Origin: Omnitrophica bacterium GWA2_41_15 | Lineage (GTDB): Bacteria > Omnitrophota > Gorgyraeia > Gygaellales > UBA12090 | DNA: 64,000 nt | Assembly: GCA_919902675.1 (NCBI GenBank) | Contig: CAKKRH010000013.1 | Span: forward strand, 47,239-111,238 | Direction of reading: 5' to 3' | Shown: piece after piece, positions 1 to 64,000 of the stretch | Numbering within the stretch: position 1 is the stretch's first letter | Layout: every line of letters begins with the position of its first letter | Notes under the pieces: generated by a model | What the model saw: the letters and a program-made list of their open reading frames with translations, nothing else | Told to the model about the DNA's origin: nothing | Database searches by the model: none | Program-made: the position numbers and the translations under genes

Positions 1-811
1 CCACCGGATGGCTGGTAAAATCATTATCGCTCAAGCGTAAAAGCGTAAGTTTCTCGTCATCGTGCTCTAAGGAAACCATCTGAGATGTCCGGGAAAAATG
101 CCGGTTGAGAATATGGATATCCTTCATCAGGCAAGAAAAATTTCCCTGGACAAACTGGGTGCTGAGCAGGCGGGTTTTCTGGCTCTCCTGCGCGGTTAAA
201 TCAAGGGTGGGGGTTTTTACCTGGCTAATAATCCCGGAATGAGGCTGACAGACTAAATCCGTGATTTTTTCCGAATGCCAATGGTACCTGCGCGCGGTTT
301 GATTCTCCTGGTTCATTCCCTGCTGGACCACCGACCAGGCGCCGCGCGATGAAAAGAAAAAACTGTGATGATAGATCTGAAAGCCATCCTGGATTAAGGC
401 GCTATCCACCTTCGCGGCCATCTTGGAATTGTACACTAAATTATCAATTTTTGGCGCGGGCAGGCTTAACCTTTGGCCCCAATTCATAATTTCTGACGGG
501 GTCTTACGCGATGTCTTGCCTTTACCGCCGCAGATAAAGATGCCCAATTCCTTCTCCTGTCCGCGGAGAGCCTCTTTTAAGGCGGCAGTGAGGATGGTGG
601 TCAGGCCCGAGGCATTCCAGTCAAAGGCAAGCACTGTGCCCAGGGACTGAAACCATACCGGGTCACCGATACGCCGGATAAACTCATCCGGCCCATATTC
701 CTGGGCGATTATCCAAACCATCCCCCGCCCAAGCGTCACCATCCGCTCAAAGAGCCAACGCGGGCACTTGCCGGTATCTAATCCAAATGTAGCTATTCCT
801 CTTTGTATCAT
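1..811 (-). CDS. DUF763-family protein; the C-terminal part runs off the window start
   Basis: Edge-truncated, so absent from the ORF track. My own translation of the minus strand from the ATG at 811..809 gives MIQRGIATFGLDTGKCPRWLFERMVTLGRGMVWIIAQEYGPDEFIRRIGDPVWFQSLGTVLAFDWNASGLTTILTAALKEAL..., open down to position 1. The GKxPRWLFxRM and WFQxxG..FDWxxSGLTT blocks match my memory of DUF763. Confidence 0.6.
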   Translation of the reverse strand, partial: MIQRGIATFGLDTGKCPRWLFERMVTLGRGMVWIIAQEYGPDEFIRRIGDPVWFQSLGTVLAFDWNASGLTTILTAALKEALRGQEKELGIFICGGKGKTSRKTPSEIMNWGQRLSLPAPKIDNLVYNSKMAAKVDSALIQDGFQIYHHSFFFSSRGAWSVVQQGMNQENQTARRYHWHSEKITDLVCQPHSGIISQVKTPTLDLTAQESQKTRLLSTQFVQGNFSCLMKDIHILNRHFSRTSQMVSLEHDDEKLTLLRLSDNDFTSHPV

Positions 812-1115
812 ATAATGAAAAAAATGGTGTCGTTTCTAGCTAAGTGATTATAAATAAATATGTTACGGATTAATTACTCTGGGCCTTCCTCGTGCCCTGG
901 GTTTTACTAGCCTCAATCTTTCTCTTAAGCTATCAATAAAACTATTTGAACCAAAGACTGAATCACTCATTATGGTTTTTCTCATAAACTCAACGGTCCT
1001 GCCCTGCCAAAGGTGTCCTGATGTTTTATATTTTAAATTGAATTTAGCACAATAAATTACTAATGTAAATTTATTTGCAACTTGTTCGCAATCAAACTGT
1101 TACGTAGAAACGACA

Positions 1116-3362
1116 CTATTTTTTCTTTTCAAGAACATTCTTTAGTTTATCCAAATCTGTCACCGGAAGATTGCAAGTATGCTTTTCACAAACATAGATT
1201 GCGGGCCTGTCCGCGATTAAGCTTTGTTCTTTGGTCCAAGAAGCGAGCGATAAGATCGGATCATCTTCGCTTGATGAGCGAAACAATAATATTTTATTGG
1301 GAAGAAAATTACTGTAGATCAATGACGTTGTTTGCTCAACAAAAGTGTCAGAGGATTTTTTAGAAACTATGGCAATTTCTTTGGTCGGCGACAAAGAATA
1401 GTCTAACGCGATAAGCATCTGGGTAAACGCGGTTGGAGCGCGCGACAGATTCGCCGCGATAGACTTCAATGAATTTTCTGCCGCGTATTCAAAATCTTTA
1501 TTCAAAGTCATGCGGTTAAGTCTTAACAGAACCAGGGCGGCCATGGAATTTCCTGACGGCAAGGCGCCGTCATAATATTCCTTGGGGCGGCTCTCAAGAA
1601 TCAACTCCGCGTCCGCCGCTGAAAAGAAAAATCCGCCGGCCGGCTTGTCTTCGAATAAGCGCGTCATTTCTCCGGCCAGGTTGACGGCCTCCTTAAAATA
1701 AATAACTTCAAACGTCGCCTCATATAAATCCAAAAGCCCTTCTATAAGGAAAGCGTAATCAGCGAGAAACCCCGGAATACCGGCCGAATCATCCCTGAAA
1801 CGATGCAGGACCCCGGAGTCTTTTGTTTTCAAGGTATTTAGAATAAAATCCGCGGCTTTCTTAGACGCGGAAAGATATCGGGCTTCATGCAAGATCTTAC
1901 CTCCAAGCGCCAAGCTTGATATCATCAGGCCGTTCCAATCCGTAAGAACTTTATCATCCCGGTGAGGCCGTAATCTTTTCTCGCGCTCAAGAAAAAGCTT
2001 TTGTTTTGAAACGGACAGAATAATTCCCGTGTCCTTTAATGACTTCTTAAAATACTCTGCCGTCTCTTCAATAGTACGGCTGATTGATAAGACATTCTTG
2101 CGCTCAAATTCATCGCGCGGGTCGTTAACTACATTGCCATTATCTTTAATCCCATAATGATAGCTGAATAATTCTCCCGCCTCTTTGCCTAAGACATCGA
2201 TGATCCCGCTTTTTGTCCAGACGTAATACGCGCCTTCTTTCTTCTTTTCCGGATATTTACTGTCAGGAGCGCTGTCGGCGTCTTCAGCTGAATAAAAACC
2301 GCCCTCAAGCGAAGTCATATCCTTAAGCACATAATCAAATATGTCCCTTGCCGCTTGAGCATACTTTTCCTTTTTAGTTATTTGATAGGCCTCAAGATAG
2401 GCTTTTGCCAGCATCGCCTGGTCATAGAGCATTTTTTCAAAGTGCGGCAAAAACCACTCCCTATCGGTAGAATACCTGTGAAATCCCCCGCCTAAATGGT
2501 CATGGATACCGCCGTCCGCCATATGGCTTAAGGTATTCTCAACCATCTCAAGGGCCTTTTTATTCCCTGTCTTGTAATAATAGCGCGAAAGCAATGAAAG
2601 CGTATGTGGAGAAGGGAACTTGGGGGCGATGCTAAATCCCCCATAGGTAGAATCGTATTCAGACGATAATCTCTCAAAGGCGCTGTCAAGAACCGTCTCC
2701 GGAACAACTTCTTGCGCTTTTAAGATAATAGACAAATTCTTCAGCTCATTCGTTAACTGTCCTGCTGATTGCGCGATTTCGCCTCTCTTGTTCTTCCAGG
2801 AATCTATGATAGACAAGAATAGCTTTTTTAAATAACCAGGGGGAAAGTAGGTGCCGCCGTAAAACGGTTTTTTATCTGGGGTGAGGAAGACATTCAGCGG
2901 CCATCCTCCGGAACCGGTCATAGCCTGCACGGCATTCATATAGATTGAATCAATATCAGGGCGCTCTTCACGGTCAACTTTTATCGCGACAAAAGACCGG
3001 TTAAGAATTTCGGCAATTTCAGGATTAGAATACGACTCCTCCTCCATCACATGACACCAATGACAGGTAGAGTAGCCAACAGAGAGGAATATGGGCTTAT
3101 CCTCCTTTTTTGCTTTCGCGAATGCCTCATCAGCCCACGGATACCAATCCACGGGATTATGAGCGTGCTGCAGAAGATAAGGGCTCTTCTCCTTAATGAG
3201 ACGATTAGTAAAACTCTCAGCCTTAACCACAGCAGCCTCCAGGATAAAAACAAATAAAATCAGATACCTCACAACTATATCAAATGCTTTACATACAAAG
3301 ATATATACTGCTTCTTCATATTTTGTTGATAAAATAGAACCGTCCCTTTTCCCAACAGGCAA
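1116..3362 (-). CDS. Thioredoxin-domain protein of the YyaL/DUF255 (SSP411-like) family
   Basis: 748-aa ORF with [38 protein letters not shown] and a long alpha/alpha-toroid-like C-terminal region. The real start may be the GTG at 3272, which would give a signal-like [18 protein letters not shown]. Confidence 0.85.
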
Positions 3363-3518
3363 TCTTAATTATAATATAAACGATTTGGCATTACTACCAA
3401 AAATTTAAGGCAACCCGCGGTGTTATGGAAATCTCCGTAAGACCGCGTGTTGGAAAAAAGATTAGGGAATTATGAAAGAGGGATTACGCGGATTTGGGCG
3501 ATAAAACAGCTTTGTCAC

Positions 3519-3803
3519 CTATCCGCAAAGCTTGAGCTTATTCTCTCTGGTAAGGCCCTTAATGCGGGATTCCCGCTTTTGGGCTTGGGATCTAGTGGGG
3601 TGTTCTTCGGAATGGATGAGTTTTACCGGCCAGCGAAATCTCGTATATCTGCCGCCGTTGCCTTCATTATGGTCTTTTACTCGACGAGGAAGGTTGTTGG
3701 TGACTCCGGTATAGAGCGTTTTATCACGGCACTCGATTATATAGACGTGCCAGGATATGTGAGGCAGGTGCTCCATGAAACGTGTGTTATATGTGGAAGG
3801 CAC
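3519..3803 (-). CDS. Small GIY-YIG nuclease family protein, copy 1 of 3
   Basis: WHVYIIECRDKTLYTGVTNNLPRRVKDHNEG...QAQKRESRIKGL is the GIY-YIG (YhbQ/UPF0213-like) signature. The likely true start is MEHLPH at 3776. Nearly identical at DNA level to 5823..6080 and 9430..9717. Confidence 0.8.
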   Translation of the reverse strand: MPSTYNTRFMEHLPHISWHVYIIECRDKTLYTGVTNNLPRRVKDHNEGNGGRYTRFRWPVKLIHSEEHPTRSQAQKRESRIKGLTRENKLKLCG

Positions 3804-3859
3804 TTCGCCCCCTTCGGGGGCTCAGTGCCCAATTTTTCGCCGAGAGGCGAAAAATTGGG
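3800..3859 (-). promoter_or_regulatory. Conserved double-hairpin leader upstream of GIY-YIG copy 1
   Basis: First hairpin: GCCCCC-TTC-GGGGGC (3807..3821), nested in CACT/AGTG. Second hairpin: a perfect 14-bp stem, CCCAATTTTTCGCC (3828..3841) / GAGA loop / GGCGAAAAATTGGG (3846..3859). The same sequence recurs at 9714..9773. Confidence 0.5.
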
Positions 3860-4114
3860 GTAGCTGGCTTTCGGACTTTAGGAACTTAATGATCAGCCAA
3901 CCGACGCCGTTTAATCCGTTGTATTATCAAACCGCATCCTGCTAAACTGCGAATATGCGACTTTACAAATTGGCAATTCAATTCGCAATCTGTAAAAATA
4001 GTATCGTATAGGGTATTGTATAGGAATCAGAAGCCCGATTGCGTATAAAAAGAACGTAACCCTTTGAAAATCCAATGCTTAATTTTTATACGATTCCCGG
4101 CAATGCGTATAAAA

Positions 4115-5605
4115 CTACTGGTATTCGATCACCGCGGCCAAGGCTGTCACGACTTCTTCAATCGTCTGCGGTGAAGCCTTACCGATAAATTTCACGAATT
4201 TCTGATAATCAACGCCTCTGACCTGCAAAACATCGACTGCGGATACCTTACTGAGATTATTTTGCGCATCCGGTTCGATTTTAACGTGCCAAATATTCCC
4301 CGCGAACGCCTGTTTCCATTCCGTGATGGGGCCAACGATCTTTATCGGTAATTTGCCTATGCCGTCAGAGCTGATAACGAGAACGGGCCTGTTTTTCTTG
4401 ATTTCCGCGCCAACTGCCGGATCGAGCTTTACTTCCCAAATCTCACCACGTTGAGGAATATTGATTTTACTGCTCAAAGAAGTCTCCTGCCTGCCAAGCG
4501 GATCTGGTGTGGTCATTATCATAGTCTGGTGCGGCCTTCTCCGCTTGCTGGGCAAGGATCCTTCGTCTCTCTTCAAGGAAAGCGGGGTCTTGTCCTCGAT
4601 CTTCTCGCCCAATAGTGTTTCGGCTTCGGATTGGCCGAGCAAAGATTCAGCAAAAGCTTTATAGACGTTTTGCTTCAACCACTCCGTCCTTTCAACAGGC
4701 AAAGGATTGGGTTCTTGTCGTTTCCATCCCATCTTATTAATGCATCTGAACCATTGGACGCAATATGACTCCGAGATCATATCCAACTCTTTAAGCCGGT
4801 ATAAAATCGATTGCATGCTCATTCCGAATTTCTTCTTCAAAATAAGCAACTCTTGCAGATCAATGGCCGTTCTTTTGTCGCCAACTTCGCGCGCGATCCA
4901 TTCTTTTGGAGCCAGAAATGCCGCTCCAAAGCGAAATGCGGCCTTTTCTTCATCGACTGACTGCGTTATTTTCAAGACCAAATGGCCTAATTCATGAGCC
5001 AAGTTTAATCGCTGTCTTTCTCCGGAAGTTCCTTTTTTGACGACGATGGCTACGCCTTTGACGTGATGATCCTCATATGCGACTGCGGCCATTCCATCGA
5101 ATTTATCATTCGCATCAACTTCCAAAATATGAATAAGCTTGTTCTCTAAGATTCCGGTGATGCTGGATATCTGATCTTTACCCAAGTTCCATTCGACGCG
5201 AATAGAATCAGCGGCTTTCTCGACTTCATCCAATCTGTTTATATGAAATTTCTGTATAGGAACATTCAGCGTCGCGGTGGGACAAACAAGATTCTGAATT
5301 TTTAACCGCTCTTCCAGACTTTCCTTAACAAGGTTTTCGATGCGCGATTGTTCCTTCTTTCTCAAAGCAGATCTCTTCCGGTAAGCAATGAACTCTATAC
5401 GGTATTTGGGTTCGGAGAGCAATTGAATCGTCTTCAGATTGAATGCGCTGGCGATCTTGGCTAAAACAGGGGCTGAAGGCTGATCGAGGCCTAACTCATA
5501 TTTTGAAATAGCCTGCTTCGTGACCACTCCACCGATGTGGGCCACTAATTCATCCAGAGACCATCCTCTGGACAAACGCAATTGTTTGATTTTTTGAGCT
5601 AACAT
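4115..5605 (-). CDS. Single-chain fusion: XRE-type HTH + ImmA/IrrE (M78, COG2856) metallopeptidase + MazF/PemK-like toxin domain
   Basis: N-terminus LAQKIKQLRLSRGWSLDELVAHIGGVVTKQAISKYELG is an XRE HTH. AHELGHLVL is the HEXXH motif. C-terminus RGEIWEVKLDPAVGAEIKKNRPVLVISSD...VSAVDVLQVRGVD is MazF/PemK. There is no stop codon between the domains. The start is set at the ATG at 5605 (SD GAGGGA) because the first 11 codons of the tracked ORF cover the promoter. Confidence 0.75.
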   Translation of the reverse strand: MLAQKIKQLRLSRGWSLDELVAHIGGVVTKQAISKYELGLDQPSAPVLAKIASAFNLKTIQLLSEPKYRIEFIAYRKRSALRKKEQSRIENLVKESLEERLKIQNLVCPTATLNVPIQKFHINRLDEVEKAADSIRVEWNLGKDQISSITGILENKLIHILEVDANDKFDGMAAVAYEDHHVKGVAIVVKKGTSGERQRLNLAHELGHLVLKITQSVDEEKAAFRFGAAFLAPKEWIAREVGDKRTAIDLQELLILKKKFGMSMQSILYRLKELDMISESYCVQWFRCINKMGWKRQEPNPLPVERTEWLKQNVYKAFAESLLGQSEAETLLGEKIEDKTPLSLKRDEGSLPSKRRRPHQTMIMTTPDPLGRQETSLSSKINIPQRGEIWEVKLDPAVGAEIKKNRPVLVISSDGIGKLPIKIVGPITEWKQAFAGNIWHVKIEPDAQNNLSKVSAVDVLQVRGVDYQKFVKFIGKASPQTIEEVVTALAAVIEYQ

Positions 5606-5628
5606 AGTTAATTCCCTCATCAGTTGAC

Positions 5629-5657
5629 AATATACCATATCTTATTACATTTGTCAA
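5629..5657 (-). promoter_or_regulatory. Sigma70-type promoter with flanking inverted repeat, for the XRE-ImmA-MazF gene
   Basis: On the minus strand: TTGACA (5657..5652), a 17-nt spacer, then TATATT (5634..5629). GTTGACAA and TTGTCAAC form an inverted repeat around the -35/-10 elements, plausibly an operator for the HTH. Confidence 0.55.
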
Positions 5658-5822
5658 CCGCTATAATTTCTTGGCATTGGACCATTCTCTTGACCATTTT
5701 TAAAAGATATGCTTCTTAATTTACTCCGGATTGTCGAAATTACGTTAAGCGCATCCACACCTCTAAAATAGTCGCTGTCCATATTTATTCCGCTTGAGCT
5801 AAACGAGAGCTCGCATAGTCGC

Positions 5823-6080
5823 CTATCCGCAAAGCTTGAGCTTATTCTCTCTGGTAAGGCCCTTAATGTGGGATTCCCGCTTTTGGGCTTGGGATCTACT
5901 GGGGTGTTCTTCGGAATGGACGAGTTTTACCGGCCAGCGAAATCTCGTATATCTGCCGCCGTTGCCTTCATTATGGTCTTTTACTCGACGAGGAAGGTTG
6001 TTAGTGACTCCGGTATAGAGCGTTTTGTCACGGCACTCGATTATGTAGACGTGCCAGGGCGCAAGAGGCAGGTGCTTCAT
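5823..6080 (-). CDS. Small GIY-YIG nuclease family protein, copy 2 of 3
   Basis: 85 aa with the same WHVYIIECRDKTLYTGVTNNLPRRVKDHNEG core. It begins 22 bp after the fic stop and lacks the hairpin leader of copies 1 and 3. Confidence 0.8.
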   Translation of the reverse strand: MKHLPLAPWHVYIIECRDKTLYTGVTNNLPRRVKDHNEGNGGRYTRFRWPVKLVHSEEHPSRSQAQKRESHIKGLTRENKLKLCG

Positions 6081-6102
6081 AATTTATGGTATATAACTAT
6101 TT

Positions 6103-7104
6103 TTAATTCAGGCGGTATCGAACGGCCCTTGCCGCGCCTTCTCTGGTGACGATGCCCGAACGGACAAGCGGACTAATGAGCTGATTGACGCGGGCGCGAT
6201 TGATCTTCATAGTTTTCCTGATTTCTGGCGCGCCTAAAACATCTTTTCGTTTTAACAAATCCAAAAGCTCTTCCTGTTTAGGCGTCAACGAAATCCCTTG
6301 CAACCGAAGTGTCCCGGCCTTGATCCTGTTTTGTGCATCCTCATGCGCCCACGCCAAACCTTGGGCAACATATTCCACCCAGCGCGTAAAGTCCCGATCC
6401 ATGTCACGTGTCTGCTGGATCATGTCATAATAACGAGGCCGATCCTGCGCAAAGAAATCATCAAGGCCAAGGGTGCAAAGAGGATCAAAACCCTTTTCCC
6501 AAAGAAGCCACTGCCCGGCCGCGCGAGCCACGCGGCCATTGCCATCCACAAAAGGATGGATCGTCAGAAACTCGTGCTGAAAGATGGCACTACGGATAAC
6601 CAGATGCAAGGATTCATCCTTCGCCCAAGCAAAAAGGGCTTTCATGCGGCCCGCAACCTGCGCGGGAGGCGGCGGAGTAAAAATAACTTTATTGCGGGCA
6701 TCCACGATATAGTTCTGGACACTGCGATACTGGCCCGTTCGATCTTTGGCCAAAAGCCCCTTGATCATGCGGCCATGCACAGCCAAAAGCCCAAGTTCAG
6801 TGACCGGCTTATGTTTGGTCTTTAATATCTGCCGCATGGCTTCAACGCAATTGGCGACCTCTGTCTTCTGCTTTTCTTCAACCAAAAGATCCTTGCCGTC
6901 AACCACGGCCCTGACCTGCGCCAAAGACAGGAGATTGCCTTCAATCCATGTGGATGAATGAACGCTCCGGGCAAAAGCATCCCTCTCCAAAGGGGCCTTA
7001 ACAGACACTTTCAGCCGCGAGCTTCTGACAAGCGCACCCGTGACAGCAATCTGCTCAAACAGTTTTAAAAGGTGTGGCGTTATCCGATATTGGGCTTTAA
7101 ACAT
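6103..7104 (-). CDS. Fic/DOC family protein with an N-terminal inhibitory helix motif and a C-terminal winged-helix
   Basis: HPFVDGNGRVARAAG is the Fic core HxFx(D/E)GNGRxxR. STWIEGN fits the (S/T)xxxE(G/N) autoinhibition motif. The C-terminus LTPKQEELLDLLK...RARVNQLISPLVRSGIV is HTH-like. Confidence 0.85.
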   Translation of the reverse strand: MFKAQYRITPHLLKLFEQIAVTGALVRSSRLKVSVKAPLERDAFARSVHSSTWIEGNLLSLAQVRAVVDGKDLLVEEKQKTEVANCVEAMRQILKTKHKPVTELGLLAVHGRMIKGLLAKDRTGQYRSVQNYIVDARNKVIFTPPPPAQVAGRMKALFAWAKDESLHLVIRSAIFQHEFLTIHPFVDGNGRVARAAGQWLLWEKGFDPLCTLGLDDFFAQDRPRYYDMIQQTRDMDRDFTRWVEYVAQGLAWAHEDAQNRIKAGTLRLQGISLTPKQEELLDLLKRKDVLGAPEIRKTMKINRARVNQLISPLVRSGIVTREGAARAVRYRLN

Positions 7105-7271
7105 AATTCAAGTTTACCATATCGTATAGGTATTGTATAGGGAATTGTATAGGGCGCCAGCAATAGAGCCGCTTCTACCAATCCATATTCGCTGAATTGT
7201 CCCATTCATGGCATAAATGTTCGAGAAACTCTTTCATATCTTCTACTGAATTCATTGCCTGACGGTAAATA

Positions 7272-7410
7272 CTCACAAGGAACTCACAAGACGCTTTATC
7301 TAACCTTATCGCGCTGAGTAAGTTACGAAACAATTACGCTTTCTATATTTTTTGTGGAATTGTTTTGCAACCCAATACTGAGCAACGAGTTACATAGAGC
7401 GTCTTTTAAT
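7272..7410. repeat. 139-bp imperfect palindromic repeat, copy A (attC-like or MITE-like)
   Basis: Direct repeat of 9183..9322 with scattered substitutions. The arms AAGACGCTTTATCTAAC ... GTTACATAGAGCGTCTT are inverted repeats. Inner arms pair as well (GAAACAATTAC / GGAATTGTTTT). Confidence 0.8.
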
Positions 7411-7491
7411 TTTTATAATCAAACTTTGCGCGCTCAAAACACTGCATCATCGCCTTATGGGCGCCGTGGATATCCCCGATGGCAAGAGTTC

Positions 7492-8406
7492 TCATTCCCA
7501 CCCTCTCGGAAACTTCCATGTTTTATCGAAATTTCCATTTTCGTTAAGCGCCATAATAGGCTCAATAAGAAAATTTTCTATTTCCTTAGCCGTAGTAGAC
7601 AAAGTTTCCGGCGCGTGTTGAATATCACCTTTTTTCAAAAACGCGCTCCAAAGCGTCTGCCTGTCGGATTTTTCATCATAAATTTCATTAGCAAACAAAG
7701 GTTTTTTATTAGGGACATCTGTTTTTCTGTTATTGAACGTTTTCTTTACCGCGCTAGCAATATTTGCCCCCTTAAATTCAAACTGCCTCATCATAAGCCA
7801 GATATCGTAAAAATCTTTCATCCTGCTATTTAAAAGACCGAGTTTAATCATAGCCTCAAACTTTTCGCTGATAACACTCTCTTGGGGATATCCATTTAAA
7901 TGCGGTTTTGGAAAATCCAGAATCACCGGATAATCAATGACCTTGGTCCTTGGATATACAATATCACCAAAGCCCACGTCAATCTGCATCGGGATCCTCG
8001 CGCGGTCTAAAAAACCGGTGAATTTTACACGCACCCCTTCATAGTCCGCGTCTTCTTTGATCTTCGTTCCTTTGACTGTTTGAGAATCAAAATTAAGCCC
8101 GTCAAGATCCACGCTGATGTCGCATACCTCTTTCATCACTTTTTCGATAGTCGTGACCTCATTATCAAAACGGGCTAAGAAATCAATATCAAGAGTTGTG
8201 CGCCTGTCAGGTATCTGCCATACAGCGAATAAAAGCGCGCCTTTTAATACAAACTTATCAGCGTATTTTGATTTGCTGAACCGGTAGAGAAATCTCTCCA
8301 TGCCGTAATACTGCATTACTTCCGCGAATGGGCGATTTGTTTCTTTCGCTTTATTTTGTAGCTGTGCCTTAACGGAAGCCTCTATGTTTTTTACTTCTCT
8401 CTTCAT
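7492..8406 (-). CDS. abiEii: AbiEii/AbiGii-family nucleotidyltransferase toxin (type IV TA / abortive infection)
   Basis: MERFLYRFSKSKYADKFVLKGALLF...RRTTLDIDFLAR is the typical AbiEii N-terminal nucleotidyltransferase fold signature. It overlaps the upstream AbiEi gene by 4 nt. Confidence 0.8.
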   Translation of the reverse strand: MKREVKNIEASVKAQLQNKAKETNRPFAEVMQYYGMERFLYRFSKSKYADKFVLKGALLFAVWQIPDRRTTLDIDFLARFDNEVTTIEKVMKEVCDISVDLDGLNFDSQTVKGTKIKEDADYEGVRVKFTGFLDRARIPMQIDVGFGDIVYPRTKVIDYPVILDFPKPHLNGYPQESVISEKFEAMIKLGLLNSRMKDFYDIWLMMRQFEFKGANIASAVKKTFNNRKTDVPNKKPLFANEIYDEKSDRQTLWSAFLKKGDIQHAPETLSTTAKEIENFLIEPIMALNENGNFDKTWKFPRGWE

Positions 8407-9005
8407 AGCATGGTTTCTATTATTGGTTTTATAATTCTGTCAACACGGCAAATCTTCGCGTATTCCATAATATCCTTTGGCTTGACATGCTTTTCAGTAA
8501 TGGCAACCTTCAGCGCCTCTCTGGCAACATTCAGCCCGATTCTATTACGAAATTTAAAACAATCGGCAACACTCTTTGCGAGGCTATAAATTTTTACCGT
8601 ATGGCCTTCGATCTCATGTTTTTCGACTCCGGCCTTCCAAGTGTCGGGAGCAAACCTATAAAATCTAACAGGTGGATATTTAATTCTGTTTTCATGAGTG
8701 CCTCGGGGTATCGCGACATCAACGTATTTGGGTATTTCATTTGTTGCTTCATGAAAAGCAAGCGCCGAAAGAAGGCATACTGTCCCCTTAGGAATTTTAA
8801 TTGAGATAGCCACAAGGTCGGGATTGGAAAACGACATGCCTTCTGAGAGACTATAAAGCCCTCTGTCCAGTTTCTGAATATTATTGTTATCAAGGCTGAC
8901 TTTGATGAGCGCTTTATTGAAACCCGCTTCATCAAGTTCAGAAAAACTGGCCATTCCGCCTTTTTGTTTGAGAAATTGAATAAGTTCCGCTTCTTTTGAG
9001 CCCAT
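8403..9005 (-). CDS. abiEi: AbiEi-family antitoxin / transcriptional regulator
   Basis: The N-terminal winged-helix LIQFLKQKGGMASFSELDEAGFNKALIKVSL...LDRGLYSL and translational coupling to AbiEii support the call. Confidence 0.75.
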   Translation of the reverse strand: MGSKEAELIQFLKQKGGMASFSELDEAGFNKALIKVSLDNNNIQKLDRGLYSLSEGMSFSNPDLVAISIKIPKGTVCLLSALAFHEATNEIPKYVDVAIPRGTHENRIKYPPVRFYRFAPDTWKAGVEKHEIEGHTVKIYSLAKSVADCFKFRNRIGLNVAREALKVAITEKHVKPKDIMEYAKICRVDRIIKPIIETML

Positions 9006-9182
9006 TCGTATCGCTCCTTATCTATTTACACTTGTGCATAAGTGTATAGCATTTGGGATAGCATGTCAAGCGGTATTTTTCTAACGGCTGGAAATGATAC
9101 CATATATCCTTACCCCCTCTTTTATAAGGGGAAGTTAAGGAAATTGCTTTGTATAAGTAAAGAGGTTTTTGAAAGATTAAAG

Positions 9183-9322
9183 AATCACAAAAATCACAAG
9201 ACGCTTTATCTAACCTTATCGCGCTGAGTGAGTTACGAAACAATTACGCTTTCTATATTTCTTTCGCGGAATTGTTTTGTAACCTAATGCTGGGCAATGA
9301 GTTACATAGAGCGTCTTTTAAT
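9183..9322. repeat. 139-bp imperfect palindromic repeat, copy B
   Basis: Same element as 7272..7410. Together the two copies bracket the abiEi-abiEii pair. Confidence 0.8.
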
Positions 9323-9429
9323 ATATTAATGCCATCATAACTAACTGCTTATCAATTAGTTAGGAAACTTTTTTTCCGCGATAAATATTTCACAACTATT
9401 TATCAAAAAGACATGAAGGGTATCTCTGG

Positions 9430-9717
9430 TTATCTCTCGCATAATTCGAGCTTCTTGGCTCTGGTAAGGCCCTTGATGTAGGATTCCCGCTTTTGGGCTT
9501 GGGATCTACTGGGGTGTTTTTCGGAATGGACGAGTTTTACAGGCCAACGGAATCTCGTATATCTGCCGCCGTTGCCTTCATTATGGTCTTTTACTCGACG
9601 AGGAAGGTTGTTGGTGACTCCGGTATAGAGCGTTTTATCACGGCACTCGATTATATAGACGTGCCAGGATATGTGAGGCAGGTGCTCCATGAAACGTGTG
9701 TTATATGTGGAAGGCAC
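9430..9717 (-). CDS. Small GIY-YIG nuclease family protein, copy 3 of 3
   Basis: 95 aa with the same core as copies 1 and 2. The likely start is at 9690. The hairpin leader is repeated at 9714..9773 (14-bp stem at 9742..9755 / 9760..9773). Confidence 0.8.
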   Translation of the reverse strand: MPSTYNTRFMEHLPHISWHVYIIECRDKTLYTGVTNNLPRRVKDHNEGNGGRYTRFRWPVKLVHSEKHPSRSQAQKRESYIKGLTRAKKLELCER

Positions 9718-10396
9718 TTCGCCCCCTTCGGGGGCTCAGTGCCCAATTTTTCGCCGAGAGGCGAAAAATTGGGGTCGCTGGTGGCTTGGTAAAGGTAAAA
9801 GGTTTATTATTGTTAGATGGATTTCCCTGCCAAATACTACCGCGACTTATACTATTACTGCTACTCCTCCGCCTAAAAATTGCTCTTTAGGAAATAAAAT
9901 CAGATTCGCGAGGCAATCTCTCGGAAAGACTCAAAAAACGCTTTCTGAAATGATTAAGCATCCCCGGAGCTTAATCAGCCGTTATGAACAAGACAAAATC
10001 AGAAAACCCAATACCAAAGTCCTGCTTGACATCGCAAAGTCTCTGAAGGTCAGCCCTGATAAGCTAATCTCTATCCAGCAATTCCAACCAATTGGAAATA
10101 AGGCAGAAATTGATAAGCTTTATGCCTTTCTCAAAACCCCGCATAACTTCGGCAAAAAACTAAGAGACTTACGCCTTCGGGCAAATATTGAACAAAAGGC
10201 CTTGGCCCTGGAAGTCGGGATTAACCGCGAAAGTATCCGGCGCTATGAAAGGAATATCACCCGGCCAAGCAAAGCGATTTTAGCCAAAATCATAGAGGCT
10301 TTAAAAGACTCTTCCCGCAAGCTGCAAGAGAAATATTACCATAATAAAGGCGCTGACTCAAGTAAATTTGTAGCAAAAATTGAAAGGAGGAATTGA
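9689..10396 (+). CDS. Tandem XRE-type HTH protein (two HTH_XRE domains); start uncertain
   Basis: The two HTH units are IRFARQSLGKTQKTLSEMIKHPRSLISRYEQDK and LRDLRLRANIEQKALALEVGINRESIRRYERN. The only in-frame ATG upstream of the first HTH lies inside the GIY-YIG repeat, antisense to the GIY-YIG start. The 5' 200 nt may therefore be repeat-derived or untranslated. Confidence 0.55.
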   Translation: MKRVLYVEGTSPPSGAQCPIFRREAKNWGRWWLGKGKRFIIVRWISLPNTTATYTITATPPPKNCSLGNKIRFARQSLGKTQKTLSEMIKHPRSLISRYEQDKIRKPNTKVLLDIAKSLKVSPDKLISIQQFQPIGNKAEIDKLYAFLKTPHNFGKKLRDLRLRANIEQKALALEVGINRESIRRYERNITRPSKAILAKIIEALKDSSRKLQEKYYHNKGADSSKFVAKIERRN

Positions 10397-10398
10397 AA

Positions 10399-10692
10399 AT
10401 GAGAATAAGCAAATTATGGCTGTTTATAATGATATCGTTTATTGCCGGTTTTGTCTGGGGGCGGGTATCTACCGCTGACTTGCCTCAACGTTACCCTGAG
10501 ACAAGAATAGCCATTGGCGGAGATGAGCAAATGGTTTCGCTGGATATCTTAAGGGATAAAGATAATATCCGGATCATTGACCAGGAGACCGGCCAGCTGA
10601 TATTTGAATACAACCGTTACAAAGAAACAGATAGAGGCGCATTCAGGGAATTTGAAGCGGTGCTTATAGAAATTATGGACGGGGACGGTTAG
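10399..10692 (+). CDS. Small membrane-anchored protein, unknown function
   Basis: An AGGAGG SD precedes the ATG at 10399. MRISKLWLFIMISFIAGFVWG forms an N-terminal TM helix. I recognise no motif. Confidence 0.5.
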   Translation: MRISKLWLFIMISFIAGFVWGRVSTADLPQRYPETRIAIGGDEQMVSLDILRDKDNIRIIDQETGQLIFEYNRYKETDRGAFREFEAVLIEIMDGDG

Positions 10693-10876
10693 AGATTTCT
10701 CTTAAATTCAGCCGGTTATTGATTATCTTGCCTTCCTTGGCCGGGGATATTTCCAAATAGTACTGGGTGCCGTCGCTTTTAAGCATTACACGGATATAGC
10801 CTTTCCGGTGCTTCTTGACCATTCGCCAGCCTTCAAGGATCTCTTCTTCGTCAAAGCTGATATCTTCTCTTTCCAT
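10673..10876 (-). CDS. Hypothetical 67-aa protein
   Basis: ORF only. It has no clear SD and no recognisable motif. Confidence 0.25.
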   Translation of the reverse strand: MEREDISFDEEEILEGWRMVKKHRKGYIRVMLKSDGTQYYLEISPAKEGKIINNRLNLREISNRPRP

Positions 10877-11152
10877 AGGCGTATTTTAGGCCTTATATCT
10901 TAACCGAAGAGTATCTTGCTTTGGGCGCGATAACCGGGTAGTTATCGCCCATAAAGGAATTTACCGCTCTTTTCGCCTTTTTTGCCTTTATCCGCAGGAA
11001 ACGGACAAACAGCCGGCAGAAAGCCTTAGCGCTCATAGAATACCCCTTTTTTTAGCCGTTTTTCAGGCTCTTGAATGAAAAGGAGAAGAACACCCTTCTT
11101 CCCCACAGTAAACAAAGTATAACATATTATTGCCATTTTGTCAAGTTACATA

Positions 11153-11181
11153 TTGACAAAACATATTATTTGTTGTATACT
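11153..11181 (+). promoter_or_regulatory. Consensus-like sigma70 promoter for the XRE-cupin / two-component operon
   Basis: TTGACA (11153..11158), a 17-nt spacer, then TATACT (11176..11181), 24 nt before the ATG at 11205. It is flanked by repeated AACATATTAT(T)TG motifs and by GTATAACA...TGTTGTATAC dyad symmetry. Confidence 0.6.
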
Positions 11182-11204
11182 TTAGATAAGAAAGGCTGTG
11201 TTAT

Positions 11205-11762
11205 ATGGATATAGGAGAAATCATAAAGAAACTGCGCGCTGAAGCGGGATTGACCCAGGCGCAATTAGGAGAGAAGTCCGAGCTTAGCTTTACCACTATC
11301 TCTAAGCTGGAAAAAGGCTCACTTACCGGTACTATCCCCACCCACCGCAAGCTGGCCCAGGCCTTCAACCTTAGCCTATCGCAATTCTACCAGGGGCTGG
11401 ATGAGCCGGAAAAAGAGCCTCTAAAAGTTACCTCCACCTCAAGGCCGCAGGCCGATATATTTTATTACAACGATAAAGCCATATCCCAGATACTGCTTAA
11501 AAAGGCCGGCCGGCATAATATGCTTCCGGAATTAGTGCGCCTTGAGCCGCGCGGGGAAACCGCCTTAGAGCAAAAGCCCAGGGGCGTTGAGCAGTTTATC
11601 TATGTTTTGGAAGGGAAAATTAAGCTGAAAGCAGGCGGTGATACCTTCAGGCTCAAAAAAGGAGAATGTATCTATATTGATGCCTTTCTTCCCCACACAA
11701 TGAAGAATGACTCAAGCGCCGCGGCAAAGATACTCAAGGTAACCTCACCGGCCACATTATAG
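11205..11762 (+). CDS. XRE-family HTH + cupin-domain transcriptional regulator
   Basis: The N-terminal IKKLRAEAGLTQAQLGEKSELSFTTISKLEKG is an XRE HTH. The C-terminal EQFIYVLEGKIKLKAGGDTFRLKKGECIYIDAFLPHTMKN is cupin-like. Confidence 0.8.
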   Translation: MDIGEIIKKLRAEAGLTQAQLGEKSELSFTTISKLEKGSLTGTIPTHRKLAQAFNLSLSQFYQGLDEPEKEPLKVTSTSRPQADIFYYNDKAISQILLKKAGRHNMLPELVRLEPRGETALEQKPRGVEQFIYVLEGKIKLKAGGDTFRLKKGECIYIDAFLPHTMKNDSSAAAKILKVTSPATL

Positions 11763-11786
11763 GCATAGAAAGAAAGGGACAACACT

Positions 11787-12152
11787 ATGGCTAAGGAAAA
11801 AATAGTTATCTGCGATGACAATGAGGGAGTGCGGGAATCATTAAGACTGATCTTAGAGGACAATTATCAGCTGGCATTTGCCGATAACGGATTCGCGGCG
11901 ATTGAACAGGTTAAAAATGATTCGGTAAGCCTGGTGCTTTTGGACATCAAGATGCCCCGGCTAAACGGCATTGATACGCTTAAGGAAATACTTAAAATAA
12001 AGCCGAAAACGAAAGTTCTCTTCGTGACCGGTTATCAGTATACAGACGCGGCAAAGGACGCGCTCAAGAATGGGGCTTTGGATTACATCGTCAAGCCCTT
12101 TGAACCGCAGGAGCTGAAAGACGCGGTCAAAAAGGCCCTGGACAAAAAGTGA
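11787..12152 (+). CDS. Single-domain response regulator (CheY-like receiver)
   Basis: KIVICDDNEGVRE...LVLLDIKMPRLNGIDTLKEI...KVLFVTGY...DYIVKPF has the receiver-domain acidic pocket, the phospho-accepting Asp and the conserved Lys. Confidence 0.9.
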   Translation: MAKEKIVICDDNEGVRESLRLILEDNYQLAFADNGFAAIEQVKNDSVSLVLLDIKMPRLNGIDTLKEILKIKPKTKVLFVTGYQYTDAAKDALKNGALDYIVKPFEPQELKDAVKKALDKK

Positions 12153-14263
12153 ATTATTACCTCTTTATTTACCGGCTCTCCCTCTTCCTCACCTTTTTCA
12201 CCACCTTTCTGTTGGGATTCGTTGTTCTGATAAAAGGCAGGCATAATAAAACCAGCTGGCTGCACTGCGCCTTTTCATTTTCTATCGCGGTATGGAGCTT
12301 TCTCCAGGGATGGATGAGCTTTGCTGTTTATCAAAGCGAGGCCCTCCTTATCGGAAAGGTTATGTGCGTAGGGGTTATTTTGATCCCTCCGCTTTTTCTG
12401 CACTTTGTTTTTTCCTTCCTGGAAATCAAAAAAAGAAAGATAATCCTCCTCTCTTATTTACCGGCTGTCATATTTTTAGCGGGGTTGCCTTCCAAGTTGT
12501 TTGTGGATATCACCTATCGCCCGGACATCCGCTTTACAGTCAGCCCGGGGGTGATGTATCATTTTTTCCTGGGTTACTTTATCTTTCTTGCCGGATTAAG
12601 CCTCTATGAATTATACCGCGCCTACGCTAATTCTACCGGCGTAAAACGCAACCAATTAAAATACATGTTCTGGGGCACCCTAATCGGTTTTATTACCGGA
12701 GGCTCAAATTTTCTCTATGTCTATGACAATGCTGTTTCCCTGATAAACCCATATGCCACCTTTGGCGTTCCGCTATACGCGATAATAATCGCCTATGCTA
12801 TCGGTAAACACCGGCTTATGGACATAAATCTGATTATCCGCAAAGCTGTTATCTACGGAATAATCTACAGTTTATCTCTTGCCATATTCAGCATTATAGT
12901 TATCCTGATCGGGCAATGGATAATCTCCGGAAGCATTGACAAAAGAGTAATCAGCCTTTACATATTCGCGGTTTGTATTGTTGTAGTCATAGTCAAGCCG
13001 TTGGATGAATTCCTCACCAGGCATACGGACAAGTTCTTATTCCGAGGGGAATACGAATACCACCGCACCTTAAGAAAGGCGTCTTTAGGTATGATCCGTA
13101 TAAGAAGGCTGGATAAACTGCTTTACCTGATCGTTAAGATAATCACCCGGCAGGTAAAGGTAAGACATGCCGCCATATTTCTTTGGGATAAAGACGAAAA
13201 TGCCTACATAGTTAAGGCCGCCAGGGGAAAACCCAAGATACCCAAGGACCAGATGAAAATTATCTCCAGGAACCAATTGATTCGTTACCTTATCAGGAAT
13301 AAGGATTCTATTGTTTGCGAGGAGTTAAAGCTGGCGCTTAAGCAAAAACCGTCAGATACCCTGGAGGCAGTGATTAAGGAAATGAACCGGCTCAATGTGA
13401 GCGTATGCGTGCCCAGCTTTCTAAAAGACAAACTGACCGGCTTTCTTTTATTGGGTGAGAAATTATCCGGGGATATGTATTCGCGGGAGGACTTAAGCCT
13501 GTTTAACACCCTCTCTGTTCAGGCGACGCTGGCTATTGAGAACGCCCAGGCCTATGAGGAGATTACAAAAGCTAAGGAGAAACTTTTTGAGGTGGAAAAA
13601 TTCGCCAGCATAGGCAGGCTGGCCGGAGGCATTGCCCACGAGATAAAAAACCCTCTGGCATCAATCAAAACCTTTACCGCCTATCTGGATAAGAAATTTG
13701 ATGACCCGGAATTCCGAAAGAAATTTCAAAAGATAGTCGGTTCGGAGGTGGATAGGATAAACCATATTGTAGAGCAGTTAGTTACCTACGCCCACCCCAA
13801 GCGCCTGGTAACGGAGATTGTGGGCCTACACAAGATAGTTGACGAGACATTTTCTCTGCTTGAGAATGAGCTTAAAGAAAAGAATATCCGGGTAAAAAAA
13901 TATTATTTACCCGGCAACGCGGAAATCTCCGCTGATCCTAAGCAGTTAAAGCAGGTATTCCTTAACCTGTTTTTAAACAGTATCGCGGCAATGAAAGACA
14001 ATAACGGCAGGATAAAAGAACTTTCGGTAGCCATAGAGAAAGAAAGGGGGAATTTAAGGGTGAGAATTTCTGACACTGGCGAGGGCATAGCCAAAGAGCA
14101 AATTCCCTCAATATTTGACCCTTTCTTTACCACCAAAGAAAACGGATCGGGGTTAGGGCTGTCAATCGTTAAGAGCATTGTTGAAAATCACAATGGAAAA
14201 ATATCCGTGGAGAGCGAATTAGGTAAAGGGACGAGTTTTTGGATAAGGCTACCCTTAAAGTAA
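12149..14263 (+). CDS. Membrane sensor histidine kinase (N-terminal multi-TM sensor, GAF-like middle, HisKA + HATPase_c)
   Basis: About 7 predicted TM helices occupy the first 290 aa. The H-box is GGIAHEIKNPL. The N, G1 and G2 boxes are LFLNSIAAM, DTGEGI and GSGLGLSIV. The gene overlaps the response-regulator stop by 4 nt. Confidence 0.9.
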   Translation: MNYYLFIYRLSLFLTFFTTFLLGFVVLIKGRHNKTSWLHCAFSFSIAVWSFLQGWMSFAVYQSEALLIGKVMCVGVILIPPLFLHFVFSFLEIKKRKIILLSYLPAVIFLAGLPSKLFVDITYRPDIRFTVSPGVMYHFFLGYFIFLAGLSLYELYRAYANSTGVKRNQLKYMFWGTLIGFITGGSNFLYVYDNAVSLINPYATFGVPLYAIIIAYAIGKHRLMDINLIIRKAVIYGIIYSLSLAIFSIIVILIGQWIISGSIDKRVISLYIFAVCIVVVIVKPLDEFLTRHTDKFLFRGEYEYHRTLRKASLGMIRIRRLDKLLYLIVKIITRQVKVRHAAIFLWDKDENAYIVKAARGKPKIPKDQMKIISRNQLIRYLIRNKDSIVCEELKLALKQKPSDTLEAVIKEMNRLNVSVCVPSFLKDKLTGFLLLGEKLSGDMYSREDLSLFNTLSVQATLAIENAQAYEEITKAKEKLFEVEKFASIGRLAGGIAHEIKNPLASIKTFTAYLDKKFDDPEFRKKFQKIVGSEVDRINHIVEQLVTYAHPKRLVTEIVGLHKIVDETFSLLENELKEKNIRVKKYYLPGNAEISADPKQLKQVFLNLFLNSIAAMKDNNGRIKELSVAIEKERGNLRVRISDTGEGIAKEQIPSIFDPFFTTKENGSGLGLSIVKSIVENHNGKISVESELGKGTSFWIRLPLK

Positions 14264-14324
14264 GTAATATTATAGCTATTTCTTAAGACTGCTACCAACA
14301 CACTGAAAGCCAGGTTTAGACAAT

Positions 14325-16808
14325 TTACATGTTAACAGAAATCGGTACAGTAATACCGATTTTATTTGCTACAGGAGTATAAATATCCACTTTTTCTTCT
14401 GGAGTTGTTATTGATACAACGAGTGCATACCGACACTTACGGTTCCATTTCTCAAGATAAGCTCTTTCACGCCACCAGCCGATAACAGGATAAATAGCAA
14501 TAACACCAGATTCCGCTAATTCTGCAGCGGTACCATCCCATATATCAGAATGTATTGAGCCTTTGTCTCTTCCATTTGACCCAATTGTCCAATGATCCGA
14601 TGCGCTTTGAGTTCCCGGATGGCCTTCATCTTCAGATCTTACAGCTACATTTATCCTCTTAATAAAATCATCGTTTGTTTCATTGGGAGATTTTACATCA
14701 AACCGCAGCGCATGAGAGGCGTAACGATAACGATCTTTCCACCCTATCTCACCAGGCCCTGGCTCTATAAAATAAGATAGCGTGATGCGCATTTGAACAT
14801 TCGTTTGAGATGGTAAATGTAGAAGAACTTCCTTAGGCCAAGGTAAATCATAAAGATGCATTTCTTTAGTTTTATAACCACTTCCTCCATCTTTCTCATC
14901 AAAAGGTTGTAATTCTTCTTGTGCAATAAGCGTCAAACTATTCGATCCACTGTAAAGAGCGCGCGTCAAATTAGGCACACCATACCCACAAATACGTAGC
15001 AGCCGAGAATAATCTGTCTTTGTAGGTTTAAGCGGTAAAAATTGTACTTTTAAAGTATCAGTCCATTCAGCAGAATGCACCATCAGGGCTCGAATTGTTT
15101 CCGGCCAGATGTCCGGATAGGCATTATGTATTTGCGCTGCAAACCAAGCTGCTTGCGCAGTTGCCGCACTAGTCATATTGAAGTCATAAAAATGGCGAAC
15201 CGCCGGGTCACGAAAAGTGGACAAAAGAGACACATCATCAGCACTACTACAATAACCATGCCCATCGTGAACCGCATTACCGCCTTCCATAACAATTTCT
15301 GGTTTAATAGGCCAACGACTCTCCCATTCTAAAGATGTAGTAGTAAATGGCGAAAGTCCTCCTGATGGCGCAACCGGAGAAAATCCTGCAAAAGATTTAT
15401 CTTTTATTTGGTCTAATTTAGTAAATGCTCCAACTGTAAGCGCATTCCATGATTGGGCAGGGTCATGAACAGAATCTGTTAATTGAGCATCGGGATAATT
15501 CAATATGGTACCAAAATCGGTAATATTCCCCGCGCATATAATAAAAAGCCGCTTATTGTCGTCATTTACTCCAGATGAAAGTTGATCGACCTTACCTGAC
15601 CAAGAACTAGGACGGCCTCGATCTCGAGTATCAATTGCAGATATAGCCATACATAGAACGCGTTTCCTTTCTGGAGACTGAATTTCTGCTCTACTAACAG
15701 CCTGAGCCGTAATATAACCCCAAAGTTCTGGCTTAGTATACCCTGGTGGTCGAGGAAGAATTTTTACAGACTCGAGACAGTGACGCAAATGGATTAATTC
15801 TGTATTCAATAGACATTCCCCCAAATCACCATAAGCAGCCACCCCTGCCATAAGAGTACCGTGCCCATTATGGTCATCAATTCCCCAATTTGGATCAACG
15901 GAGTGACAATCTCCACTTTTTAAAACCAAAGAAAGCAGTGGATGCCCATAATTTATACCTGTATCCAGCACACAGATAGCAACCTTTGGATCGGATTCCA
16001 CTTTACATCGTTGCAATAAATCCCTAACCCACTGCGCTTGCTCTTGGTTCTCCATCTCTACCCAAAAGACAGCTGTTTCTTTTGCCCGTCTATATTCCGC
16101 GATGTCATCAGATAAAGCAGTCAAACGCTCTAGCTGGCTTTTATTAGTTAAAATCAGTTTTACTGTGCGCTCTGGAAAGCGTATTGTACCCTTAGCTTTC
16201 TCAATTTGCTCACGGTCGAGAATTTCTTCAAACCTTTGGATTACTGCATCAGTTTCACTACTCAACCAAACCTCACACCATGTCTTTTCCTCAGAAGGAA
16301 TCAATTCTTTTTTGTCCTGCCAAAAAGACTCAACCAAAATAGCCTCTCTAATATCGGCTATGCTATTAATCAAGGTTGCATTCTTAGGCTTTCCCGATTT
16401 TAAATCATTCATTGCGTACTCTTGGATTTTAGATAGAAAATACCCCTTCTTCTCATTCGCCACATAAACAGTGGCAAGAGTAACTGCGGCATCTCCATCT
16501 CCTTCTGTACGCACATTTAATAACCGCACCTTTTTAGAACGCATATCGTCCAAGCTTTTGGTAACCAAATCTGCTCCAGGATCACTTTTAAATTCAATAT
16601 AGACACCTTCCCTAATCGCATGTATTACGGCTTGTTTATTTTTGGCTTGCTGCCAAGCAGCATTAAGTCTGTCAAGAAGAAATTGACTATGAGGCTGTCT
16701 ATCTCGAATAGGGATGTGTGGTTTAGCACCCATAGAAGAAGTACCCGTGAAGTTCTTTACGGCAGGATGGTCTCGTAGAAAAATATGAGAGAATCGTTCA
16801 TTAGCCAT
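14325..16808 (-). CDS. S8 (subtilisin-like) serine peptidase with large N- and C-terminal extensions; IetS-like
   Basis: The catalytic triad context is CVLDTGINYGHP (Asp), HNGHGTLMAGVAAYG (His) and FNMTSAATAQAAW (Ser). The gene is paired 6 nt downstream of an AAA+ ATPase gene. Confidence 0.8.
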   Translation of the reverse strand: MANERFSHIFLRDHPAVKNFTGTSSMGAKPHIPIRDRQPHSQFLLDRLNAAWQQAKNKQAVIHAIREGVYIEFKSDPGADLVTKSLDDMRSKKVRLLNVRTEGDGDAAVTLATVYVANEKKGYFLSKIQEYAMNDLKSGKPKNATLINSIADIREAILVESFWQDKKELIPSEEKTWCEVWLSSETDAVIQRFEEILDREQIEKAKGTIRFPERTVKLILTNKSQLERLTALSDDIAEYRRAKETAVFWVEMENQEQAQWVRDLLQRCKVESDPKVAICVLDTGINYGHPLLSLVLKSGDCHSVDPNWGIDDHNGHGTLMAGVAAYGDLGECLLNTELIHLRHCLESVKILPRPPGYTKPELWGYITAQAVSRAEIQSPERKRVLCMAISAIDTRDRGRPSSWSGKVDQLSSGVNDDNKRLFIICAGNITDFGTILNYPDAQLTDSVHDPAQSWNALTVGAFTKLDQIKDKSFAGFSPVAPSGGLSPFTTTSLEWESRWPIKPEIVMEGGNAVHDGHGYCSSADDVSLLSTFRDPAVRHFYDFNMTSAATAQAAWFAAQIHNAYPDIWPETIRALMVHSAEWTDTLKVQFLPLKPTKTDYSRLLRICGYGVPNLTRALYSGSNSLTLIAQEELQPFDEKDGGSGYKTKEMHLYDLPWPKEVLLHLPSQTNVQMRITLSYFIEPGPGEIGWKDRYRYASHALRFDVKSPNETNDDFIKRINVAVRSEDEGHPGTQSASDHWTIGSNGRDKGSIHSDIWDGTAAELAESGVIAIYPVIGWWRERAYLEKWNRKCRYALVVSITTPEEKVDIYTPVANKIGITVPISVNM

Positions 16809-16814
16809 GATGAC

Positions 16815-17786
16815 TTATCGTTCTTTTGTATGATATGCTAAACGACGTTCTTTTAGTAAATCTTCAAATAATTTGAACGCGACAGATTCTTTATTATTCA
16901 ATATAGCGAGCTTTATTGCATCACGGCACACATGATCAATTTCAGCGTGGCTAAGCCCTTCAGCCATTTTTGCAGCCCTTTCTGAAGGAAAATCTTTACT
17001 GCAAAAAGTGCCCAGTAGATTTTTGATTAATCTTAATCGATCATCTTGTTCTGGCAACCCATAATGAAGCACATCGTCGAATCTCCGGAATAAGGCTCGG
17101 TCAAGCAGTCGTAGGTTATTAGTAGCCGCAATAATCAAATTATTCGAAGCATCTTTATCAATAAACTGCAAAAAAGCATTCAACACTCGACGCATTTCAC
17201 CAACATCATTTTCTAAATTCCTTTCGCCACCAATAGCATCAAACTCATCAAATAAATAAACCCCTGGCATCTCACGTATTTTATCAAAAATTTGCCTAAG
17301 CTTTGCGCCAGTTTCCCCCATAAATTTTGTAACTAATCGATCCATTTGAATAATATGTAATAGCTGATTTAATTCAAATGCCAAAACTTTAGCTGTCATA
17401 GTTTTACCCGTTCCTGGGGCACCAGCTAAAAGTATTTTCCTGCGATGAGACAAACCATGGCTTTTAAGCTTATTTTGCTGTCGAAACTCAGTAACAATCC
17501 GCTCAATTCTCTGCTTTAATTGATTATTAACTACTAAAGACGATAATGGAAGTCCCGGCTGTTCAGTAAAAATAAGCCCATTGAGATCCTGAGGAAAGAC
17601 AAGGATATTCTTTTGAGAGGTTTCTTTCTTTGCTTTATCAACAAGCTCGCGAATTTCATGAGCCAATTCACTGTGCCCCTGACGAGCTTCATGGGCTGCA
17701 ATCTGCAAAACAGTTGCAAAAAACTGCTCAGAATTGTCATTGTAGTGCGAACGAATTAAAGCTTTCACCTGTTCTGACGTAGCCAT
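16815..17786 (-). CDS. AAA+ ATPase (classical clade); IetA-like
   Basis: Walker A is GAPGTGKT and Walker B is VYLFDEFDAIG. Sensor-1 is IIAATNN and the Arg-finger region is ALFRRFD. The start is set at the ATG at 17786, which is preceded by AAGGAG. Confidence 0.85.
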   Translation of the reverse strand: MATSEQVKALIRSHYNDNSEQFFATVLQIAAHEARQGHSELAHEIRELVDKAKKETSQKNILVFPQDLNGLIFTEQPGLPLSSLVVNNQLKQRIERIVTEFRQQNKLKSHGLSHRRKILLAGAPGTGKTMTAKVLAFELNQLLHIIQMDRLVTKFMGETGAKLRQIFDKIREMPGVYLFDEFDAIGGERNLENDVGEMRRVLNAFLQFIDKDASNNLIIAATNNLRLLDRALFRRFDDVLHYGLPEQDDRLRLIKNLLGTFCSKDFPSERAAKMAEGLSHAEIDHVCRDAIKLAILNNKESVAFKLFEDLLKERRLAYHTKER

Positions 17787-18170
17787 TTTCTGCTCCTTAA
17801 ATGGTGTCGGTATTCGAGAACAACAACATTTAAAATACTTCAATTATATATTATAATAAACTAACATAAATAAAGCTATAACTTTCATACCTACATCATT
17901 AGGACTTCAAGTATTGTATCCCAAAACCCATCCAAGACCAGTTAAAACCCCCGGACTGGTTTATCTCTTTAGGATTAAGTATTGTGCCCCAGGATTCCGC
18001 ACCGGGATTCCTATTCCTCTATCTATCCCCCCTATAAACTCCCGCACTTGTTCTTGTTTTAGTCTTCAAGACTCCGTTGGCATCTCTATGGGAAGCGCCT
18101 GTGGAGGTGCAGCCTATCAAGCTGGCAAAAATAAAAGAAATAATAAGAATATAAAGATACTTTATCCCCT

Positions 18171-18611
18171 TCATTTATCAGGCGCATCCTTCTTTAAGTC
18201 TTTTTCTATCCAGGTCGCCTTTCCATCTACTATATTGGGGCAATTCCAGACTATACCTTCTTCAATATCCAAAACAACCGCTGGCATTCTCAAGTCGGAA
18301 TCCTGCCATTCCAACATTCTTACTATATATTTCTTCTTTTCCTGTGAGCTATCCCCTTGTTTTCCTAAATCCGTTTTAACCCACAAAGGATTACCGTCTT
18401 GTAAATTCTGGCAAGTCCAGATTATACCCTTATAGCTGTCTAGAATAATAGCCGGGATCCTTGTATTTGCTATTGCCCTGCCGTTTTGCATTATAAGAAC
18501 ATACCTGCCTTGCTGCAATTCATTTGAGGTGGGTTCAGCCCTTAGAATGCGATTTGGATAAAAACCAATACCTGCGCATAAAAACATCATAACAAGCAAT
18601 ATTTTCTTCAT
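18171..18611 (-). CDS. Secreted protein with an internal tandem duplication, unknown function
   Basis: The signal peptide is MKKILLVMMFLCAGIG. The two repeated modules are RYVLIMQNG..IPAIILDSYKGIIWTCQNLQDGNPLWVKTDLGK and KYIVRMLEW..MPAVVLDIEEGIVWNCPNIVDGKATWIEKDLKK. Confidence 0.6.
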   Translation of the reverse strand: MKKILLVMMFLCAGIGFYPNRILRAEPTSNELQQGRYVLIMQNGRAIANTRIPAIILDSYKGIIWTCQNLQDGNPLWVKTDLGKQGDSSQEKKKYIVRMLEWQDSDLRMPAVVLDIEEGIVWNCPNIVDGKATWIEKDLKKDAPDK

Positions 18612-18687
18612 AAGCCTCCTCCTTTTGTTTGATTATACCATTAGGCAGACTATTAGGATAGAACTGTCTTTTTTGTCTTCTTTCTCA

Positions 18688-19971
18688 TTACTTATTTCTT
18701 ACCGAGGATAAGAGCGCGAGGCCGTTATTATCCCACAAGAATTTAAATGACTTTGGGTCTTTGAAGGAACGCTCAAAATCCGGGATATCGTAATCGCGGA
18801 TTATCTGCGTCAAAGTAAAATAGGTTTTGCCGCCCGCCGCTACAATATCCACACTGCCGTTCATAAAGCCAACATACCCTTCCTCCAGGTCATAATCCTC
18901 GCCTTGCGCATCTCTAATCCGCTTTCTTAGCTCTATCTTTATTGTTTTATAGGTATCAACAAACTTACCGTCTTTTTCCGCGTATATCGCGTCAATATCA
19001 AAGAAGTTTCCGGAACCGCTAAACGATGCCAATACGTATTCGGGTATAGCGTCGTTATTTATATCGGCTTTATAAATATAATAGCCGGTCCCGGGGCTTT
19101 CCCACAGGCCGAACCAGCCGCCTTGCGTATTATAATGATTCACCGTATTCTTTTTGATCTTCTCCTCATACCCCAAGACAATGCCTTGTTTATTTAATTT
19201 ACTTATAAGCCTTTTAACCCCTGTTTCACTTAGGGGCTTTATAACGGCGCCTCCGGGCGTAACAAGCCGGTATCTGATTTCGGAATCCACCTTCTTGATG
19301 TGGGAGGCCTTTTCATCCGCCTCTAAATGAGTGGTGTCTTTGTCGTTCTTTTTATTGGTATACCAGATAAACTTCGGGAATCCTTTGAATTTGTTATCCG
19401 CGTTAACCAGCTTCCCATCCTTAATCTCATAAACACTGTAAGAAAAATAATTGTGCTCCTTGCCTCCATGCATATCCATAATAATGACTTCGGCCTTGGA
19501 GTCTTGGTCTAAATCAATAAAATCCTCAATCCCTGCCCCAAGCCCTTCGTAATTAATACTCTGGTAAGAGCCGTCTGGCTTCTGGAGATAAAGATCGGCA
19601 ACAACAAGCTGTGAAGCCAGGCCATTGCCCCGATTGCTGTAGAAGACTATAAAATCATTAAGCCCGTTATTATCCAGATCCACCCGATAGGACGCGTAAG
19701 GAAAAGGCGCTTCCCTCTCCAAAAGCTTTGTTACTGTTGTTCCATCTGCCGTGAGAATAAATTCAAAGCTGTCCGGAGACTCTTTCAGCCTTGCCGTAAC
19801 CTGGCCGTCCTTTGAGCGGTACTCCGAATTATCATAATCAACGAGTAATTCCGCCTTAACATGTTTTGGGAAGCTTTCGGAAAACTTAAATGGCGGATAG
19901 TCCTCTAAATAAGCATGGGCACTGCCACAGATATAAACAGTTATAATCAGTATTCCGATAAGAACTCTCAT
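18688..19971 (-). CDS. Secreted protein with FG-GAP/VCBS-like Asp-rich repeats, unknown function
   Basis: The start is set at MRVLIGILIITVYICGSAHA (SD GGAGGG). The repeat motifs are DLDNNGLNDFIVF, IDLDQDSKAEVIIMD and DINNDAIPEYVL. Confidence 0.6.
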   Translation of the reverse strand: MRVLIGILIITVYICGSAHAYLEDYPPFKFSESFPKHVKAELLVDYDNSEYRSKDGQVTARLKESPDSFEFILTADGTTVTKLLEREAPFPYASYRVDLDNNGLNDFIVFYSNRGNGLASQLVVADLYLQKPDGSYQSINYEGLGAGIEDFIDLDQDSKAEVIIMDMHGGKEHNYFSYSVYEIKDGKLVNADNKFKGFPKFIWYTNKKNDKDTTHLEADEKASHIKKVDSEIRYRLVTPGGAVIKPLSETGVKRLISKLNKQGIVLGYEEKIKKNTVNHYNTQGGWFGLWESPGTGYYIYKADINNDAIPEYVLASFSGSGNFFDIDAIYAEKDGKFVDTYKTIKIELRKRIRDAQGEDYDLEEGYVGFMNGSVDIVAAGGKTYFTLTQIIRDYDIPDFERSFKDPKSFKFLWDNNGLALLSSVRNK

Positions 19972-20593
19972 CCCACCTACCCTCCTTTTGATTAAATTAC
20001 CCATAAAATAAAAAACCTCCGCAGTCTTATGACCACGAAGGTTTTTCTTATTTTTAAGTGGAGGATTTGCCCCTTCAAACTGCACCACTGTAGAACCTAA
20101 TTTTAAGATTAGAATAACACTCTAAAAGATAAAGTCAAGATATTTATATGCTCACGTTAGCTCACTCTCCCGGTTTATCAAGCTCCTAAATAACACATTC
20201 ATGCCTTTAAAGTGGTCACTATTGATTATAGAAGGTTTAAGCGGCGGGTCTCTCTGATGCGCCATTAAGATTGTCCGCCGCCTTGACTGTGCTTTGCCTT
20301 TTTATCTCTACGAATCCCTTAAACAAAGTCAACGCTTCCGGGTTAAGGCTTACGCCTCGCCATCCGCCAAACCTTCTTCACCACAACCCAACGAGATTCT
20401 TCATCAAGAGTTTCCGAGTCCCAATAAGCGTATTTATCGGGGTATTCGGGTCCTAATGCGAGAAGGCAGGGAGCGCTGCAGATAATGAGCGATAAATTTG
20501 CTCATTTTTACTGCCCTCCTTTCAGGTTGTGTAAACTGGCATTTAGCCAGCGAATACAGAACACTCTTTAAAAATATATTCAGGAACAGTCGG

Positions 20594-20803
20594 TTATTTA
20601 CTTCGTCGGTTATACGGAGACTGATTCGTAGGTCCAAGAGAAATACTATTGTCGCTAGCCTTAGCGTATACTGCGTCTTTAGTACGTCCCAGCTTCAATC
20701 CTATCACTCCGGTCGGAGTATTAGCTTTAGCAAGTGATCTAAGCATAGAGACTTCCTGCGGCTTCCACTCTTTCCCACTATTCCTATTGTATTTGGCCAT
20801 CAC
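20594..20803 (-). CDS. Hypothetical 69-aa protein, possibly a SANT/Myb-like HTH
   Basis: A strong SD (GGGGGAGG) precedes the start. WKPQEVSMLRSLAKANTPTGVIGLKLGRTKDAVYAKA resembles a single Myb-like repeat. The functional call is weak. Confidence 0.35.
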   Translation of the reverse strand: MMAKYNRNSGKEWKPQEVSMLRSLAKANTPTGVIGLKLGRTKDAVYAKASDNSISLGPTNQSPYNRRSK

Positions 20804-21121
20804 AAACCTCCCCCTATTATTTTAAGCTCTCAAAATATTTTCGCTTTTATATGTTTTCAATTTTGATTCTGAATAAATCATTAATTTTATCATAGCAACT
20901 ATATATTGTATCTTAGATAAGAGGATAACACATTATATAGTATTTGTCAAGGCAAAAAATTTGTGGTGGTGGATTTCTATTCTTAAAGCAATTTCACTCC
21001 TGATTCGGTTACGCTAAATTGTAGAACATTATGCCGCCACCTTCTTATATCGACACTTTTGAAAATTAATAAAGGTGGCGGCGGAATATTTTCAGCTCCA
21101 CCGCAATATTTCTACAATCTT

Positions 21122-21490
21122 TTAGTTTCTTAAAGACTTATCCCTAAAATTCTTAGCAAATTCCACAATGCTGTCAATATCATTACTTGGAAAATCATAT
21201 TTATAAGATAATGCTCTGAATAAATTTAAAGCGTCTTCTATAAAACCTTGTCTTATATTTATTGAGACCTTATGTCCGAGAAGCAACTTAAGCAATAACA
21301 TTAAATCCTTATAGTAATTATCTTCTTTACTTCCGCTAATAAATTTACAAACTCCACTATTCTTTTTAAAATGGTGTTTAAGTCTACCAATCTCATCTTG
21401 TACGGCATTAATTAATTGCAAAAACTCTAAGTCTTTAACGGCTTCGCAAAATCTATTAAAATTAAACGATTCCGATATAATGTCCATCAT
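21122..21490 (-). CDS. Hypothetical 122-aa helical protein downstream of hsdR
   Basis: ORF only. It is AT-rich like the R-M operon and has no recognisable motif. Confidence 0.45.
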   Translation of the reverse strand: MMDIISESFNFNRFCEAVKDLEFLQLINAVQDEIGRLKHHFKKNSGVCKFISGSKEDNYYKDLMLLLKLLLGHKVSINIRQGFIEDALNLFRALSYKYDFPSNDIDSIVEFAKNFRDKSLRN

Positions 21491-21577
21491 TAATATCCTG
21501 TAATTAGATTTGCACTTATTTTATTATATGTAAAAATAGTAAAGTAACCGCAGAAAATCCGCGACAATGTCACACAA

Positions 21578-24500
21578 TCATTTATTTTTCTTCTCATCAC
21601 TTGCATGTTCTATAATAACCCGATAGATGTCCCGCGCTAATAAGGGGAATACCGCTTTCTGAAATTCTGAATCGTCCATATATCGGGTAACGATATCATC
21701 GTTCTGAGACATTCGTTGCATCATAAGCGATTCAATGATTTTCCTGATTCCAAGCTCAAACTTATCCAAAGTGTTGGCCTTTGCAGTTTGAATGACCCGC
21801 TCATCTTTACAGGCTTTTTCTTTAATTTGTTCAAAAAACAATCTATCTTCTTCGGTAAAATTCGTTCCAAACTTTTCATTAAGCACTTGAATAATCTCAG
21901 AGAGCAGTTTATCTTCATCTTTAACTTTGCTCGTGCCAACAGCCGTCGGACTCTTAACCCCGCCCGAGTCTCCGTCAGACAAAATAATAGCGCCTGACAT
22001 AACCTTCTCAAGCCGATAATACTGCAAGGTAACCTCTTTTTCTGGATGAGGCCGCCCTATATCGTCTGTATCATCAAGGTGCGGTATCAAAGCCCTGCCA
22101 AAACTATAAAGCATCTCCAGTTCTGCATCCGCGTAAGGGACAATTTGGCTGATAAAAGAATAAAACCTGACATAAGCGGTTATTTTTTCATAAAACTCCA
22201 CTTTCTTAACCTCATCCAAATAGCGATAGCGGTCTACCGCCGGCTGAATATGCTTCTCCATCCGGGCGTGATCAGAAGGGTTTTGCTTATGAATAGGTAG
22301 ATAAAAAATCTGCGAGAATGCCTCAACCTCTGACCAATGATAAACCTGCATCGCGTCTAATTCATGCTTGATCTTCTCTATATGGCTTGGATCAGAAACC
22401 TCTTGAATTTCTGTAGCGTCATAATAAGGTTTAAATGCCATATAAATGTCTTCCGCGTTATTTACAAAATCCAAAATAAACGGCGCTTCCTTTCCCGGAT
22501 AGGTTCTATTCAAGCGAGAAAGCGTCTGTACCGCCTGAACGCCATCAAGGCGTTTATCCACATACATCGCGCAGAGAAGCGGCTGATCAAACCCTGTCTG
22601 GTATTTATTCGCCACCAAAAGCACCTGATAATCCCCAGTATCAAACTTATCCGGCAATTGTGATTCAGATATATTCTTGCCTGTAACAACATCTATATTC
22701 ATACCAGGTTCGGTATATTCAAGGCTTGTGTCCGGGTCCTTAACGGTTCCGCTGAACGCCACAAGCGGACGCACATCAGTATATTTATTTTCAGCGATAT
22801 ACTTCTGGAAAGAGAGCATATACCGCACCGCCTGAAGCCTGGAACTTGATACAACCATAGCTTTGGCCCGACCGCCAAGTTTAGGCCGGACATGTTCACG
22901 GAAATGTTCAATAATAACCTCTGTCTTTTGTTCAATATTGTAAGGATGGATAGTCATATATTTGGCTAATGCCTTCGTAGCTTTCTTTTTCGGCATATTG
23001 GGGTCATCTTCAGCCTTTTTCGCTAAACGGTAACATGTTTTATAAGTCGTGTATCTCTGAAGGACATCCAAAATAAACTCTTCCTCTATGGCTTGGCGCA
23101 TCGAATAAGTGTGGAATGCCTCGGGTTTCCCCGAACTCCCCACACGACCAAAAAGCTCAAGCGTCTTACCCTTGGGAGTAGCTGTAAAAGCAAAGAAACT
23201 TAAATTCTTCTGCTTGCCGCGTGATTCCATTATCTGATTGAGCCTATCTTCCCAATCAGCTTCCGCTTCTTCCTTTTCCTGATTTGTGCCAGCTCCAAGA
23301 ATAGCCTTGAGCTCCCGGGCAGCTTCTCCAGTCTGGCTGGAATGCGCCTCATCAACAATAACCGCGTATTTCCGGGCGGCTATCCTGTCTTCCCATTCCC
23401 GCGCTCTCTGCGCAGAAGCCGCATCCGGGGTATCAAGATTTTCAGCTCCAGCTATGTGCAAAAGCCCTTTTAATACGAATGGAAATTTCTGAAGTGTGGT
23501 AATAACTATCTTAGTCCCATCTACCAATGCCTCGGCCAATTGCCTTGAATCTTGTTCAATGGCCTTAACTACACCTTGGGCATGCTCAATCTGATAAATA
23601 GCGTCTTGAAGCTGTCTATCAAGGACTTTGCGATCTGTAATTACAATCACACAATCAAAAATCTTTTCATCATGATCCGTATGCAAGCTGGAAAGCCGAT
23701 GCGAAAGCCATGAGATACTATTCGTCTTGCCGCTTCCTGCAGAATGTTGAATAAGATAATTGTTCCCGACTCCTTCTGATCCTGCCGTGCTCACCAGTTT
23801 TCGCACAGAATCCAACTGGTGATATCGCGGAAAAATCATTGTTTCCTTGATTACTTTTTTTCGGCCGCCTTGACCATCGTCAATTGTTTCTTCGGTAGTT
23901 TCTAAAAAGATAAAACTCCCGATAATATCAATAAAGCTGTCGCGCGCTAAAATATCTTCCCAGAAATATCCGGTGCGATGGCCGAAATGGTGTTGAGGAT
24001 TGCTGGCGCCGCATTTCATTTCACCAGGGTGGCTTCCGCGGTTAAAAGGCAAAAAGAATGTATTCTCCCTATCAAGGCACGTTGCCATATGCACTTCATT
24101 CGGGTCTACAGCAAAATGCACCAGCGCACCTTTCTTGAATTGGAAAAGTGGAGCGCGGGGATCGCGGGTCTTTTTGTACTGATGAACCGCATCCCGCCAG
24201 GTCTGGCCGGTCATCGGATTCTTAAGCTCGCAGGTTGCTACCGGAATGCCATTTAACACAAGCACAAGGTCAATAGTGCTATTATCCTGCGGATGACAGG
24301 GCACTTGACGGACGACATACAATTTGTTCTTTTCATAAAGGGTAAGTGTTTCCTGATTGAGTCCATGAGCGGGCTTGAAATAAGCAATATGAAACGCCTT
24401 TCCATAGAATTTAAAGCCATGGCGAATAATGTGAAGGGTTCCCTTTGCCTCGCGTTCTTTGACAAGGGCTTCCTGAAGTTTTGGTTTAAGATCAACGCCA

Positions 24501-24679
24501 TGCAGTTTTTCCATCTGTTCCCACAGCACCCCTTGGGTTTCCTTGAGAAAAGAAAAGATATAATCAGGGAACAACCCGCTCTTAACGTCCCACAATACGC
24601 TTAAACCGGTCACCCAGCCACAGCTGGCCATGGTCTCTTGAATATAAATCTCAAAAGCTTTTTCTGTTGATGCTTTCAT
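21578..24679 (-). CDS. hsdR: Type I restriction enzyme R subunit
   Basis: Helicase motif I is HSAGSGKTNSISW and motif II is VIVDEAHSSQ. Length and architecture are typical. The start is set at MKASTEKAF (SD GAGGTG). Confidence 0.9.
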   Translation of the reverse strand: MKASTEKAFEIYIQETMASCGWVTGLSVLWDVKSGLFPDYIFSFLKETQGVLWEQMEKLHGVDLKPKLQEALVKEREAKGTLHIIRHGFKFYGKAFHIAYFKPAHGLNQETLTLYEKNKLYVVRQVPCHPQDNSTIDLVLVLNGIPVATCELKNPMTGQTWRDAVHQYKKTRDPRAPLFQFKKGALVHFAVDPNEVHMATCLDRENTFFLPFNRGSHPGEMKCGASNPQHHFGHRTGYFWEDILARDSFIDIIGSFIFLETTEETIDDGQGGRKKVIKETMIFPRYHQLDSVRKLVSTAGSEGVGNNYLIQHSAGSGKTNSISWLSHRLSSLHTDHDEKIFDCVIVITDRKVLDRQLQDAIYQIEHAQGVVKAIEQDSRQLAEALVDGTKIVITTLQKFPFVLKGLLHIAGAENLDTPDAASAQRAREWEDRIAARKYAVIVDEAHSSQTGEAARELKAILGAGTNQEKEEAEADWEDRLNQIMESRGKQKNLSFFAFTATPKGKTLELFGRVGSSGKPEAFHTYSMRQAIEEEFILDVLQRYTTYKTCYRLAKKAEDDPNMPKKKATKALAKYMTIHPYNIEQKTEVIIEHFREHVRPKLGGRAKAMVVSSSRLQAVRYMLSFQKYIAENKYTDVRPLVAFSGTVKDPDTSLEYTEPGMNIDVVTGKNISESQLPDKFDTGDYQVLLVANKYQTGFDQPLLCAMYVDKRLDGVQAVQTLSRLNRTYPGKEAPFILDFVNNAEDIYMAFKPYYDATEIQEVSDPSHIEKIKHELDAMQVYHWSEVEAFSQIFYLPIHKQNPSDHARMEKHIQPAVDRYRYLDEVKKVEFYEKITAYVRFYSFISQIVPYADAELEMLYSFGRALIPHLDDTDDIGRPHPEKEVTLQYYRLEKVMSGAIILSDGDSGGVKSPTAVGTSKVKDEDKLLSEIIQVLNEKFGTNFTEEDRLFFEQIKEKACKDERVIQTAKANTLDKFELGIRKIIESLMMQRMSQNDDIVTRYMDDSEFQKAVFPLLARDIYRVIIEHASDEKKNK

Positions 24680-24721
24680 AAACACCTCACACAAAATAGA
24701 AGTCAATTAGACGCAACTACA

Positions 24722-25378
24722 TTATCGATCCGTAAAGATACGTTGAACAGAGTCATCTTGTTTATTTGGGTTATATGCGTTAGGAATTTCATTTATCGTT
24801 TTACTGCCTTCCCACAACGCATTATCTAAAGTAATGATGTGCAAACCATCTTTGGGAATATCATAAAAATCCATCAGGTATTTCGCAGTAGCCAAAAGAA
24901 TCAAATCAGCAATCTGGGCATTCTTCTGTTTCTTGAAAAACATCTCAAAAAACCGGTCAACGGCGATAATTATATCTCGACATGTTGAAACATCATGGAC
25001 ATCTATCTTACGCTTAGCTGATTTCAATCTCCTGACACTGGTTGTAATATAACTACTCATTTTGTTACGCGCATTATTAAAATCCACGGGGCTTTTGAAT
25101 AACTTATCCTCATAAAACTTTTTGGCTAATACTTTAAACGATTCAGCGATGCATATGTCTGGAATATATATTTTTCCCTTCCCTTTTTTAATTTGCCTAT
25201 CAATTTCATCCCACCATTTCATGCTATTTTCAACACGCGTTTTTTCACGCGCGAATTTGTCCCCCAAAAGGTTATTATATAGCCTCGCAGGGATAAACTT
25301 GTTTACTAAAAAATTAGCATCTACCAAATAGTAATTTTTACCATCTGGATGCCGCATAATTTTTCTAACTCGTGCCAT
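24722..25378 (-). CDS. PIN-like domain protein embedded between hsdS and hsdR
   Basis: The acidic residues fall in a PIN-typical pattern: YYLVDANFLV (Asp), ICIAESFKVL (Glu), IADLILLATAKYL (Asp) and HIITLDNALW (Asp). The gene lies 4 nt after hsdS and 15 nt before hsdR. Confidence 0.55.
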   Translation of the reverse strand: MARVRKIMRHPDGKNYYLVDANFLVNKFIPARLYNNLLGDKFAREKTRVENSMKWWDEIDRQIKKGKGKIYIPDICIAESFKVLAKKFYEDKLFKSPVDFNNARNKMSSYITTSVRRLKSAKRKIDVHDVSTCRDIIIAVDRFFEMFFKKQKNAQIADLILLATAKYLMDFYDIPKDGLHIITLDNALWEGSKTINEIPNAYNPNKQDDSVQRIFTDR

Positions 25379-25382
25379 AATT

Positions 25383-26726
25383 TTACCTCACATAAATTTT
25401 CCCGGTCACCGCCGCGCTGATGAGGGCGGTGCGGTATTCTTTGAGTCTTTGAATGGCCTTGTGCACTTTTTCTGCCAAAGCGTCAATCTTGCCGGTTTCA
25501 CGATCGAGATATTCAACAATTGTCTTCTGTTCAGCAATAGCGGGAATCCCAAATATCAATATCGGTATGTCATCCATGCTGATGTTTTTTTGCGTGTTCG
25601 ATGTGCAATAAATATCAATCTGTGCCTGTAAAAACATGCTTTTGAATGAATATTCGAGATAAGCACTATCGACTTCTCTATCATCAGGTCTTATCAAGGC
25701 CAATGGCGACCAGATGCTAAATTCAAAATCAACTTTTACTCGTGCTATCTTGCCAGTTGATGCCGCCTTTCCAAGTAGAATATCTCCAACTCGAGGAAAT
25801 GCCTTTTGCTTAAATTCCTTATGGTCTTCCAATGATATATATCTACATTTCTCAAAAACTAATTCACCATCCTGAATACCATCAACTGACAAAAAAGGGA
25901 TCCCATCATCAATAAATTCTGGCGTCGTATGTGGCCCATCAGTAATTGGCTCAGCTATTAAATACTTTAGCCTTTTTACATCCCAATGCTCTGGCACATC
26001 GCCAAGCCATTCCACGCCGGATGGTTTGAAACGGACATTGGGATTAAGTCCCTTGGTGACCGCGCGAGAGATTAGCGCTGTGCGCTTTTCTTTCAACCGC
26101 TCAATCAGAAGTTCTTTTTTTGATATCAGCTCATCAATCTTTCCAGTCTCACGGTCCAAGTAGTCAGCAATGGATTGTTGTTCGGAGAGAGGTGGAAGTA
26201 AAACAGTCACATTTTTTAATGAATCTTGGTAGATTACCTCAATGGTAGTACCATTACTTTTTATTCTGAGCTGTTCGAGAATAAAGGTGCTTTCTTCAAT
26301 GAGAATTTCTAAAAAACGATCATACACCTTTGCTTTATCCGTTTGCAACCTCATTAAGCAGGGATGAAGAACTCCTTGCTCGGCATTTTCTGGTAAAATT
26401 GCACAGCGTCCGATTGTTCCTCTTGTGGTTATAAGAAAATCGCCTGGAAATGTCTGAAATTCTTTGAGTTCCTTGAATTTTTCCAATGAAATGTAGTTTT
26501 CACCATATTCAAAATCGTTGGAAATTACACTTTTTTGATTATAAACCTTAACATCCTCGTCGTACATTTCGGAAGATAAAAGCTGGCTGCCAAAGGGTCC
26601 TGTTTTGATTGCATTTTTCTTTGCTTTGAGCAAATCCTTTAACCTTTTCACCTCCCAAAATTCCGGCACATCGCCAAGCCATTCCACGCCGGATGATTTA
26701 TATCTTGGGTATGCTTTTAATTTCAT
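25383..26726 (-). CDS. hsdS: Type I R-M specificity subunit with two target-recognition domains
   Basis: The conserved frames are duplicated: SGVEWLGDVPEFWEVKRLK / SGVEWLGDVPEHWDVKRLK, and YLDRETGKIDELI...RTALISRAVTKG / YLDRETGKIDALA...RTALISAAVTGK. Confidence 0.9.
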   Translation of the reverse strand: MKLKAYPRYKSSGVEWLGDVPEFWEVKRLKDLLKAKKNAIKTGPFGSQLLSSEMYDEDVKVYNQKSVISNDFEYGENYISLEKFKELKEFQTFPGDFLITTRGTIGRCAILPENAEQGVLHPCLMRLQTDKAKVYDRFLEILIEESTFILEQLRIKSNGTTIEVIYQDSLKNVTVLLPPLSEQQSIADYLDRETGKIDELISKKELLIERLKEKRTALISRAVTKGLNPNVRFKPSGVEWLGDVPEHWDVKRLKYLIAEPITDGPHTTPEFIDDGIPFLSVDGIQDGELVFEKCRYISLEDHKEFKQKAFPRVGDILLGKAASTGKIARVKVDFEFSIWSPLALIRPDDREVDSAYLEYSFKSMFLQAQIDIYCTSNTQKNISMDDIPILIFGIPAIAEQKTIVEYLDRETGKIDALAEKVHKAIQRLKEYRTALISAAVTGKIYVR

Positions 26727-28822
26727 CTTTTCTCACCATTACTTCCCGTAACTTGCCCAAGTAGCGACACGATCTCACCCTCAAGCCCCTTGATATCATT
26801 TTCAATCGCTTCCAAGTCGCGCGGTGGTTCATAACAGTAAAAATGGCGGTTTAAGGGTATTTCATAACCGACCTTGGTTTTAGTCTCATCAATCCACGCA
26901 TCCGGGACATGCGGCAGGACTTCGCGCTTGAAATAATGCTCAATCTTCTCTTTAAGCGGCACATTTTCTGTGTCTCTCAATTCGGGATCGGCTTCAGGGT
27001 TGCCGTTCTTATCGGTACAGATATCCGCTGTCTCGTCGCGCTCACTCAAGACCTCTAAAACTGCTTTGAATTCTGACGCGGAAAGCCTCATATCCAAGTT
27101 ATCGCCAACTTGCCTTATTTTTTCCAGAAACTGCTCTCGATTCTTAAAGAAAATACATCCTGTTTCTTCTTTCAAGCGGACAAGCAAGTTTCTTATTTCT
27201 TTCTGCCGCTCCTTACCGGTCTCAATCTCTTTTTGTCTCACGGCTTCATTCTTTTTATCGCTTGAGGCAAGGCTTTTAAACACCTTCTGTTCCTCCAAAA
27301 GTGCGATGCGCTCATCTGACGCCTGAAAGTTAACTCTTAACGGACGCTCGACCGTGATTTTGTTATAGCCAAAATCAGCATTATCAAAAATCTTGTTTAC
27401 AATCAGCGTTTTTTGCACGCCATCAACCATAATCGTGCGGGTTTCATCATGTTTGAAGTTGCCATAAATTTTGCTTATTTCGCTGATCTGATTGGCGCGT
27501 CCTTCTTCGCCATCGCCTATTTGGTTACGCTTGTTGCCGAGGCTTTTTCGCATCTTCAGATAAAACTCGCGGGCATCAATAAGCTGGATTTTGCCTTTGC
27601 GGCGTTTTTCTTTTCGATTGGTAAGAATCCAAATATACGTTGATATACCGGTGTTATAGAAAAGCTGATCCGGTAGGGCCACGATCGCCTCAAGCCAGTC
27701 ATTTTCAATAATCCATCTGCGGATGTTCGATTCGCCGCTTTCAGCGTCACCTGTGAAAAGAGGGGAACCATTAAATACGATGCCAATGCGGCTTCCGCCT
27801 TCTTTTGGCACACGCATTTTTGAAATCATGTGCTGAAGAAATAAAAGCGAACCGTCATTAATACGCGGCAGACCTGCACCAAAGCGGCCGTCATAGCCGA
27901 GCTTTTCATGTTCACTGATAATCGTTTTAGCCTGCTGTTTCCATTCTACGCCAAATGGCGGATTAGCCAACATATAATCAAACCTCTCTTTCGGGAATCC
28001 GTCTTTTTCAAAGGTACATCCAGGCTTAATATTATCCGCATCTTCTCCTTTAATCAGCATATCTGACCGACACACCGCCCAGGCTTCATCATTCCAGTCC
28101 TGGCCGAATAGATGCGGTTGCGCGTCGCGGTTAAGCTCGCGAATATATTGCTCTGAAACTGAAAGCATCCCACCTGTTCCGCAAGCAGGGTCATAAATGG
28201 TCTTCACGACATGGCTTCTTCTTAAATCCTCCTCCGGGGAGAGAAGCAAATTAACCATAAGCTTAATTACTTCGCGCGGAGTGAAATGTTCTCCGGCCTC
28301 TTCGTTGGATTGTTCCGCGCCGATCCTGATAAGCTCTTCAAAAATATAGCCCATCTGAACATTATCCACCCGCAATGACGACAAATCAAGCGAGGAGAAC
28401 TTTTTCACAACTTCAAAGAGAAGATTTTTCTCTGACATCTTACGCACTTCATCGCCAAATTCAAAACGCTCTACAATATGACGGACATTAGGCGAGAAAC
28501 CGTTTATGTATCCGTTAAGATTAGGGGCAATCTGATTAGGGTCGTCCAAAAGACGGTTAAAATCCAGCTTTGAGAGGTTATAAAATGGGACTCCGGTTAT
28601 TTCCCTAAGCCTTGATTGAACGACATTTTCTGATTTACCCTTCAAGGTTTTAAACGCTTCAAGCACTTTGACTTTGGTAGGCGCAAGGATACAGTCAAAA
28701 CGGCGCAGGACAGTAAGCGGAAGGATAACTTTACGATACTCATTTCTTTTATAAGGCCCGCGGAGCAGATTACAAATGCTCCAGATAAAATTAGCCATTT
28801 CACTATGAGTTTTGACCGTCAT
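26723..28822 (-). CDS. hsdM: Type I R-M N6-adenine DNA methyltransferase subunit
   Basis: Motif I is YDPACGTGGML and motif IV is LANPPFG. It carries an N-terminal HsdM_N-like region and overlaps hsdS by 4 nt. Confidence 0.9.
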   Translation of the reverse strand: MTVKTHSEMANFIWSICNLLRGPYKRNEYRKVILPLTVLRRFDCILAPTKVKVLEAFKTLKGKSENVVQSRLREITGVPFYNLSKLDFNRLLDDPNQIAPNLNGYINGFSPNVRHIVERFEFGDEVRKMSEKNLLFEVVKKFSSLDLSSLRVDNVQMGYIFEELIRIGAEQSNEEAGEHFTPREVIKLMVNLLLSPEEDLRRSHVVKTIYDPACGTGGMLSVSEQYIRELNRDAQPHLFGQDWNDEAWAVCRSDMLIKGEDADNIKPGCTFEKDGFPKERFDYMLANPPFGVEWKQQAKTIISEHEKLGYDGRFGAGLPRINDGSLLFLQHMISKMRVPKEGGSRIGIVFNGSPLFTGDAESGESNIRRWIIENDWLEAIVALPDQLFYNTGISTYIWILTNRKEKRRKGKIQLIDAREFYLKMRKSLGNKRNQIGDGEEGRANQISEISKIYGNFKHDETRTIMVDGVQKTLIVNKIFDNADFGYNKITVERPLRVNFQASDERIALLEEQKVFKSLASSDKKNEAVRQKEIETGKERQKEIRNLLVRLKEETGCIFFKNREQFLEKIRQVGDNLDMRLSASEFKAVLEVLSERDETADICTDKNGNPEADPELRDTENVPLKEKIEHYFKREVLPHVPDAWIDETKTKVGYEIPLNRHFYCYEPPRDLEAIENDIKGLEGEIVSLLGQVTGSNGEKR

Positions 28823-29224
28823 CAGATCGCTCCTGTCTTTAATTACGGCTTCCTGTGGTTCCTAAAAACAAAAAACCTCCGCCTTGTAAGCGAAGGTTTG
28901 AGTTGTTTTTAAGTGCCAGATTTAGCCCTTCTAACATAGCACTTTGAGCAATTCCCATATTGGGTATATATACCACAAAAAGCAGGTTTGGGCAAGCGTT
29001 TCCATTAAATTTTCCCAAACACCAAACATCATAAACACTATAAATAATTGACAATCAAACATTGAAATGGTAATTTATACCTATTCCTGGAGCTTAACTT
29101 TTTAACTCTTCCTCCTCTACGGGTTAGACGTTAGCTCACCCGGCCCCGGTCTAATTATTCTCTTTGTATAAAATTGGGCCTCGCGGTGAGCGAAATCTTG
29201 CCCAAGGAGGAGGAAGAGGAAAAA

Positions 29225-29404
29225 ATGTCAAGATCTGGGTTGTTAAAATCTGGAGAAACCGCGCCACAGTCAGGTCAATACGAAATTATTGGCCCAAGAG
29301 GTGGTCGCACTGGTGTAGAACGAACCGTCACAAAAGGCGAACCGTTACCACCTACTCCAGAACAACGACAGGGTTACAAATTAGTTGACAAAACTAAACA
29401 CTAA
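29225..29404 (+). CDS. YjzC-like small protein
   Basis: SGETAPQSGQYEIIGPRGGRTGVERTVTKGEPLPPTPEQRQGYKLVDKTKH matches my memory of the YjzC family. An AGGAGG SD precedes the ATG at 29225. Confidence 0.6.
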   Translation: MSRSGLLKSGETAPQSGQYEIIGPRGGRTGVERTVTKGEPLPPTPEQRQGYKLVDKTKH

Positions 29405-29415
29405 CTCTGGCAATG

Positions 29416-29442
29416 GCGGGGCTAAGTTCTAGCCCCGCTTTT
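29416..29442 (+). terminator. Rho-independent terminator after the YjzC-like gene
   Basis: GCGGGGCT (29416..29423), a 7-nt loop, AGCCCCGC (29431..29438), then TTTTAATTTT. Confidence 0.7.
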
Positions 29443-29446
29443 AATT

Positions 29447-30190
29447 TTACCATCCCCTACACAATTCCTTATACCCGCACATACCGCAAAAGTAGTTCTC
29501 GTTGGGATAGAATATGCCAGTTTTGATTGCCTTTGAAACATAGGCCAAGATTTTGAGGAAGCGGTCAATGTCTTCCTGGCTACGCTGGGTGGAGAGCTGT
29601 TGGATTTTCGGGGTTTTGTTTCTGACCATTACATCAAAGCGCAGAGCGCTTTCCTGAAGACCAAAGGTCTGCCTATAGGCGAGGGCATAGCAGGTAAGCT
29701 GTAGGTCTTTGGCGGCATTGTCTTCCGGCATACTGCGTTTGGTGGTTTTGTGGTCAATAATGATGTCCTGACTATCCACAAGGTCAAGCCTGCCTTTTAG
29801 GGTGTAGTCAACATTCTGGAAAGATAGCTCAAACTCTTTTTCCACAATCTTGGGCTGGATAGCCGGAGATACCTGATTATGGTAGGCACTAATCAAGCCT
29901 ATACCTTCGTCTTTGACTTGACCCGGCTTCTCGTCTTCTTCAAATACTGTTTCCTTAACCCCGGAGTCCCAGAAATCCGAAAACAAGTCTGTTAACTGCT
30001 TAACCGGCAGATCATCTTTGGTCTTTATCTTGCGGACATAATTCACCTCTAATGCGGAATGGATTGACTTGCCTAAGGTAAGCGCGCTGGCCGGAGGGAT
30101 TTTCAGGCCGTCAAGGTAACGGAATTTATACTGCAAAGGGCAACGAAGATACATCTTAAGCTGGGTTACGGATAAATGATTATTATTCAT
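29447..30190 (-). CDS. PD-(D/E)XK exonuclease of the Cas4/RecB-like type (phage-type)
   Basis: There is an N-terminal Cys in YLRCPLQYKFRY, the core is RLDLVD...IIDHKTTK, and a C-terminal Cys cluster reads FCGMCGYKELC. This is the 4-Cys Fe-S pattern of the Cas4 family. Confidence 0.7.
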   Translation of the reverse strand: MNNNHLSVTQLKMYLRCPLQYKFRYLDGLKIPPASALTLGKSIHSALEVNYVRKIKTKDDLPVKQLTDLFSDFWDSGVKETVFEEDEKPGQVKDEGIGLISAYHNQVSPAIQPKIVEKEFELSFQNVDYTLKGRLDLVDSQDIIIDHKTTKRSMPEDNAAKDLQLTCYALAYRQTFGLQESALRFDVMVRNKTPKIQQLSTQRSQEDIDRFLKILAYVSKAIKTGIFYPNENYFCGMCGYKELCRGW

Positions 30191-30286
30191 TTTTGGACAC
30201 CTCCCATATAGAATATGTCAAGCCAGAGCTAATTTGTGACAGAGAATTTGGGGCGAGCCGCAAGGGCCCGCCCCGATTCTTTAAGG

Positions 30287-30688
30287 CTATACCGCCATCA
30301 GCTCATCTATGGTCTGGCTGGCCTCGGCCATTGTCAAGGAATTCAGCCCTTCAATAAACTGGCCTTTCTCTTTGGCCAGCCGGGCAATGAAGCTTTTCTG
30401 CTTAGGGCTGGCGGGGGCAAGAGGGTCTTTAATGTGAGGCTTATTCTTTCCCTGGCACTGATCAGGACGCGCAGGCTCCGGGATAGTAACCTCATCCTTA
30501 TCCTTAGGCGCGGGTTTTGAAGGCTTTACCTGCGGATTTAATTGACGCTCAATTGCCCGCTTGGCCATAGTGAAAAGCTCATCCACCACGTTGTCTGCCT
30601 GTTCTTTGGGCACATCGCCGATTGTTTCAAAAGTTACCGAATAGGTATCGCCGTTATTTTTGTATCCGTAATTGGCTAAGATTCGCAT
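30287..30688 (-). CDS. Hypothetical mobile-element protein
   Basis: 133-aa ORF. A Pro/Lys-rich linker is followed by a C-terminal SPKQKSFIARLAKEKG...LTMAEASQTIDEL helix motif. Confidence 0.5.
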   Translation of the reverse strand: MRILANYGYKNNGDTYSVTFETIGDVPKEQADNVVDELFTMAKRAIERQLNPQVKPSKPAPKDKDEVTIPEPARPDQCQGKNKPHIKDPLAPASPKQKSFIARLAKEKGQFIEGLNSLTMAEASQTIDELMAV

Positions 30689-30712
30689 TTTTACTGCACT
30701 CCTTTCGTGGGT

Positions 30713-30946
30713 TTAATACCAATCCTCATAGTACACATTCTCACCTTGCTTATAGGACTTTATGGGGGTAATTCCGCCTATACACCGCTGGCACATCAAG
30801 CCGTAATCGGTGGTAAAACAGTCCTCTATCGCATTGGCCTCATGGTCTATGAGGTCACAATTGCAATAGTCACAGACCCGCAGTTCGCCTTTAGGCACAT
30901 CCACCCGGATAATCCAGGGTTCCTCTTCTTTACGCATAGTTATCAC
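30713..30946 (-). CDS. Small Cys-rich (CxxC...CxxC) putative zinc-binding protein
   Basis: The cysteine pairs are VCDYCNCDL and LMCQRCIG. The gene overlaps the upstream gene by 4 nt. Confidence 0.45.
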   Translation of the reverse strand: MITMRKEEEPWIIRVDVPKGELRVCDYCNCDLIDHEANAIEDCFTTDYGLMCQRCIGGITPIKSYKQGENVYYEDWY

Positions 30947-31218
30947 CTCCTTTCTATCGTCTTTTTGATGATAATCTCGTTATCTTTCGCCGTAAGGGTA
31001 ACCTCATCGCCCAGTTCAAAGCCAAAATGTAACAGCCATAGCCCTGAAACCCTGATGGCCGGAACATATTTGGTATTCTGGGGAAAGGCGAAGACTTTAA
31101 GGGATTTACCCTGCCTGCGCTTCTCAAGGTCCTTGATACGGCTGATGAGGGCCAGGGTCTTGCCTCTTCCTTCCATCTGGGAATATCTCTCTAATTGCTG
31201 AAGAGTCAGATAAGACAT
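30943..31218 (-). CDS. SymE-like (AbrB/SpoVT-fold) toxin family protein
   Basis: PAIRVSGLWLLHFGFELGDEVTLTAKDNEIIIKK resembles the SymE family signature (xLxLxGxWLxxAGFxxGxxVxV). Confidence 0.5.
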   Translation of the reverse strand: MSYLTLQQLERYSQMEGRGKTLALISRIKDLEKRRQGKSLKVFAFPQNTKYVPAIRVSGLWLLHFGFELGDEVTLTAKDNEIIIKKTIERR

Positions 31219-31509
31219 CTAAACCACCTCCTCTCTTAAAAAATCCCGGTTCCTCTGAACAAACCCCTCAAGGGTCTCCGAAGCCAAAGGGACAAAACCC
31301 GCTGAAATAAGCCGGGAGACATCCCTCATCAGACGACGCTCCTGCCGCAAGGCGGACATCCCGAATGAACGGGAAGGCAGATCCTCTTGCCAAGTGCGAT
31401 ACTGGGAATCGCGCGAGACAGAATACCTCTGCATACAGCCATCCACCCGAAGCAGGCCGTCCTCAAATTTCTCACCTCTCTTTAAACTATCTTTTCTTTC
31501 TTGCCGCAT
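31219..31509 (-). CDS. Hypothetical 96-aa protein
   Basis: A strong SD (AGGAGGG) lies upstream of the ATG at 31509. I recognise no motif. Confidence 0.5.
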   Translation of the reverse strand: MRQERKDSLKRGEKFEDGLLRVDGCMQRYSVSRDSQYRTWQEDLPSRSFGMSALRQERRLMRDVSRLISAGFVPLASETLEGFVQRNRDFLREEVV

Positions 31510-32380
31510 ACGCTAAACCCTCCTTTCTTTTTTGAAAAACAAAAGGCCCAATGATTTAACCCGAAGGGGCGGTTTTGCTTTGAGGCACCCCGCAAAGCAA
31601 AATCCCCCGACGCACAAGCGTCGGGGGAAGCCTTTTGTCAAGAAAACCGAAGGCGGACTTTGAGGCAGACCACAAAGTCCGTTCTTAAGAAAAATTGAGA
31701 CTCCCCGAAGGGTCAGCCCCGCGTAAGCGGGGCTGATGCCCAGCCCTTTGAGGCAGACCACAAAGGGCTGGGTAGAGGCGAATTTTTCTTAAGAATTTTC
31801 TTGATAAAAGTTCCCGCCGAAGGCGGGGCCGCCGGAGCACGCCAGTGCGCAGGCGGAAAATCATTGGGCATAAATAACATAAAAAAGAAAGGAGGGTGCC
31901 GGAATCAAGGCAAGAAAGAAGCCGAAGTAAAATGTTGGTGAGAAATTTGAGGGTGTCTTGAAACGGGCTCAAGCAGGGCCTATGCGATGGTTTTTGGCGG
32001 AGCGGAAAAACGTTGGGGTCTGGGGAATTTCAAATTCCCCAGCGGGGTTTGGGGCAGAGCCCCAAGAACATACGCGCTATGCTGACAAGACGAGCTGGCT
32101 TCTGGACGAAGGACAGAACTGCCGAAAGGAGAGGCGGCGCAGGTAACGGAAGCCCGAAGGGCTGAAGTCCGAGCACGCCTATCCTGAAGGCAGTTGCCTC
32201 GCGAAGCGGGGCAAGCCAGCGGAGCTGGATGCTAAGGGGCAGGCGGCCCAGCCTGCCCGCCCGCCGACCAAGGCGGGCAGATGAGCGAGCGCCAAGCGAG
32301 CGGGGGAGTGAGACGAGCGGCAGCGAGGCGAACGGCGACTGCGCCACGCCGCCAGCCCGCCCAAGCGGGCGGTGGAATCC
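31510..32380. other. GC-rich, ORF-poor, hairpin-dense non-coding block (candidate large structured RNA or protein-binding hairpin array)
   Basis: At least 12 GC-rich stem-loops. Three share the loop and loop-proximal stem CTTTG-AGGCA(G/C)(A/C)CC(A/G)-CAAAG but have different outer stems (31573..31602, 31655..31680, 31739..31772). Others are CCCCCGACGC-ACAA-GCGTCGGGGG (31604..31627), TCAGCCCCGC-GTAA-GCGGGGCTGA (31713..31736), CCCGCC-GAA-GGCGGG (31813..31827) and the palindrome GGGGAATTT-C-AAATTCCCC (32022..32040). The tracked ORFs here are Arg/Pro/Gly/Ala-rich shadows. Confidence 0.6.
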
Positions 32381-32920
32381 TTAATCCCTGCTCAAGATCG
32401 TATCAAACTCTTTTTGATATTTCCTGATTACTTCCGTGTCGGATATAAATATGGCGTTTTCGTAATTGAAGAACTCGGCATTATCTGACCAATTATAAGA
32501 GCCGGTAAAAAGCAGGGTTTTGTCAAATATGGCGAATTTATTGTGCATTATACCTCGGCTCTTGCCACGCCTTATCTTTACATCAAAGCCGGAATCAATA
32601 AGTAATTGAACAACTGAATGCGCGCCCTTATACTGGCGGCTGTCGGCGATAATTCTTATCTTTAGCCCCCTCTTCTTCGCATTTTCAAGAGAAGCTTTTA
32701 TTTCCTGGGAGGTAAAGTCAAATATGGCTATATCTATTGAAAGGCGGGAATTATCAATGGCCTTAATAATGCGGCTTCTTATATTGCCTTCGGGGGAAAA
32801 ATAGACTTCGGTATGATGGGCGGCCGATTTTTGGGGAGAGACCGCACAGCCGGAAACGGCGAGTGAAATAATTAAGAGGCATAGGCTTAGAAAACGCGGT
32901 TTTCTCAACTGCATAAGCAC
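32381..32920 (-). CDS. Phospholipase D-family (Nuc-like) endonuclease, lipoprotein/secreted
   Basis: The HKD motif is MHNKFAIFD and is followed by GSYNWS. The N-terminal LCLLIISLAVSGC is a lipobox-like signal. Confidence 0.8.
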   Translation of the reverse strand: MLMQLRKPRFLSLCLLIISLAVSGCAVSPQKSAAHHTEVYFSPEGNIRSRIIKAIDNSRLSIDIAIFDFTSQEIKASLENAKKRGLKIRIIADSRQYKGAHSVVQLLIDSGFDVKIRRGKSRGIMHNKFAIFDKTLLFTGSYNWSDNAEFFNYENAIFISDTEVIRKYQKEFDTILSRD

Positions 32921-33131
32921 TATTTTACCATATCTTTAAAAAACATGAATGGGAAAATTCATCCCTGGGTTTGCTGCAGATATGCTGTTTATGAATGGCT
33001 TACGGGAAAAATTGGGGTATAAATGAAAAAGAGGCATTACCGCGGGACGGAACCCTTTGGATAGCCTCTCATCGTGATACACTTAAAATATACCTTATAA
33101 AACAGCTCGTGTCAAGCCCTATTTCTAGTTC

Positions 33132-34488
33132 GGTAGTATACTGAATTGTGTGTAAATTAGCTTTACCTTTGAATTAAAAAGGCGTATCTTTCTGTTTGAA
33201 GACTTATTAACCCGGGCCTGACAGCCCTAACCAGAAAGGATACGCCAATGGAATACGTAGTTACCGAACATAGTTTACGCCGCCGATGGGCTAGAGTCAA
33301 TGAGTTTTTTCAATCTACCCAAGAAAAAGACTTCTGGGTGGATATCAACCAATACCTGCGCCGCCTGGTTAAAGGCATTATCGAAGTCAGCCTTGACGAA
33401 GAAATGATCCAATACATGCAGACACAGCCTTATCAAAGAACCAACGGATCAAGCCGCCTGGATTACCGTAACGGATACTATTGCCGCAATCTCGATACTA
33501 CCTTCGGCCCTGTGGAGCAGATTGCCGTCCCCCGCTCAAGGCAAGGCTTATTCAGGCCGTCTGTTTTCCGGCGCTACCAAAGAACGACAGGAGGCCGTTA
33601 ATGATGTCATCTGCAATGTCTTCCTGCGCGGGATATCCACCAGGGATGTCGCGGGGGCGTTAAAACCGCTGCTCAACACTGCTCTCTCGGCCTCTACGGT
33701 ATCCAGAATAACAAAAAGGCTCAATCCTTTAGTCAAAGAATTCCACCGGCGCAAGCTGCTTGATGAATATCAGTTCCTGTTCCTGGACGGCATTACCATC
33801 TCGGTAAAGGGCGCGCTTAAGGCCAAGAAAATACTTGTGCTGGTTGCCTACGGTATTACCATCTTCGGCAAAAAAGAGCTGATTGCCTTCAGAATCGCCA
33901 ATGCCGAATCAACTCCTGCCTGCGAAAGCTTCTTAAATGACCTGTTTAGGCGCGGTCTGGAGGGGAAAAATCTCAAGATGGTTATCACCGATGGCTCTAA
34001 AGGCTTCATCGCGGCTATTGAGTTAGTCTATCCTCAGGCCAAACACCAGCGCTGCTGGGTGCATAAACTGCGTAATGCTACTAAACGCCTTAAAAAGGCG
34101 GATATTAAGCCTTTTAAGGCGGATGCGCGTAAGATTTATAATGCCTCGACTCATCGGGAAGCGGTTGCTGCCTTTAAAAACCTTCGTAAATACTGGCATA
34201 ACATTGCTCCCGAAGCGGTAAAATGCCTGGAACGAGATCTTGATGAGCTCTTATCTTTTTTAACAATCCCTATTAAAGAGCAATTCCATGCCTTTATTCG
34301 CCGTCAGATTCGCACCACCAATATCATTGAACGCTCATTCCGTGAAGTAAGGCGCAGAACCAGGCCTATGGGATGTTTTACCAATTATGACAGCGTAAGC
34401 AGGATTATTTACGCTATCTTTAACCGTCTAAACTCCAAATGGGAAGAGAAACCTTTAATACAATTTACACAATTTATTTGACATTACC
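33132..34488 (+). mobile_element. IS256-family insertion sequence with a 9-bp target-site duplication
   Basis: The terminal inverted repeats are GGTAGTATACTGAATTGTGTGTAAATT (left) and AATTTACACAATTTATTTGACATTACC (right). A direct TTCTAGTTC sits at 33123..33131 and again at 34489..34497. The element encodes a Transposase_mut-type protein. Confidence 0.85.
33248..34481 (+). pseudogene. IS256-family transposase split into two frames (33248..33601 and 33522..34481)
   Basis: The N-terminal frame ends ...LFRPSVFRRYQRTTGGR*. The family-typical continuation RQEAVNDVICNVFLRGISTRDV...ITDGSKGF...QRCWVHKLRN...TTNIIERSFRE lies in the +1 frame. The switch point is near CCAAAGAACGAC at about 33575..33590. 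Confidence 0.75.
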
Positions 34489-34582
34489 TTCTAGTTCTTT
34501 TCTTGTTCTTTCTTGGCTTGATATTGAATCTCCTCATCCCCCTTACGCTCAGTAGTATCTTTATGGCAATGATAATCATGCC

Positions 34583-34948
34583 TTATTTTCTCCGGTAATC
34601 GGCAACCCTTTCGCTGATAAAGTAGACTATGGCGATATCCCGGACAAAGCCGATTATTTCCTTGAAGTCATCTTTAAAGGTATGGTACTTCTCAACCATT
34701 ACGGTGGTAGGGGCTTCGTATTTCTGGCTTAACTCGTTGCTTAGGTCTTCGGGGGTTTTGTTTTGGCAGGAGACCTCGCCTGCCAGAGGCAGGCTGATCT
34801 TCTTGTCCGGCCGGATAACGGCTTTTTCATCCAGCTTCTTCCAGATAACCACCCTTAGCTCATCACCGGCCCTTAAGCGGTAGTCTCCGGCTGTGGCGCA
34901 GCCTGCAATAAAAACAGCCAAACCCACTGCTAAAACGGAATATCTCAT
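34583..34948 (-). CDS. Lipoprotein with a Poly_export (Wza N-terminal)-like domain
   Basis: The lipobox is AVFIAGC. YRLRAGDELRVVIW....AVIRPDKKISLPLAGEVSCQNKTPEDLSNELSQKY resembles the polysaccharide-export domain signature. Last gene of the operon. Confidence 0.5.
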   Translation of the reverse strand: MRYSVLAVGLAVFIAGCATAGDYRLRAGDELRVVIWKKLDEKAVIRPDKKISLPLAGEVSCQNKTPEDLSNELSQKYEAPTTVMVEKYHTFKDDFKEIIGFVRDIAIVYFISERVADYRRK

Positions 34949-35997
34949 TTTTCGGCCTCCTCAAACTTAGTGATGGTTAAATCCGCAAAAGACACATACA
35001 GGCTTTTGTCTTTTAGCCTGTTTAACAGGCTGGCCGGGCAATAAGATAAAATGAGCTTATTTGCCTGGTGCGGGTCAATGCGCATTACCTTGTATTCGTT
35101 TTCGTCAAAGGACCAGAGGATATCTTTGATATTCTCGTAGCCTTCATAAAAGATAAAGCCCGAAATAATAGAGCTTGCGGGGATTTCTATCTGGTCAAAA
35201 AGGCAATAGGAGTAGTGTTTAGTTAAGACTTGTTTTTTGATTCCCTTATCCAGAATAACATTTATCTTATTGATGATAATCGCGGAATGGGCTTTGTAGG
35301 TTACAAGGTAGATTTTATTCTGGCCATTCTCAATAATTAAGCCCTCGTCTAAAATGGCCAATACCCAGAATTCATCATCAACTGGCATTTGCGATTCCTG
35401 CCAGATGCCCTTGATTTTTACTTTGATTAGGTAATCATCTGAAAATTTCTTTGTCTCTTCTATTGCCCCGTAGGTGGTCTGGGAAAGACGGTAGAATAAG
35501 GATTTATAGCCGATAAAGGATAAGGGTGTGGTAATAGTGAGGATAATGATAAGTATGGCCAGGAAAATGTATTCTCTTTTGGAATTAACCTCTATTCTTG
35601 AGGATTTATTTTCCGGGAAGACAAACCTTGAAGGGCTGGGATAAAAGAAGGGCACACCTGATATATTTGCCATATCCAGCATAATGTGGGAGATTACGCC
35701 TATGATTAAGGCTGAATACTTGAACACACCTAAAAAGAATATAAGCGGGATAAACAGGGTTAAAGAAATAAGAATAAATATCCAGGAATGGGTTACCTGC
35801 CTGTGGCCGTATCTCTGCTCAATGGCTTTAGAAAACGGGCATATCTTGCCTATCGCGGATTTGGGGGTGTCTATATCCGGCAATAACGCGCCTATGCCGC
35901 TTAAGGCTAAAGCGGATGTATTCGGCTCTATGCCTAAGCTAGTAAAGATAAACTCGGTGAGTAATACCCCGAATGAAATATGGGTTACGGAAATCAT
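34945..35997 (-). CDS. YdjM/DUF457-like membrane-bound metal-dependent hydrolase with an extra C-terminal soluble domain
   Basis: The N-terminus is MISVTHISFGVLL...LLPDIDTPKSAIGK...QVTHSW, followed by about 5 TM helices. The C-terminal 180 aa or so are unrecognised. Confidence 0.55.
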   Translation of the reverse strand: MISVTHISFGVLLTEFIFTSLGIEPNTSALALSGIGALLPDIDTPKSAIGKICPFSKAIEQRYGHRQVTHSWIFILISLTLFIPLIFFLGVFKYSALIIGVISHIMLDMANISGVPFFYPSPSRFVFPENKSSRIEVNSKREYIFLAILIIILTITTPLSFIGYKSLFYRLSQTTYGAIEETKKFSDDYLIKVKIKGIWQESQMPVDDEFWVLAILDEGLIIENGQNKIYLVTYKAHSAIIINKINVILDKGIKKQVLTKHYSYCLFDQIEIPASSIISGFIFYEGYENIKDILWSFDENEYKVMRIDPHQANKLILSYCPASLLNRLKDKSLYVSFADLTITKFEEAEK

Positions 35998-36028
35998 CCC
36001 TGTTTTTACTCTCTCTTGGCTTAGCGGC

Positions 36029-36916
36029 CTATGCCTTGTGGAGGGCCTGTTTGTAAATTAAATAGCGGATAAATACGCCTATGCCGGTTAATGCCCCGAA
36101 TAAGGCATAGCCTTGATATTCCCCAAAACCCCTATACACAAACCTCATCACGATAAAAAAGGCAAAGATTAAGATGACAAACGGTGAGGCATCCACCTCT
36201 TTTATGCCGCTGCCGTGGATAAACATTTCCCGGACATAAGGCTTGGTGATTATCTTCTGGGTCTTGGCGCGGCTTATGGTTTCAACAATAGATAACGGTA
36301 TTCCCGAGGTATTGGCTACCACCTGATTGATGAAGAAATCCCGGCATTTGAGCCTTAGGCGCTTTTGCCGGATGAGCCGGTCTGTCAGTAGTCTTGCCTC
36401 TTCTTTGCTTAAGGGCTCAATTTCAACAATGTCAAACTGCCAGAAGAAGCGTTTTAGGGTGCGTATCCTTCGTATGAACTGGCAGGCGCCGAAAATAAGG
36501 CAAAGGCTGGAAAGCTGTTGCAGGATATCGGCAGTTGATGAGGTAAGCTCTTCCAGATGGTCAAAGACTAAGACAACCGGATTCTTCTTTGATTTCAGCT
36601 CTAAAAGGGCGATAACCTCATCGGTTAATTCCGAGACGGTTAAACGCTTTATCTGTTTTTCCTGGGTTTGAGTGGTTTTTTTCGTTAAGGTCTTGTAAAG
36701 GTTAAACAGGGCTTCTTTTACGGGTTTGAATTTCTCGATGTAGAGATACGGTTTCCTTTGCTCTTTAAGGTGGCGGCAAAGGAGTTTGAGAAGATGAGTC
36801 TTTCCGGTTCCCGGCTTTCCCAAGAGAAGCGAAGGAATACCTTCATTCGCGTTCTTAATCAGCTTCTTGCGCTCTTCTTCTCTGCCGATGGTAAAATCAA
36901 GGACCTGTAGATTCAT
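36029..36916 (-). CDS. Membrane-anchored AAA ATPase (AAA_22/ExeA- or ORC-like) with C-terminal TM helices
   Basis: Walker A is LLGKPGTGKTHLL and Walker B-like is VVLVFDHLEE. The C-terminal hydrophobic stretch is FVILIFAFFIVMRFVY...ALFGALTGIGVFIRYLIY. The start is set at MNLQVLDF. Confidence 0.65.
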   Translation of the reverse strand: MNLQVLDFTIGREEERKKLIKNANEGIPSLLLGKPGTGKTHLLKLLCRHLKEQRKPYLYIEKFKPVKEALFNLYKTLTKKTTQTQEKQIKRLTVSELTDEVIALLELKSKKNPVVLVFDHLEELTSSTADILQQLSSLCLIFGACQFIRRIRTLKRFFWQFDIVEIEPLSKEEARLLTDRLIRQKRLRLKCRDFFINQVVANTSGIPLSIVETISRAKTQKIITKPYVREMFIHGSGIKEVDASPFVILIFAFFIVMRFVYRGFGEYQGYALFGALTGIGVFIRYLIYKQALHKA

Positions 36917-37559
36917 TACTAAAATCTTCCTTTCTGAAGGAAAAGGTAAAGACCCGCTCATACACCGCGCCCCTGAATACATAGCTCACCTGTACGGGGA
37001 GTTTGTAGAATTTCTGCTCGGCGATAAGGTATAGCTTAAATTCCGCCTGCGGGCCGCGTTTTAAGTTCTGGCCGATTGTACCTACGCTGGAAAGGACATA
37101 GCGCGTCCGGTCATTGGAAATCTTTACCGGGATATCCGGCAAGAGCTCAATGAAGATGTCTTGTATTTTCTCCGCGCTGGTTATGCTTACGCTCAAGACA
37201 TCGCCTTTAAGCTCTGCCTTCATATCCAGGCCTACATCCGGGCCTTTAGAATAAATGGTGGGGATAAAGGTTTCCTGTAAAGTTTCGTATTCTCCTATCC
37301 AGAATTTTAGGGTGTATTCAACAGTAAACTTATTCCTGATAAAGTAAACATTAACTTTACTGCCTCTGGGGATATCCCCAAGATACTTATAAAACGGACT
37401 TATTACCGCGGCCCTTAGGATATCCTGGCTTCCCTGGTTGATGAGCCAGCCGCGCTCGTAGACAAGATAATTTATCCTTGTTTGCGGCTTTGTCTTTTCC
37501 TCGGCGAATGATGAACTTATAGCGATAAAGCAGATGAGCATTGCGCATAGTATCCTCAT
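36897..37559 (-). CDS. Secreted beta-rich protein, unknown function
   Basis: The signal peptide is MRILCAMLICFIAISSSFA and the SD is GGAGAAA. I recognise no motif. Confidence 0.55.
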   Translation of the reverse strand: MRILCAMLICFIAISSSFAEEKTKPQTRINYLVYERGWLINQGSQDILRAAVISPFYKYLGDIPRGSKVNVYFIRNKFTVEYTLKFWIGEYETLQETFIPTIYSKGPDVGLDMKAELKGDVLSVSITSAEKIQDIFIELLPDIPVKISNDRTRYVLSSVGTIGQNLKRGPQAEFKLYLIAEQKFYKLPVQVSYVFRGAVYERVFTFSFRKEDFSNESTGP

Positions 37560-37569
37560 TGGATTTCTC

Positions 37570-37743
37570 CTACTTATCCAAATCCAGGGTGAATTCTTGG
37601 GCGTTATAGTGGACAGAGATCACCTTAGAGTCTTTCATCTCAATAACGATGGTCCCGGACTTTGAGCCTTTTATCTTAGACTTAATCCATACGATAACCT
37701 TTTCATTTAAAGGTATTGGCGCGGTAACCCAGTTTTTATCCAT
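37570..37743 (-). CDS. 57-aa protein, possibly YezD/DUF2292-like
   Basis: Below the ORF-track length cutoff, so this is my own translation: MDKNWVTAPIPLNEKVIVWIKSKIKGSKSGTIVIEMKDSKVISVHYNAQEFTLDLDK. The ATG overlaps the upstream stop. The family call is weak. Confidence 0.35.
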   Translation of the reverse strand: MDKNWVTAPIPLNEKVIVWIKSKIKGSKSGTIVIEMKDSKVISVHYNAQEFTLDLDK

Positions 37744-38077
37744 TTTTACGGCCCTCCTTGTTTTGGGTGGTGGTTAGTTTGATAAAATCCTTGAGGTTCA
37801 GGATTACATAATCGGACTTATCGTTCTTGTATTTAAAGACAAGGAGCGGAAACTTGGCTAAAGCTTGAGCCTCCTTTTCAATTTTCTTTAGCCACTCCTT
37901 TTCTATTGAGATATGCTTTTTGCCTGATGAGCCGCGGAGTTTACATTCAACCAGGAATTTATCGCTAATGACATCCCCGGGCATAAAAGATAAACCTCCG
38001 CTTAAAGGGATTCTTTTGCCTCCCAATACCCTGGCGATTCTTCTTTCCATTGCTTTAGGGGTGTTTCTGTGGGTCAT
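37736..38077 (-). CDS. Small PD-(D/E)XK nuclease, putative Holliday-junction resolvase-like
   Basis: ERRIARVLGGKRIPLSGG...PGDVISDKFLVECKLR shows the E...D...ExK arrangement typical of Hjc/RecU-like resolvases. Confidence 0.5.
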   Translation of the reverse strand: MTHRNTPKAMERRIARVLGGKRIPLSGGLSFMPGDVISDKFLVECKLRGSSGKKHISIEKEWLKKIEKEAQALAKFPLLVFKYKNDKSDYVILNLKDFIKLTTTQNKEGRKNG

Positions 38078-38119
38078 TTGGTGTTTGTGTGTTTTAAATA
38101 TAAATATAAAGCCAAAATA

Positions 38120-38743
38120 TCAGGTTATTGATCTGATGACCTCTTTTATGGCTACCGGCTGTTTAGGGTGCTCTCTAAAGCCTTGGTCCCTGGTTTTTAA
38201 AGAGAAAAATCTTGAAAAACAGTTCCTTTCTTTACTATTTTCTTTATATATATTTCTTTCTTTTCTTTCACCCGACGCTAAACTGTGGGCTCCAGTGTCC
38301 ATAGGAGTGTGGACATTTTTGGCATTTACTGTGGACGCCCCGGACAACACCCTATGGACAGCGGTGTCCATAGGGCTTGAAGTTTTCCACAGCCCCCAGA
38401 CAAGGTAATATTTATTCAGCCCAAAGACTGAACCTGTATAACTTGATTCCCTAATCAGAATGTTATCCCTCACCAGCTTGTCTATCGTCCTTTTGACCTG
38501 CCTTCTTGATATGCCGCAGGCATTGGCAATAATTCCATAGCTTAACTTATTCTTTTTCAGCTTCCAGCCGTAGGTCCGGCGGATAATCACCAGAAGCACC
38601 TTATATTCGCAGCGGGTAAAAGGATATAATGCCAATATTTCGAGCAGCTCATTGGCAATAGTGGTATATCCGTTGGTATTATCCGGTTTCCCTGTGCGCA
38701 TTGAAGTCAAGCTCCATCTGTATTTCCTTGCCCAGTTCGGCAC
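38120..38743 (-). CDS. Replication initiator-like protein (phage replication protein O N-terminal / DnaD-like winged helix)
   Basis: GYTTIANELLEILALYPFTRCEYKVLLVIIRRTYGWKLKKNKLSYGIIANACGISRRQVKRTIDKLVRDNILI. The start is probably MRTGKP at 38701. Confidence 0.6.
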   Translation of the reverse strand: MPNWARKYRWSLTSMRTGKPDNTNGYTTIANELLEILALYPFTRCEYKVLLVIIRRTYGWKLKKNKLSYGIIANACGISRRQVKRTIDKLVRDNILIRESSYTGSVFGLNKYYLVWGLWKTSSPMDTAVHRVLSGASTVNAKNVHTPMDTGAHSLASGERKERNIYKENSKERNCFSRFFSLKTRDQGFREHPKQPVAIKEVIRSIT

Positions 38744-39035
38744 GGATTGTCTTATTCAAGGCTTTGGCCCGTTTGGAAAGCTCGGCGATCCTTGACCAAT
38801 ACTGCCTTAAGCAGTCTTTAGCTTCTTCTTCATTGGTAATAAAGTAAAACCCGTAGGGATAGCTAACTGATGAGGCTATGGGGCAGTGGTATTCCTGGAC
38901 TAAACGGGAGATGGCTTTTCTGATCCTGCGTTCATCGGAGCCGATTTGAGTCTGGATTTCTTTTACAATGATGGCAGAATCTATGCCTCTATGCCCAGAA
39001 AGCAGTTCAAATATCCTTTGCTCCAGTTTATCCAT
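38679..39035 (-). CDS. Hypothetical winged-helix-like protein
   Basis: 118-aa ORF in the replication gene cluster, containing RIFELLSGHRGIDSAIIVKEIQTQIGSDERRIRKAISRLV. Confidence 0.4.
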   Translation of the reverse strand: MDKLEQRIFELLSGHRGIDSAIIVKEIQTQIGSDERRIRKAISRLVQEYHCPIASSVSYPYGFYFITNEEEAKDCLRQYWSRIAELSKRAKALNKTIRAELGKEIQMELDFNAHRETG

Positions 39036-39675
39036 CAGCTTTTTCCGGATTGAGCTTGCCTTTTAAGATATCGATAAACTTTGAGGCCTGGGATTTGGTT
39101 AAATCTCCTGTTGAGACAACTCCGAAATTATTCTCTAAGATTTGAGAATAATCCTCGTCCCTTAAATTCAATTGCAGGCTTAACATATGGATATACTTGC
39201 TTTGTAAATGGGTTATTTTCTCTTCGTTAGGCTTTGGCTGGGGGATTTCAACTTTATCTTGGGTGTCCTGTCTGGAAAGCGCGTCTTTTACTTCCTCAGC
39301 GCTGGCGATACCTGCGCCCAGGAGTCCAATGCCAAAGAAACCCAGGCATCTGCCGTAAGCAGAGGTCTCCGCATTTTCATAAGGGTTAGTCTTATCAACC
39401 ATCGTCTGGCCATAGGCCCCAGCAGAGGCTTCGGTAGTGCCGAAGATCTGGGAATAGACTTTGGCGTGGCAGATGATGTTTCCTTCGGCATCTTTCTCGA
39501 ATCTGCGGGTGAACTTGAATTTCCTGTCTTGCTCCTTATGTATGTCGGTAAATTCCTTTACCCGGCCGTCAACCATCATATATTCGTTGATAACAGTACT
39601 ATAAGTGCCGTCTTCCTGGCGCTGTTTGCGGTTTATCTTCTGAATGAATTGGGAATAGTCTTTCTTCTCCATCAC
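39028..39675 (-). CDS. Putative single-strand annealing / DNA-binding protein (Rad52/Sak-like)
   Basis: NAETSAYGRCLGFFGIGLLGAGIASAEEV resembles the conserved Rad52-type motif as I remember it. An AGGAGG SD is present. The call is tentative. Confidence 0.4.
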   Translation of the reverse strand: MMEKKDYSQFIQKINRKQRQEDGTYSTVINEYMMVDGRVKEFTDIHKEQDRKFKFTRRFEKDAEGNIICHAKVYSQIFGTTEASAGAYGQTMVDKTNPYENAETSAYGRCLGFFGIGLLGAGIASAEEVKDALSRQDTQDKVEIPQPKPNEEKITHLQSKYIHMLSLQLNLRDEDYSQILENNFGVVSTGDLTKSQASKFIDILKGKLNPEKADG

Positions 39676-39779
39676 CAGCCTCCTTTGCTTTTTGCTCGCG
39701 GATATACTCCGTGAACATGCCGGCTAATATTTTGATAAACAATTCGTAATCCCGCTTAGATACCGGCGCGTATTCAACC

Positions 39780-40103
39780 TCAATCCGCATTTCTTGCCCC
39801 GGGCTTAAACTGAAGCACCCGCAATAAAGCCTCTATCGCTGGGTGCGGATAGATGTCGTTTCTTTCGCTGTCTATATCAAAAATGACTCCGTAACCGGTA
39901 ATTGTTTCCAGCTTGTCAATGGTCCTGTAATAAATATCTTCAATAGAATTAGCGATTTCCCAAATGAGCTTATCGTCCGCCTTGTTGGTGATAAAAATAC
40001 CTCCCAAACATAGGGCGATGTCCCTAAAGGCTCCATTAACCAGGTCGTAGAGCTGTTTTTCTTTTGATTGCCGCATATTGACACCTCCTCCTTCTTTCTT
40101 CAC
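39780..40103 (-). CDS. Hypothetical 107-aa protein
   Basis: ORF in the co-oriented gene string, with no recognisable motif. Confidence 0.4.
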   Translation of the reverse strand: MKKEGGGVNMRQSKEKQLYDLVNGAFRDIALCLGGIFITNKADDKLIWEIANSIEDIYYRTIDKLETITGYGVIFDIDSERNDIYPHPAIEALLRVLQFKPGARNAD

Positions 40104-40113
40104 TTTTAATATG

Positions 40114-40899
40114 TCAAGCCGGGGTTAATTTGTGACAAAGAATTTTTATTTTTTTATTGTTAAAATGGGCGCGGACAGCTTTTTGGACCCTTACCTTCCT
40201 CTGGCGTATGGCAGAGTAAGAGATATTTCCTAATTCCAGGGATAAATCCTTAAGGGATTTTCCATACACTTTGGCTGCCAGGAGGATATAGCTGTCTGTT
40301 TTAGAGATAATCCCATCTTTGACTAAACTATCCAGGGAGAAGCTAGTGTCTTGAGGGGTAACTTGCGCAGGCATAACGGTGGGATCATCCTTAAAAATGT
40401 TTCGCAGATCCTGATGGGAATCGATCTCCTTAAAAAGGGATTTAAAATAATCCCTTAACCTGTTCCGCAGCCTGCCTAAAATCTTGGCGGCAAGCCGGGT
40501 TTTATCCAGATTCAGGTCAAACCGGCTTAATTCTTCAAGAAAGAAGGTCACTATCTGAAGCCAAAGGTCTAATTCGCCTGTTGAGGGAAATTGCTTGGCC
40601 CTTAGCCTAAACTGTGAAAATAAGCTAAGGAGGCCTGGCTTAAAGATAAGCAGGAGATACGCGCCCAGGAATTTTGCTTGCGGAGGGGATTGATACTCCT
40701 GAATAAGGATTGAGAGGATTTTATCGTTTAGCTGGTAGTCTGGATTGAGTTGGTTATGTAGATGAGTGATCAGGGCCTGGGGAGTGGGGCAAAACTCAAG
40801 CGGGGGGCGATTTTTTCGGATAAGCGCATATAGACTAAGGAGCCTTTCCGATGCTATCTCATCTTCTAAACCCTTAAAAAGCTGTGCTATCCGTTCCAA
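40114..40899 (-). CDS. Sigma-70-like / HTH regulator (region-4-like C-terminus)
   Basis: The C-terminal YILLAAKVYGKSLKDLSLELGNISYSAIRQRKVRVQKAVR looks like sigma region 4. The N-terminal part is divergent. Confidence 0.4.
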   Translation of the reverse strand: MERIAQLFKGLEDEIASERLLSLYALIRKNRPPLEFCPTPQALITHLHNQLNPDYQLNDKILSILIQEYQSPPQAKFLGAYLLLIFKPGLLSLFSQFRLRAKQFPSTGELDLWLQIVTFFLEELSRFDLNLDKTRLAAKILGRLRNRLRDYFKSLFKEIDSHQDLRNIFKDDPTVMPAQVTPQDTSFSLDSLVKDGIISKTDSYILLAAKVYGKSLKDLSLELGNISYSAIRQRKVRVQKAVRAHFNNKKIKILCHKLTPA

Positions 40900-40962
40900 G
40901 GCGCTATAAACCCTCGCTCAAAAACAAGGGTTTCTAGAACCTCGGAGTTCTTGTTGGTTAAG

Positions 40963-41211
40963 TTAAAACCGCACTAATGTTTTACAGGTTTTACATTTGA
41001 CTTCCACCAGATAGCCGGCAAGTTTTCTCTCCTGGTAGCCGCAAGGGCAGTCAAAAAAGAGGATAATCCGGCCTGTGGTCTTATCCAGAGAGCCTTTTGC
41101 GCTTACTTTATTGCCGCAGTGGCAAGCTAAGATTCCGCTAAGCTCAAAGAAGGGCTTCCGGGCTATTTCAGCGACCTTTTTAGCGCATGCGGGGCATCTT
41201 ACTTCATGCAT
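40963..41211 (-). CDS. Zinc-ribbon protein (Mu Com-like)
   Basis: The CxxC pairs are RCPACAKK, CHCGNK, CPCGY and KCKTCKT. Confidence 0.4.
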   Translation of the reverse strand: MHEVRCPACAKKVAEIARKPFFELSGILACHCGNKVSAKGSLDKTTGRIILFFDCPCGYQERKLAGYLVEVKCKTCKTLVRF

Positions 41212-41217
41212 AAGGCA

Positions 41218-41269
41218 AATAAAAAAGGGCTGGCTTCCCTGAATGCACCTTTTCAGGAAAACCAGCCCT
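41218..41269 (-). terminator. Rho-independent terminator downstream of the 41400..42263 gene
   Basis: On the minus strand, GGGCTGGTTTTCCTGAA / TTCAGGGAAGCCAGCCC form a 17-bp stem with 2 mismatches, followed by TTTTTTATTT. Confidence 0.6.
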
Positions 41270-41399
41270 GTTTTTCTCCGGCCCGTTAGGCCGAGTGACA
41301 GCGACTGTTATAAAACCATGTTTTTAGAACTCAATATTATAAATACACCCGCGGTATGAAATTGTCAAGGATTTCTTCTCATTTCTTCTCATAAGAGCT

Positions 41400-42263
41400 T
41401 CATTTATTTAATGCGCATGCATCTTGAAACAGCTTTGCGATAATTGTTTTGTTGTTTTTGAAAACTGAGGCTTGCAAAGGAATTCCAAAGATGTCTTCTT
41501 TTTTAGGATTAAAAGGTATGCCAGCCTCTTCAAAGATCCCTTTTACCTTGGCAATGTTTTCTTTCCCCACCCTTATATCAAAATAACAATATCCTTCTTT
41601 CTTCCTGGGATGAAACCATGCAAAATTTTTTCTCTGCGTACCAAGAGCTATATGATGTTTATTATATGTAACTCTTGGACTATCGTAGATTTCTTTAGTT
41701 AAAGTAACCAATTCATCCACCAAATCTATTGATTTTTGATTGGATCTATTTTCCCAATACCCCCTATCAACGACATCTCCGCCTAAATTTTCTTCGTCCT
41801 CTGGCTCTTCATAAATATCTAAGACCTTAGTGAAATTAAGCGATATTTTATCTTCTATCTTTACAGCGTTTAATTGAATCGCAATTATGGGGATAGACCT
41901 ATTCATAAGGGCTATAACATTAAAAAAGCGGTTTGTAATTTCTTCTGCGATTATTACAGCTTTGTGGTCTTTTGAAGGAAACCGCCTTCTTTCGATATCC
42001 CAATACTCTATTGTCCTTATAATATGGCTTTCATCTGTTGCTCCCAATTGCACTTCCACCTCGTACATGGTTTCTGTTTCTGGGTCATTTAATAAAAAAT
42101 CTATCCTCCCTCCCGTCGATTGCTTCTTTTCTTTTGCAATTATTACTACATCATCCCCCAGCCCTATCAAACCAGGGTCTTCCTCAATAATAGACTGCAA
42201 CCATTTTTCATCATAATAATCTTTGAGGCTCACTTTTTCTAGTTTTGTATATTTCAAACTCAT
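41400..42263 (-). CDS. NucS/DUF91-like PD-(D/E)XK nuclease-domain protein with a DUF4268-like C-terminus
   Basis: WLQSIIEEDPGLIGLGDDVVIIAKEKKQSTGGRIDFLLNDPETETMYEVEVQLG matches the E...GRIDLL..D...vEvK/Q pattern. The start is set at MSLKYTK. Confidence 0.5.
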   Translation of the reverse strand: MSLKYTKLEKVSLKDYYDEKWLQSIIEEDPGLIGLGDDVVIIAKEKKQSTGGRIDFLLNDPETETMYEVEVQLGATDESHIIRTIEYWDIERRRFPSKDHKAVIIAEEITNRFFNVIALMNRSIPIIAIQLNAVKIEDKISLNFTKVLDIYEEPEDEENLGGDVVDRGYWENRSNQKSIDLVDELVTLTKEIYDSPRVTYNKHHIALGTQRKNFAWFHPRKKEGYCYFDIRVGKENIAKVKGIFEEAGIPFNPKKEDIFGIPLQASVFKNNKTIIAKLFQDACALNK

Positions 42264-42491
42264 ATCAATGCCCCCCTTCCCTTTCGCAAGCATATTACCC
42301 AATATTTATCCAAGTCTGCAAGATGCCTCATTTTACCGCTTAACCAAAGATGAAACAAGCGAAAACTTCTATAAGGTTATAAGAATCATTGTCACAAACT
42401 GCGCTGTTTTTGACATACTGTTTTAGAAGGCAAGGAAAAAACTTGACTTTTACAGCAGAGATAAGGATAATATTATTATATGTAATTAGGA

Positions 42492-42749
42492 ATGATTAGA
42501 AATGATTGGAAACCGGACTTTATGAAAAACTATCCTGAAATAATGACGATTAAGCAAGTGGCGGAATACATACAGATTGATATCCACAGTGTCTATAAAA
42601 TGGCTCAGAAGAATAAAATCCCCTGCGCCAAGATTGCCGGGCAATGGCGATTCAAGAAAACAATCCTCAACGAATGGTTATCTCATAAAATATCTAAGCA
42701 CGAAGCTGTGCAAATTTATCAAAAGCCTCTCAAAGTAAAAAATGCTTGA
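42492..42749 (+). CDS. Excisionase-family (MerR-like) HTH DNA-binding protein
   Basis: MTIKQVAEYIQIDIHSVYKMAQKNKIPCAKIAGQWRFKKTILNEWL is the excisionase-family signature. Confidence 0.75.
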   Translation: MIRNDWKPDFMKNYPEIMTIKQVAEYIQIDIHSVYKMAQKNKIPCAKIAGQWRFKKTILNEWLSHKISKHEAVQIYQKPLKVKNA

Positions 42750-43029
42750 GCACTCTGAAATTGCAGGAATAATGGGAAAAACCGTTAAGATGATGAATTC
42801 CCTTCTCCCTCATCTTAACAATACCAATGACGATGCCGCGACCCAGGAAGCAATACAGGAATATTTATCAATACGCTCGGAATTAAGATGGCTGTGCGAT
42901 AAGTTTGAGCACAGCCTTTTAAATGACCCGGATATCCAGTGGATCTGGAAAGATAAGCCGAATATGAGCTGGCTTAATATCTACGACCGGATTTCTTTTA
43001 TTAACCGCAAACTATTTACTATCCTCTAA
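42742..43029 (+). CDS. Hypothetical 95-aa protein between the excisionase-like and recombinase genes
   Basis: ORF with overlapping start and stop junctions on both sides, which suggests translational coupling. Confidence 0.45.
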   Translation: MLEHSEIAGIMGKTVKMMNSLLPHLNNTNDDAATQEAIQEYLSIRSELRWLCDKFEHSLLNDPDIQWIWKDKPNMSWLNIYDRISFINRKLFTIL

Positions 43030-44564
43030 TGAAAACCGCGCTAAAACAGGAAACCATAAAAGCGGCCATCTATGTGCGCGTCTCAACCGATGAGCAGGCA
43101 CAATACGGCTACTCCATTGAGGCCCAAAAGGAAAAACTCCTCGCCTTCTGCAAAAGCCAGGACTGGGAAGTATACAAAACATATGTTGATGACGGCTTCC
43201 GGGCTACGACCCTTAACCGACCCGAGATACAAAAGCTTATAGAAGAATCCAACTCCGGGAAATTTAACATGGTGGTTTTTTACAAATTAGACCGGCTTTC
43301 CCGCTCGGTAAAAGACCTAAGCTATCTTATAGAGACTTTTGAGAAAAATAATACCGCGATAAAGTCCATCACTGAGCCTTTTGACACTTCTTCCCCTCCC
43401 GGCAAGTTAATGTTTAATATGCTCGGCTCTTTCGCGCAATTTGAACGAGAGTTAATCGGGGAACGCACACGATTGGGTGTCGGCAGGCGCGTCAGAGAAG
43501 GAAAATGGACAACCTCTCCCCCTTTTGGCTATAGCATGATAAACGGCGAACTGGTGATTAATGAAAAGGATGTCCCCTTTTACAAACGGATCGTGGAATT
43601 ATGCTTATATCATAATTTCGGGACAAAGCTTATAGCAATGAAATTAAACGAAGAGGACAAAATCACCAAACGGGCCGGCAAATGGTCTGATTCAACCATA
43701 TGGAGAATACTAACCAATCCTGTTTATTACGGCATGGTGAGATGGCACGATGAAATTTACCAGGGTAAACACGAACCGATCATCGCTAAAGAGGAATTTG
43801 AAACGATACAAAAAAGGCTCCGCGAGAAGAACAGGACTCCCGAAAGAAGCCATTCCAGCCCGAACATCCTTAACGGACTTATTGCCTGCGGGCTTTGCAA
43901 TTCAAATCTTACACCCTCCAAAGGGAAAAAGATATACCGCTATTATTCCTGTTTAGGCAGGCAGAAAGGATGTAGTTTACACTATATCAGAACTGATAAA
44001 CTGCACGATGCGATATTGGCTCAGATAAATGAAATAGGCGAGAATCCCCGCATTATTCAGGATTGCATAGAAGAACACAACAAATCTCAATTTTCTAGGC
44101 TCTCCAAGCTGGAAAAAGAGCTTCTTTGTGCCAAAAGAGAGATTATTGAGTTAAACAAGAAAAAAGAAAGAAAAACCGAATGGCTGTCTGAGAATCTTCC
44201 TGATAAAAATGTAGCTTCAATTATTGGAGAAGAAATTCAACAGGCCACAAAACAGATTGAAGAATTGAAAAAAAAGGCTGCCGGAATCGAGGAAACGATT
44301 GAAAAAGAGAATATCAGCGGGGTTAAGCCGGAAATTATAAGCGGATTCCTATTGCGCTTTAAAGACATGTTTAATAAGCTTGATATTTATCAAAAAAGGT
44401 TGTTTATGCAGGCTATAGTAAAGAACATCACTGTCTACAATAAAGATAAAATCCGGCTGTCTTTAGCCCTTCCTTCCGGCCCTCAAAAAGCTGTGGCACA
44501 GAATGAAGTTTTCAAGATTAAACAGCCGGATTTTTACCCTTTCTATGCTGAATGGGGTGGGTAA
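43029..44564 (+). CDS. Large serine recombinase (integrase)
   Basis: The resolvase catalytic domain reads AAIYVRVSTDEQ...YKLDRLSRS. It is followed by a recombinase domain, a Cys-rich zinc ribbon (CGLCNS...YYSC) and a coiled coil. The last 9-12 nt overlap the tRNA-His 3' end on the opposite strand. Confidence 0.9.
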   Translation: MKTALKQETIKAAIYVRVSTDEQAQYGYSIEAQKEKLLAFCKSQDWEVYKTYVDDGFRATTLNRPEIQKLIEESNSGKFNMVVFYKLDRLSRSVKDLSYLIETFEKNNTAIKSITEPFDTSSPPGKLMFNMLGSFAQFERELIGERTRLGVGRRVREGKWTTSPPFGYSMINGELVINEKDVPFYKRIVELCLYHNFGTKLIAMKLNEEDKITKRAGKWSDSTIWRILTNPVYYGMVRWHDEIYQGKHEPIIAKEEFETIQKRLREKNRTPERSHSSPNILNGLIACGLCNSNLTPSKGKKIYRYYSCLGRQKGCSLHYIRTDKLHDAILAQINEIGENPRIIQDCIEEHNKSQFSRLSKLEKELLCAKREIIELNKKKERKTEWLSENLPDKNVASIIGEEIQQATKQIEELKKKAAGIEETIEKENISGVKPEIISGFLLRFKDMFNKLDIYQKRLFMQAIVKNITVYNKDKIRLSLALPSGPQKAVAQNEVFKIKQPDFYPFYAEWGG

Positions 44565-44630
44565 CGGGATTTGAACCCGCGACAACTTGAGCCACAGTCA
44601 AGCGCTCTACCGAGCTGAGCTATACCCACC
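44553..44630 (-). tRNA. tRNA-His (GTG), with encoded G-1 and CCA
   Basis: Manual fold of GGTGGGTATAGCTCAGCTCGGTAGAGCGCTTGACTGTGGCTCAAGTTGTCGCGGGTTCAAATCCCGTTACCCACCCCA. The acceptor is GTGGGTA/TACCCAC, the anticodon loop is CTGTGGC, the T-loop is TTCAAAT, and G-1 pairs with C73. Confidence 0.9.
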
Positions 44631-44686
44631 ATATTATTAAATGGCAAAATTAAAAACCGCGGAAAAGCTTACTGCTGAACGATTAT

Positions 44687-45754
44687 TTATTCTTTCTTAA
44701 AAATTTTCTTCAGGCTCTTGCCGAGCTCTTCAATCTCGCTCACCGCGCCTCTTACCTTGTCCACCACGTTTTCCGGAGGCTGGGCTATTATATTCTCAAC
44801 CGCGGTCTGGGCGATGATGCCTTTAAGATTCAACAGGTCAAAACGTGGATTATCCAGCTTAGTGCGTATGGGAAAATCAAAGATTATCTTTCCTTCGGTA
44901 TCGGAGAGAAAATTAACGATATCGGCAAATAATTCCGGCCTGTCCGCCTGGCCTTCAGGCTGTCGGGTCTGCTTCAGGAGCTCGCCATGGCATTTGATGA
45001 TCAGATCGTTATTCTCGGCTTTTAAATCCGCGGTCAAATCAAGCCTGGCGGAAAGTATTTTTTTAACCGGAACCGCGTCCTGAAAATAGGGGGCCAGTGC
45101 GGCTATGTCTATTTCGGACAACTCCAGCTTCCCATCCATATTTTTTGGCCCAAAGTCTATCCAGCCGGAGGCCTTAAGGCCGCCACCAGGGCGGTTATCC
45201 GCGCTTCTTAAGGCCGCGGATAAATTAAAATTAGTATACAAGGAGGTGGGAGGAAAAGCGATCTTGGCGATATCTATATCTATGCTATCCACATTTACCT
45301 TGTAGCCTTCGGGGCTGAGCTTTTTATCGATAAAAGTAAATTTGCCATCAACCACCTTTAATCCGGCTAAAAGAAAGGGCGGCTGTTTGCCTTTAGACTC
45401 TAAAACAGGCAGGTTAATTCTTCCTTCGGCATCTTTAACCAGGGTAATTTCGGGTTTTATTACTTTTAGCTCATTCAAGATAATTTTCCCGGCTAGGAAA
45501 CCCAGTAGGCTGGGGGAAAGAGATATGGAATCCGCTTTAAACAAATCCCCCACCTCAAGCCCTGTGATAGACACGGAAAGCGGCAGGCTAAAGCTTATTC
45601 TTTCCAGCTTCGCCTTAAGCTTAAGGTTCTGCTCAATCTGACCGGCCACAATGGCCTTGCCGAAGATTATAAAGAGGATATTGGCGGCCAGGAAAATAAA
45701 AAACAATATGCCAGCCAGCCAAGCCACTACCTTAAGAATTGTTTTTCTTTTCAT
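44687..45754 (-). CDS. AsmA-like / DUF748-family membrane protein
   Basis: An N-terminal TM anchor (ILKVVAWLAGILFFIFLAANILFIIF) is followed by a repetitive beta-rich body, as in AsmA/DUF748 proteins. Confidence 0.6.
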   Translation of the reverse strand: MKRKTILKVVAWLAGILFFIFLAANILFIIFGKAIVAGQIEQNLKLKAKLERISFSLPLSVSITGLEVGDLFKADSISLSPSLLGFLAGKIILNELKVIKPEITLVKDAEGRINLPVLESKGKQPPFLLAGLKVVDGKFTFIDKKLSPEGYKVNVDSIDIDIAKIAFPPTSLYTNFNLSAALRSADNRPGGGLKASGWIDFGPKNMDGKLELSEIDIAALAPYFQDAVPVKKILSARLDLTADLKAENNDLIIKCHGELLKQTRQPEGQADRPELFADIVNFLSDTEGKIIFDFPIRTKLDNPRFDLLNLKGIIAQTAVENIIAQPPENVVDKVRGAVSEIEELGKSLKKIFKKE

Positions 45755-45774
45755 AGTTTTTTACCTGTTTTATA

Positions 45775-45848
45775 CGCGCCCGGGCCGGATCGAACGGCCA
45801 ACAACCGGCTTAGAAGGCAGGTGCTCTATCCAATTGAGCTACGGGCGC
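45775..45848 (-). tRNA. tRNA-Arg (TCT)
   Basis: Manual fold of GCGCCCGTAGCTCAATTGGATAGAGCACCTGCCTTCTAAGCCGGTTGTTGGCCGTTCGATCCGGCCCGGGCGCG. The anticodon loop is CTTCTAA, and the anticodon stem has one U-C mismatch. CCA is not encoded. Confidence 0.85.
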
Positions 45849-45852
45849 AATT

Positions 45853-45952
45853 TAGTTGACAGTTGACAGATGACAGTTGACAGATGAAGATGATAACTCA
45901 CAGTTAACAGATGATAGTTGACAGTAAACAGATCACAGATTACAGTTGACAG
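45853..45952. repeat. Degenerate heptanucleotide tandem array (GTTGACA / GATGACA ... about 14 units)
   Basis: GTTGACAGTTGACAGATGACAGTTGACAGATGAAGATGATAACTCACAGTTAACAGATGATAGTTGACAGTAAACAGATCACAGATTACAGTTGACAG. The array supplies the last codons of the four-helix-bundle gene. Confidence 0.85.
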
Positions 45953-46310
45953 AATCAGAAGATAATGAACTAATAAGACCGTTAATCATTTTTGCTAACT
46001 CGTTGCATTCCTTAGTTAATTCTTCAGAGATCGCTTTCTTAACATAATCCTCTCTAAGAGATATTTCTAACAATGGAACACATTCATAAATAGAACCTCT
46101 GGCAACTCTGAGAAACTGAATAAAATCTTTTTTATGATACCTGCTACTGCCCTCTGCTATATTACAGGATACAGATACCGCGGCCCTTCTCATTTGAGAC
46201 GTAAGGCCAAATATCTCATTATTTGGAAAATTTTTAGTTATTTGGTAAACCTTATCGGCAAAATTAATTGCTTTTTTGTATACTTCCAATTTCTCAAAGC
46301 CAAACCCCAT
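45933..46310 (-). CDS. Four-helix-bundle protein (TIGR02436; '23S rRNA intervening-sequence protein' family)
   Basis: FEKLEVYKKAINFADKVYQITKNFPNNEIFGLTSQMRRAAVSVSCNIAEGSSRYHKKDFIQFLRVARGSIYE is the family signature. Confidence 0.85.
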   Translation of the reverse strand: MGFGFEKLEVYKKAINFADKVYQITKNFPNNEIFGLTSQMRRAAVSVSCNIAEGSSRYHKKDFIQFLRVARGSIYECVPLLEISLREDYVKKAISEELTKECNELAKMINGLISSLSSDSVNCNL

Positions 46311-46350
46311 AGCTTATCTGTGAACTGTCAACCGTGAACTGTGAACTAAT
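46311..46350. repeat. Heptanucleotide array (CTGTGAA / CTGTCAA), inverted relative to 45853..45952
   Basis: The sequence is CTTATCTGTGAACTGTCAACCGTGAACTGTGAACTAAT. Its reverse complement contains GTTGACAGTTCACAG. Confidence 0.8.
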
Positions 46351-46351
46351 A

Positions 46352-46429
46352 TGGTCGGGGCGGCAGGATTTGAACCTACGGCCTCTTGCTCCCAAAGCAA
46401 GCGCTCTAGCCAAGCTAAGCTACGCCCCG
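46352..46429 (-). tRNA. tRNA-Pro (TGG), CCA encoded
   Basis: Manual fold of CGGGGCGTAGCTTAGCTTGGCTAGAGCGCTTGCTTTGGGAGCAAGAGGCCGTAGGTTCAAATCCTGCCGCCCCGACCA. The anticodon loop is TTTGGGA. Confidence 0.9.
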
Positions 46430-46599
46430 TTACAAGTTTTTATATGTATAGATTATCTTTATGACAATATTAAGGATATAGCTGATTGCTAACGGGGCAT
46501 GCCCAATCACAAATTTCTCTATCCTGCTCTAAAGCCTTTTAATTATAGCACTCAAATTAACTTTTGGCAAATAGCTAATTTAGGTATATAATCATTGGC

Positions 46600-49425
46600 A
46601 TGAAGAAAAGGACCCTTAAAAAAATAGCCATCGTCTTCCTCTCCCTGCTGGTTCTTATCTCCTGCGCGATAATCTACCTGAACAAATTCGTCTTGCCGGT
46701 AAAAATCAAGGCCCTGATTATTGAAACCGTGGAAAAACAGACCGGGAAAAGAGCCGCCCTTGAGTCGGTGCGCTTTAACCTGTTCAAGGGGCTGGTGTTA
46801 AAAGAACTGAATTTATACGAAGGACAAAAAAGGATTATCGGGACAAAGGAGGCCTCCTGCAGTTTCCTGATCCTGCCGATTTTAAAAGAGAAAAAAATTA
46901 TTATCCCCTATATTAAAATACAATCTCCCTATATATTTATCTCCCGCGAAGCCGACAACAGCATAAATTTAATCAAATTAATACCGACCCCGGAAAAAAC
47001 AGAAAGCAAGGGCTCACCCTTTGGCCTGATAATTTCAGGAATAAATATTATAGACGCGAATGTTGATTTTGAAGATAAGAGCTTCTCTCCTTCTTTTACC
47101 AAGAGTATTGAAGGCCTCAATCTATCCGCGCGCCTAAATCTGCCGGCCGGGGTAAAATTCAAGCTTAGCGCCAGGCTTAAGACTAATCCCGCCTCCGAAT
47201 TAAACGCTGAGGGTGAATTCCGGCTGATCAATAATGAGCTGACCGCTAAAATCAATCTGAAGAATCTTCCGCCGGAAGAATTCGCTTCTTACTATCACGG
47301 ACTGGGGCTATCAATAAATCAAGGCACAGTAGATGCCTCTCTTAACCTTACATTTAAGGATAACCGCCTAAACGCCGACTCCAAAATACAGTGCAATAAA
47401 ATAACAGCGGTAAAAGATAAAATAACCCTAAAGCTTAATTCCACGATAAGCGCCGGGGTTAACTACAACCTGAAGGACAAACAGCTGGCCTATTCCGGAA
47501 GCGCGGATATTATTGACACTAATGTATCGGGAATCGAGGCTATCGGAGAAATAAACGACATCAGCGCCAGAATAAATTTTGATAACCAAGGCTTAAGTTC
47601 CGATAAAATTATTGCCAACTGCTTTGGCCTAAACCTAACCGCTAAAGCCAGGCTATCCGACTTCAATAATCCAGTGGTCTCTCTAGAGTTAAAATCCGAA
47701 TCAGACTTAAAATCAGCCCAGAACATACTCTCCCAGAAATTCAAGCTCTCTTTACCCGCGGAGCTATCCGGCAAGGGACAACTCTGGGTGAAATTAGAAA
47801 CTCCTCTGCCGCCTAAGGAGATGCCCGCGCTCAGCGGCTCCCTGGGGTTGGTTTCAGCGCAAGCCGTATATAAAGAGTTTGGTCTAATCTTAAATAATAT
47901 CAACGGACCCCTGGAATTCAATCTTAACCAACTTAGCTGGGCGGATATAAGCTTTGACTGGCTGGACTCATCCTATAAAACCGAAGGCTCACTCTCAGAT
48001 TTTAAAGACCCATTGCTTAGCCTGAAGCTTTCCTCATCCGGGCTTAACCTAAGCCGGATTCAGGAAGTAATCTCGGAAAAATTTAAATTAAAAGTCCCGG
48101 TTAATATAGAGGGGTCCGGGAAATTAGCTCTAAAGCTTAAAACCAGGCTGCCGGCGCGGGAAATCCCCCAGATAGACGGCTCATTAGATATCAGCTCTGC
48201 TGATATTAAAATAACTGAATTCAATCAAAGCCTCACCGGCGTCAGGGGACATCTGAAATTCACTCAAAACACCCTCAATTGGTCAAAGGTAAATTTCAAT
48301 TATCTGGATACCGCTTATGCCAGCGAAGGCCGGATGAAAAACTTCCTCTCCCCCTTGATTGACCTGGAGCTTTCCTCTGCCGAACTCAAGCTGAAATCTA
48401 ATATTTGGCTTAACAATAAGCTGATCAAAATATCAGCTTTAGAGGGAAAATATCTTAATTCCAATATCTCCTTGTCCGGCACTATTAACAGCGCTCAAAG
48501 CAAGGCCATCTATGCCGATATCAATGCTGCTCTAGAGATTGACCTAAAAAACCTGGAAAAACCCCTGGCTAAATTTAAAGACCAGCTTGAGAAAATCAAA
48601 CCCGGCGGAATAGTCAAGGCCAGGCTAAACCTAAGCGGCAATATCAACGACTTTAAATCCGCTCAAGGGCATCTGAGGTTGGAAAGCTCATCATTATCCC
48701 TCTACGGGCTCAAGCCGGAGGAATTCATCTTAGATTATAACCAGGCTAACCGCTTAGCCGATATACCGCTGGCCAGAATTTCTTTATACGACGGCAGTAT
48801 AGACGCCAACGCCAAGGTAAATTTAGACAGCCCCAACCTGCCCTTTAAGCTGGAGTTAGGCGTCCAGGGAATCAAAATTGAAAAACTGAAACAGGACACC
48901 CCCTTAAAAACCCAGGACCTTTCCGGCACCCTGGAGGCAATCACCAAGCTTAACGGTTTACTGACTGATTTTTCTAAATTAAGCGGCTCGGGCAAGGTCA
49001 TGATTAAAGAGGGAAGGCTTTGGCAGTTAAACTTCTTTAAAGGTATAGGCGAAATACTCTTTACCAAAGATTTTGCCAATGTGGTTTTTAATGAGGGCTA
49101 CTGCGAATTCTTCATCAAAGACCAATTCCTGTTTACCGATAATCTTAGGCTAAGAAGTAATATCGTGGATTTGGAAGGCAAAGGCAAGGTCGGATTTGAC
49201 GGAACGCTGGATGCCGCGATCAATACCCAGGTAAGCGAAGGCCTGAGCCCGGAAACCGGAACCATAAAGGATTTCACCACCGCCTTAATCGGCCAGGCGG
49301 GAAGATTCGGGGTAATCAAGCTAAGCGGAACAATCCAGGAACCTAAATACAAATTTCAGGCTACGGTAACCGATGTAATGAAGGGGCTTAAAGATTTTGT
49401 GATTGGAAATATTTTCGGACAATAG
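46600..49425 (+). CDS. Large AsmA/TamB-like outer-membrane biogenesis protein
   Basis: 941 aa. An N-terminal TM anchor is followed by a long repetitive beta-rich body with internally repeated segments (e.g. LSDFNNPVVSLELKSESDLKSAQNILSQKFKLSLP / LSDFKDPLLSLKLSSSGLNLSRIQEVISEKFKLKVP). Confidence 0.65.
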   Translation: MKKRTLKKIAIVFLSLLVLISCAIIYLNKFVLPVKIKALIIETVEKQTGKRAALESVRFNLFKGLVLKELNLYEGQKRIIGTKEASCSFLILPILKEKKIIIPYIKIQSPYIFISREADNSINLIKLIPTPEKTESKGSPFGLIISGINIIDANVDFEDKSFSPSFTKSIEGLNLSARLNLPAGVKFKLSARLKTNPASELNAEGEFRLINNELTAKINLKNLPPEEFASYYHGLGLSINQGTVDASLNLTFKDNRLNADSKIQCNKITAVKDKITLKLNSTISAGVNYNLKDKQLAYSGSADIIDTNVSGIEAIGEINDISARINFDNQGLSSDKIIANCFGLNLTAKARLSDFNNPVVSLELKSESDLKSAQNILSQKFKLSLPAELSGKGQLWVKLETPLPPKEMPALSGSLGLVSAQAVYKEFGLILNNINGPLEFNLNQLSWADISFDWLDSSYKTEGSLSDFKDPLLSLKLSSSGLNLSRIQEVISEKFKLKVPVNIEGSGKLALKLKTRLPAREIPQIDGSLDISSADIKITEFNQSLTGVRGHLKFTQNTLNWSKVNFNYLDTAYASEGRMKNFLSPLIDLELSSAELKLKSNIWLNNKLIKISALEGKYLNSNISLSGTINSAQSKAIYADINAALEIDLKNLEKPLAKFKDQLEKIKPGGIVKARLNLSGNINDFKSAQGHLRLESSSLSLYGLKPEEFILDYNQANRLADIPLARISLYDGSIDANAKVNLDSPNLPFKLELGVQGIKIEKLKQDTPLKTQDLSGTLEAITKLNGLLTDFSKLSGSGKVMIKEGRLWQLNFFKGIGEILFTKDFANVVFNEGYCEFFIKDQFLFTDNLRLRSNIVDLEGKGKVGFDGTLDAAINTQVSEGLSPETGTIKDFTTALIGQAGRFGVIKLSGTIQEPKYKFQATVTDVMKGLKDFVIGNIFGQ

Positions 49426-50011
49426 GCCTTATCTTTTTTAAGGCTTTATAGCGATGGCTGAGCTTGTGTTTAATCAAGGGACCTAATTGGCCAAAGGTCT
49501 TCCGGTATTCAGGCAGTAAAAATAAAGGATCATAACCGAATCCATGGGTCCCCTTCGCCTTCAGGGCAATCAAACCGCCGCACCTGCCTCCCACCACCCC
49601 AATCAGGCCATTTTTATCCGCCAGGGCCACAGCACAAACATAATGGGCCGAACGTTTTTTTAGGGGAACTTTCTTAAGCAGACGCAGGACCTTCTGGTTA
49701 TTTTTTTCGTCGCTCTTTCCCTGGCCGGAGAATCTGGAGGAATAAATTCCCGGAGCTCCCAAAAGCGCGTCAATGCACAACCCGGAATCTTCACCCAGGG
49801 TCAGCTTCTTGGTAAATTTGGCTATTTTAATCGCCTTCTTGGCGGCATTCTCCAGGAAGCTCTTTCCGTCTTCGTTAACATAAGGGGCGTCAGGGACATC
49901 CTCAAGGCTCAAGAATTTAATTTTGAGTCCCCGCGTAATTTCCCGTATTTCCTCTAATTTCTTTTGATTGCGGGTAGCAACGACTATCTCTCTTATCTTC
50001 TCTTTACTCAT
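49388..50011 (-). CDS. rdgB: dITP/XTP pyrophosphatase (Ham1/RdgB family)
   Basis: [17 protein letters not shown]...[21 protein letters not shown]...GFGYDPLF...SHRYKAL. Confidence 0.9.
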
Positions 50012-50727
50012 AGAATGTCCTTATAGATATTTCTCTGGATATCCACCAGTTCCTCAATTCCGTTTTTGGCCAAATGTAACATTTTATCCAGATCTTCCTT
50101 ACTAAAGCTCTCCCTTTCCGCCGTGGCCTGGAGCTCAACAAATTCCCCCTTCCCGGTCATTACTACATTCATATCCACCTGGGCCTTAGAGTCTTCCGTA
50201 TAAGCCAAATCCAGGATAAACTGATTCTGATATATGCCCACCGAGGTAGCGGCAATATAATCCTTAATCGGAATATCCAGAATACTGCCTTCTTTCTTCA
50301 TCCGGATAAGACAATCCGCCAGGGCGATAAATCCCCCGGTGATGGCGGCGGTGCGGGTTCCGCCGTCGGCCTGGATAACATCGCAGTCTATCTTAATCGT
50401 ACGCTCACCAATCTTCTTTACCTCAAAAATAGACCTTAACGAACGGCCGATAAGCCTCTGAATCTCAAATGTCCTCCCGGAAACCTTTTCGCGCTCCCGG
50501 TTAATCCGGGTATGGGTGGAGCGGGGCAGCATTCCGTATTCGGCAGTAATCCAGCCGGTGCCGCTTCCCCTTAAAAACGGGGGAACGGTCTCCTCGCAAG
50601 AGGCGGTGCAGATAACCTTGGTATGGCCCAGCTCAATCAGGCAGGAGCCTTCCGCGTGTTTAATATAATTACGGCTGATAGTAACTTTTCTTAATTGATC
50701 ATTATTTCTTCCATCTGGTCTGGGCAT
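50008..50727 (-). CDS. rph: Ribonuclease PH
   Basis: [41 protein letters not shown]...[17 protein letters not shown]. Confidence 0.9.
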
Positions 50728-51233
50728 TCTAATCCTTTTTCTTTAAATTGTTTATAAACACTGTTGCCTTGAGAATCAACAGCCACAATAAGAGGAAAAT
50801 CCTTGACCTCTAATTCATAAATCGCCTCCGGGCCCAGGTCAAGATAGGCCACAAGGGTCTTTTTCTTAATCTGCCGGGCAAGCAGTGCCCCGCACCCAGA
50901 ATAGGTAACGAAATACACCGCCTGATATTTCCGGATAGCCGCGATCACATCTGGAGAGCGGTTTCCTTTGCCGATCATCGCGCTTAAACCTAATTTTAAC
51001 AATGGCAGGGTAAAACCGTCCATCCTTGAGCTGGTAGTTGGGCCGCAGGAGCCGATGATTTTACCTTTGGGGGTTTCAGTCGGGCCAGAGTAATAAATAA
51101 TGCCGCCTTTTAAATCAATCGGCAGTTTCCGGCCGGAATGTATCGCCTCAACCAGCCTCCGGTGGGCCTGGTCCCTGGCGGTATATAATTTTCCGGTATA
51201 AGAAATCTCTTCTCCCGCCTTTAAGTGTCTCAT
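50691..51233 (-). CDS. Class I (Fe-S) fumarate hydratase / hydro-lyase, beta (C-terminal domain) subunit
   Basis: [14 protein letters not shown]...GPTTSSRMD...MIGKGNR. Confidence 0.8.
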
Positions 51234-52084
51234 ATTATCTTTACCGCCGACCTTAAGGCGTGACAGCTGATATTCACCGCCACCGGCAGGCCGGCAATAT
51301 GGGTGGGATAACTTAAAATATTTACCCCTAAGCAGGTAGTCTTTCCGCCTAAACCCATCGGCCCGATATTTAAATTATTTATCTCCTTCAATAACTCTTT
51401 TTCTAACTTATAAATTTTTTGATTTGTGTTTTTGACTTTTGACTTTTGACTTTTGACTTTATTCAACAGCGCCTTTTTAGCTAAATATGCCGCGTAATCC
51501 TGGGTCCCTCCGATTCCTATGCCCAGCACAAACGGCGGACAGGCATCCGGCCCGGCCTTTGCAACTGTCTCCAGAATAAACCTTTTAATCTCCTCAAGAG
51601 AGGCTGTGGGCTTAAACATCCGGATTTGGGATTTGTTTTCACAGCCAAAACCTTTGGGTAAAAGGGAAAGCTTGATTTTATCCCCTGGGACGATTTCGGT
51701 ATGGATTATTGCCGGACTAAACCCGGAACCTCCCCGCGAAAGAGGGTCTTTGACTATTGAGCGGCGCAGGCTCCCCTGGGCATAGCCCAGCGCCAGGCCT
51801 TGGTGTATCGCCCCAGCTAAAGAACCGCCGGTTACGCGCGCCTCCTGGCCAATCTCCCCAAACACAACCGGCAATCCGGTATCCTGACAAATAGCCAGCT
51901 TTTCTTTTTTGGCGATTTCAGCATTATTAATTATGGCCTTAAGGATTTTCCGGGAGCGCTGATCCCCCTCTTTAAGCAAGGCTGATTTCAAAGCGCCTAA
52001 GACATCCTTACGTAAAACAAAATTCGCTTCTTTGGCCAAATCCGCGGCCGCGGCCCTAATTTTATCTACTTTTATCTCACGCAT
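51230..52084 (-). CDS. Class I (Fe-S) fumarate hydratase / hydro-lyase, alpha (N-terminal domain) subunit
   Basis: LAICQDTGLPVVF...GIGIGGT. It contains a low-complexity insert KVKSQKSKVKNTNQK encoded by a TTTTGAC heptamer array at 51421..51461. The start is set at MREIKVDK. Confidence 0.8.
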   Translation of the reverse strand: MREIKVDKIRAAAADLAKEANFVLRKDVLGALKSALLKEGDQRSRKILKAIINNAEIAKKEKLAICQDTGLPVVFGEIGQEARVTGGSLAGAIHQGLALGYAQGSLRRSIVKDPLSRGGSGFSPAIIHTEIVPGDKIKLSLLPKGFGCENKSQIRMFKPTASLEEIKRFILETVAKAGPDACPPFVLGIGIGGTQDYAAYLAKKALLNKVKSQKSKVKNTNQKIYKLEKELLKEINNLNIGPMGLGGKTTCLGVNILSYPTHIAGLPVAVNISCHALRSAVKII

Positions 52085-52529
52085 TTTTTGACTCCGGCCA
52101 CTGTGCGCGCACACTGGTGGTTATCCCGCCGCGGGGGTTAAATACGCCGCTGATTTTCACCCAGCGCGGGCAACAGGCGCTGACAAAATCATCCAAAATC
52201 CGGTTCACCAAATGCTCATGAAAAATCCCCACATCCCGGTAAAACAACAGATACAGCTTAAAAGACTTAAGCTCAACGCAATACTCCGCCGGAGAATACT
52301 CGATTCTTATATCCGCGAAATCCGGCAGTCCGGTCTTGGGACAAATGCAGGTAAATTCCGAAGTATCCAGGGTTATCGCGTATTCTTTATCCGGATACTG
52401 ATTCTTCCAGACCTCAATCCGGGGAGTTTTCAGGGCCCGGACATTCCCTTGCAATCCTTCATAAGAAGACTGTTTTTTTTCTTTTATCTTTAACTTTTGA
52501 TTTTTAATTTTTGATTTTTGATTTTTCAC
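52077..52529 (-). CDS. queF: NADPH-dependent 7-cyano-7-deazaguanine reductase
   Basis: EFTCICPKTGLPDFADIRIEYSPAEYCVELKSFKLYLLFYRD. The N-terminus MKNQKSKIKNQKLKIKEKK is encoded by a TTTTTGA heptamer array (52494..52528). Confidence 0.85.
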   Translation of the reverse strand: MKNQKSKIKNQKLKIKEKKQSSYEGLQGNVRALKTPRIEVWKNQYPDKEYAITLDTSEFTCICPKTGLPDFADIRIEYSPAEYCVELKSFKLYLLFYRDVGIFHEHLVNRILDDFVSACCPRWVKISGVFNPRGGITTSVRAQWPESKNA

Positions 52530-53206
52530 CTTACTCCTATCAGCTTATGTAATTGAGGGATTACGCAGGAGGGGATTAAATAATCAGCGCATAGTCTTTT
52601 AAACAAGGCTAAATTATCAACCAATCTTTCCGCGCTCTCCAGGCTATTAGGCTGAATTACCAACACGCCGTGATAATCCAGGCTTTTAAATAAATCCAGC
52701 ATTTTAAGAAAATCCTCAATTGATGTGCGGGAGCCAACCACCGCTTTCACAAAAACATCTTTTGCCTTGGCGATATTCAGAAAATCATAGTGCTGTTTCC
52801 AGCAATCATCCGCGAATCCGGATGAACTGGGCAGCTTGATATCCATCGCTACTATATCTACAGCATCAATGACCTCATTTAAGGCATCCGGCATTGTTCC
52901 GTTAGTCTCTAAATAAGTTTGATAACCATTTTCTTTAACCAGCCTGATAAGCTCTTTTAGAAAATCCTTTTGTCCAAGCGGCTCGCCTCCGGTAAAGGAA
53001 ACACAGGAAAAATCCGGACCGTAAGACTGTATCTTCTTTAAAAGGCTCTCTGAGTCATATTCCTGAAAGCTCTCAAACTCAGTATCGCAGTATCCGCAAG
53101 CCAGGTTACAGCCGGAGAAACGCACAAACACCTGCTTGCGGCCGAAATATATCCCTTCACCTTGGATACTGGAAAATATCTCGTTAATCCTTCCAATCAT
53201 CCCCAA
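52526..53206 (-). CDS. queE: 7-carboxy-7-deazaguanine synthase (radical SAM)
   Basis: EIFSSIQGEGIYFGRKQVFVRFSGCNLACGYCDT. Confidence 0.85.
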   Translation of the reverse strand: MGMIGRINEIFSSIQGEGIYFGRKQVFVRFSGCNLACGYCDTEFESFQEYDSESLLKKIQSYGPDFSCVSFTGGEPLGQKDFLKELIRLVKENGYQTYLETNGTMPDALNEVIDAVDIVAMDIKLPSSSGFADDCWKQHYDFLNIAKAKDVFVKAVVGSRTSIEDFLKMLDLFKSLDYHGVLVIQPNSLESAERLVDNLALFKRLCADYLIPSCVIPQLHKLIGVR

Positions 53207-53232
53207 TAACTCCCACCTTGCGCTTCCAGCCT

Positions 53233-53961
53233 CTAACTTCCAACCTCTAACTTTCCTATCAATGGATCCGCGGCCCGGGCTTCCCGAAACCCCTTGGCCC
53301 TAAAATTACAGCTGTCGCACTTACCGCAAGGCTTCCTTCCGCCTTGATAACAAGACCAGGTCAGCTCATAAGGAACTCTTAGGCGCGTTCCCAATTTTAT
53401 TATCCCGCCCTTAGTCATCTTTATTAGGGGAGTGAAAATACTAAACCCCCGTCCTTCTACTCCGGCCTTAGTCCCCAGATTGACCGCTCTTACAAGGGCC
53501 CGGTAGAACTCCGGACGGCAATCAGGATAACCGCTATAATCTATGGCGTTAGCTCCGATAAATATATTCCCGGCTCCAATAGCCTCAGCCCAAGACAAGG
53601 CGAAGCTTAAGAAAATAATATTCCTCGCCGGCACATAGGTTGAAGGGATTGAGTTGCTTGAGTTACTTGAGTTTATAGAGTTTGTTGAGTTGCGGCTCTG
53701 GCTTACTGTTTTATCTAATCCCGGAATTTCTAATTTCTTATCTAATAAACTCGAGCCTTTCCAAGGCAAGGATATCTTTATCACCTGCCAGGGACAGACG
53801 GCGCGTTGAGCTATTTTCTTGGCCGAAGCAATCTCTTTTTTGTGGCGCTGGCCGTAGTCAAAGATAAGGCAATGGCACTGGAAACCTTTGGCTTTGGCAA
53901 AATAAAGGGTAGTGGCCGAATCCAGTCCGCCGGATAAGAGTACAACCGCCTTTTTCCTCAT
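53233..53961 (-). CDS. queC: 7-cyano-7-deazaguanine synthase
   Basis: KAVVLLSGGLDSAT...YVPARN...CGKCDSC. It has an internal low-complexity insert SQSRNSTNSINSSNSSNS encoded by a 9-nt periodic repeat at 53641..53700. Confidence 0.9.
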   Translation of the reverse strand: MRKKAVVLLSGGLDSATTLYFAKAKGFQCHCLIFDYGQRHKKEIASAKKIAQRAVCPWQVIKISLPWKGSSLLDKKLEIPGLDKTVSQSRNSTNSINSSNSSNSIPSTYVPARNIIFLSFALSWAEAIGAGNIFIGANAIDYSGYPDCRPEFYRALVRAVNLGTKAGVEGRGFSIFTPLIKMTKGGIIKLGTRLRVPYELTWSCYQGGRKPCGKCDSCNFRAKGFREARAADPLIGKLEVGS

Positions 53962-54326
53962 CTATAATACGTGGCCGAACAATTATCCGATTCCCAGACC
54001 GTAACCTCACTAAGGCCAACGCGGCCTTTTTTCAATTGGCTGTCTAAGCGGTCGAAGAGATAGCGGGCGATGTTTTCCGAGGTAGGATTATTTTTCCTGA
54101 AATAGTCAATCTGATTAAGATGTTTATGGTCCAGCTCTTCTAATATTTCCTTAAGCAGATCCTTAATTTCGTGAAAATCCATAGCCAAGCCGTTGGCGCC
54201 GGTTTTCTTAGCCGAGATAACCGCTTCAACCTTCCAATTATGCCCGTGTAATTCTTCGCACTTTCCCTTATAATTACGCAGATTATGCGCCGCGCTGAAT
54301 TCTGTCTTTACTGATAATTTATACAT
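53958..54326 (-). CDS. queD: 6-carboxy-5,6,7,8-tetrahydropterin synthase
   Basis: FSAAHNLRNYKGKCEELHGHNWKVE. Confidence 0.9.
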   Translation of the reverse strand: MYKLSVKTEFSAAHNLRNYKGKCEELHGHNWKVEAVISAKKTGANGLAMDFHEIKDLLKEILEELDHKHLNQIDYFRKNNPTSENIARYLFDRLDSQLKKGRVGLSEVTVWESDNCSATYYR

Positions 54327-54338
54327 TTCTTCACCTTC

Positions 54339-55133
54339 TTAAAATGACTCAGCCTTAATCACATTATTCACCGGATGCCCTAAGAATCTCCGGGCCAGGC
54401 CGCTGAACCAGGCCGGACCGTCTGAAACATAGAATGACCGCGTGGGCTTAAGGTTGGCCTCCAGTAAGCCGTCCGCGGAAAGTATCTGCTTGACTTCAGT
54501 AGCCACCTGCTTGGCGGAATCTATCAGGGTAACCCCGGGGCCCATAACCTTTTTGAGGACAGATTTTAAGAGAGGATAATGGGTGCAACCCAGAATCAAG
54601 GTATCCACCTTGGCCTTTTTCATCGGCTCTAAATAAACCCCGGCTACTTCTAAAACCGCCTTCTGATTAAGCCAGCCCTCTTCCACAAAAGGTACAAACA
54701 AAGGGCAGGCAGAAGAAGTAATCCTGATTCGCTCATCCAGGGCCTTGATTTCTCTTTCGTAAGCTCCGCTGGCAATAGTGGCCTTGGTCCCGATTACCCC
54801 GATACGCTTATTTTTGGTGGCGTATACCGCCTCGCGCGCTCCGGGTGAAATAACCCCGACCATCGGCACCCGAAAATGCCCCCGGATTACCGGAAGAGCA
54901 ATGCTGGAAACAGTATTACAGGCAATACAGATTAATTTAACCTCCTGCTTGAGCAAAAATAAAATATTCTCAATGGAAAACCGGATAACCGTTTCCTTGG
55001 ACTTGATTCCGTAAGGGACCCTGGCGGTATCCCCAAAATAAATTATGCTCTCTCCGGGAAGCTGACGGATAAGCTCCCTAACCACGGTCAATCCCCCCAC
55101 CCCGGAATCAAAAACCCCAATCGCCCTGGACAC
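54339..55133 (-). CDS. murI: Glutamate racemase
   Basis: IGVFDSGVGGLTV...IACNTVS...LGCTHYPLL. Confidence 0.9.
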   Translation of the reverse strand: MSRAIGVFDSGVGGLTVVRELIRQLPGESIIYFGDTARVPYGIKSKETVIRFSIENILFLLKQEVKLICIACNTVSSIALPVIRGHFRVPMVGVISPGAREAVYATKNKRIGVIGTKATIASGAYEREIKALDERIRITSSACPLFVPFVEEGWLNQKAVLEVAGVYLEPMKKAKVDTLILGCTHYPLLKSVLKKVMGPGVTLIDSAKQVATEVKQILSADGLLEANLKPTRSFYVSDGPAWFSGLARRFLGHPVNNVIKAESF

Positions 55134-55155
55134 TCTTTAAACTCCTTTTTTAGGT

Positions 55156-56271
55156 TTAATATGACGCGCCGGCTAATTCGTATTGCCGGCTGTAATTGAT
55201 TATTCCGTCAGAGATGGCTTCGGCAATCTGCTGGCGGTAGAAATTATTCCTTAAATATTTTTCCTCTTTAGGGTTAGACAAGAAACCGGTCTCAATCAAA
55301 ACCGCGGGAATATGAGCGCCTTTTAAGACATAAAACGGCGCGCCTTTTACCCCCAAAATCTTTAAACCCATATTCCTCTCGGCTGACTCGCAGATATTCT
55401 GAGCCAGGCGGATAGATTCCAGGCGGCTGGAAGTATAAACCATATCCCAAAGCGTAGTTTTAAGATCCAGGGAATTGCCGTAAAAAGAACTGCTGTCTAT
55501 ATTCAAATCAGCGCTCTTGGCCGAAAAAATGGCCCGGGAGTAATCATTCACTTTCTCGGTTATATAATAAACCTCAAAGCCGTTTAATTTACCCGAAGCG
55601 GCGGAATTAGAGTGGACGCTGATGAATAAATCCGCTCTTGAACGGTTGGCGATATCCGCCCTCCCCTGGAGGCTGATAAATTTATCCGTGGAACGGGTCA
55701 TCACCGCTTCAATGCCCTGGGCTTTTAAAAACTGGGCTAAGCGCCGGGCGATATCCAGGTTCACATCCTTTTCCCTTAAGCCGGTTTTTCCTATGGCCCC
55801 GGGGTCGTGGCCGCCGTGGCCGGCATCAATCACTACCTTTTTTATCTGTTTTTCCAGGATATATTTCGGTTTTTCTTCAGGGATAGCCTCCAAATAAAAC
55901 TTATCAATCACCTTTTCTTTAAACTTTAGAGGCACCGCGGTAAATCCGTTATGGGTAATCACCGGATACTCGATATCCAAAGGCAGGCCATTAACCAGAA
56001 CCACTGAGGCATCCAGTAAAAGCCTGGCTTCAACATTCGCCTTTCTTAAAGTAACCTGCCTGCCGATATAATCATACTCCCACAAGATATTAAAATGCCG
56101 GCAGAGGCTTAGAAGCGGGATATAAACGGTATTATTGACGGAAAAACTTTCTACCGGAAGCCCTGTTTTTTGAATACGGCCGGTTGTGGCGCAGCCGGTC
56201 AAAAGAACAGATAACAGATAACAGATAACAGATAACAGAACGAGATGCTGTTTCTTAGATAAAATCATCAT
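55156..56271 (-). CDS. N-acetylmuramoyl-L-alanine amidase (Amidase_3) with an N-terminal stalk domain
   Basis: VVIDAGHGGHDPGA...ISVHSNS...ETGFLSN. The lipobox-like signal is LLTGC. The signal-peptide region LLSVICYLLSVLL is encoded by an ACAGATA heptamer array (56207..56241). Confidence 0.85.
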   Translation of the reverse strand: MMILSKKQHLVLLSVICYLLSVLLTGCATTGRIQKTGLPVESFSVNNTVYIPLLSLCRHFNILWEYDYIGRQVTLRKANVEARLLLDASVVLVNGLPLDIEYPVITHNGFTAVPLKFKEKVIDKFYLEAIPEEKPKYILEKQIKKVVIDAGHGGHDPGAIGKTGLREKDVNLDIARRLAQFLKAQGIEAVMTRSTDKFISLQGRADIANRSRADLFISVHSNSAASGKLNGFEVYYITEKVNDYSRAIFSAKSADLNIDSSSFYGNSLDLKTTLWDMVYTSSRLESIRLAQNICESAERNMGLKILGVKGAPFYVLKGAHIPAVLIETGFLSNPKEEKYLRNNFYRQQIAEAISDGIINYSRQYELAGASY

Positions 56272-56711
56272 TGCTCCAGCTTCAGCTCGATGTCCTTGCT
56301 TCCGTCATTTAAAATAACCGTATCCTGTTGTATATCAACCACCCTATTTCCGTTCACCTCATCTCCGATATGCAGAAGCTGGTTATTAATCAGGGCGTAG
56401 CTGTCTTTCTCATCGTAGACAATCCCGCCCAGCGCTAACGCTGAAGAGCCGGAAACAGGCGTCTGGGTAATCACAAAAGGGTCCCTGCCCCACTCTTTAT
56501 GTTCGGAACGTTTTTTTTGCTTTATCTCTTGCCGCGAAGAAGAAACCTCAAGATATCCGGAAGGCGCGCTGTCCTTCTTCTTAGAAAAAGACCTCAGGCC
56601 GTTATACCAGACAAAAACCGATATCAGCGCCAAAGCCGCTAAAATAATCCTTTGGGTATTAAATTTCGGTATTGATTTATTCATTGCTAATATGGATGGC
56701 AAGGGTAACAA
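56268..56711 (-). CDS. Pilus/secretion accessory protein (PilP- or GspC-like); function uncertain
   Basis: It has an N-terminal TM segment and a small C-terminal beta domain, and sits after the PilO-like gene in the operon. Confidence 0.4.
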   Translation of the reverse strand: MLPLPSILAMNKSIPKFNTQRIILAALALISVFVWYNGLRSFSKKKDSAPSGYLEVSSSRQEIKQKKRSEHKEWGRDPFVITQTPVSGSSALALGGIVYDEKDSYALINNQLLHIGDEVNGNRVVDIQQDTVILNDGSKDIELKLEQ

Positions 56712-57189
56712 CAGCGGATATTTTGGGCAAGGGCAGATCAGCGCGCCTTATCTCTATGTTCTCTACCGTAATAAGCGCGCCTTCAAATTCCCTTAGAAAA
56801 CTTAAAAATAAACCTATCTGCCTAAACGGGCCACCCTCCATCTCCAGATAAACCGGCAGAAGCGAATAGCCGTCTTTTATATTCTTTTCTTTCTGGGTTA
56901 TGGACTTTAACTCCAGAAAGTGAGACCGGCACTGTTTAGTTATAGTATCAATAACCAAAGAAGCCTCTCCTTCCTTGATCAGCCTCTTATTTACTTTCAG
57001 CTCCTGAATTACCCGCAGATTCTCATTTACCGATTTAAGCTGAACATTCAGTCCGGAGAGCTCCTTATTCTTTTTCGCGATTTTCCCAGCTAAAGGGAAA
57101 TAAAGGAACACAATGATTATACTGACGATTCCGGCTAAAATAAAGATTATCTTTTTTTTCTCCCCTAATATTTTTTTTATCTCGGCCAT
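56677..57189 (-). CDS. PilO-like pilus assembly protein
   Basis: An N-terminal TM segment (IIFILAGIVSIIIVFLYF) is followed by a coiled coil and a ferredoxin-like C-terminus, in the operon position after PilM/N. Confidence 0.55.
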   Translation of the reverse strand: MAEIKKILGEKKKIIFILAGIVSIIIVFLYFPLAGKIAKKNKELSGLNVQLKSVNENLRVIQELKVNKRLIKEGEASLVIDTITKQCRSHFLELKSITQKEKNIKDGYSLLPVYLEMEGGPFRQIGLFLSFLREFEGALITVENIEIRRADLPLPKISAVVTLAIHISNE

Positions 57190-57192
57190 AGC

Positions 57193-58770
57193 TTACTCAA
57201 GCTGCATTTGAACTTCAAATTCTTTTTGGCCGGCGGAGCGCGCCGTCGCGGAAAACTTAATATTCCTGAATATGCCCGCTTCCAGCTTACGGATAAATCC
57301 GGAAAAGGCATCCGGCTGGTCTTTAGTTGAGGTAATCACTCCCTTAAGGGTTAAAATACCGCCTTGCGCGTTCATCTGGGTGAGGTATATCTCATTAGGG
57401 ATGCAATTGCCGATTTCCTTAAAAACATCCTCCCAGTAAGGCTCTCGCGATAAAGCGTCATTTATTAAATTCCGCTCTTTGGCCTCGCCAAAGCGGGTAT
57501 TTAAAAAAAACAGTTCTGATTTCACCGCGTTTATTTTTTTGTCTAAATTAGCCGCGCTTAGGCGCAATCCCATAAAAGTAAGGACCAAAATAGTTATTGC
57601 CGCGCTCAAGCCCGCCTTTAAAGCCGCCCTCTCCATAAGGCGCTTTACATCCTCCCTTATCCCAAAGGGAAGGAAATTTATTCCATCGGCTTTATTTATT
57701 CCGCAGCCGACAGCTATGGCTATACTGCTGATTTCGTGATCTTCGCTTGGTTCTTTACTTACCTGAATTCCTTCCCAGGAATTATAGACCTCAACCTCTA
57801 TGGCTAATTCCTTAGCTAAGAACTTATCCAAACCCTTCAAACTCGCGCTTCCTCCAAAAAGAATCAACTTATCTACCTTAGCTCCTCCTGTTTCTTCACG
57901 GTAAAAATCAAAGGAGCGGCCGATTTCATTGGCCAGCTTCTCTAAGGGGGCCATCAATAAAGAATGAAGCTGGGCGTTAGAAATCTTATTCTCAACCAGT
58001 TCTGAATTGATTTTCTCAGGAATTCCGTATTCATTTTTTATCCTTTGCGCCTCTGAATAAGAAAGCTCTATTTTGCCTGAGGCCGTAGAGAGGGCGCTGG
58101 TTAAGGCCCGGGTAAAGTCATCGCCGGCCACCGGGACTTTACGGTTAAACATAAACTTGCCATCGCGAATGATTATCAAATCAGACAAGCTCTTTCCTAT
58201 GTCTATTGCCGCGACGCTTAAATTTTCCTTAAATTTTTTAAACTTAAGCAGATTGAACATCGCCAGGGCCGAACTGACAACCATCCGCGGCCTGATACCT
58301 AATCCATCCAGGAAGCCGAGATGTTCTTCTATTGTCCTATGAGGGCACACCCCCACCAATATTTCTTTCTTCTTAACCCCATTCTCAAGAATATCCCCGG
58401 TTACTTCAAAATCAACCAGTGAATCCTCAATAGAAAAAGGGAAATAATTCTTAGCTTCTAAGGACACCGCCTCTTTTAATTCATTATCCGGCATCATCGG
58501 CACAACCGCCCTTTTAATCATAGAATAAGGCGAATCCAGCAAGGTAACTATTTTGGAGTTTTTCGCCTCGGAGGCCGAAAACAATTCTTTAAGGATACGC
58601 GCCGGCTCTTTATCCTTTTCCAGGTCAATAATCTTAACCTTGGTTAAATAAAAAGCGCCTTCCTCCTGCTTAAGCTGGGCTGATTTTATAAAACTGGTGC
58701 CGATATCCAGGCCAATGCTATACTTTTTCTTAGGAAAAAATCCGTTTGTTATCAGGCTTTCCATATTCAT
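57193..58770 (-). CDS. PilM-PilN fusion (actin-like ATPase-fold assembly protein + TM/periplasmic PilN part)
   Basis: The N-terminal IGLDIGTSFIKSAQL is the PilM-like actin fold. A later TM segment (LKAGLSAAITILVLTFMGL) is followed by a PilN-like tail. Confidence 0.7.
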   Translation of the reverse strand: MNMESLITNGFFPKKKYSIGLDIGTSFIKSAQLKQEEGAFYLTKVKIIDLEKDKEPARILKELFSASEAKNSKIVTLLDSPYSMIKRAVVPMMPDNELKEAVSLEAKNYFPFSIEDSLVDFEVTGDILENGVKKKEILVGVCPHRTIEEHLGFLDGLGIRPRMVVSSALAMFNLLKFKKFKENLSVAAIDIGKSLSDLIIIRDGKFMFNRKVPVAGDDFTRALTSALSTASGKIELSYSEAQRIKNEYGIPEKINSELVENKISNAQLHSLLMAPLEKLANEIGRSFDFYREETGGAKVDKLILFGGSASLKGLDKFLAKELAIEVEVYNSWEGIQVSKEPSEDHEISSIAIAVGCGINKADGINFLPFGIREDVKRLMERAALKAGLSAAITILVLTFMGLRLSAANLDKKINAVKSELFFLNTRFGEAKERNLINDALSREPYWEDVFKEIGNCIPNEIYLTQMNAQGGILTLKGVITSTKDQPDAFSGFIRKLEAGIFRNIKFSATARSAGQKEFEVQMQLE

Positions 58771-58785
58771 CTTAGGTTAGGCAGT

Positions 58786-59874
58786 TTAAATCGCGGGAAC
58801 TATCTCGTTCCAGTCTTTTTGAAATACAACCACCAGGTCGCCTCCGGAAGAATAGGTGAAGGCAGGCGGCATAGGCGCGAAAATATTATCATTATAATTA
58901 ATGGTGATGCCGCTTCCATTACCCATGGAAAAATTACCCCCCGCCAATATTGTGCCGTTAAAAGTAGAATTTTTCACATCATCAAAAGTGATATTATTTT
59001 GGGCTAAAATCAATCCATTTATGGTGCTATTCTGCAGGCCGATCTTTTGGCTGGGAATGCCGGTCGCGCTGGTGCTCATATTATTCTTGGCTGCCAGCGC
59101 CGGGTAATTAGTAAGAGGACTGGGGGTTACCTGGACATTATCGGCCCTGTTGACAAACTGGATATCGCTATCCGAAAAGATAGAGCCGTTTATTATGGCA
59201 TTATTGCCTATAGTAACCCCCCTGGTTACATACCATACACCGCTGTAGGTACCGTTTTCAAAGGTATAACTGCCGGTGATAAGCTGTCCGGAGGCTAAAG
59301 CCAGGCTCTTGTAATAATCGAAGTCTAAAGTGGGATTAATCATCGGAAAATTCTCGGTAAGAGTGCCGTTGATAGTCATACCCGCGTAATTTGTTATATG
59401 CACATGACAGCTGATATTACCGTTTATTACCCCGGTTGAGCCGGTAAAATCAACCGTACTGCCGTCAGCATGAATACTGCGCACCAAAACCGAAGAGGAA
59501 AAGGCCGCGCTGGCCCCTATCTGTCGGCTCATTGTGTTAACCGTGCCCAAAGAAGTAAAAGCATAAATACTTCCGCTTTTAACGGCGCTTACGGAATAAA
59601 CGCCGTTACCCAGAGAACCGCTAATTGTAGTAGGGCTAGTTTGGTAATTAGCGTCGTTTTTTAAGGTATATAAAGCCTTTTGCAACCCCGCCTCAGCCAG
59701 CCAGAGGGCCTGACTGCCGGACATATCATATCCTGAACCTTTTAGCCGCAGGGAACTCATATATAAGAACGCGATTACCACGGCAGTTAAGGTGGTCAAT
59801 ATTATGAAGGTAAGTAATAATGCTGTTCCTTTCTTCGCAAACGAGCGAACGGGGATAGCGGACGGCTTGATCAT
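58786..59874 (-). CDS. PilX-like minor pilin / pilus-tip associated protein
   Basis: The N-terminus KGTALLLTFIILTTLTAVVIAFLYMSS is PilX_N-like. It is followed by a Gly/Asn/Thr-rich beta-helix-like body. Confidence 0.5.
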   Translation of the reverse strand: MIKPSAIPVRSFAKKGTALLLTFIILTTLTAVVIAFLYMSSLRLKGSGYDMSGSQALWLAEAGLQKALYTLKNDANYQTSPTTISGSLGNGVYSVSAVKSGSIYAFTSLGTVNTMSRQIGASAAFSSSVLVRSIHADGSTVDFTGSTGVINGNISCHVHITNYAGMTINGTLTENFPMINPTLDFDYYKSLALASGQLITGSYTFENGTYSGVWYVTRGVTIGNNAIINGSIFSDSDIQFVNRADNVQVTPSPLTNYPALAAKNNMSTSATGIPSQKIGLQNSTINGLILAQNNITFDDVKNSTFNGTILAGGNFSMGNGSGITINYNDNIFAPMPPAFTYSSGGDLVVVFQKDWNEIVPAI

Positions 59875-60497
59875 AGGTTTCTCGGCCTCACCTGCGTCCT
59901 TGACCTTATGGTTTCATCGCCTCTTTTTATACTCAAATCCAGGGTAATTAAATTAGCGCTTATCGACAAATCTGAAGTCGCCGGAGGCAATGCTTCAGTA
60001 ATTATAATCGAGCCAGAGCCATAGGTGAATGTTCCGCTTATGCCGCCGGAAAGCTCAGCTTTCCTTAATTGATACGAACCCTGGCTAAAGCTCGGGGGAT
60101 AAGAGTCATTGGCGTTATAAAAATAATAAATATAATAGGCGATTAGGTTATGGGTAAACCTGATCTCGTCATTATTAACAGACTGGGCCTGCCTTGCCTT
60201 CCTTAGATCCCGGACCATTTCTTCAATTCCCCTGTCTAAGGCTATGTCAATGCCTGTCCTGGTTTCCTGGCTGTGCCAGCTTAAAAGCACCGCGCGAAAA
60301 ACAAAGGCGCTCACTCCCACCAAAACCACCAGCATTAAAATCGTAATAATAAGTTCTATTAGCGTGAACCCCGTTACACCCCGCCCTGAAGGACGGGGCT
60401 TTCTTGATGATCTAATTTTTATTTGCCATTTATCCCCGCTTTGAGAAGCGGGGCTTTCTGGGTGTAACGGGGTGAATCCCTGACGCGTTTTTTTCAA
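59871..60497 (-). CDS. Prepilin-type N-terminal cleavage/methylation domain protein (minor pilin)
   Basis: The prepilin signal is G-FTLIELIITILMLVVLVGV. The true start may be internal to the tracked ORF. Confidence 0.7.
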   Translation of the reverse strand: MKKTRQGFTPLHPESPASQSGDKWQIKIRSSRKPRPSGRGVTGFTLIELIITILMLVVLVGVSAFVFRAVLLSWHSQETRTGIDIALDRGIEEMVRDLRKARQAQSVNNDEIRFTHNLIAYYIYYFYNANDSYPPSFSQGSYQLRKAELSGGISGTFTYGSGSIIITEALPPATSDLSISANLITLDLSIKRGDETIRSRTQVRPRNL

Positions 60498-60539
60498 CTC
60501 TTTACTTTCCTTGTCTCGGCCTTCAACTGCTGACAGCCT

Positions 60540-60923
60540 TTAATAATTCGCCACCAGCGTGGTCAGGGTAATATTGGCTTGGCCTCTCAAAACATTCCAA
60601 GACACGGTTACATCTACCGGCATAGGGTTTTGGCCTTCACCTACATTAACCGCGGTATTAAAATTGGAAAAGTGAGAATCCGTTGTGGGGCCGCTATCCG
60701 CGAGGCTGGCGAATGGAGTATTTTTTATTTCCTCCATTTTTGCCTGGGCGATATTTAAGGCTAAATCAATATTTTCAATATCGCTCGTGGCGGACATACC
60801 CGCGCTGAAGGCCCAGATTATCGCGATAACCCCAGCGGTAAAAATAAGCAGGGCAATCATAAGCTCTAACAGACTAAAGCCATCCCGAGCCTTCCCCGGC
60901 TGATACCTAACATTTAGTAACAT
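60540..60923 (-). CDS. Prepilin-type minor pilin (PilV-like)
   Basis: DGFSLLELMIALLIFTAGVIAI. Confidence 0.7.
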   Translation of the reverse strand: MLLNVRYQPGKARDGFSLLELMIALLIFTAGVIAIIWAFSAGMSATSDIENIDLALNIAQAKMEEIKNTPFASLADSGPTTDSHFSNFNTAVNVGEGQNPMPVDVTVSWNVLRGQANITLTTLVANY

Positions 60924-60965
60924 CGGAATTTTACCCGCTAAGACAGTGAATTTGAGACCGTTGCA

Positions 60966-61082
60966 AAATCCTAAAACCTTTATCTTGAAATATTTCCGTA
61001 TAAGATCCTTCGTCGGGACTTACATCCCTCCTCAGGATGAGATTGTTTAAAAACAGAGTTTTTCAACAATCTCAATTTAGGG
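60966..61082 (-). repeat. Structured intergenic element of about 120 nt, copy 1 (after the major pilin gene)
   Basis: Homologous to 62835..62959. On the minus strand it has a 16-bp hairpin GAGATTGTTGAAAAAC-TCT-GTTTTTAAACAATCTC, then GGGAT-GTAA-GTCCC. Confidence 0.7.
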
Positions 61083-61526
61083 CTGTAAATCCTGGCCGAT
61101 GTTAGAGGCATAAATACAGCTTGAGCCGTTGGTTTCAACCACGGCATCGCTGGTAATAACAGCGCTTCCGTTTCCAGCCGGGCCAACCGAATAAATAATA
61201 TAAAATTTGCTGTTGGTCCCGCCCATTACATATACATAATCAGCTCCTGTGCCGCTGAAGGGGTCGGTAGGCACATAAGTTATAATGCTTGGGACGGCCG
61301 CGGCTAAAGCGGTCTGGAGAGCGGCGGCAGTAGTAGCCGGGTAAGTATTACTGTTGTGAATATAATAACTCTCTACCGCGGTTTGCAGTGTCCGCAACTC
61401 GCCTTTGGCCTTGGCGATATTTCCCTCATCCTGCATACCCTTAAAGCGGGGCAAAGAAATCCCGATTAAGATAGAGATTACCGCAATAACAATCAACAAT
61501 TCAATCAAGGTAAAACCTTTCTTCAT
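61077..61526 (-). CDS. Major pilin / GspG-like pseudopilin
   Basis: MKKGFTLIELLIVIAVISILIGISLPRFKGMQDEGNIAKAKGELRTLQTAVESY. Confidence 0.85.
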   Translation of the reverse strand: MKKGFTLIELLIVIAVISILIGISLPRFKGMQDEGNIAKAKGELRTLQTAVESYYIHNSNTYPATTAAALQTALAAAVPSIITYVPTDPFSGTGADYVYVMGGTNSKFYIIYSVGPAGNGSAVITSDAVVETNGSSCIYASNIGQDLQP

Positions 61527-61547
61527 CTTCCCTCCTTTTTAAATTAG

Positions 61548-61596
61548 TCTGTGATCTGTAGACTGTGAACTGTGAACTATCAACTGTGAACTAATC
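61548..61596. repeat. Heptanucleotide array (CTGTGAA family) between pilC and the pilin gene
   Basis: CTGTGATCTGTAGACTGTGAACTGTGAACTATCAACTGTGAACTAATCA. Confidence 0.8.
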
Positions 61597-62809
61597 AATG
61601 CCTGATGATCTTAACCATATCAAAAATCGGGATTAATACCGAGGCCATAATCAAGGCCACCACCGCCCCCATAACCGCCAATAAGAGCGGCTCAATCAGC
61701 GCGGTCAGCTTCTTGAGCGAATAACTCACCGCGGTATCATAAAAATCAGCTATCTTATTCAACATCCCGTCCAAATTGCCGCTTTCCTCTCCCGCGGAAA
61801 TCATCTGCACCGCGTCTAAGGGAAATTCTCCGCTTACTTTTAAAGGCGCGGAAAGCCTTTCTCCCTGCTCAACCGAAGCCTTTAAATTTGCCATTACCTG
61901 AGCCATCACCTGATTGCCAATCACCTCCTTAGTTATATCCAAGGAACGTAAAACCGGGACACCGCTGGATAATAAAACCGCCAAAGTGCGGCTAAGCCTT
62001 GAGACATATATTTTACGCGCCAGATCCCCGATTACCGGGATTTTAAGCGTTAAGCGGTCAAAGTGAAATTTTCCGCTTTTAGTTTGGGTGTATTGGACGG
62101 CCAGCCAGGATAATATGCCAAAGCCCAAGATAATCAGATACCAAAATCTCTTAATAATTACCCCAAATGAAAAGAGTATCTGGGTAACCAAGGGCAGTTT
62201 TAGCCCGGCGCTTAAAAATAAATCGGCAAACTTCGGCATAATGAAGGTTACGATAAAAACTATCACTATGATAGAGGCTATAAAGAGGATGATTGGATAA
62301 AAAAGCGCCCCCTTGATCTTCTGGGATAATTCCTCTCTGGCCTCAGAGAAGGCGGCGAATTTCTTCAGCACATCATTAAGCTTCCCGGACTCCTCTCCGG
62401 CTTTAACCATATTCACGAATAATTTACTGAACACCTTGGGATGGCGGCTGAGGCTTTCCGAGAAAGAGCTTCCGGATTCAACCGCCCGCCAAAGCTCGCC
62501 CAAAACATTTTTCAGCCTTTTATTTGCCGTCTGGGCCTCAATGGCGCGCAGGCTGATTAAAAGGGTGATTCCGGATTCCAGCAGATTAGCCAGCTGAAAA
62601 TTAAAGACTATCAAATCCTGAGGATTTATCCGGCGCAAGTGCCTGAGCATGCCCTCCAGGTCAATTTCTTTTTTGGCCGGGCTTATGGAAACAGCCATAT
62701 ACCCCATCTTGCGCAGTTTAACGCCCACCTCATCGGCTGAGGCCGCCTCAAGCGCGCCCTTAACTAATTTACCGCTTTCGTCTCTGGCTTTATATAAATA
62801 ATCCGGCAA
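61595..62809 (-). CDS. pilC: Type II secretion / type IV pilus platform protein (GspF/PilC family)
   Basis: Two T2SSF repeats and three TM segments. It has a TTG start with a GGAGG SD. Confidence 0.85.
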   Translation of the reverse strand: MPDYLYKARDESGKLVKGALEAASADEVGVKLRKMGYMAVSISPAKKEIDLEGMLRHLRRINPQDLIVFNFQLANLLESGITLLISLRAIEAQTANKRLKNVLGELWRAVESGSSFSESLSRHPKVFSKLFVNMVKAGEESGKLNDVLKKFAAFSEAREELSQKIKGALFYPIILFIASIIVIVFIVTFIMPKFADLFLSAGLKLPLVTQILFSFGVIIKRFWYLIILGFGILSWLAVQYTQTKSGKFHFDRLTLKIPVIGDLARKIYVSRLSRTLAVLLSSGVPVLRSLDITKEVIGNQVMAQVMANLKASVEQGERLSAPLKVSGEFPLDAVQMISAGEESGNLDGMLNKIADFYDTAVSYSLKKLTALIEPLLLAVMGAVVALIMASVLIPIFDMVKIIRH

Positions 62810-62834
62810 TTAAAACCTCCGTCAATAAATGGAT

Positions 62835-62959
62835 AAATCCTAAACCCTAAAAACTCCAATCTTGAGACATTTCCGCATAAGATCCTTCGTCGGGATTCAC
62901 ATCCCTCCTCAGGATGAGAGCGTTTAAAAACAGGGTTTTTCAACGCTCTCAATTTAGGG
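62835..62959 (-). repeat. Structured intergenic element of about 120 nt, copy 2 (between pilB and pilC)
   Basis: On the minus strand: GAGAGCGTTGAAAAAC-CCT-GTTTTTAAACGCTCTC, then GGGAT-GTGA-ATCCC. The stem differences relative to copy 1 are compensatory. Confidence 0.7.
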
Positions 62960-62975
62960 TTTATCATTTTGTTGC

Positions 62976-64000
62976 CTACTCCTTTGGGGTGAGGCGCAAA
63001 ACCTCTTCAATGGTAGTTATCCCGGCCTTGGCCTTTTCTAAACCGTCCTGTCTCAGGCTTAAGCCGCCCGAGGAACGGCAGTGCCTTTTTATTTCCTCGC
63101 TGGAAGCCTTGGCCACAATCAGATTATGCAGTTTTTCATCCATAGCCATTAGCTCATAAATACCTACCCGGCCTTTGTAGCCGGTATCCTTGCACTTTAA
63201 ACAACCTTTCCCCCGGTAAAACTTGACCCGCGAATCCGGACCGCCCTCTAACCCTATTTCTTTTAAGACCTCTGATGAGGGAATGTATTCTTCTTTACAA
63301 TCCTTACAAACCACCCTGACTAAGCGCTGGGCCAGGACCGCTCCCAGCGAAGAGGTAATCAGAAACGGCTCAATGCCCATATCTATCAAGCGGGTTATTG
63401 CCCCGGAGGCATCATTAGTATGCAGAGTAGAAAAAACCAGATGGCCGGTCAAAGCCGCCTGAATAGCAATTTCAGCCGTCTCTTTATCCCTTATTTCACC
63501 TACCATTATCACATCCGGGTCCTGGCGTAAAATTGACCTTAAGCCGGTGGCAAAATTAACCCCGGCCCGGGGCTCGACCTGAATCTGCCGGATTCCGTTA
63601 AGATGATATTCTACCGGATCCTCAATGGTAACGATATTCTTCCGGGAAGAGTTAATGGCATTCAGTGAAGCATAAAGGGTAGTGGTCTTGCCGCTTCCGG
63701 TAGGCCCGGTTACCAGGATTATCCCGTGCGGACGCTGAATCAGCTTTTCATAACTTTTAACCGCCTCTTTAGGTAAGCCTAAATCGGCTAAACCCATAAC
63801 CGTACTGCTTCTATCCAAAAGGCGCATCACCACATTTTCCCCGTAGACTGTGGCCATTACCGAAACCCGGATATCTATCTGGCGGTTTTCCACCTTCATC
63901 TGGAAACGGCCGTCCTGGGGGGCGCGGCGCTCGGCAATGTTCAAGCCGGCCAATAGCTTGACCCGCGAAACCACTGCCGACTCTAAATATTTAGGCAAAG
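62976..64000 (-). CDS. pilB: Type II/IV secretion ATPase (GspE/PilB family); the N-terminal part runs off the window end
   Basis: Walker A is VTGPTGSGKTTT, the Asp box is IVTIEDPVE, Walker B is IMVGEIRD and the His box is LVFSTLHTN. The C-terminal tetracysteine is CKDC...CLKC. The frame stays open to position 64000. Confidence 0.9.
   Translation of the reverse strand, partial: LPKYLESAVVSRVKLLAGLNIAERRAPQDGRFQMKVENRQIDIRVSVMATVYGENVVMRLLDRSSTVMGLADLGLPKEAVKSYEKLIQRPHGIILVTGPTGSGKTTTLYASLNAINSSRKNIVTIEDPVEYHLNGIRQIQVEPRAGVNFATGLRSILRQDPDVIMVGEIRDKETAEIAIQAALTGHLVFSTLHTNDASGAITRLIDMGIEPFLITSSLGAVLAQRLVRVVCKDCKEEYIPSSEVLKEIGLEGGPDSRVKFYRGKGCLKCKDTGYKGRVGIYELMAMDEKLHNLIVAKASSEEIKRHCRSSGGLSLRQDGLEKAKAGITTIEEVLRLTPKE

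Follow-up and report, generated by a model that had tools for sequence, protein, structure and literature searches.

The locus and its folded block

The block studied here occupies positions 31510-32380 of the window (the whole 64-kb stretch of DNA that was analysed) and is bounded by a 96-aa gene and a PLD-family nuclease gene (Table 1). The AlphaFold model of the 96-aa protein is confident for its C-terminal helices only, and a Foldseek search of the model against the PDB gave no match. The SymE-like gene that follows begins 291 nt from the element described below. Other genes in the neighbourhood encode DUF932, a ThiF/JAB (PRTRC-like) cassette, a DprA-like SLOG protein and restriction-modification functions, alongside the SymE toxin and PLD nuclease. 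The window island looks phage-like, and its genes include those for a large serine recombinase and a Phage_rep_O protein. Neither the window nor the examined parts of related contigs showed a relaxase, T4SS or oriT.

Table 1. Features of the block and adjoining genes (window coordinates; for features marked -, sequences and apices are those of the minus strand unless stated)
Feature	Position	Strand	Remarks
SymE-like (AbrB-fold) gene	30943..31218	-	second in operon; PF08845, E 4.9e-07, 30.2 bits (cutoff 29)
96-aa gene	31219..31509	-	weak HTH/SciP-like match; usual first gene downstream of element
Core element	31494..31920	-	universally conserved part of family; nhmmer and alignments against 48 loci
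H0 3' arm	31494..31505	-	GGCAAGAAAGAA; codons 2-5 of 96-aa ORF
H1 3' arm (Shine-Dalgarno region)	31517..31533	-	AAAAAAGAAAGGAGGGU
H2 3' arm	31546..31557	-	AAAUCAUUGGGC; followed by U-rich tract
Motif hairpin 1	31567..31608	-	apex C-GG-GGUG-CC-U (plus strand A-GG-CACC-CC-G)
Variable perfect hairpin	31603..31628		CCCCCGACGC / GCGUCGGGGG; another stem at same position in relatives
H3 3' arm	31632..31646	-	inside GUUUUCUUGACAAAAG, which contains TTGACA
Motif hairpin 2	31654..31681	-	apex U-GG-UCUG-CC-U
H4 3' arm	31682..31696	-	AAUUUUUCUUAAGAA
21-mer UUCGGGGAGUCUCAAUUUUUC	31689..31709	-	3' half of cUUCGg hairpin and start of H4'
Variable perfect hairpin	31713..31736		loop GUAA on plus strand, UUAC on minus strand
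Motif hairpin 3	31739..31772	-	same apical motif; stem CCCAGCCCUUUG
H4 5' arm	31781..31795	-	pairs with 31682-31696
H3 5' arm	31796..31810	-	helix irregularity present
Two hairpins at H2/H3 junction	31811..31857		some lineages only
H2 5' arm	31858..31869	-	GCCCAAUGAUUU
H1 5' arm (anti-SD)	31881..31897	-	ACCCUCCUUUCUUUUUU
H0 5' arm	31909..31920	-	UUCUUUCUUGCC; pairs with 31494-31505
Distal domain	31921..32180	-	subfamily only (window, L188, L189, L190, L197, L218, L222)
73% GC hairpin cluster	32181..32380		lineage-specific; directly after PLD stop codon
PLD-family NucT-like nuclease gene	32381..32920	-	ends at distal edge of block; same synteny in L190

An earlier, sequence-only reading had described the block as non-coding, and this held: no credible gene was found at 31510-32380, where the ORFs (82, 95, 105, 62, 51 and 61 aa) are rich in Arg, Pro, Gly and Leu and matched no Pfam family. 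The block had also been called more GC-rich than its flanks. This is clearly true of the distal half but not of the proximal half: GC is 0.513 at 31510-31920, 0.562 at 31921-32180 and 0.73 at 32181-32380, compared with 0.506 already in the left flank (31000-31509), 0.42 in the PLD gene and 0.439 in the whole window. Folding confirmed the reported density of hairpins. The RNA minimum free energy (MFE) of the block is -442 kcal/mol on the plus strand (z -16.0 against shuffles) and -405 kcal/mol on the minus strand (z -12.3); none of 20 shuffles folded as well, and 24 inverted-repeat pairs were found, comprising local hairpins and nested long-range arms. CCGAAGG, which reads cUUCGg on the minus strand, occurs 15 times in the window, and the five occurrences inside the block are all on the plus strand.

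A cmscan search, proposed in the same reading, was run with Rfam 15 and identified no family, T-box, C4 and riboswitches included. At gathering thresholds the 64-kb window yielded 3 tRNAs, all outside the block; at E <=10 the block gave scattered sub-threshold matches (the best had 24 bits against a cutoff of 40), and a permissive scan of 12 homologous loci revealed no recurring family. The suggested kinship with GOLLD and ROOL RNAs thus fails for the block and for the 12 homologous loci. The broader proposal was supported: the block is a folded nucleic-acid element that is conserved and resides on a mobile element.

The core element and its family

Comparison of sequences indicates that the block is one copy of a previously uncatalogued family of modular structured elements. 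Homologues were recovered from at least 48 metagenomic loci, six via the 96-aa protein and 42 via the 21-mer UUCGGGGAGUCUCAAUUUUUC, which is unchanged in 6/6 of the loci found through the 96-aa gene (alignment A1). A common skeleton is present in all six and in the 42. The core, about 330-430 nt across the family, has a nested fold with several branches that extends from H0 to H0' and takes in the Shine-Dalgarno sequence (SD), the ATG (31509-31507) and the first codons of the 96-aa gene.

Five long-range nested helices (H0-H4), backed by compensatory changes, make up this skeleton. The arms of H0 (12 nt, inverted-repeat search), H1 (17 nt; 31517-31533 with 31881-31897), H2 (12 nt) and H4 (15 nt) are each 100% complementary in the window, and H2 is 95% paired in alignment A3. 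H3 is irregular, with an A.C mismatch in the window copy and a bulged G or A in most relatives; its GUUUUCUUGACAAAAG is invariant in A1 and unchanged in 20 of 21 A3 sequences, the sole change being C-to-T in L207. On the gene-sense (window minus) strand, H2, H3 and H4 stack as a quasi-continuous duplex of about 43 bp, from whose 3' strand the hairpins project. Perfect hairpins that vary among relatives occupy the gaps from one helix to the next. Pairing of H0 and H1 is present in all full-length homologues, as is an anti-SD of the CCUCUUUCUUUUU type. The earlier reading had overlooked the nested long-range helices, as well as the identity of the proximal helix arm with the ribosome-binding site (RBS) of the adjacent minus-strand gene.

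Covariation, another check that had been proposed, was found in both the long-range helices and the motif hairpins. In A3 (21 sequences, stitched skeleton), 97.1% of cells are paired; shuffles give 94.7%, and sliding the partners gives no more than 70%. Two-sided changes affect 8 pairs and 30 cells, values reached by 2/500 and 0/500 shuffles respectively, and the covariation score is 0.133 versus 0.090 (0/500 shuffles). Pairs changed on both sides lie in H0 (3) and H4 (4), so that the fold-back pairing shows compensatory maintenance; variation in H1 is mostly one-sided and the register of this helix is ambiguous. In alignment A4 (46 distinct motif hairpins), pairing holds in 93% of cells, compensatory change affects 8 of 10 pairs and the score is 0.589 versus 0.131 (0/500 shuffles).

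These motif hairpins include three that had been noticed for their shared loop and differing distal stems (31578-31597, 31658-31677 and 31746-31765). They are real and form a true family whose stems covary; there are 3 occurrences of the pattern TTTGAGGCANNCCNCAAA, where 0.01 is expected. Across the family, the apical motif U-GG-NNUG-CC-U is found on one to four hairpins per element. Homologous loci are separated by hairpin-sized indels, and the insertion site at the H2/H3 junction is also used in L197, L218, L222, L203 and L217. The hairpin preceding H2' has a UUCG, UACG or UCCG loop in the six-locus alignment. On the minus strand, the hairpin at 31603-31628 is followed by a U-rich tract and is terminator-like. 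A loop-junction pseudoknot (UGCC/GGCA) was considered and rejected; it is absent in the window lineage and shows no covariation.

The distal domain includes a hairpin at 32049-32065 and a palindrome hairpin at 32020-32042. The palindrome had been reported before and is slightly longer than was claimed, with 11-nt arms (32020-32030 and 32032-32042) that are 100% complementary; relatives form this stem with other complementary arms (GGGGAAUUU, GGGGCAUUUUU and CCCUUGACAUUUU). No homologues of 32181-32380 were found outside identical copies of the same genome.

The element is tied to the genes that follow it, its orientation always matching theirs. An SD and start codon follow the element in 44 of 49 copies examined. 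Three unrelated gene families lie downstream (96-aa, SpoVG-like and SLOG-like), and the element supplies their SD, ATG and first ~5 codons; beyond about 6 codons the genes diverge. This fixation to the 5' end of the downstream minus-strand gene had not been foreseen by the sequence-only reading. In relatives, 2-3 co-oriented copies occur per contig, every one of them ahead of an operon of the same island. The 64-kb window holds one copy, and within this window and these relatives classification as a dispersed palindromic repeat (MITE, REP or BOX) was rejected. Operons without SymE are also preceded by the element. We tentatively propose that the family forms the 5' leader of the first accessory-operon gene in phage-like or ICE-like integrative islands of uncultivated bacteria.

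Blastn (word size 11) with the block and the majority-type core found no match among 72,556 plasmids or in a phage collection, and tblastn with the 97-aa and DUF932-like proteins found none among the plasmids. Two phage contigs carry hairpin clusters with the same apical motif, ~300-450 bp upstream of a small-ORF/terL cluster. Other motif matches were set aside. Single-motif matches in viral contigs were mostly chance matches inside genes; two-motif matches in genome contigs were Anaerolineaceae REP-like palindromes, a coding repeat and tandem repeats, and are probably unrelated; and triple-motif matches in viral contigs (>180 loci), nearly all collagen-like or other coding tandem repeats, were rejected by checking the flanking stems.

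A proposed leader RNA and competing readings

The placement of the outer helices over the SD and start codon argues for a cis-acting leader or cassette rather than a free-standing ncRNA. H1 (17 bp) and H0 (12 bp), both perfect, cover these signals. The reading we favour, tentatively, is a 5' leader RNA in the gene sense that would keep the translation start locked; its motif hairpins would be sites for factor binding or processing. A transcript of the window minus strand would fold into H0-H4, and H0 and H1 would pair the SD, start codon and first codons with the upstream anti-SD. The full-length leader would thereby hold the translation start closed (fold-back inhibition), and may also insulate the gene from read-through transcripts. 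Expression would require the lock to be opened, either by a factor bound at the conserved motif hairpins (the 96-aa and SpoVG-like proteins are candidates) or through cutting of the long perfect duplex by a double-strand-specific RNase. The element probably controls the timing with which the downstream genes' products are made. Scans recognised no promoter upstream of the element, and no alternative or open conformation and no ligand was identified for the leader model.

Which strand folds was addressed in several ways. The G.U share of MFE pairs is 3.0% in sense and 4.1% in antisense, compared with 13.6% in shuffles; local hairpins have almost no wobble pairs, and the motif hairpins have 2 G.U cells in 460. 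Old RNA families are seldom so poor in wobble pairs. With nearly all stem pairs being Watson-Crick on either strand, the usual strand test is removed. A comparison of G.U with A.C pairs was tried, and its initial sense-favouring count arose at the ends of helices and from a slipped register in H1, which is U/A-rich; pairs common to both strand predictions give counts of 9 versus 11. A tetraloop census was likewise uninformative, because each UNCG is read as C-GNA-G from the opposite strand. The cUUCGg loops, which fall on the sense strand, and the UUCG, UACG or UCCG loop before H2' are hints of the sense strand. Other signals favour the antisense (window plus) strand, on which the recurrent A.C mismatch of H3 (sense) would become a G.U pair and which has the lower predicted MFE in 31 of 34 members with RNA parameters and in 34 of 34 with DNA parameters. 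This strand is 60% purine, and purine-richness is typical of structured RNAs. Scans of three loci for sigma-70 promoters and terminators gave nothing consistent.

One alternative, which we consider unlikely, is a single-stranded DNA element of the Frpo/ssi kind, in which the template (window plus) strand folds while the island is single-stranded during transfer or replication. The fold would then serve as a duplex-mimicking promoter and/or priming site from which the downstream 'establishment' genes are expressed before the complementary strand is made. Stems of near-perfect Watson-Crick pairing, with almost no wobble on either strand, speak for this, and the plus strand is the more stable in all 34 members when DNA parameters are used. 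Plus-strand loops read C-GNA-G, and GCGAAGC occurs once (32203-32209); both are DNA mini-hairpin motifs of very high stability. Genes of the kinds that neighbour the element (e.g. DUF932 and PRTRC-like) also occur on conjugative elements or in leading regions, and relatives have several co-oriented copies, each ahead of an operon; Frpo is multi-copy in plasmid leading regions (PMC11541004). The TTGACA inside H3 is invariant, although it lies on the gene-sense arm. Neither arm has a conserved -10 hexamer at a distance of 16-18 nt from a -35; on the non-template arm, TTGCAC-17-TATTGT is found in the majority subtype only. Looping-out of a hairpin (P-c) to form a TTGACA/TAnnnT promoter was not adopted, as the spacing of 18-22 nt depends on the hairpin end chosen; the window copy has no TAnnnT hexamer. 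It also counts against single-stranded DNA that the island looks phage-like, with no relaxase or T4SS gene seen, and that none of the 72,556 plasmids, which presumably include Frpo-bearing F-like plasmids, showed sequence similarity. Furthermore, a DNA promoter has no need of a hairpin base that, like this one, extends over the SD, start codon and first codons.

The leader and single-stranded DNA ideas can be combined, although we rate the combination a shade less probable still. The element would be a non-proteobacterial counterpart of Frpo, a large modular cassette folding as single-stranded DNA that equips the establishment or anti-defence operons of an uncultivated integrative-element family with a promoter or a priming site as well as an RBS and start codon. 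Its conserved-apex hairpin, which recurs in intergenic hairpin clusters of phages, would serve a host or element protein as a new kind of recognition module, and the duplex-derived transcript would silence itself by SD sequestration.

We think it distinctly improbable that the plus strand yields a structured RNA, free-standing or cis-antisense, that overlaps and masks the translation start of the minus-strand gene; this corresponds to the large ncRNA raised by the earlier reading. SymR overlaps and masks the symE translation start, and the operon here includes a SymE-like gene; operons without SymE, however, also follow the element. The plus strand folds better (z -16 versus -12, and the lower MFE in 31 of 34 relatives), is purine-rich (60%), and has GNRA loops, which read GUAA in the window copy and GCAA in relatives; one of its conserved hairpins contains tandem G.A. 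Yet this strand showed no Rfam match and neither a promoter nor a terminator. Since the downstream genes diverge after ~6 codons, an antisense promoter would have no conserved place; it must sit in coding regions that are unrelated between copies past that point.

Mostly selfish or neutral palindromic DNA (compare BOX, Correia and REP units), residing in a permissive spacer and kept perfect by template switching and without a regulatory function of its own, seems to us more improbable again. Modules have been gained, lost, duplicated and swapped between relatives at fixed junctions, the stems are perfect palindromes, and those within a lineage share words, for example CCCTTGAC...GTCAAGGG in L217, L218 and L190. 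In L218 and L222 a GIY-YIG gene lies inside one hairpin, assemblies often break within the element, and the cluster at 32181-32380 is lineage-specific. These features would suit selfish DNA, but the AT-rich skeleton and apical motif are invariant while the adjacent protein has diverged to 54-69% identity. The compensatory changes in the long-range helices, the fixed position relative to the start codon and the single, undispersed copy in the 64-kb window argue the same way.

A site acting in double-stranded DNA (island-repressor operators, a site of recombination or cruciform formation, or a signal for packaging or replication) is very unlikely: strand-symmetric perfect palindromes would suit dimeric DNA-binding proteins or cruciforms, same-apex hairpin clusters lie upstream of the terL region in two phage contigs and the 96-aa protein has a weak HTH-like match, but the stems covary freely with the apex alone conserved, unlike sequence-specific operators, complementarity spanning 350 bp has no role in duplex DNA, and there are no iterons or tandem repeats and no terminase among the annotated window genes. 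The origin or packaging role raised earlier found no positive evidence in the window. A nut-like antitermination array, also raised, was not borne out, as no boxA-like sequence (YGCTCTTTA-like) was found on either strand of 31494-32380.

Comparison with known systems and significance

The proposed leader resembles fold-back leaders of mobile-element genes, such as those of the IS10 transposase, the locked mRNAs of the hok family and the RNase III-processed lambda N leader. Shared with these are long-range pairing of the SD and start codon to upstream sequence, a mobile-element setting (here beside a toxin-like SymE gene) and a long perfect duplex that is a possible RNase III substrate. In contrast, the element is far larger (about 330-870 nt) and modular, has conserved apical-motif hairpins, is repeated ahead of several unrelated operons and has no identified antisense partner or processing site.

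Frpo/ssi elements are described in PMC11541004 (where Masai and Arai 1997 is cited) as single-stranded DNA promoters of conjugative-plasmid leading regions. The present element is similar in its large fold, its several co-oriented copies directly upstream of establishment or anti-defence-type genes, its nearly wobble-free, duplex-like stems and the TTGACA within a stem. It differs in having no sequence similarity and no conserved -10 at promoter spacing, in being a branched multi-hairpin structure where Frpo is one long hairpin, in the lack of conjugation genes seen near it and in the inclusion of the SD and start codon in its fold.

GOLLD, ROOL, HEARO/omega RNA and OLE share its size range, many hairpins, multi-stem junctions and carriage by mobile elements; however, no covariance model matched at any threshold, and the element is tied to a downstream translation start and has almost no G.U pairs.

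At the level of single hairpins, protein-binding sites with conserved loops and free stems are known in the MS2/PP7 coat-protein operators, lambda boxB and the GGA loops of CsrB/RsmZ. The motif hairpins likewise have variable, covarying stems under an invariant apex, in one to four copies per element, and to our eye the plus-strand apex (unpaired purine, 2 bp, tetraloop) recalls the MS2 operator. Their apex sequence nevertheless matches none of these, and the partner is only putative.

Modular intergenic repeats such as pneumococcal BOX, Neisseria Correia and enterobacterial ERIC offer a further parallel, with a variable number of hairpin units, terminal inverted repeats and a 5' untranslated location. 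Unlike them, the element shows no dispersal, with one copy in 64 kb; it invariably adjoins a start codon, to which it is fused, and it retains its skeleton across distantly related lineages.

In conclusion, this study describes a new large structured element of about 330-870 nt, present at at least 48 loci and absent from RNA-family libraries. The family brings with it a defined skeleton and a portable hairpin motif common to some phages. The nearly wobble-free stems raise the question of whether RNA, single-stranded DNA or both is the form in which it works; should that be DNA, the idea of single-strand promoters would extend beyond enterobacterial plasmids. The element is a cassette rather than the leader of one gene, providing an RBS, start codon and first codons for unrelated genes. 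Its recurrence ahead of every accessory operon suggests a shared control cassette for the cargo of the islands, such as genes of toxin, nuclease, ubiquitin-like and restriction types. These cargo genes could be found, and switched, by way of such a cassette.

Properties of the block and its island setting

The stretch 31510-32380 had been described from sequence alone as GC-rich, non-coding and crowded with hairpins, and our analysis agrees. Its ORFs (51-105 aa, both strands) have an Arg-, Pro-, Gly- and Leu-rich composition and no Pfam match. GC content climbs stepwise from 0.513 (31510-31920) through 0.562 (31921-32180) to 0.73 (32181-32380), against a window mean of 0.439. Both strands fold far better than dinucleotide shuffles, with minimum free energies of -442 kcal/mol (plus strand, z -16.0) and -405 kcal/mol (minus strand, z -12.3). 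The three shared-loop hairpins were recovered (3 matches versus 0.01 expected), as was the palindrome. Of the 15 occurrences of CCGAAGG in the window, which read cUUCGg on the minus strand, five fall within the block, each on the plus strand. The proposed kinship with large non-coding RNAs found no backing: at gathering thresholds, Rfam 15 matched only three tRNAs in the window, outside the block, and a permissive scan of the block gave nothing meaningful. A blastn search of the block against 50,697 phage and 72,556 plasmid records returned no match. Neither Rfam 15 nor the annotated phage and plasmid collections contain the element.

The window stems from a metagenome of Hainich groundwater, with identical copies in several samples, and this region of it is a phage-like integrative island. 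Beyond the flanking genes (see table) are a broken IS256-family transposase and YdjM, then an AAA ATPase, a Phage_rep_O protein and a GemA-like protein; a large serine recombinase gene abuts a tRNA gene, likely marking the attachment end of the island. Genes for capsid, terminase, relaxase or type IV secretion were not seen among the annotated genes of the window. The SymE-like gene begins one base past the 96-aa gene's stop codon, a layout suggestive of translational coupling, and no SymR-like antisense gene could be recognised.

Features of the block, its long-range helices and the surrounding island
Feature	Position	Strand	Remark
H0	31494-31505 with 31909-31920		
H1	31517-31533 with 31881-31897		17 bp, perfect
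H2	31546-31557 with 31858-31869		
H3	31632-31646 with 31796-31810		
H4	31682-31696 with 31781-31795		
Shared-loop hairpins	31578-31597, 31658-31677, 31746-31765		
Terminator-like hairpin	31603-31628	minus	perfect, 11 bp, GC-rich
Palindrome	32020-32042		
NucT-like PLD nuclease gene	ends at 32381	minus	block flank
96-aa gene	31219-31509	minus	block flank
SymE-like gene	30943-31218	minus	second in operon
Two small ORFs		minus	block flank
Cas4-like PD-(D/E)XK nuclease gene		minus	block flank
Type I restriction-modification system		minus	block flank
218-aa gene	24722-25378	minus	weak PIN-domain match; between hsdS and hsdR
IS256-family (Transposase_mut) gene	33248-34481	plus	two overlapping frames (117 + 319 aa), probably a frameshifted insertion; between PLD gene and the island's YdjM and Poly_export genes
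Serine recombinase/tRNA region	43029-46429		recombinase gene ends in or beside first tRNA gene
tRNA genes	44556-44629, 45775-45848, 46355-46429		last two follow recombinase

Nested helices at the translation start and their relatives

The sequence-only reading had overlooked five nested long-range helices (H0-H4). Read on the minus strand (gene-sense), the arm 31517-31533 is the Shine-Dalgarno (SD) region of the 96-aa gene, whose ATG lies at 31509-31507; the SD, the AUG and codons 2-5 all fall within helices.

Among 5.8 billion proteins, just six relatives of the 96-aa protein turned up (identity 96-54%). A homologous structured region lies directly upstream of the relative in all five contigs with more than 100 nt of upstream DNA, and at one locus the PLD gene is likewise retained on the far side of an 870-nt spacer. 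Searching with a 21-mer that is invariant in the 96-aa loci, TTCGGGGAGTC(N)TCAATTTTTC, brought up 42 more loci in metagenomes and none in viral contigs. All loci found share one skeleton. In gene-sense order it comprises UUCUUGCC (H0); the anti-SD CCUCUUUCUUUUU (H1); GCCCAAGAUUGA (H2), CUUUUGUGCAAGAAAA (H3) and UCCUUGAGAAUAAUU (H4), contiguous; one or two hairpins and a cUUCGg hairpin; H4' and a hairpin; GUUUUCUUGACAAAAG (H3') and a hairpin; UUCAAAUCAUUGGGC (H2') and a U-rich tract; AAAAGAAAGGAGG, the SD (H1'); and the AUG with the first codons (H0').

An SD and ORF follow the element in 44 of 49 copies, the exceptions being truncated contigs or degenerate copies. This ORF belongs to the 96-aa family in most copies, encodes at seven loci a SpoVG-family protein whose N-terminal extension is supplied by the element, and in one partial copy encodes a SLOG/DprA-like protein. 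Profile searches found a single copy in the window and two to three co-oriented copies, about 3.8 kb apart and each before an operon, in eight related contigs. Operons of these multi-copy relatives encode a SpoVG-like protein with a Ubl/E2-like/ThiF/JAB set, a DUF932 protein and a DUF6876 protein; DUF932 and PRTRC-type cassettes have been reported from integrative conjugative elements. At three related loci (L221:1677-4756, L225 and L223) a copy precedes genes for SpoVG-like, small beta-grasp-like and E2-like proteins, a ThiF-type E1 and a JAB protease with a Cys-rich tail, which is a PRTRC/Bil-like ubiquitin-type cassette with DUF932 and DUF6876 genes nearby. Breaks inside the element, 67-684 nt upstream of the 96-aa gene, recur in independent short-read assemblies (L003, L005, L006, L187, L189, L191-L193), which fits multi-copy or hairpin-rich sequence beyond assembler resolution.

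Only about 31494-31920 forms the universal core. The portion 31921-32180 is kept in a subfamily (the window and loci L188, L189, L190, L197, L218 and L222), where the stem of the palindrome hairpin is swapped for different complementary arms. The most GC-rich part, 32181-32380, had no homologue except identical copies. Copies of the majority subtype have a small ORF whose end lies about 110 nt before the anti-SD (108-120 in copies measured). In L218 (11376-11651), and at the corresponding position in L222, the apical loop of the palindrome-equivalent hairpin houses a GIY-YIG nuclease gene (91 aa, opposite strand) between CCCTTGACATTTT / AAAATGTCAAGGG arms; the word CCCTTGAC...GTCAAGGG also builds other hairpins of these two elements. 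Within the leader of the window, the terminator-like hairpin, so scored by a scan, is followed by UUUUGCUUUG on the gene-sense strand. Since relatives carry a different stem at this position, likewise with a U-rich tract after it, an attenuation step is possible.

Covariation of the skeleton and the shared-loop hairpins

The stems proved to covary. In stitched skeletons of 21 diverse members, with variable hairpins taken out, 97.1% of cells were paired versus 94.7% in shuffles and at most 70% with partners slid; both sides changed in 8 pairs (reached by 2 of 500 shuffles) and 30 cells (0 of 500), and the covariation score was 0.133 versus 0.090 (0 of 500), in a structure derived from the same sequences, where kinship can beat shuffles without structural constraint. 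Four compensatory pairs lie in H4 and three in H0, those in H4 being plain by eye (UUCUUAAG/CUUAAGAA, UUCUUUAG/CUAAAGAA, UUUUUUAG/CUAAAAAA, UCCUUGAG/CUCAAGGA, UCCUUUGG/CCAAAGGA).

We also aligned 46 distinct shared-loop hairpins, six of them from two phage contigs. Their gene-sense apex is (U/C)-GG-NN-U-(G/A)-CC-U with flanks UUU(N) and (N')AAA. Pairing held in 93% of cells, 8 of 10 pairs changed on both sides and the score was 0.589 versus 0.131 (0 of 500 shuffles), the four apex-adjacent pairs having been demanded in selection. For the outer four, which selection had not demanded, pairing still held in 72-91% of cells, and every one of the four Watson-Crick types occurs among them.

Two AT-rich phage contigs (IMG/VR) hold GC-rich hairpin clusters, L023:4930-5200 (z -10.5) and L013:7500-7700 (z -5.3), with four and two hairpins that carry the apical motif on free stems in sense orientation. 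These lie about 300-450 bp upstream of a small-ORF/large-terminase (terL) gene cluster and do not share the window element's skeleton. Motif-like hairpins with a AGGCAGGCC apex also occur in REP-like repeats (GTAGGGAAC-AGGCAGGCC-type palindromes) and an 87-nt tandem repeat of Anaerolineaceae MAGs (L021:7389-7531, L022:1997-3110) and a gammaproteobacterial MAG (L018:1-190); this likeness is probably convergent.

Strand and possible function

The analysis shows a modular fold, conserved and with covarying stems, that is joined to the translation start of the leading gene in island operons. We tentatively favor a gene-sense leader RNA with a fold-back lock on that start, at somewhat less than an even chance. 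Across three gene families the element keeps one orientation and one position with respect to the start codon, helices lie over the start, and cUUCGg/UNCG loops are on the gene-sense strand. Several observations speak against simply taking it as RNA. Stems are almost purely Watson-Crick: the share of G.U among minimum-free-energy pairs is 3.0% (sense) and 4.1% (antisense) versus 13.6% in shuffles, and the motif hairpins have G.U in just 2 of their 460 cells. Wobble counts on pairs predicted for both strands are 9 versus 11. The antisense (plus) strand is purine-rich, and its predicted stability is the higher one in 31 of 34 members under RNA parameters and in 34 of 34 under DNA parameters. On the opposite strand UNCG becomes C-GNA-G, a highly stable mini-hairpin motif in DNA, so the loops cannot tell the strands apart.

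An element acting as single-stranded DNA is unlikely. The fold does resemble Frpo, the single-stranded-DNA promoter of conjugative-plasmid leading regions (PMC11541004), in its near-wobble-free stems, antisense-strand stability and several co-oriented copies before establishment-type genes. On the other side, blastn showed no sequence similarity to the plasmid collection, no conserved -10 was recognised at promoter spacing, and conjugation genes were not seen in the window or the available parts of related contigs. An RNA from the plus strand is quite improbable; downstream genes diverge after about six codons, leaving no conserved site for an antisense promoter. Neutral palindromic modules are very improbable, and sites in duplex DNA, packaging or origin functions included, are the least probable.

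Under the leader reading, the full-length transcript would hold its SD and start codon paired, and this fold-back may also shield the gene from read-through transcription. The H2-H4 duplex of about 43 bp and the conserved-apex hairpins could be where a factor or double-strand-specific RNase opens the lock; ribosomes would then land on the U-rich tract that precedes the SD. Sequestration of a ribosome-binding site by a leader is an already known principle. Novel here are the size and modular construction of the element, its portable hairpin motif, stems nearly free of wobble pairs, and its use as a repeated cassette that donates the start codon to unrelated genes.

What the first reader, a model, noticed from the sequence alone, without database searches (positions are those of the whole stretch)
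45853..61596. STRR-like degenerate heptanucleotide tandem arrays at gene borders and inside conserved enzymes
**Period-7 arrays** recur at six loci in 16 kb:
- GTTGACA-type at 45853..45952
- CTGTGAA at 46311..46350
- CTGTGAA at 61548..61596
- TTTTGAC at 51421..51461
- TTTTTGA at 52494..52528
- ACAGATA at 56207..56241

A seventh array, at 53641..53700, has 9-nt periodicity.

**Several lie within coding sequence**, where three heptamers make a 7-aa periodic peptide:
- an insert KVKSQKSKVKNTNQK in fumarate hydratase alpha
- the QueF N-terminus MKNQKSKIKNQKLKIK
- the amidase signal peptide LLSVICYLLSVLL
- a Ser/Asn insert in QueC

This resembles the short tandemly repeated repetitive (STRR) heptamers known from heterocystous cyanobacteria. 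Here they invade otherwise conserved housekeeping proteins. None is seen in the accessory 0-44 kb part, which argues that the arrays are a property of the host core genome.
Basis: partly seen in the sequence, partly recalled or inferred. Interest (0 to 1): 0.55.

Follow-up and report, generated by a model that had tools for sequence, protein, structure and literature searches.

The report
Heptamer repeats flanking an IVS gene
The 7-base tandem repeats are real features of an uncultured Omnitrophota genome. The two largest are the mirror-image ends of a small selfish element carrying a "23S rRNA intervening-sequence protein" gene wedged between two tRNA genes, and the same gene-plus-inverted-repeat design appeared in all 21 relatives sampled from other phyla.

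Summary
All seven arrays exist at the stated coordinates. No dinucleotide shuffle produced a comparable array. The arrays are identical in four strain-level sequence versions. The genome is an Omnitrophota from Hainich groundwater.

"STRR-like" fits as a description but misses the structure. Arrays 45852-45960 and 46318-46349 are inverted copies of one unit family (WTNACAG). They begin with the same TTAGTTSACAG terminus and enclose a PF05635 gene (23S rRNA IVS protein, bAvd-like), 2 nt from tRNA-Pro and 2 nt from tRNA-Arg. The arms pair into a roughly 30-bp helix that closes the inter-tRNA transcript.

This cassette sits at the same site in at least four other Omnitrophota. In 21 of 21 sampled PF05635 loci the gene is flanked by period-7 or period-8 arrays. 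These loci come from Omnitrophota, Methylomirabilales, Ratteibacteria, a deltaproteobacterium, cyanobacteria, Azospirillum and Gemmatirosa. In 14 of 17 loci with measurable units, the two flanking units are reverse complements.

The experimentally studied Coxiella IVS has GACAGAT heptamers at its RNase III site, so RNA-level excision is the likely mechanism here. That step is inferred.

The remaining arrays are solo copies. One lies in the pilin 5' UTR. The others are translated: a lipoprotein signal peptide, the QueF N-terminus, and loops in FumA and QueC. No phase variation was seen.

The parts
45852..45960 (-). 3' arm of the IVS-type element. It holds about 14 heptamers, CTGTNAN on the coding (-) strand and TTAG(TTGACAG)n on the + strand. 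It overlaps the last 7 codons of the PF05635 ORF and ends 2 nt before the 5' end of tRNA-Arg.
   Evidence: TRF; sequence; pattern scan; pairs with the 5' arm.
45933..46310 (-). PF05635 gene of 125 aa (23S rRNA intervening-sequence protein, also called S23p or four-helix-bundle protein, bAvd-like). This is the cargo of the element.
   Evidence: Pfam 2.8e-39. PDB 2GSC at 3e-18 and 2RLD, each deposited with 5 chains. Homologues of 61-72% identity in Omnitrophota.
46318..46349 (-). 5' arm of the element: TTAG TTCACAG TTCACGG TTGACAG TTCACAG. It starts 2 nt after the CCA end of tRNA-Pro and ends 7 nt before the ATG of the PF05635 gene.
   Evidence: The same arm, with 3.6-4.3 copies, occurs in L084, L089, L091 and L263.
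46352..46429 (-). tRNA-Pro(UGG), the upstream neighbour of the element in the same transcription direction.
   Evidence: ARAGORN; Rfam.
45774..45849 (-). tRNA-Arg(UCU), the downstream neighbour of the element.
   Evidence: ARAGORN; Rfam.
61549..61594 (-). Solo copy of the 5' arm: TTAG plus 6 units of TTCACAG type, followed by ACTAAT. It fills the spacer between the GspF-like stop codon (61595-61597) and the SD/ATG of the major pilin-like gene (61526).
   Evidence: It is 88% identical over 33 nt to 46318-46350, including the CTAAT terminus (family D3).
56206..56239 (-). (CTGTTAT)x4.9 on the coding strand, i.e. in the orientation of the 3' arm. It is translated as the hydrophobic core of the lipoprotein signal peptide of the N-acetylmuramoyl-L-alanine amidase (LVLLSVICYLLSVLLTGC).
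   Evidence: It is 70% identical to the 3' arm (family D1). The M48 peptidase in L264 1096-1125 has the same arrangement.
51430..51460 (-). (GTCAAAA)x4.4, translated as KVKSQKSKVK in a loop of the class I fumarate hydratase alpha subunit.
   Evidence: Related A-rich arrays occupy the same loop in L004 and L005.
52495..52526 (-). (ATCAAAA)x4.6 immediately after the GTG start of QueF. That start overlaps the QueE stop codon as GTGA. The array is translated as the N-terminal extension KNQKSKIKNQK.
   Evidence: The extension is absent from all QueF relatives.
53649..53693 (-). Nonamer array (AACTCAANN)x5, translated as the Ser/Asn-rich insert in a variable QueC loop.
   Evidence: It shares the exact 23-mer AACTCAACAAACTCTATAAACTC with the array upstream of the tmRNA gene (L264 4587-4662).
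43029..44629 (.). Serine recombinase gene (43029-44564, +) abutting tRNA-His (44553-44629, -). This is the junction between the array-free island and the array-bearing core DNA.
   Evidence: L089 and L194 have the same arrangement.

Best explanation
**What the arrays are**
The window's short tandem arrays belong to dispersed repeat families of an Omnitrophota core genome:
- heptamer WTNACAG
- heptamer RTCAAAA
- nonamer AACTCAANN

**The two largest arrays are one element**
- They are the inverted terminal arms of a 498-bp IVS-type selfish element (45852-46349).
- Both arms start with TTAGTTSACAG.
- The element carries a PF05635 gene, is co-oriented with the tRNA genes, and lies 2 nt from each tRNA.

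**Proposed mechanism**
1. The element is transcribed as part of the tRNA-Pro / tRNA-Arg precursor.
2. The arms pair into a roughly 30-bp helix with regularly spaced mismatches.
3. By analogy with 23S rRNA intervening sequences, RNase III cuts this helix. RNase P and the tRNA 3' processing enzymes act alongside, at the two tRNA ends.
4. Both tRNAs are released intact, and the PF05635 RNA is excised. The insertion is therefore harmless to the host operon.

**The other arrays are solo copies that survive where tolerated or useful**
- one in the 5' UTR of the pilin gene
- one as the hydrophobic core of a lipoprotein signal peptide
- one in the QueF N-terminus
- one each in surface-variable loops of FumA and QueC

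Within coding sequence only length changes that are multiples of three can persist.

**Shown versus inferred**
- Shown: the anatomy, the arm complementarity, conservation across species and phyla, translation frames, and lack of population variation.
- Inferred: RNase III cleavage, co-transcription, and the way arrays are copied between loci.
For: **Anatomy and pairing in the window**
- Anatomy.
- Duplex of the two arms: -37.2 kcal/mol, against -14.7 +/- 3.3 for shuffles (z = -6.7) and -12.7 for the wrong-orientation control.
- The MFE and centroid folds of the whole 502-nt inter-tRNA RNA both close with this terminal helix.

**Same cassette in other Omnitrophota**
- tRNA-Pro / TTAG(TTCACAG)~4 / PF05635 / (CTGTNAA)n-CTAA / tRNA-Arg occurs in L084, L089 and L263.
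- L194 shows the 3' half of the same cassette.
- The protein is 61-69% identical, and L089 and L194 are syntenic with the window.

**Generality across phyla**
- 21 of 21 PF05635 loci chosen without regard to repeats have flanking period-7 or period-8 arrays.
- By the TRF threshold, 12 of the 18 loci scored that way have arrays on both sides. Random sites in 1.3 Mb of control loci give 0.6% per side and 0 of 20000 on both sides.
- The unit sequence differs by lineage. In 14 of 17 loci the 3' unit is the reverse complement of the 5' unit within 1 mismatch, against 6% for cross-locus pairings.
- These genes lie between co-oriented genes of conserved gene clusters: nuoC|nuoD, biotin-lipoyl|MCM, cas10|cmr3 and cas6|cas4.

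**Experimental precedent (PMC4990558)**
- The Coxiella IVS carries an S23p ORF and a 28-bp terminal stem.
- RNase III cleaves it in vitro.
- It has tandem GACAGAT heptamers upstream of the ORF, starting at the 5' cleavage site. The copy number is 2 or 3 depending on the strain.

**Solo arrays**
- Identity to the arms.
- Ortholog comparisons.
- Two lipoprotein signal peptides encoded by CTGTNAN arrays.
- Stability across four sequence versions.
Against: - There are no expression or cleavage data for this organism, and an RNase III gene was not looked for.
- The helix has a mismatch in almost every heptamer. In the window and L084 the 5' units are consistently TTCACAG while the 3' units are rc-TTGACAG. 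That looks like conservation of each arm for itself as much as conservation of pairing.
- Two of the 17 loci with measurable units (L262, L274) have direct rather than inverted immediate flanks.
- Most arrays of this unit type elsewhere are not next to a PF05635 gene: only 3-4 of 120 metagenome loci are, and the Nostoc locus L019 has 10 arrays and no such gene. The gene is therefore not needed in cis for arrays to exist.
- The link between the A-rich FumA/QueF arrays and the element is weak, at 2 mismatches per unit.
- The PF05635 gene lacks a Shine-Dalgarno sequence.
Confidence: 0.7

Rival explanations
1. The arrays are ordinary polymerase-slippage microsatellites (long simple sequence repeats, with the heptamer class favoured by the replication machinery). 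They have no function and no real link to the PF05635 gene. They simply accumulate wherever selection is weak.
For: - Heptanucleotide repeats are reported as the commonest long SSR class in repeat-rich prokaryotes (Mrazek 2007, as summarised in PMC4679880).
- TTNACAG x3 arrays occur in metagenome contigs with GC from 0.21 to 0.73.
- Most of those arrays are solo and not near a PF05635 gene.
- The coding copies sit in variable loops and termini.
Against: - 21 of 21 PF05635 loci have flanking arrays, against 0.6% of control sites.
- The arms are reverse complements in 14 of 17 loci even though the units differ by lineage.
- The 5' arm keeps its sequence, its roughly 4 copies and its position in Omnitrophota whose proteins are only 61-69% identical.
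- Near-identical copies, including non-repeat termini and a unit-switch junction, occur at distant loci. That points to copying rather than independent slippage.
- No length variation is seen among four strain-level versions.
Confidence: 0.12
2. The arrays are binding sites for an oligomeric nucleic-acid-binding protein. The obvious candidate is the pentameric, ring-shaped PF05635 protein itself, and another 5'-UTR-binding factor is also possible. In this view the arrays act in autoregulation, translation control or mobilisation rather than as an RNase III stem.
For: - The modal arm length is about 4-5 units in many lineages.
- 2GSC and 2RLD, homologues of the window protein, are each deposited with 5 chains, and the XCC0516 homologue (2GSC) is described as a toroidal homopentamer (PMC4990558).
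- Each arm's own unit (TTCACAG versus CTGTCAA) is conserved despite the mismatch it creates.
- Five of 8 heptamer arrays of this genome lie within 35 nt of a start codon. This resembles the TAACTGA repeats for which a post-transcriptional regulator was proposed (PMC4679880).
Against: - There is no binding evidence for any member of the family.
- Arm copy number ranges from 3 to 20.
- The unit sequence differs greatly between lineages while the protein stays recognisably conserved.
- The Coxiella protein was not detectably made.
- This explanation is compatible with the RNase III model rather than exclusive of it.
Confidence: 0.12
3. The arrays are contingency loci. Gain or loss of heptamer units by slippage switches genes on and off (phase variation).
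For: - A 7-nt unit shifts the reading frame.
- One array precedes a pilin gene and one lies in a cell-wall amidase, which are typical classes of phase-variable genes.
- Coxiella strains differ by one heptamer.
Against: - The window and three independent assemblies differ by 13-15 SNPs but show no indel or SNP in any array.
- The coding arrays lie in single-copy housekeeping genes (fumarate hydratase, QueF, QueC), where a frameshift would simply be deleterious.
- The 5' arm has the same roughly 4 copies in distant relatives.
Confidence: 0.03
4. The arrays are assembly artefacts.
For: Short repeats can be mis-assembled. L194 shows a suspicious triple repetition of the segment made of the PF05635 gene's 3' end, the array and a tRNA-Arg 5' fragment.
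Against: - Array lengths are identical in four sequence versions from different samples and assemblers.
- Reading frames through the arrays are intact.
- Homologous arrays occur in relatives and in finished genomes of cultured cyanobacteria.
Confidence: 0.01

Closest known systems
23S rRNA intervening sequences carrying an S23p/PF05635 ORF (Coxiella burnetii, Leptospira; PMC4990558)
   Same: - It has the same cargo gene family (Pfam 2.8e-39).
- It is a few hundred nt long.
- Complementary termini form a helix of about 28-30 bp.
- Tandem heptamers of the same unit type (Coxiella GACAGAT; here ATGACAG, TTGACAG and AACAGAT) lie in the 5' arm just upstream of an ORF without a good SD.
- It is embedded in, and co-oriented with, a stable-RNA transcription unit.
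   Different: - The host site is a tRNA-Pro / tRNA-Arg spacer rather than helix 25 or 45 of 23S rRNA.
- Both arms are built of heptamer arrays, and the 3' arm is expanded to 14 units and runs into the ORF.
- RNase III cleavage is untested here.
- In other phyla the same design sits between protein-coding genes.
STRR (short tandemly repeated repetitive) heptamers of heterocystous cyanobacteria
   Same: - They are tandem heptanucleotide arrays of a few to about 15 copies.
- There are several unit families per genome, dispersed and mostly at gene borders.
- In this study the PF05635 genes on Nostoc, Calothrix, Trichormus and Anabaena plasmids are flanked by such arrays.
   Different: - The phylum is different (Omnitrophota).
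- The unit sequences are different.
- A large share of the copies here are translated.
- As far as the searched literature shows, STRRs were never tied to a gene family or to an inverted-arm architecture.
TAACTGA heptamer direct repeats of marine Beggiatoaceae, Cyanobacteria and Bacteroidetes (MacGregor 2015, PMC4679880)
   Same: - They are short heptamer arrays (2-6 copies, sometimes up to 43) concentrated within a few nucleotides upstream of start codons.
- A few lie inside ORFs.
- They have a patchy phylogenetic distribution with no known vehicle.
- Arrays 46318-46349 and 61549-61594 occupy the same kind of position.
   Different: - The unit is different.
- That study reports almost no inverted pairs (1 of 170) and does not mention PF05635 genes.
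- Here the arrays are paired around a gene and adjoin tRNA genes.
Phase-variable simple sequence repeats (contingency loci)
   Same: They are tandem short units whose copy-number change would shift the reading frame or alter a 5' UTR.
   Different: No copy-number variation is seen here, the arrays sit in housekeeping genes, and copy number is conserved across species.
REP/BIME elements and MITE-like intergenic hairpins
   Same: - They are dispersed intergenic elements with inverted symmetry that fold in the transcript.
- Gene-less versions exist in the related loci studied here: L087 2691-2790, L254 1260-1426, L258 3535-3601.
   Different: The arms are tandem arrays of a 7-nt unit rather than a unique palindrome, and many copies carry a conserved protein gene in the loop.

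Membership tests
IVS-type element with S23p/PF05635 ORF | Carries an ORF of the PF05635 (23S_rRNA_IVP) family | tested here: met
   Pfam 2.8e-39, 134 bits against a cut-off of 33.8. PDB 2GSC at 3e-18.
IVS-type element with S23p/PF05635 ORF | Complementary termini able to form a stable stem of about 20-30 bp around the ORF | tested here: met
   Duplex of -37.2 kcal/mol, z = -6.7. The terminal helix is present in the MFE and centroid folds of the full 502-nt RNA. Both termini read TTAGTTSACAG.
IVS-type element with S23p/PF05635 ORF | Inserted in a helix of the 23S rRNA gene | tested here: not met
   The element lies between tRNA-Pro and tRNA-Arg. There is no rRNA in the window.
IVS-type element with S23p/PF05635 ORF | Excised from the precursor by RNase III | not testable with these tools
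   This needs RNA mapping or an in vitro assay. The precedent is PMC4990558.
IVS-type element with S23p/PF05635 ORF | Tandem heptamers upstream of the ORF, as in Coxiella (GACAGAT) | tested here: met
   Four units of TTSACAG lie 7 nt upstream of the ATG. Coxiella description.
STRR of heterocystous cyanobacteria | Tandem repeats with a 7-nt unit, in many dispersed copies | tested here: met
   There are 7 heptamer arrays in 27 kb of core DNA.
STRR of heterocystous cyanobacteria | Host is a heterocystous cyanobacterium and the units match the STRR consensus sequences | tested here: not met
   - The best relatives are Omnitrophota MAGs.
- The units here are WTNACAG and RTCAAAA.
- The published STRR units are recalled from memory only and were not checked in a paper.
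Long simple sequence repeats, heptanucleotide class (Mrazek 2007) | Tandem arrays of a 5-11 nt unit that are longer than expected by chance in that genome | tested here: met
   Zero of 60 shuffles reach score 46, against 6 observed. The definition is as summarised in PMC4679880.
Phase-variable contingency repeats | Copy number differs among cells or strains and toggles expression | tested here: not met
   There is no indel in any array among the window and 3 assemblies. Read-level data were not available.
TAACTGA-type start-codon-proximal heptamer repeats | Direct heptamer repeats ending within a few nucleotides upstream of start codons | tested here: inconclusive
   - Two arrays end 7 nt and 22 nt upstream of an ATG.
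- Three more start 3-30 nt downstream of a start codon.
- The unit differs from TAACTGA.

The most novel reading that the evidence does not exclude
PF05635 'IVS protein' genes, together with their inverted short-tandem-repeat arms, form one widespread family of selfish, RNA-excised elements. These elements colonise rRNA genes, tRNA spacers and intergenic spacers of conserved gene clusters across bacterial phyla. In this reading the unexplained heptamer arrays of cyanobacteria (STRR), Beggiatoaceae, Omnitrophota and others are the arms, gene-less derivatives and solo relics of such elements. The arrays might also be made or moved with the help of the Avd-like protein. Some arrays have since been co-opted as coding sequence, for example as signal peptides.
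Probability: 0.25. Interest if true: 0.85.

Novelty: new variant of a known kind. Interest (0 to 1): 0.66.

Why it matters
Heptanucleotide tandem arrays (STRR and long SSRs) have been catalogued in bacteria since 1990 without an accepted origin or function. PF05635 is a large family with solved structures and no known role outside its distant Avd relatives.

This window links the two. The link held in all 21 sampled loci from several phyla, including cultured Nostoc, Calothrix and Anabaena strains. It therefore gives a concrete, testable model, in which the arms form an RNase III helix that makes insertions into stable-RNA and operon transcripts harmless.

The window also extends intervening sequences from rRNA genes to tRNA gene clusters and to intergenic spacers of protein-coding gene clusters. 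It further shows repeat arrays being translated into working parts of proteins, including two lipoprotein signal peptides. That is a neat case of non-coding repeats being recruited as coding sequence.

For annotation, it explains why these small genes break assemblies, and why low-complexity inserts appear in conserved enzymes of such genomes.

Tried and rejected
1. **Assembly artefact.** Rejected: four sequence versions are gap-free through all arrays.
2. **Phase variation.** No length polymorphism was found, and the coding arrays lie in housekeeping genes.
3. **Known RNA families.** An Rfam scan of 43-64 kb at E<=0.01 found only the three tRNAs.
4. **Array-first metagenome scan (TTNACAG x3).**
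   - The aim was to see whether the arrays mark tRNA or PF05635 loci in general.
   - They do not: 120 loci with GC from 0.21 to 0.73, only 3-4 near a PF05635 gene and 3 near a tRNA.
   - The unit as such is therefore widespread, and the association runs gene to arrays, not arrays to gene.
   - A viral-contig scan gave 42 unrelated-looking hits and was not pursued.
5. **Inverted partner for the pilin-spacer array.** None was found in the window.
6. **Column-wise covariation of the arm helix within Omnitrophota.** This was not attempted.
7. **Group I intron in the L084 tRNA-Arg.** The roughly 340-nt insert in the anticodon loop got no Rfam hit at gathering score.
8. **Strict perfect pairing of the arms.** Rejected. 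A mismatch recurs in most heptamers, so the helix is imperfect.
9. **Literature.** Searches for any paper linking PF05635, S23p or four-helix-bundle genes with heptamer repeats found only the single-species note in the Coxiella IVS paper.


Full report
**Source and organism**

The QueC protein of the window is encoded on ENA contig Hain_H52_02um_R1_4 (157 kb, Hainich groundwater) and on contigs from two other ENA assemblies. The best relatives of QueC in species-representative genomes are Candidatus Omnitrophota MAGs at 58-62% identity. The exact PF05635 protein of the window is named by NCBI as coming from a Candidatus Omnitrophota bacterium, and it lies on a 2.15-Mb contig. The host is therefore an uncultured Omnitrophota.

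**Checking the observation**

TRF finds period-7 arrays at 45854-45952, 46318-46347, 51430-51460, 52495-52526, 56206-56239 and 61549-61592. It finds a period-9 array at 53649-53693 and no period-7 array in 1-45853.

- Sixty dinucleotide shuffles gave no period-7 array with score >=46, against six observed.
- The quoted peptides are in the ORFs as stated, and Pfam confirms fumarate hydratase alpha, QueF, QueC and Amidase_3.
- Three further assemblies align to the window with no gaps. They differ by 13-15 SNPs, none inside an array.

The arrays are therefore real, non-random and stable at strain level.

**Unit families**

Read on the coding (-) strand, the arrays fall into families.

- Family WTNACAG / CTGTNAW:
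  - 45852-45960, + strand TTAG(TTGACAG)n
  - 46318-46349, - strand TTAG TTCACAG TTCACGG TTGACAG TTCACAG
  - 56206-56239, + strand ATAACAG
  - 61549-61594, - strand TTAG(TTCACAG)n
  - A three-unit pattern with <=3 mismatches matches 22 times, all in these four arrays, against 0.15 expected.
- Family RTCAAAA: the FumA and QueF arrays.
- Nonamer family AACTCAANN: the QueC insert.

**What lies between the first two arrays**

The 378-nt ORF at 45933-46310 (-) is a PF05635 protein (23S_rRNA_IVP, E = 2.8e-39; weak bAvd match). It is homologous to 2GSC and 2RLD, each deposited with five chains; the Coxiella paper describes the XCC0516 structure (2GSC) as a toroidal homopentamer.

The ORF sits between tRNA-Pro(UGG) at 46352-46429 and tRNA-Arg(UCU) at 45774-45849, all on the - strand. 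The two arrays are in inverted orientation. Both begin with TTAGTTSACAG, and each is 2 nt from the adjacent tRNA. The unit is thus a 498-bp element spanning 45852-46349.

As RNA, the arms form a roughly 30-bp helix with single mismatches.

- The duplex energy is -37.2 kcal/mol, against -14.7 +/- 3.3 for shuffles and -12.7 for the wrong orientation.
- The MFE and centroid folds of the entire 502-nt inter-tRNA transcript both close with this helix.

The 3' arm has expanded to 14 units and supplies the last seven codons of the ORF. Homologues are 118-120 aa, while this protein is 125 aa.

**Conservation in Omnitrophota**

- P0013, P0038 and P0037 (61-69% identity) lie in the same cassette: tRNA-Pro, then TTAG(TTCACAG) at about 4 copies, then the gene, then (CTGTNAA)n-CTAA, then tRNA-Arg (L084, L089/L091, L263).
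- L089 is also syntenic beyond the cassette: RNase PH, Ham1, the cassette, DUF748, tRNA-His, serine recombinase.
- L194, found through its arrays, shows the same 3' half.
- In L087 (P0008) the gene lies between tRNA-His and tRNA-Arg(CCG). Every spacer of that five-tRNA cluster is filled with heptamer arrays, several as gene-less inverted pairs.

A non-coding 32-nt arm that keeps its sequence, copy number and position while the protein drifts to about 65% identity is under constraint or is continually homogenised.

**Generality**

Further homologues from other lineages show the same design.

- Methylomirabilales (L254): the gene lies between the biotin-lipoyl and methylmalonyl-CoA mutase genes. 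Arms are GATGACC and GGTCATC.
- Ratteibacteria (L258): the gene lies between nuoC and nuoD. Arms are AGTTSAT and CTATGAA.
- A deltaproteobacterium (L262).
- Three more genes on two unnamed contigs (L278 with two genes, L280).

A tblastn search of 72,556 plasmids found the family in 27 records, almost all cyanobacterial: Nostoc 10, Calothrix 4, plus Trichormus, Anabaena and others. The ten regions I fetched all have flanking arrays. Examples:

- Calothrix: AGGGTGT and CTACACC
- T. variabilis: TCAGAAT and ATTCTGA
- N. punctiforme: TCAGGAG and CTGACTC
- Anabaena 90: GGTGACA and CTGTCAC
- Azospirillum: GAGGACG and its complement
- period-8 units in Picosynechococcus, Leptolyngbya and Gemmatirosa

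Several of these genes sit inside cas operons (cas10|cmr3, cas6|cas4).

The counts are as follows.

- 21 of 21 loci have arrays.
- All 18 loci scored by TRF thresholds have an array on at least one side, and 12 have arrays on both sides.
- Random sites in 1.3 Mb of unrelated loci give 0.6% per side and 0 of 20000 on both sides.
- In 14 of 17 loci with defined units, the 3' unit is the reverse complement of the 5' unit within one mismatch, against 6% for cross-locus pairs.
- Duplex energies are strongest on the diagonal for lineages with distinct units.
- Two loci (L262, L274) have direct immediate flanks, with an inverted array further upstream.

**Link to known biology**

The Coxiella burnetii IVS is a 428-nt element in 23S rRNA helix 45. 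It has an S23p (PF05635) ORF and a 28-bp terminal stem, and RNase III cleaves it in vitro. The paper notes two or three tandem GACAGAT heptamers, depending on the strain, upstream of the ORF and starting at the 5' cleavage site (PMC4990558).

That unit belongs to the same family as the window's ATGACAG and AACAGAT. The window's element is therefore an IVS-type element in a tRNA spacer rather than in rRNA. RNase III excision is the most economical mechanism, helped here by RNase P and by 3' processing at the abutting tRNAs. This step is inferred.

Papers on bacterial heptamer repeats do not mention this gene family: MacGregor 2015 on TAACTGA, Rehm 2015 on GGGNATC, and the summary given there of Mrazek 2007. 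Targeted searches found no other paper making the link.

**The other arrays**

- **61549-61594.** This array fills the spacer between the GspF-like stop codon and the pilin SD. It is 88% identical over 33 nt to the 5' arm, including the TTAG / CTAAT termini. No inverted partner was found. It is a solo arm in the 5' UTR of a probably highly expressed gene.
- **56206-56239.** This is (CTGTTAT)x4.9 in the 3'-arm orientation. It encodes the hydrophobic core of the amidase lipoprotein signal peptide (LVLLSVICYLLSVLLTGC). Relatives have an unrelated h-region 4 aa shorter. Just beyond the window, an M48 peptidase has the same feature: CTGTCAA CTGTCAT CTGTGTA CTGTTAA encodes FLSTVICVLLTTFSGC (L264 1096-1125).
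- **QueF.** The array lies directly after a GTG start that overlaps the QueE stop codon (GTGA). There is no later in-frame start, so it is probably translated. Relatives lack the 19-aa extension.
- **FumA.** The array adds 10 aa relative to L007 and L010, and 5 aa relative to the solved M. jannaschii-type structure 7XKY, in a stretch that varies in length among homologues. L004 and L005 carry different A-rich heptamer or octamer arrays in the same loop. The site is either old or a recurrent hot spot.
- **QueC.** The insert (13-18 aa) is a nonamer array. It shares an exact 23-mer, spanning a switch between two unit variants, with an eight-copy array in the smpB-ssrA spacer. That spacer also holds inverted TTGAGTCTA units (L264 4546-4662). 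This argues for copying between loci.

Five of the eight heptamer arrays in this genome sample lie within 35 nt of a start codon.

**Core versus island**

The region 0-44 kb holds type I R-M, MazF/HTH, subtilase and histidine kinase genes. It ends at a serine recombinase abutting tRNA-His. Nine more kb to the left hold DpnII R-M, AbiEii and Fic genes and again no arrays. Nine more kb to the right (core DNA) add one heptamer and one nonamer array.

**Limits**

- Most arrays of this unit type in metagenomes are not next to a PF05635 gene: 3-4 of 120 are. Twenty-four of 120 have an inverted partner within 600 nt.
- The direction of causality is open. The elements may bring the arrays, or the genes may survive best inside array hairpins.
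- The helix is imperfect, and each arm keeps its own unit, which leaves room for a protein-binding role.
- No expression data exist for this organism.

**Verdict**

The arrays are best filed as heptamer long-SSR/STRR-like repeats of an Omnitrophota. Their core is an IVS-type PF05635 element in a tRNA spacer, which is a new variant of a known kind. The cross-phylum association between PF05635 genes and inverted short-tandem-repeat arms was not described in the literature I could search.

Noticed in passing
window 60973-61082 and 62850-62959 (- strand): A roughly 110-nt structured repeat occurs in two copies that are 87-89% identical, in two spacers of the pilus/T2SS-like operon. It folds into three hairpins (z = -3.6). 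The first hairpin shows a compensatory TT/AA to GC/GC change between the copies. Rfam gave no match.
   Followed up: partly
L264 4546-4662 (same contig, about 4 kb beyond the window's right end): The smpB-ssrA spacer holds (TTGAGTCTA)x2.6 followed by the inverted (AACTCAACA/AACTCTATA)x8.4, ending 5 nt before the tmRNA gene. This is the same nonamer family as the QueC insert, and the two share an exact 23-mer.
   Followed up: partly
L264 1096-1125 (same contig, about 7.7 kb beyond the window's right end): A CTGTNAN heptamer array encodes the h-region of the lipoprotein signal peptide of an M48 peptidase (MFSKNFFLSTVICVLLTTFSGC). This is a second case beside the amidase.
   Followed up: yes
L084 2700-3090; L263 2340-2560: In L084 the tRNA-Arg downstream of the PF05635 cassette is interrupted in its anticodon loop by an insert of about 340 nt. 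ARAGORN did not call it, and Rfam gave no group I intron hit at gathering score. In L263 a tRNA-Arg 5' fragment is duplicated ahead of an insert. Small GIY-YIG genes (80-86 aa) lie nearby in L084, L263 and L264.
   Followed up: partly
L194 135-430: A segment is repeated three times in tandem. It consists of the last codons of the PF05635 gene, a heptamer array and the first 17 nt of tRNA-Arg. The copies hold 6, 4 and 4 heptamers and are joined at a CAGTT microhomology. This is either a real duplication or strain variants collapsed by the assembler.
   Followed up: no
window 1-44629, and L266 beyond the left end: A large defence or accessory island carries type I R-M, DpnII-type R-M, AbiEii, Fic, an HTH-M78-MazF fusion and a subtilase. 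It is bounded by a serine recombinase whose 3' end overlaps tRNA-His by 12 nt. Relatives L089 and L194 also have a serine recombinase at this tRNA-His.
   Followed up: partly
L087 2380-3730: This is a five-tRNA cluster (Pro, Arg, His, Arg, Lys). Each tRNA is followed by a short near-perfect AT-rich hairpin (for example AAAATTTCACCATGTGAAATTTT) and then by heptamer arrays. The Pro-Arg spacer uses a different unit family (GCYATNT).
   Followed up: no
L262 2302-3723: In a deltaproteobacterial contig, several heptamer arrays (GTTCACC, GGACAAC, CAACGGA) lie inside the called DegT-type aminotransferase gene. At 473 aa that gene is longer than usual. Arrays inside coding sequence are therefore not peculiar to the Omnitrophota genome.
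   Followed up: no
window 52495-52526: The QueF array unit on the + strand, TTTTGAT, is the same heptamer as the ToxT/H-NS-binding repeats of the Vibrio cholerae ctxAB promoter (title seen). This is probably a coincidence of an A/T-rich unit.
   Followed up: no

Follow-up and report, generated by a model that had tools for sequence, protein, structure and literature searches.

The 64,000-nt stretch of Omnitrophota DNA analyzed here (hereafter the window) carries a type IV pilus operon on its minus strand, in which a pilB-like ATPase gene, a pilC-like platform gene, the major pilin gene and a further pilin-like gene follow one another. Two copies of a repeat element lie in its spacers, one between pilB and pilC and one directly after the major pilin gene. 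In the direction of the operon, the features are:

62976..64000, minus strand: pilB-like ATPase gene, 3' part (T2SSE; 565 aa in L122)
62842..62950, minus strand: copy 2, element in the pilB-pilC spacer, 3'-truncated, without the 3' inverted repeat
62916..62950, minus strand: copy 2, hairpin 1 (GAGAGCGTTGAAAAAC-CCT-GTTTTTAAACGCTCTC)
62882..62915, minus strand: copy 2, REP-like core hairpin (ATCCT-GAGGA-GGGAT-GTGA-ATCCC-GACGA-AGGAT)
61595..62809, minus strand: pilC-like platform gene (T2SSF)
61077..61526, minus strand: major pilin gene (N_methyl, T2SSG)
61074..61078, minus strand: copy 1, 5' direct repeat AAATT (target-site duplication)
60954..61073, minus strand: copy 1, full-length 120-nt MITE-like element (GAGA...TCTC)
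61039..61073, minus strand: copy 1, hairpin 1 (GAGATTGTTGAAAAAC-TCT-GTTTTTAAACAATCTC), the 5' arm of which doubles as 5' terminal inverted repeat
61005..61038, minus strand: copy 1, REP-like core hairpin (ATCCT-GAGGA-GGGAT-GTAA-GTCCC-GACGA-AGGAT), which fits a wider palindrome family
60954..60972, minus strand: copy 1, 3' terminal inverted repeat (AGGATTTTGCAACGGTCTC), with 14 of 22 positions matching the reverse complement of the 5' end
60949..60953, minus strand: copy 1, 3' direct repeat AAATT
60540..60923, minus strand: next pilin-like gene, downstream of copy 1

In register, the copies (60973-61082 and 62850-62959, minus strand) are 87% identical over 110 nt each, and an 18-nt word of the core occurs exactly twice in the window, with 0.01 occurrences expected. 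A sequence-only reading of the same DNA had described a homologous pair at 60966..61082 and 62835..62959. The homology and the places were borne out, but the boundaries had to be redrawn, since copy 1 reaches 60954 when its 3' terminal inverted repeat (TIR) is included and copy 2 spans 62842-62950 and is truncated at its 3' end. The sequence after copy 2 (TTTAGGATTTATCC...) continues into the pilC ribosome-binding site, and the 5' AAATT of copy 1 takes in the final two bases of the TAA that ends the pilin gene (61077-61079). Searches of the window with the core unit or either inverted repeat revealed no copies beyond these two. The window element was identical across several independent assemblies of the same population.

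Predicted fold of the copies and state of related operons

On the minus strand, hairpin 1 pairs GAGAGCGUU-G-AAAAAC with GUUUUU-A-AACGCUCUC around a 3-nt loop, and the second hairpin reads AUCCU-GAGGA-GGGAU-GNRA-(A/G)UCCC-GACGA-AGGAU. The triloop and the GNRA-capped second hairpin thus are as had been proposed; hairpin 1, proposed as a 16-bp stem, consists of 15 pairs and one G/A mismatch in the window copies and of perfect 16 pairs in three copies from elsewhere (L118, L119 and L121). The predicted folds have energies of -36 and -48 kcal/mol, with z about -4. The z-scores of the two copies were -4.0 and -4.5 for the minus strand and -3.0 and -5.5 for the plus strand. Both DNA strands hence fold about equally well, as is expected of a DNA palindrome.

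The differences between the copies had been read as compensatory in the main stem, which our analyses confirmed. Over seven copies, 11 predicted pairs were changed on both sides, compared with 3.1 +/- 1.3 in shuffles, and the double compensatory change from GC/GC to UU/AA between the window copies recurs in L121. The inner loops of close copies were of GNRA type in six out of six cases. A switch between nearby ATCCT, GGGAT, ATCCC and GGATC segments had been suggested as well. The alternative pairing, however, is not conserved, because the inner-helix sequence varies freely in the wider family, with 103 distinct versions among the matches listed.

Four orthologous operons, whose PilC proteins are 90-93% identical to that of the window, lack the element. 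In L134, neither spacer carries an insert, and the site corresponding to copy 1 reads CCATAAATT directly followed by TACTG, compared with CCCTAAATT, the 120 nt of the element and AAATTCACTG in the window. In a longer alignment, CAGCCATAAATT followed by TACTG...GGGTAAAACTGTGATGTTA in L134 stands against CAGCCCTAAATT, 120 nt and AAATTCACTG...GGGTAAAATTCCGATGTTA in the window. This empty site contains a single TAAATT, orthologous to the AAATT that is duplicated around copy 1. The pilB-pilC spacer measures 54 nt in L132 and L135; downstream of the pilin gene, the spacer length is 36 nt (L134) or 52 nt (L135). The position of the element relative to pilus genes is thus not conserved in related genomes, and a sense-only orientation fails too, with the copies in L118 and L121 being antisense. 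L132, which belongs to a sister lineage, carries a canonical inverted dimer of the core palindrome family after its pilin gene. Spacers of this same operon also host two more, unrelated palindromic elements, one in this strain and one in relatives.

Anatomy and dispersal of the element

Full copies (n=4) measure 120-122 nt, which is under the limit of ~300 bp for a miniature inverted-repeat transposable element (MITE), and have no coding capacity. Their terminal inverted repeats (GAGAGCGTTGAAAAACCCT / AGGGTTTTGCAACGGTCTC) are imperfect and ~19 bp long; when the opening 22 nt of each of these copies are set against the reverse complement of its closing 22 nt, 14-17 positions agree. Direct repeats of 5 bp flank the element, namely AAATT/AAATT in window copy 1 and L117, AACTT/AACTT in L118 and AAATT/TAATT in L121. 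A search for more copies, which had been recommended as a check, yielded five (L117-L121) in groundwater metagenomes. Their surroundings are unrelated and include a CsoR-like gene accompanied by an efflux system, a RecQ gene and various other genes, so that the seven copies occupy six contexts in total. In L118 and L121, the copy is antisense to both neighboring genes. We counted two copies in the 64-kb window and four in one related metagenome assembly. The window copies represent different sub-types, one with GC/GC and one with TT/AA in hairpin 1, and copies elsewhere include both sub-types.

In the window and the collected loci, we found no autonomous partner element and no transposase bounded by the same inverted repeats, nor did the inverted repeat recur outside the elements. 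Mobility is therefore deduced from insertion polymorphism and element anatomy. Viral contigs scanned with the core pattern gave 0 matches, which leaves carriage by phages unsupported. The GTAG tag, a hallmark of RAYT-linked REPs and REPtrons, is absent from the element. Close to its element copy, L120 has a Y1_Tnp gene as well as a Y1_Tnp-like fragment. A phmmer search with the two L120 Y1_Tnp ORFs against all ORFs of L001-L121 and the window matched only the query ORFs themselves, and upstream of the L120 gene lie palindromes of a separate GGGGAC type, an arrangement described for TIR-associated tyrosine transposases. A link of the element to a RAYT/Y1 transposase was hence dropped.

The core palindrome and its likeness to known repeats

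Inside the element lies a 34-nt core, AT-CCTGAG-GAG(5-bp helix, GNRA loop)CGA-CGAAGG-AT, and the wider family follows the formula YGTC-AT-CCTGAG-(C-GNA-G loop, or GAG-helix-CGA)-CGAAGG-AT-CT. Scanning with the pattern TCCTGAGGAG-N10-16-CGACGAAGGA, which ascertains the sample with 20 fixed bases, gave at least 116 loci in genomes from many phyla, against a calculated chance expectation of ~8. Among the matches listed, several MAGs supply 3-6 loci each, and 106 of 129 instances bear an upstream tag that the pattern did not select, either TGTCA (78) or CGTCA (28). An inverted partner within 220 nt accompanies 73 of these 129 listed instances. The 834 kb of matched loci, among the matches listed, hold 287 units. 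Neighboring unit pairs in the listed loci (n=123) were inverted with tags outward in 82 cases, inverted with tags inward in 22 and tandem in 19; tandem arrays of core units also are present. Units lay inside long open frames in 37% of cases, compared with 84% of random positions in the listed loci. The palindrome itself gives rise to many spurious small ORFs.

The segment YGTCATCCTGAG...CGAAGGATCT is near-identical in Acidobacteriota, Chloroflexota, Patescibacteria, Omnitrophota, Planctomycetota, Verrucomicrobiota, Proteobacteria and other phyla, and among the matches listed the core sequence is nearly the same in MAGs labelled as >12 different lineages. Core units occupy spacers of core operons, i.e., between 23S and 5S rRNA, between S10 and L3, behind ftsZ, behind an lptB-like gene and within the pilus operon. 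Simple units (ATCCTGAG-CGAAG-CGAAGGAT) feature eight stem positions starting with AT, two G-A mismatches and a 5-nt loop. The inner helix of the family contains 36 G-T pairs vs 12 A-C mismatches. Between co-directional genes, the extended unit stands in sense 21 times and in antisense 5 times (crude gene calls), and at low-GC loci its sense bias is about 8 to 1. G-T excess and sense bias together show a strand-specific constraint that could reflect a function at the RNA level. The window units, like those of close relatives, have a TCTC-A tag, near the CCTC variant, which forms part of hairpin 1. They occur singly, each within a MITE-like element, with AT...AT ends and with the loop replaced by GAG, a 5-bp helix and CGA.

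Rfam gave no match at the elements, for the whole window at gathering thresholds, for a 251-nt region at E <= 10 or for 11 other loci. A literature search by DNA words, repeat-encoded peptides and keywords returned general REP papers alone and no description of the palindrome. According to Di Nocera, De Gregorio and Rocco (2013, BMC Genomics 14:522; PMC3733652), CGTC-tagged repetitive extragenic palindromes (REPs) bear the tag CGTC, TGTC or CCTC, a stem of 8-9 bp that starts with A-T, a loop of 4-5 nt and a short tail, and they form inverted dimers without a dedicated transposase. The same paper lists CGTC repeats for five phyla, with Neisseria dRS3 and Rickettsia RPE-4 and RPE-6 as examples. 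The family described here appears to share with them the unpaired 5' tag, the A-T nature of the first two stem pairs and the short tail, and its simple units have the same 8-9-position stem and 4-5-nt loop. Both occur mainly as inverted dimers and mainly outside genes, occasionally in frame within genes, and both have no linked transposase.

The stem CCTGAG/CGAAGG contains two tandem G-A mismatches, and on the basis of the textual description of CGTC repeats it could be assigned to no published family. In contrast to CGTC-tagged REPs, many family units, both window units included, have the covarying helix GAG-helix-CGA for a loop. The hosts found here (Acidobacteriota, Chloroflexota, Patescibacteria, Omnitrophota and others) lie outside the five phyla listed there for CGTC repeats. 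Furthermore, the window units are tagged TCTC, and each sits alone within a larger element; the TCTC tag and the helix in place of a loop thus make them atypical of the published CGTC families. Judged by sequence, the architecture of the core palindrome appears to match that of CGTC-tagged REPs.

QMITE2 of Coxiella burnetii (PMC5896051) provides a precedent for a REP-carrying MITE. It is 150-190 bp long, with terminal inverted repeats, direct repeats of 7-11 nt and variable sequence, and an internal REP of GTAG type; it is found in 3' UTRs and intergenic regions, and its truncated copies resemble bare REPs (PMC5896051). It has no sequence similarity to the window element, which is shorter (120-122 nt) and has a 5-bp, AAATT-like duplication. 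Correia elements (NEMIS) of Neisseria, ERIC of enterobacteria and Chunjie of Geobacter are small MITEs of ~100-160 bp that have inverted repeats and generate short target duplications. The window element is similar to them in anatomy and has no sequence relationship with them. Elements of the Correia or ERIC type insert in operons and are co-transcribed, their long hairpins can change mRNA processing and stability, and they are polymorphic in presence or absence among close relatives. In Correia elements, the target duplication is TA, and IHF sites and promoters are present. The REPs of E. coli are GTAG-tagged and linked to the RAYT transposase.

Possible origin and effects of the two copies

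From these observations, the two copies very probably are insertions of a small, non-autonomous, MITE-like mobile repeat of 120-122 nt with a REP-like core of a widespread family. In this Candidatus Omnitrophota lineage from Hainich groundwater, the element landed once right behind the stop codon of the pilin gene and a second time between pilB and pilC. Its hairpins might be kept by constraints on the element itself, with one strand folding as ssDNA or RNA for propagation or persistence. Both copies lie on the sense strand and are presumably co-transcribed with the operon. They may thus incidentally act as stable intercistronic hairpins affecting mRNA decay, which would be a by-product and not the reason for their sequence. 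In analogy to what is described for REPs and Correia elements, such an incidental stabilizing or processing effect on the mRNA is possible. Hairpins of REPs in E. coli malE-malF and of Correia elements in Neisseria stabilize or process mRNA. Newbury and co-workers reportedly found in 1987 that the REP/BIME hairpin in the E. coli malE-malF spacer shields the upstream message from 3' exonucleases, skewing the product ratio. Like the window copies, the malE-malF REP is a palindromic repeat between cistrons of one operon, and its role corresponds to that initially proposed for the window element; the effect is experimental in E. coli and only conceivable here.

The sequence-only reading had seen in the copies an RNA element of the pilus operon, a stabilizer, processing site or attenuator that sets the stoichiometry of pilin to assembly proteins. 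Evolution of a dedicated cis-regulatory RNA to this end we regard as very unlikely. It would fit the sense orientation of both copies at the two sites that lend themselves to differential expression, one behind the major pilin gene and the other in the pilB-pilC spacer, and also the stable folds, the compensatory changes and the GNRA inner loops; other hairpin-forming sequences in the same spacers of relatives could mean selection for some stem-loop. It is largely refuted, however, by the empty sites in orthologous operons. Copies in unrelated contexts, two of them antisense to both neighbors, also argue against it, as do the inverted repeats, the target-site duplication, the unconserved switch pairing and the lack of an Rfam match or of a terminator-like U-run on the operon strand. 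In a scan for intrinsic terminators and promoter consensus sequences, counts equaled the shuffle expectation, and at neither copy did the operon strand show a terminator-like or promoter-like site. Since close relatives lack the element at the same spots and the core recurs across phyla, it is not a dedicated pilus regulator. An element that arrived by transposition might still have been domesticated, i.e., retained because its hairpins stabilize or process the polycistronic pilus mRNA. The sense orientation with copy 1 immediately 3' of the pilin stop codon, the identity of the element among several independent assemblies from one population, the occurrence of some palindrome at these spacers in each related lineage and the sense bias of the family between co-directional genes would agree with this. 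We nevertheless consider retention of this kind rather unlikely, as L134 has no insert in either spacer and persistence in one population is equally expected of a neutral recent insertion.

A local segmental duplication by recombination, without any mobility, could account for two like-oriented copies separated by 1.9 kb within one operon. It is contradicted by the five copies in unrelated contexts on other contigs, and the window copies differ in sub-type, each sub-type being common to copies elsewhere, while copy 1 owns a target-site duplication; such an origin thus is highly improbable. Even less credible is a self-cleaving ribozyme, hammerhead-like or of a new class, although CUGAGGA ... 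GAA recalls CUGAnGA ... GAAA, with a G-C-closed helix that has CUGAGGA on its 5' side and GACGAA on its 3' side, and although wide distribution and tandem arrays are known from some ribozyme families. No hammerhead or other ribozyme model matched the 251-nt region (E <= 10) or six further unit-rich loci, the helix is followed by GACGAA instead of GAAA, and no arrangement would fit stem I or stem III. Moreover, the CUGAG and CGAAGG segments do not form a single-stranded core but are paired (AUCCU/AGGAU, or with the inverted partner CUCAGGAUGAC). That a small protein is encoded across the copies can practically be dismissed, in agreement with the earlier view that the element is not a peptide. 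ORFs of 67 and 68 aa do exist at 62764-62967 and 60980-61186 on the minus strand, and one of them is called as a gene in public assemblies. Yet the codon differences between the copies are 0 synonymous and 6 non-synonymous, other copies contain in-frame stops, the ORFs run into pilC and the pilin gene in a different frame, and a search of 5.8 billion proteins retrieved nothing but the ORF itself.

Apart from the mobile-repeat origin of the copies, there is a small chance that the core hairpin AUCCUGAG-GAG-(variable helix)-CGA-CGAAGGAU is not just a selfish palindrome but functions as a single-strand module recognized by a conserved factor. The near-constant core sequence across many lineages, the freely covarying inner helix, the sense bias of 21 to 5 and the placement in spacers of core operons would be compatible with this. 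To our knowledge, no mobilizing enzyme has been assigned to CGTC-type REPs. This missing enzyme might act on the module in lagging-strand ssDNA; alternatively, a ribonuclease or RNA-binding protein might use it as a general intercistronic processing or stabilizing signal.

For the window, reading the two copies as insertions of a mobile repeat removes a false lead: the element informs on genome parasites and intergenic turnover in Omnitrophota, not on how the pilus is regulated. Its influence may go no further than an accidental change in the stability of the operon mRNA. The family, being so broad and strand-biased, would be good material for finding the mobilizing enzyme of CGTC-type REPs.

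Two copies of a palindromic element in the pilus operon

Two stretches of the pilus operon (60973–61082 and 62850–62959, minus strand) are homologous, as a sequence-only reading had proposed. They align in register over 110 nt with 87% identity, and the window contains one 18-nt core word exactly two times, where shuffles lead one to expect 0.01. The pilus genes lie on the same strand as both copies.

Pilus genes and element copies (window positions; gene calls heuristic, domain assignments taken from calls on L122, a contig with the same DNA)
62976 to beyond 64000, minus: pilB-like ATPase
62842–62950, minus: element copy 2, 3′ inverted repeat lost
61595–62809, minus: pilC-like platform protein
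61077–61526, minus: major pilin
60954–61073, minus: element copy 1, complete, duplications 61074–61078 and 60949–60953
From 60923 downwards, minus: further pilin-like genes

Several Hainich groundwater assemblies carry the window DNA, including one 157-kb and one 2.15-Mb contig, and the named PilC homologues nearest to the window's belong to Candidatus Omnitrophota.

The four complete copies of the element measure 120–122 nt, from GAGA to TCTC, and 14–17 of 22 end positions match as reverse complement (GAGAGCGTTGAAAAACCCT vs AGGGTTTTGCAACGGTCTC). Direct pentamers flank them: AAATT/AAATT in two copies, AACTT/AACTT on contig L118 and AAATT/TAATT on contig L121, both of them metagenome contigs with further copies. 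Because C stands on both sides in L118, and because an empty site exists, these pentamers are a target-site duplication and not part of the inverted repeat; that at 61074–61078 overlaps the pilin stop codon. The anatomy is that of a miniature inverted-repeat transposable element (MITE). Among the window and fetched loci we found no transposase with matching inverted repeats; from its anatomy and its presence or absence at orthologous sites we infer that the element is probably mobile.

We compared the spacers with those of orthologous operons (PilC 90–93% identical).

Spacer lengths (pilB–pilC; pilin to next gene)
Window: 166 nt; 153 nt
L131: 93 nt; 94 nt
L132: 54 nt; 243 nt
L134: about 27 nt; 36 nt
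L135: 54 nt; 52 nt

In L134 neither spacer holds an insert. Its post-pilin site, CAGCCATAAATT joined to TACTGATTTTCGCCTATAGTGGGTAAAACTGTGATGTTA, matches the window at every base to the left and to the right of the element (CAGCCCTAAATT, 120 nt, AAATTCACTGTCTTAGCGGGTAAAATTCCGATGTTA), so that the window surplus is the element plus a second AAATT. The element in the window is hence an insertion. A different small hairpin, CCTCCCCTTACCAAGGGGAGG / AATCCTCCCCTTACCAAGGGGAGGCGGGGWGGGGTWAAG, fills the pilB–pilC spacer of L132 (3203–3256) and L135, is present in two tandem copies in L131 (3908–4000) and also follows the pilin gene of L135 (1330–1383 and 3153–3204 for both L135 repeats); a search of the window for AATCCTCCCCTTACCAAGGGGAGGCGGGGWGGGGTWAAG found none. 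In L132, from a sister of the window's organism, the widespread repeat described below is present 27 nt past the pilin stop codon (about 5040–5130) as a canonical inverted dimer, TGTCATCCTGAGCGCTAGCGAAGGATCTC...CTCAGAATGGACA, which sits within another palindrome, CTCAGACTGTGTCA...TGACACAGTCTGA; L133 shows the same.

Scanning metagenome contigs with the core and its immediate flanks yielded the additional copies that had been called for: five, of which four lie on separate contigs of one Hainich assembly and one, more diverged, comes from another sample. Their neighbours (identified by eye, except RecQ and Y1_Tnp, which came from a domain scan) are unrelated to pili and include membrane proteins, a RecQ helicase and a heavy-metal efflux system accompanied by a CsoR-like repressor. 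The copies on L118 and L121 run antisense to the genes on either side. The element is not specific to pilus operons. On L120 the order is an IS200-like Y1_Tnp gene (1744–2382, with palindromes GGGGACGCTCCCC and GGGGACGTTCCC upstream), recQ (2383–4272), a diverged element copy (4317–4349) and a 70-aa Y1_Tnp-like fragment (4429–4641).

Other repeats were seen in the window. A minor pilin gene (ORF 59871–60497) contains at its 5′ end an unrelated palindromic insertion of about 117 nt (60363–60478, minus). Its inverted repeats are CCCCGTTACACCC / GGGTGTAACGGGG, and it has a pair of GC hairpins, both with AGAAAGCCCCG beside them. The insertion keeps the reading frame, much as palindromic inserts in Rickettsia do, and doubles the prepilin 'GFT' (MKKTRQGFT-[39 aa]-GFTLIEL); the L131 orthologue (91% identical) is without the 39 residues. 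Runs of 7-nt repeats (CTGTGAA / CAGTTGA type; 61549–61595, 46318–46350, 45854–45965, 56209–56251) immediately precede the major pilin gene and also occur close to tRNA genes, with analogous CAGCTGT runs after the pilin gene in L131 and L132; such runs may serve as binding sites for a regulator or result from turnover of simple repeats. The first 10 kb hold a 300-nt repeat three times (3524–3823, 5828–6127, 9438–9737; 86–95% identical) and a pair of about 130 nt (7281–7410 / 9191–9322).

Folding and covariation

Folded as operon-strand RNA, each window copy forms the two hairpins noticed earlier. The first is GAGAGCGUU-G-AAAAAC / loop / GUUUUU-A-AACGCUCUC; the second is AUCCU-GAGGA-GGGAU-GNRA-(A/G)UCCC-GACGA-AGGAU, with an internal loop of 5x5 that may be written G-A, A-G, G-C, G-A, A-G. 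Minus-strand fold energies are −36 and −47.7 kcal/mol (z-scores −4.0 and −4.5). Folds of the plus strand are comparably stable (z −3.0 and −5.5), as is expected of a DNA palindrome.

The compensatory difference GC/GC vs UU/AA between the copies is real, and the GC/GC and TT/AA variants of hairpin 1 are sub-types, each common to copies at different loci. Across the seven close copies, 96% of cells pair and 11 pairs have changed on both sides; shuffles gave 3.1 ± 1.3 such pairs and slid controls 0–2. The hairpins are under constraint. The small ORFs across the copies are not genes, as had been argued: six codons differ, all non-synonymously, and stop codons break the frames in other copies. In 5.8 billion proteins, the ORF itself was the sole match.

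A widespread family of REP-like units

Inside the element lies a 34-nt palindrome resembling a repetitive extragenic palindrome (REP). Scanning GTDB, one genome per species, with the pattern TCCTGAGGAG-N10-16-CGACGAAGGA gave at least 116 loci against about 8 expected by chance (20 fixed bases, which define the ascertainment, 7 gap lengths, 596 Gb, two strands). By record titles, the matches listed come from Acidobacteriota (many), Chloroflexota, Patescibacteria (Uhr-, Falkow-, Roizmanbacteria), Omnitrophota, Planctomycetia, Verrucomicrobiia, Gamma- and Betaproteobacteria, Latescibacterota, Armatimonadota, Dormibacterota, Binatus, Eisenbacteria, Endomicrobia, Synergistaceae and Lachnospiraceae. 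Mis-binning may inflate such a list of MAG titles; the breadth is real, because the loci span 32% to well over 60% G+C. The pattern was absent from 2.9 million viral contigs, and Rfam gave no family match to the units in six loci holding many of them.

Beyond what the pattern fixed, further features recur among the matches listed: the upstream tag TGTCA (78/129 instances) or CGTCA (28/129), TCT or CCT after the unit, and, no more than 220 nt away, a partner in inverted orientation that ends in CTCAGRATGAC (73/129). A looser scan of 834 kb of these loci gave 287 units, with neighbouring pairs inverted with tags outward (82), inverted with tags inward (22) or in tandem (19). One Acidobacteriota MAG (CAWCBB01) has tandem arrays (L114 about 480–1150, L061 about 2240–2930) of five to six units of 143–163 nt, each an inverted dimer of the repeat plus spacer. 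Among the matches listed, 37% of units lie inside long open reading frames vs 84% of random positions.

Units are built in two ways. Those of the simple form, ATCCTGAG-CGAAG-CGAAGGAT, mostly have C-GNA-G loops among the matches listed (CGAAG 24, CGCAG 7, CGGAG 6, CCGAAGG 7). According to Hirao and Yoshizawa, d(GCGNAGC) is said to be an extraordinarily stable DNA mini-hairpin, which hints by analogy that the fold of such units may matter as single-stranded DNA. The extended form, to which the window copies belong, has GAG-helix-CGA in place of the loop; among the matches listed its inner helix takes 103 distinct sequences with pairing kept (317 Watson-Crick pairs, 36 G-T, 12 A-C, 53 other). In two loci of the Omnitrophota MAG JAHILY01 (L098 770–805, L102 2350–2385), a different hairpin, GAGCAGTCG...CGACTGCTC-A, abuts the core hairpin upstream, in the layout of the window element with another stem sequence.

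As defined by Di Nocera et al. (PMC3733652), CGTC-tagged REPs have an unpaired CGTC tag (often TGTC or CCTC), 8–9 bp stems whose first two positions are almost always A-T pairs, 4–5 nt loops and a 3-nt tail; inverted dimers predominate, some intragenic copies are in frame, and the repeats are without associated transposase. The intragenic peptides given there (VIPAKAGI, RHSELVSGS), when back-translated, yield GTCAT...ATC units built like GTCATCCTGAGCGAAGCGAAGGATC. Compared by description rather than published consensus, simple units fit except for two G-A stem mismatches. Window units have an atypical tag (TCTC) and a helix where the loop should be, and the host phyla found here lie outside the five given in that paper. 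QMITE2 of Coxiella is a precedent of a REP-carrying MITE (PMC5896051). On anatomy, this comparison and that precedent, we class the window element among the MITEs, with a REP-like palindrome embedded in it, as an added member of a described element class. A different CGTC-tagged palindrome, CGTCATCCTTAGGG...CCCTAAGGATCAT, lies on L122 (4973–5010) between smpB and a GIY-YIG gene, about 3.8 kb past the window's high end.

RNA regulation or constraint from mobility

The sequence-only reading took the element for a likely RNA element, for instance a stabiliser, processing site or attenuator, that could set the pilin : assembly-protein stoichiometry. Constrained hairpins do not make it an RNA regulator, since master copies gave rise to the paralogous copies and palindromic mobile elements require hairpins for their own propagation. 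Both window copies are presumably co-transcribed with the operon, and neither has a terminator-like site on the operon strand.

One particular strand matters, as a sense bias and an excess of G-T pairs show. By crude gene calls among the matches listed, 21 extended units between co-directional genes have sense and 5 antisense orientation; low-GC loci, in which ORFs are called more reliably, give about 8 to 1. G-T pairs in the inner helix outnumber A-C mismatches 3 to 1. RNA-level selection fits this bias. Transposition of single-stranded DNA on the lagging-strand template fits it as well and would also give a sense bias, most genes being co-oriented with replication; contig fragments do not separate the two.

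Some units occupy core-operon spacers: the 23S–5S rRNA spacer of an Omnitrophica MAG (L021 4772–4805, minus) and, in two Planctomycetia MAGs and by eye from translations, the S10–L3 ribosomal protein gene spacer (L013 274–305) and the site after an lptB-like gene (L046 5884–5917). All three share a variant, the hairpin plus CGCGAATTNA plus TCCTGAGGAG-GCGC..GCGCC-GACGAAGGATC. The 3′ part of the L021 23S gene has a sub-threshold Rfam group I intron match (39.7 bits vs gathering score 50, E 6e-07). In two different Patescibacteria MAGs the repeat stands about 20 nt past the ftsZ stop (L096 309–342, with nrdR downstream, and L113 561–593; ...LEIPAFIRKKMM before the stop, by eye from translations), either as an old insertion kept since divergence or at a hot spot. 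That the core hairpin is a functional single-strand module recognised by a conserved candidate factor seems improbable to us; strand preference and the units in core-operon spacers give this idea what weight it has.

REPs in E. coli malE–malF protect the message from 3′ exonucleases. By analogy, a hairpin 3′ of the pilin cistron could likewise protect the pilin message, and any such protection would be a by-product of the element. The operon spacers themselves appear to be permissive landing sites with fast turnover.
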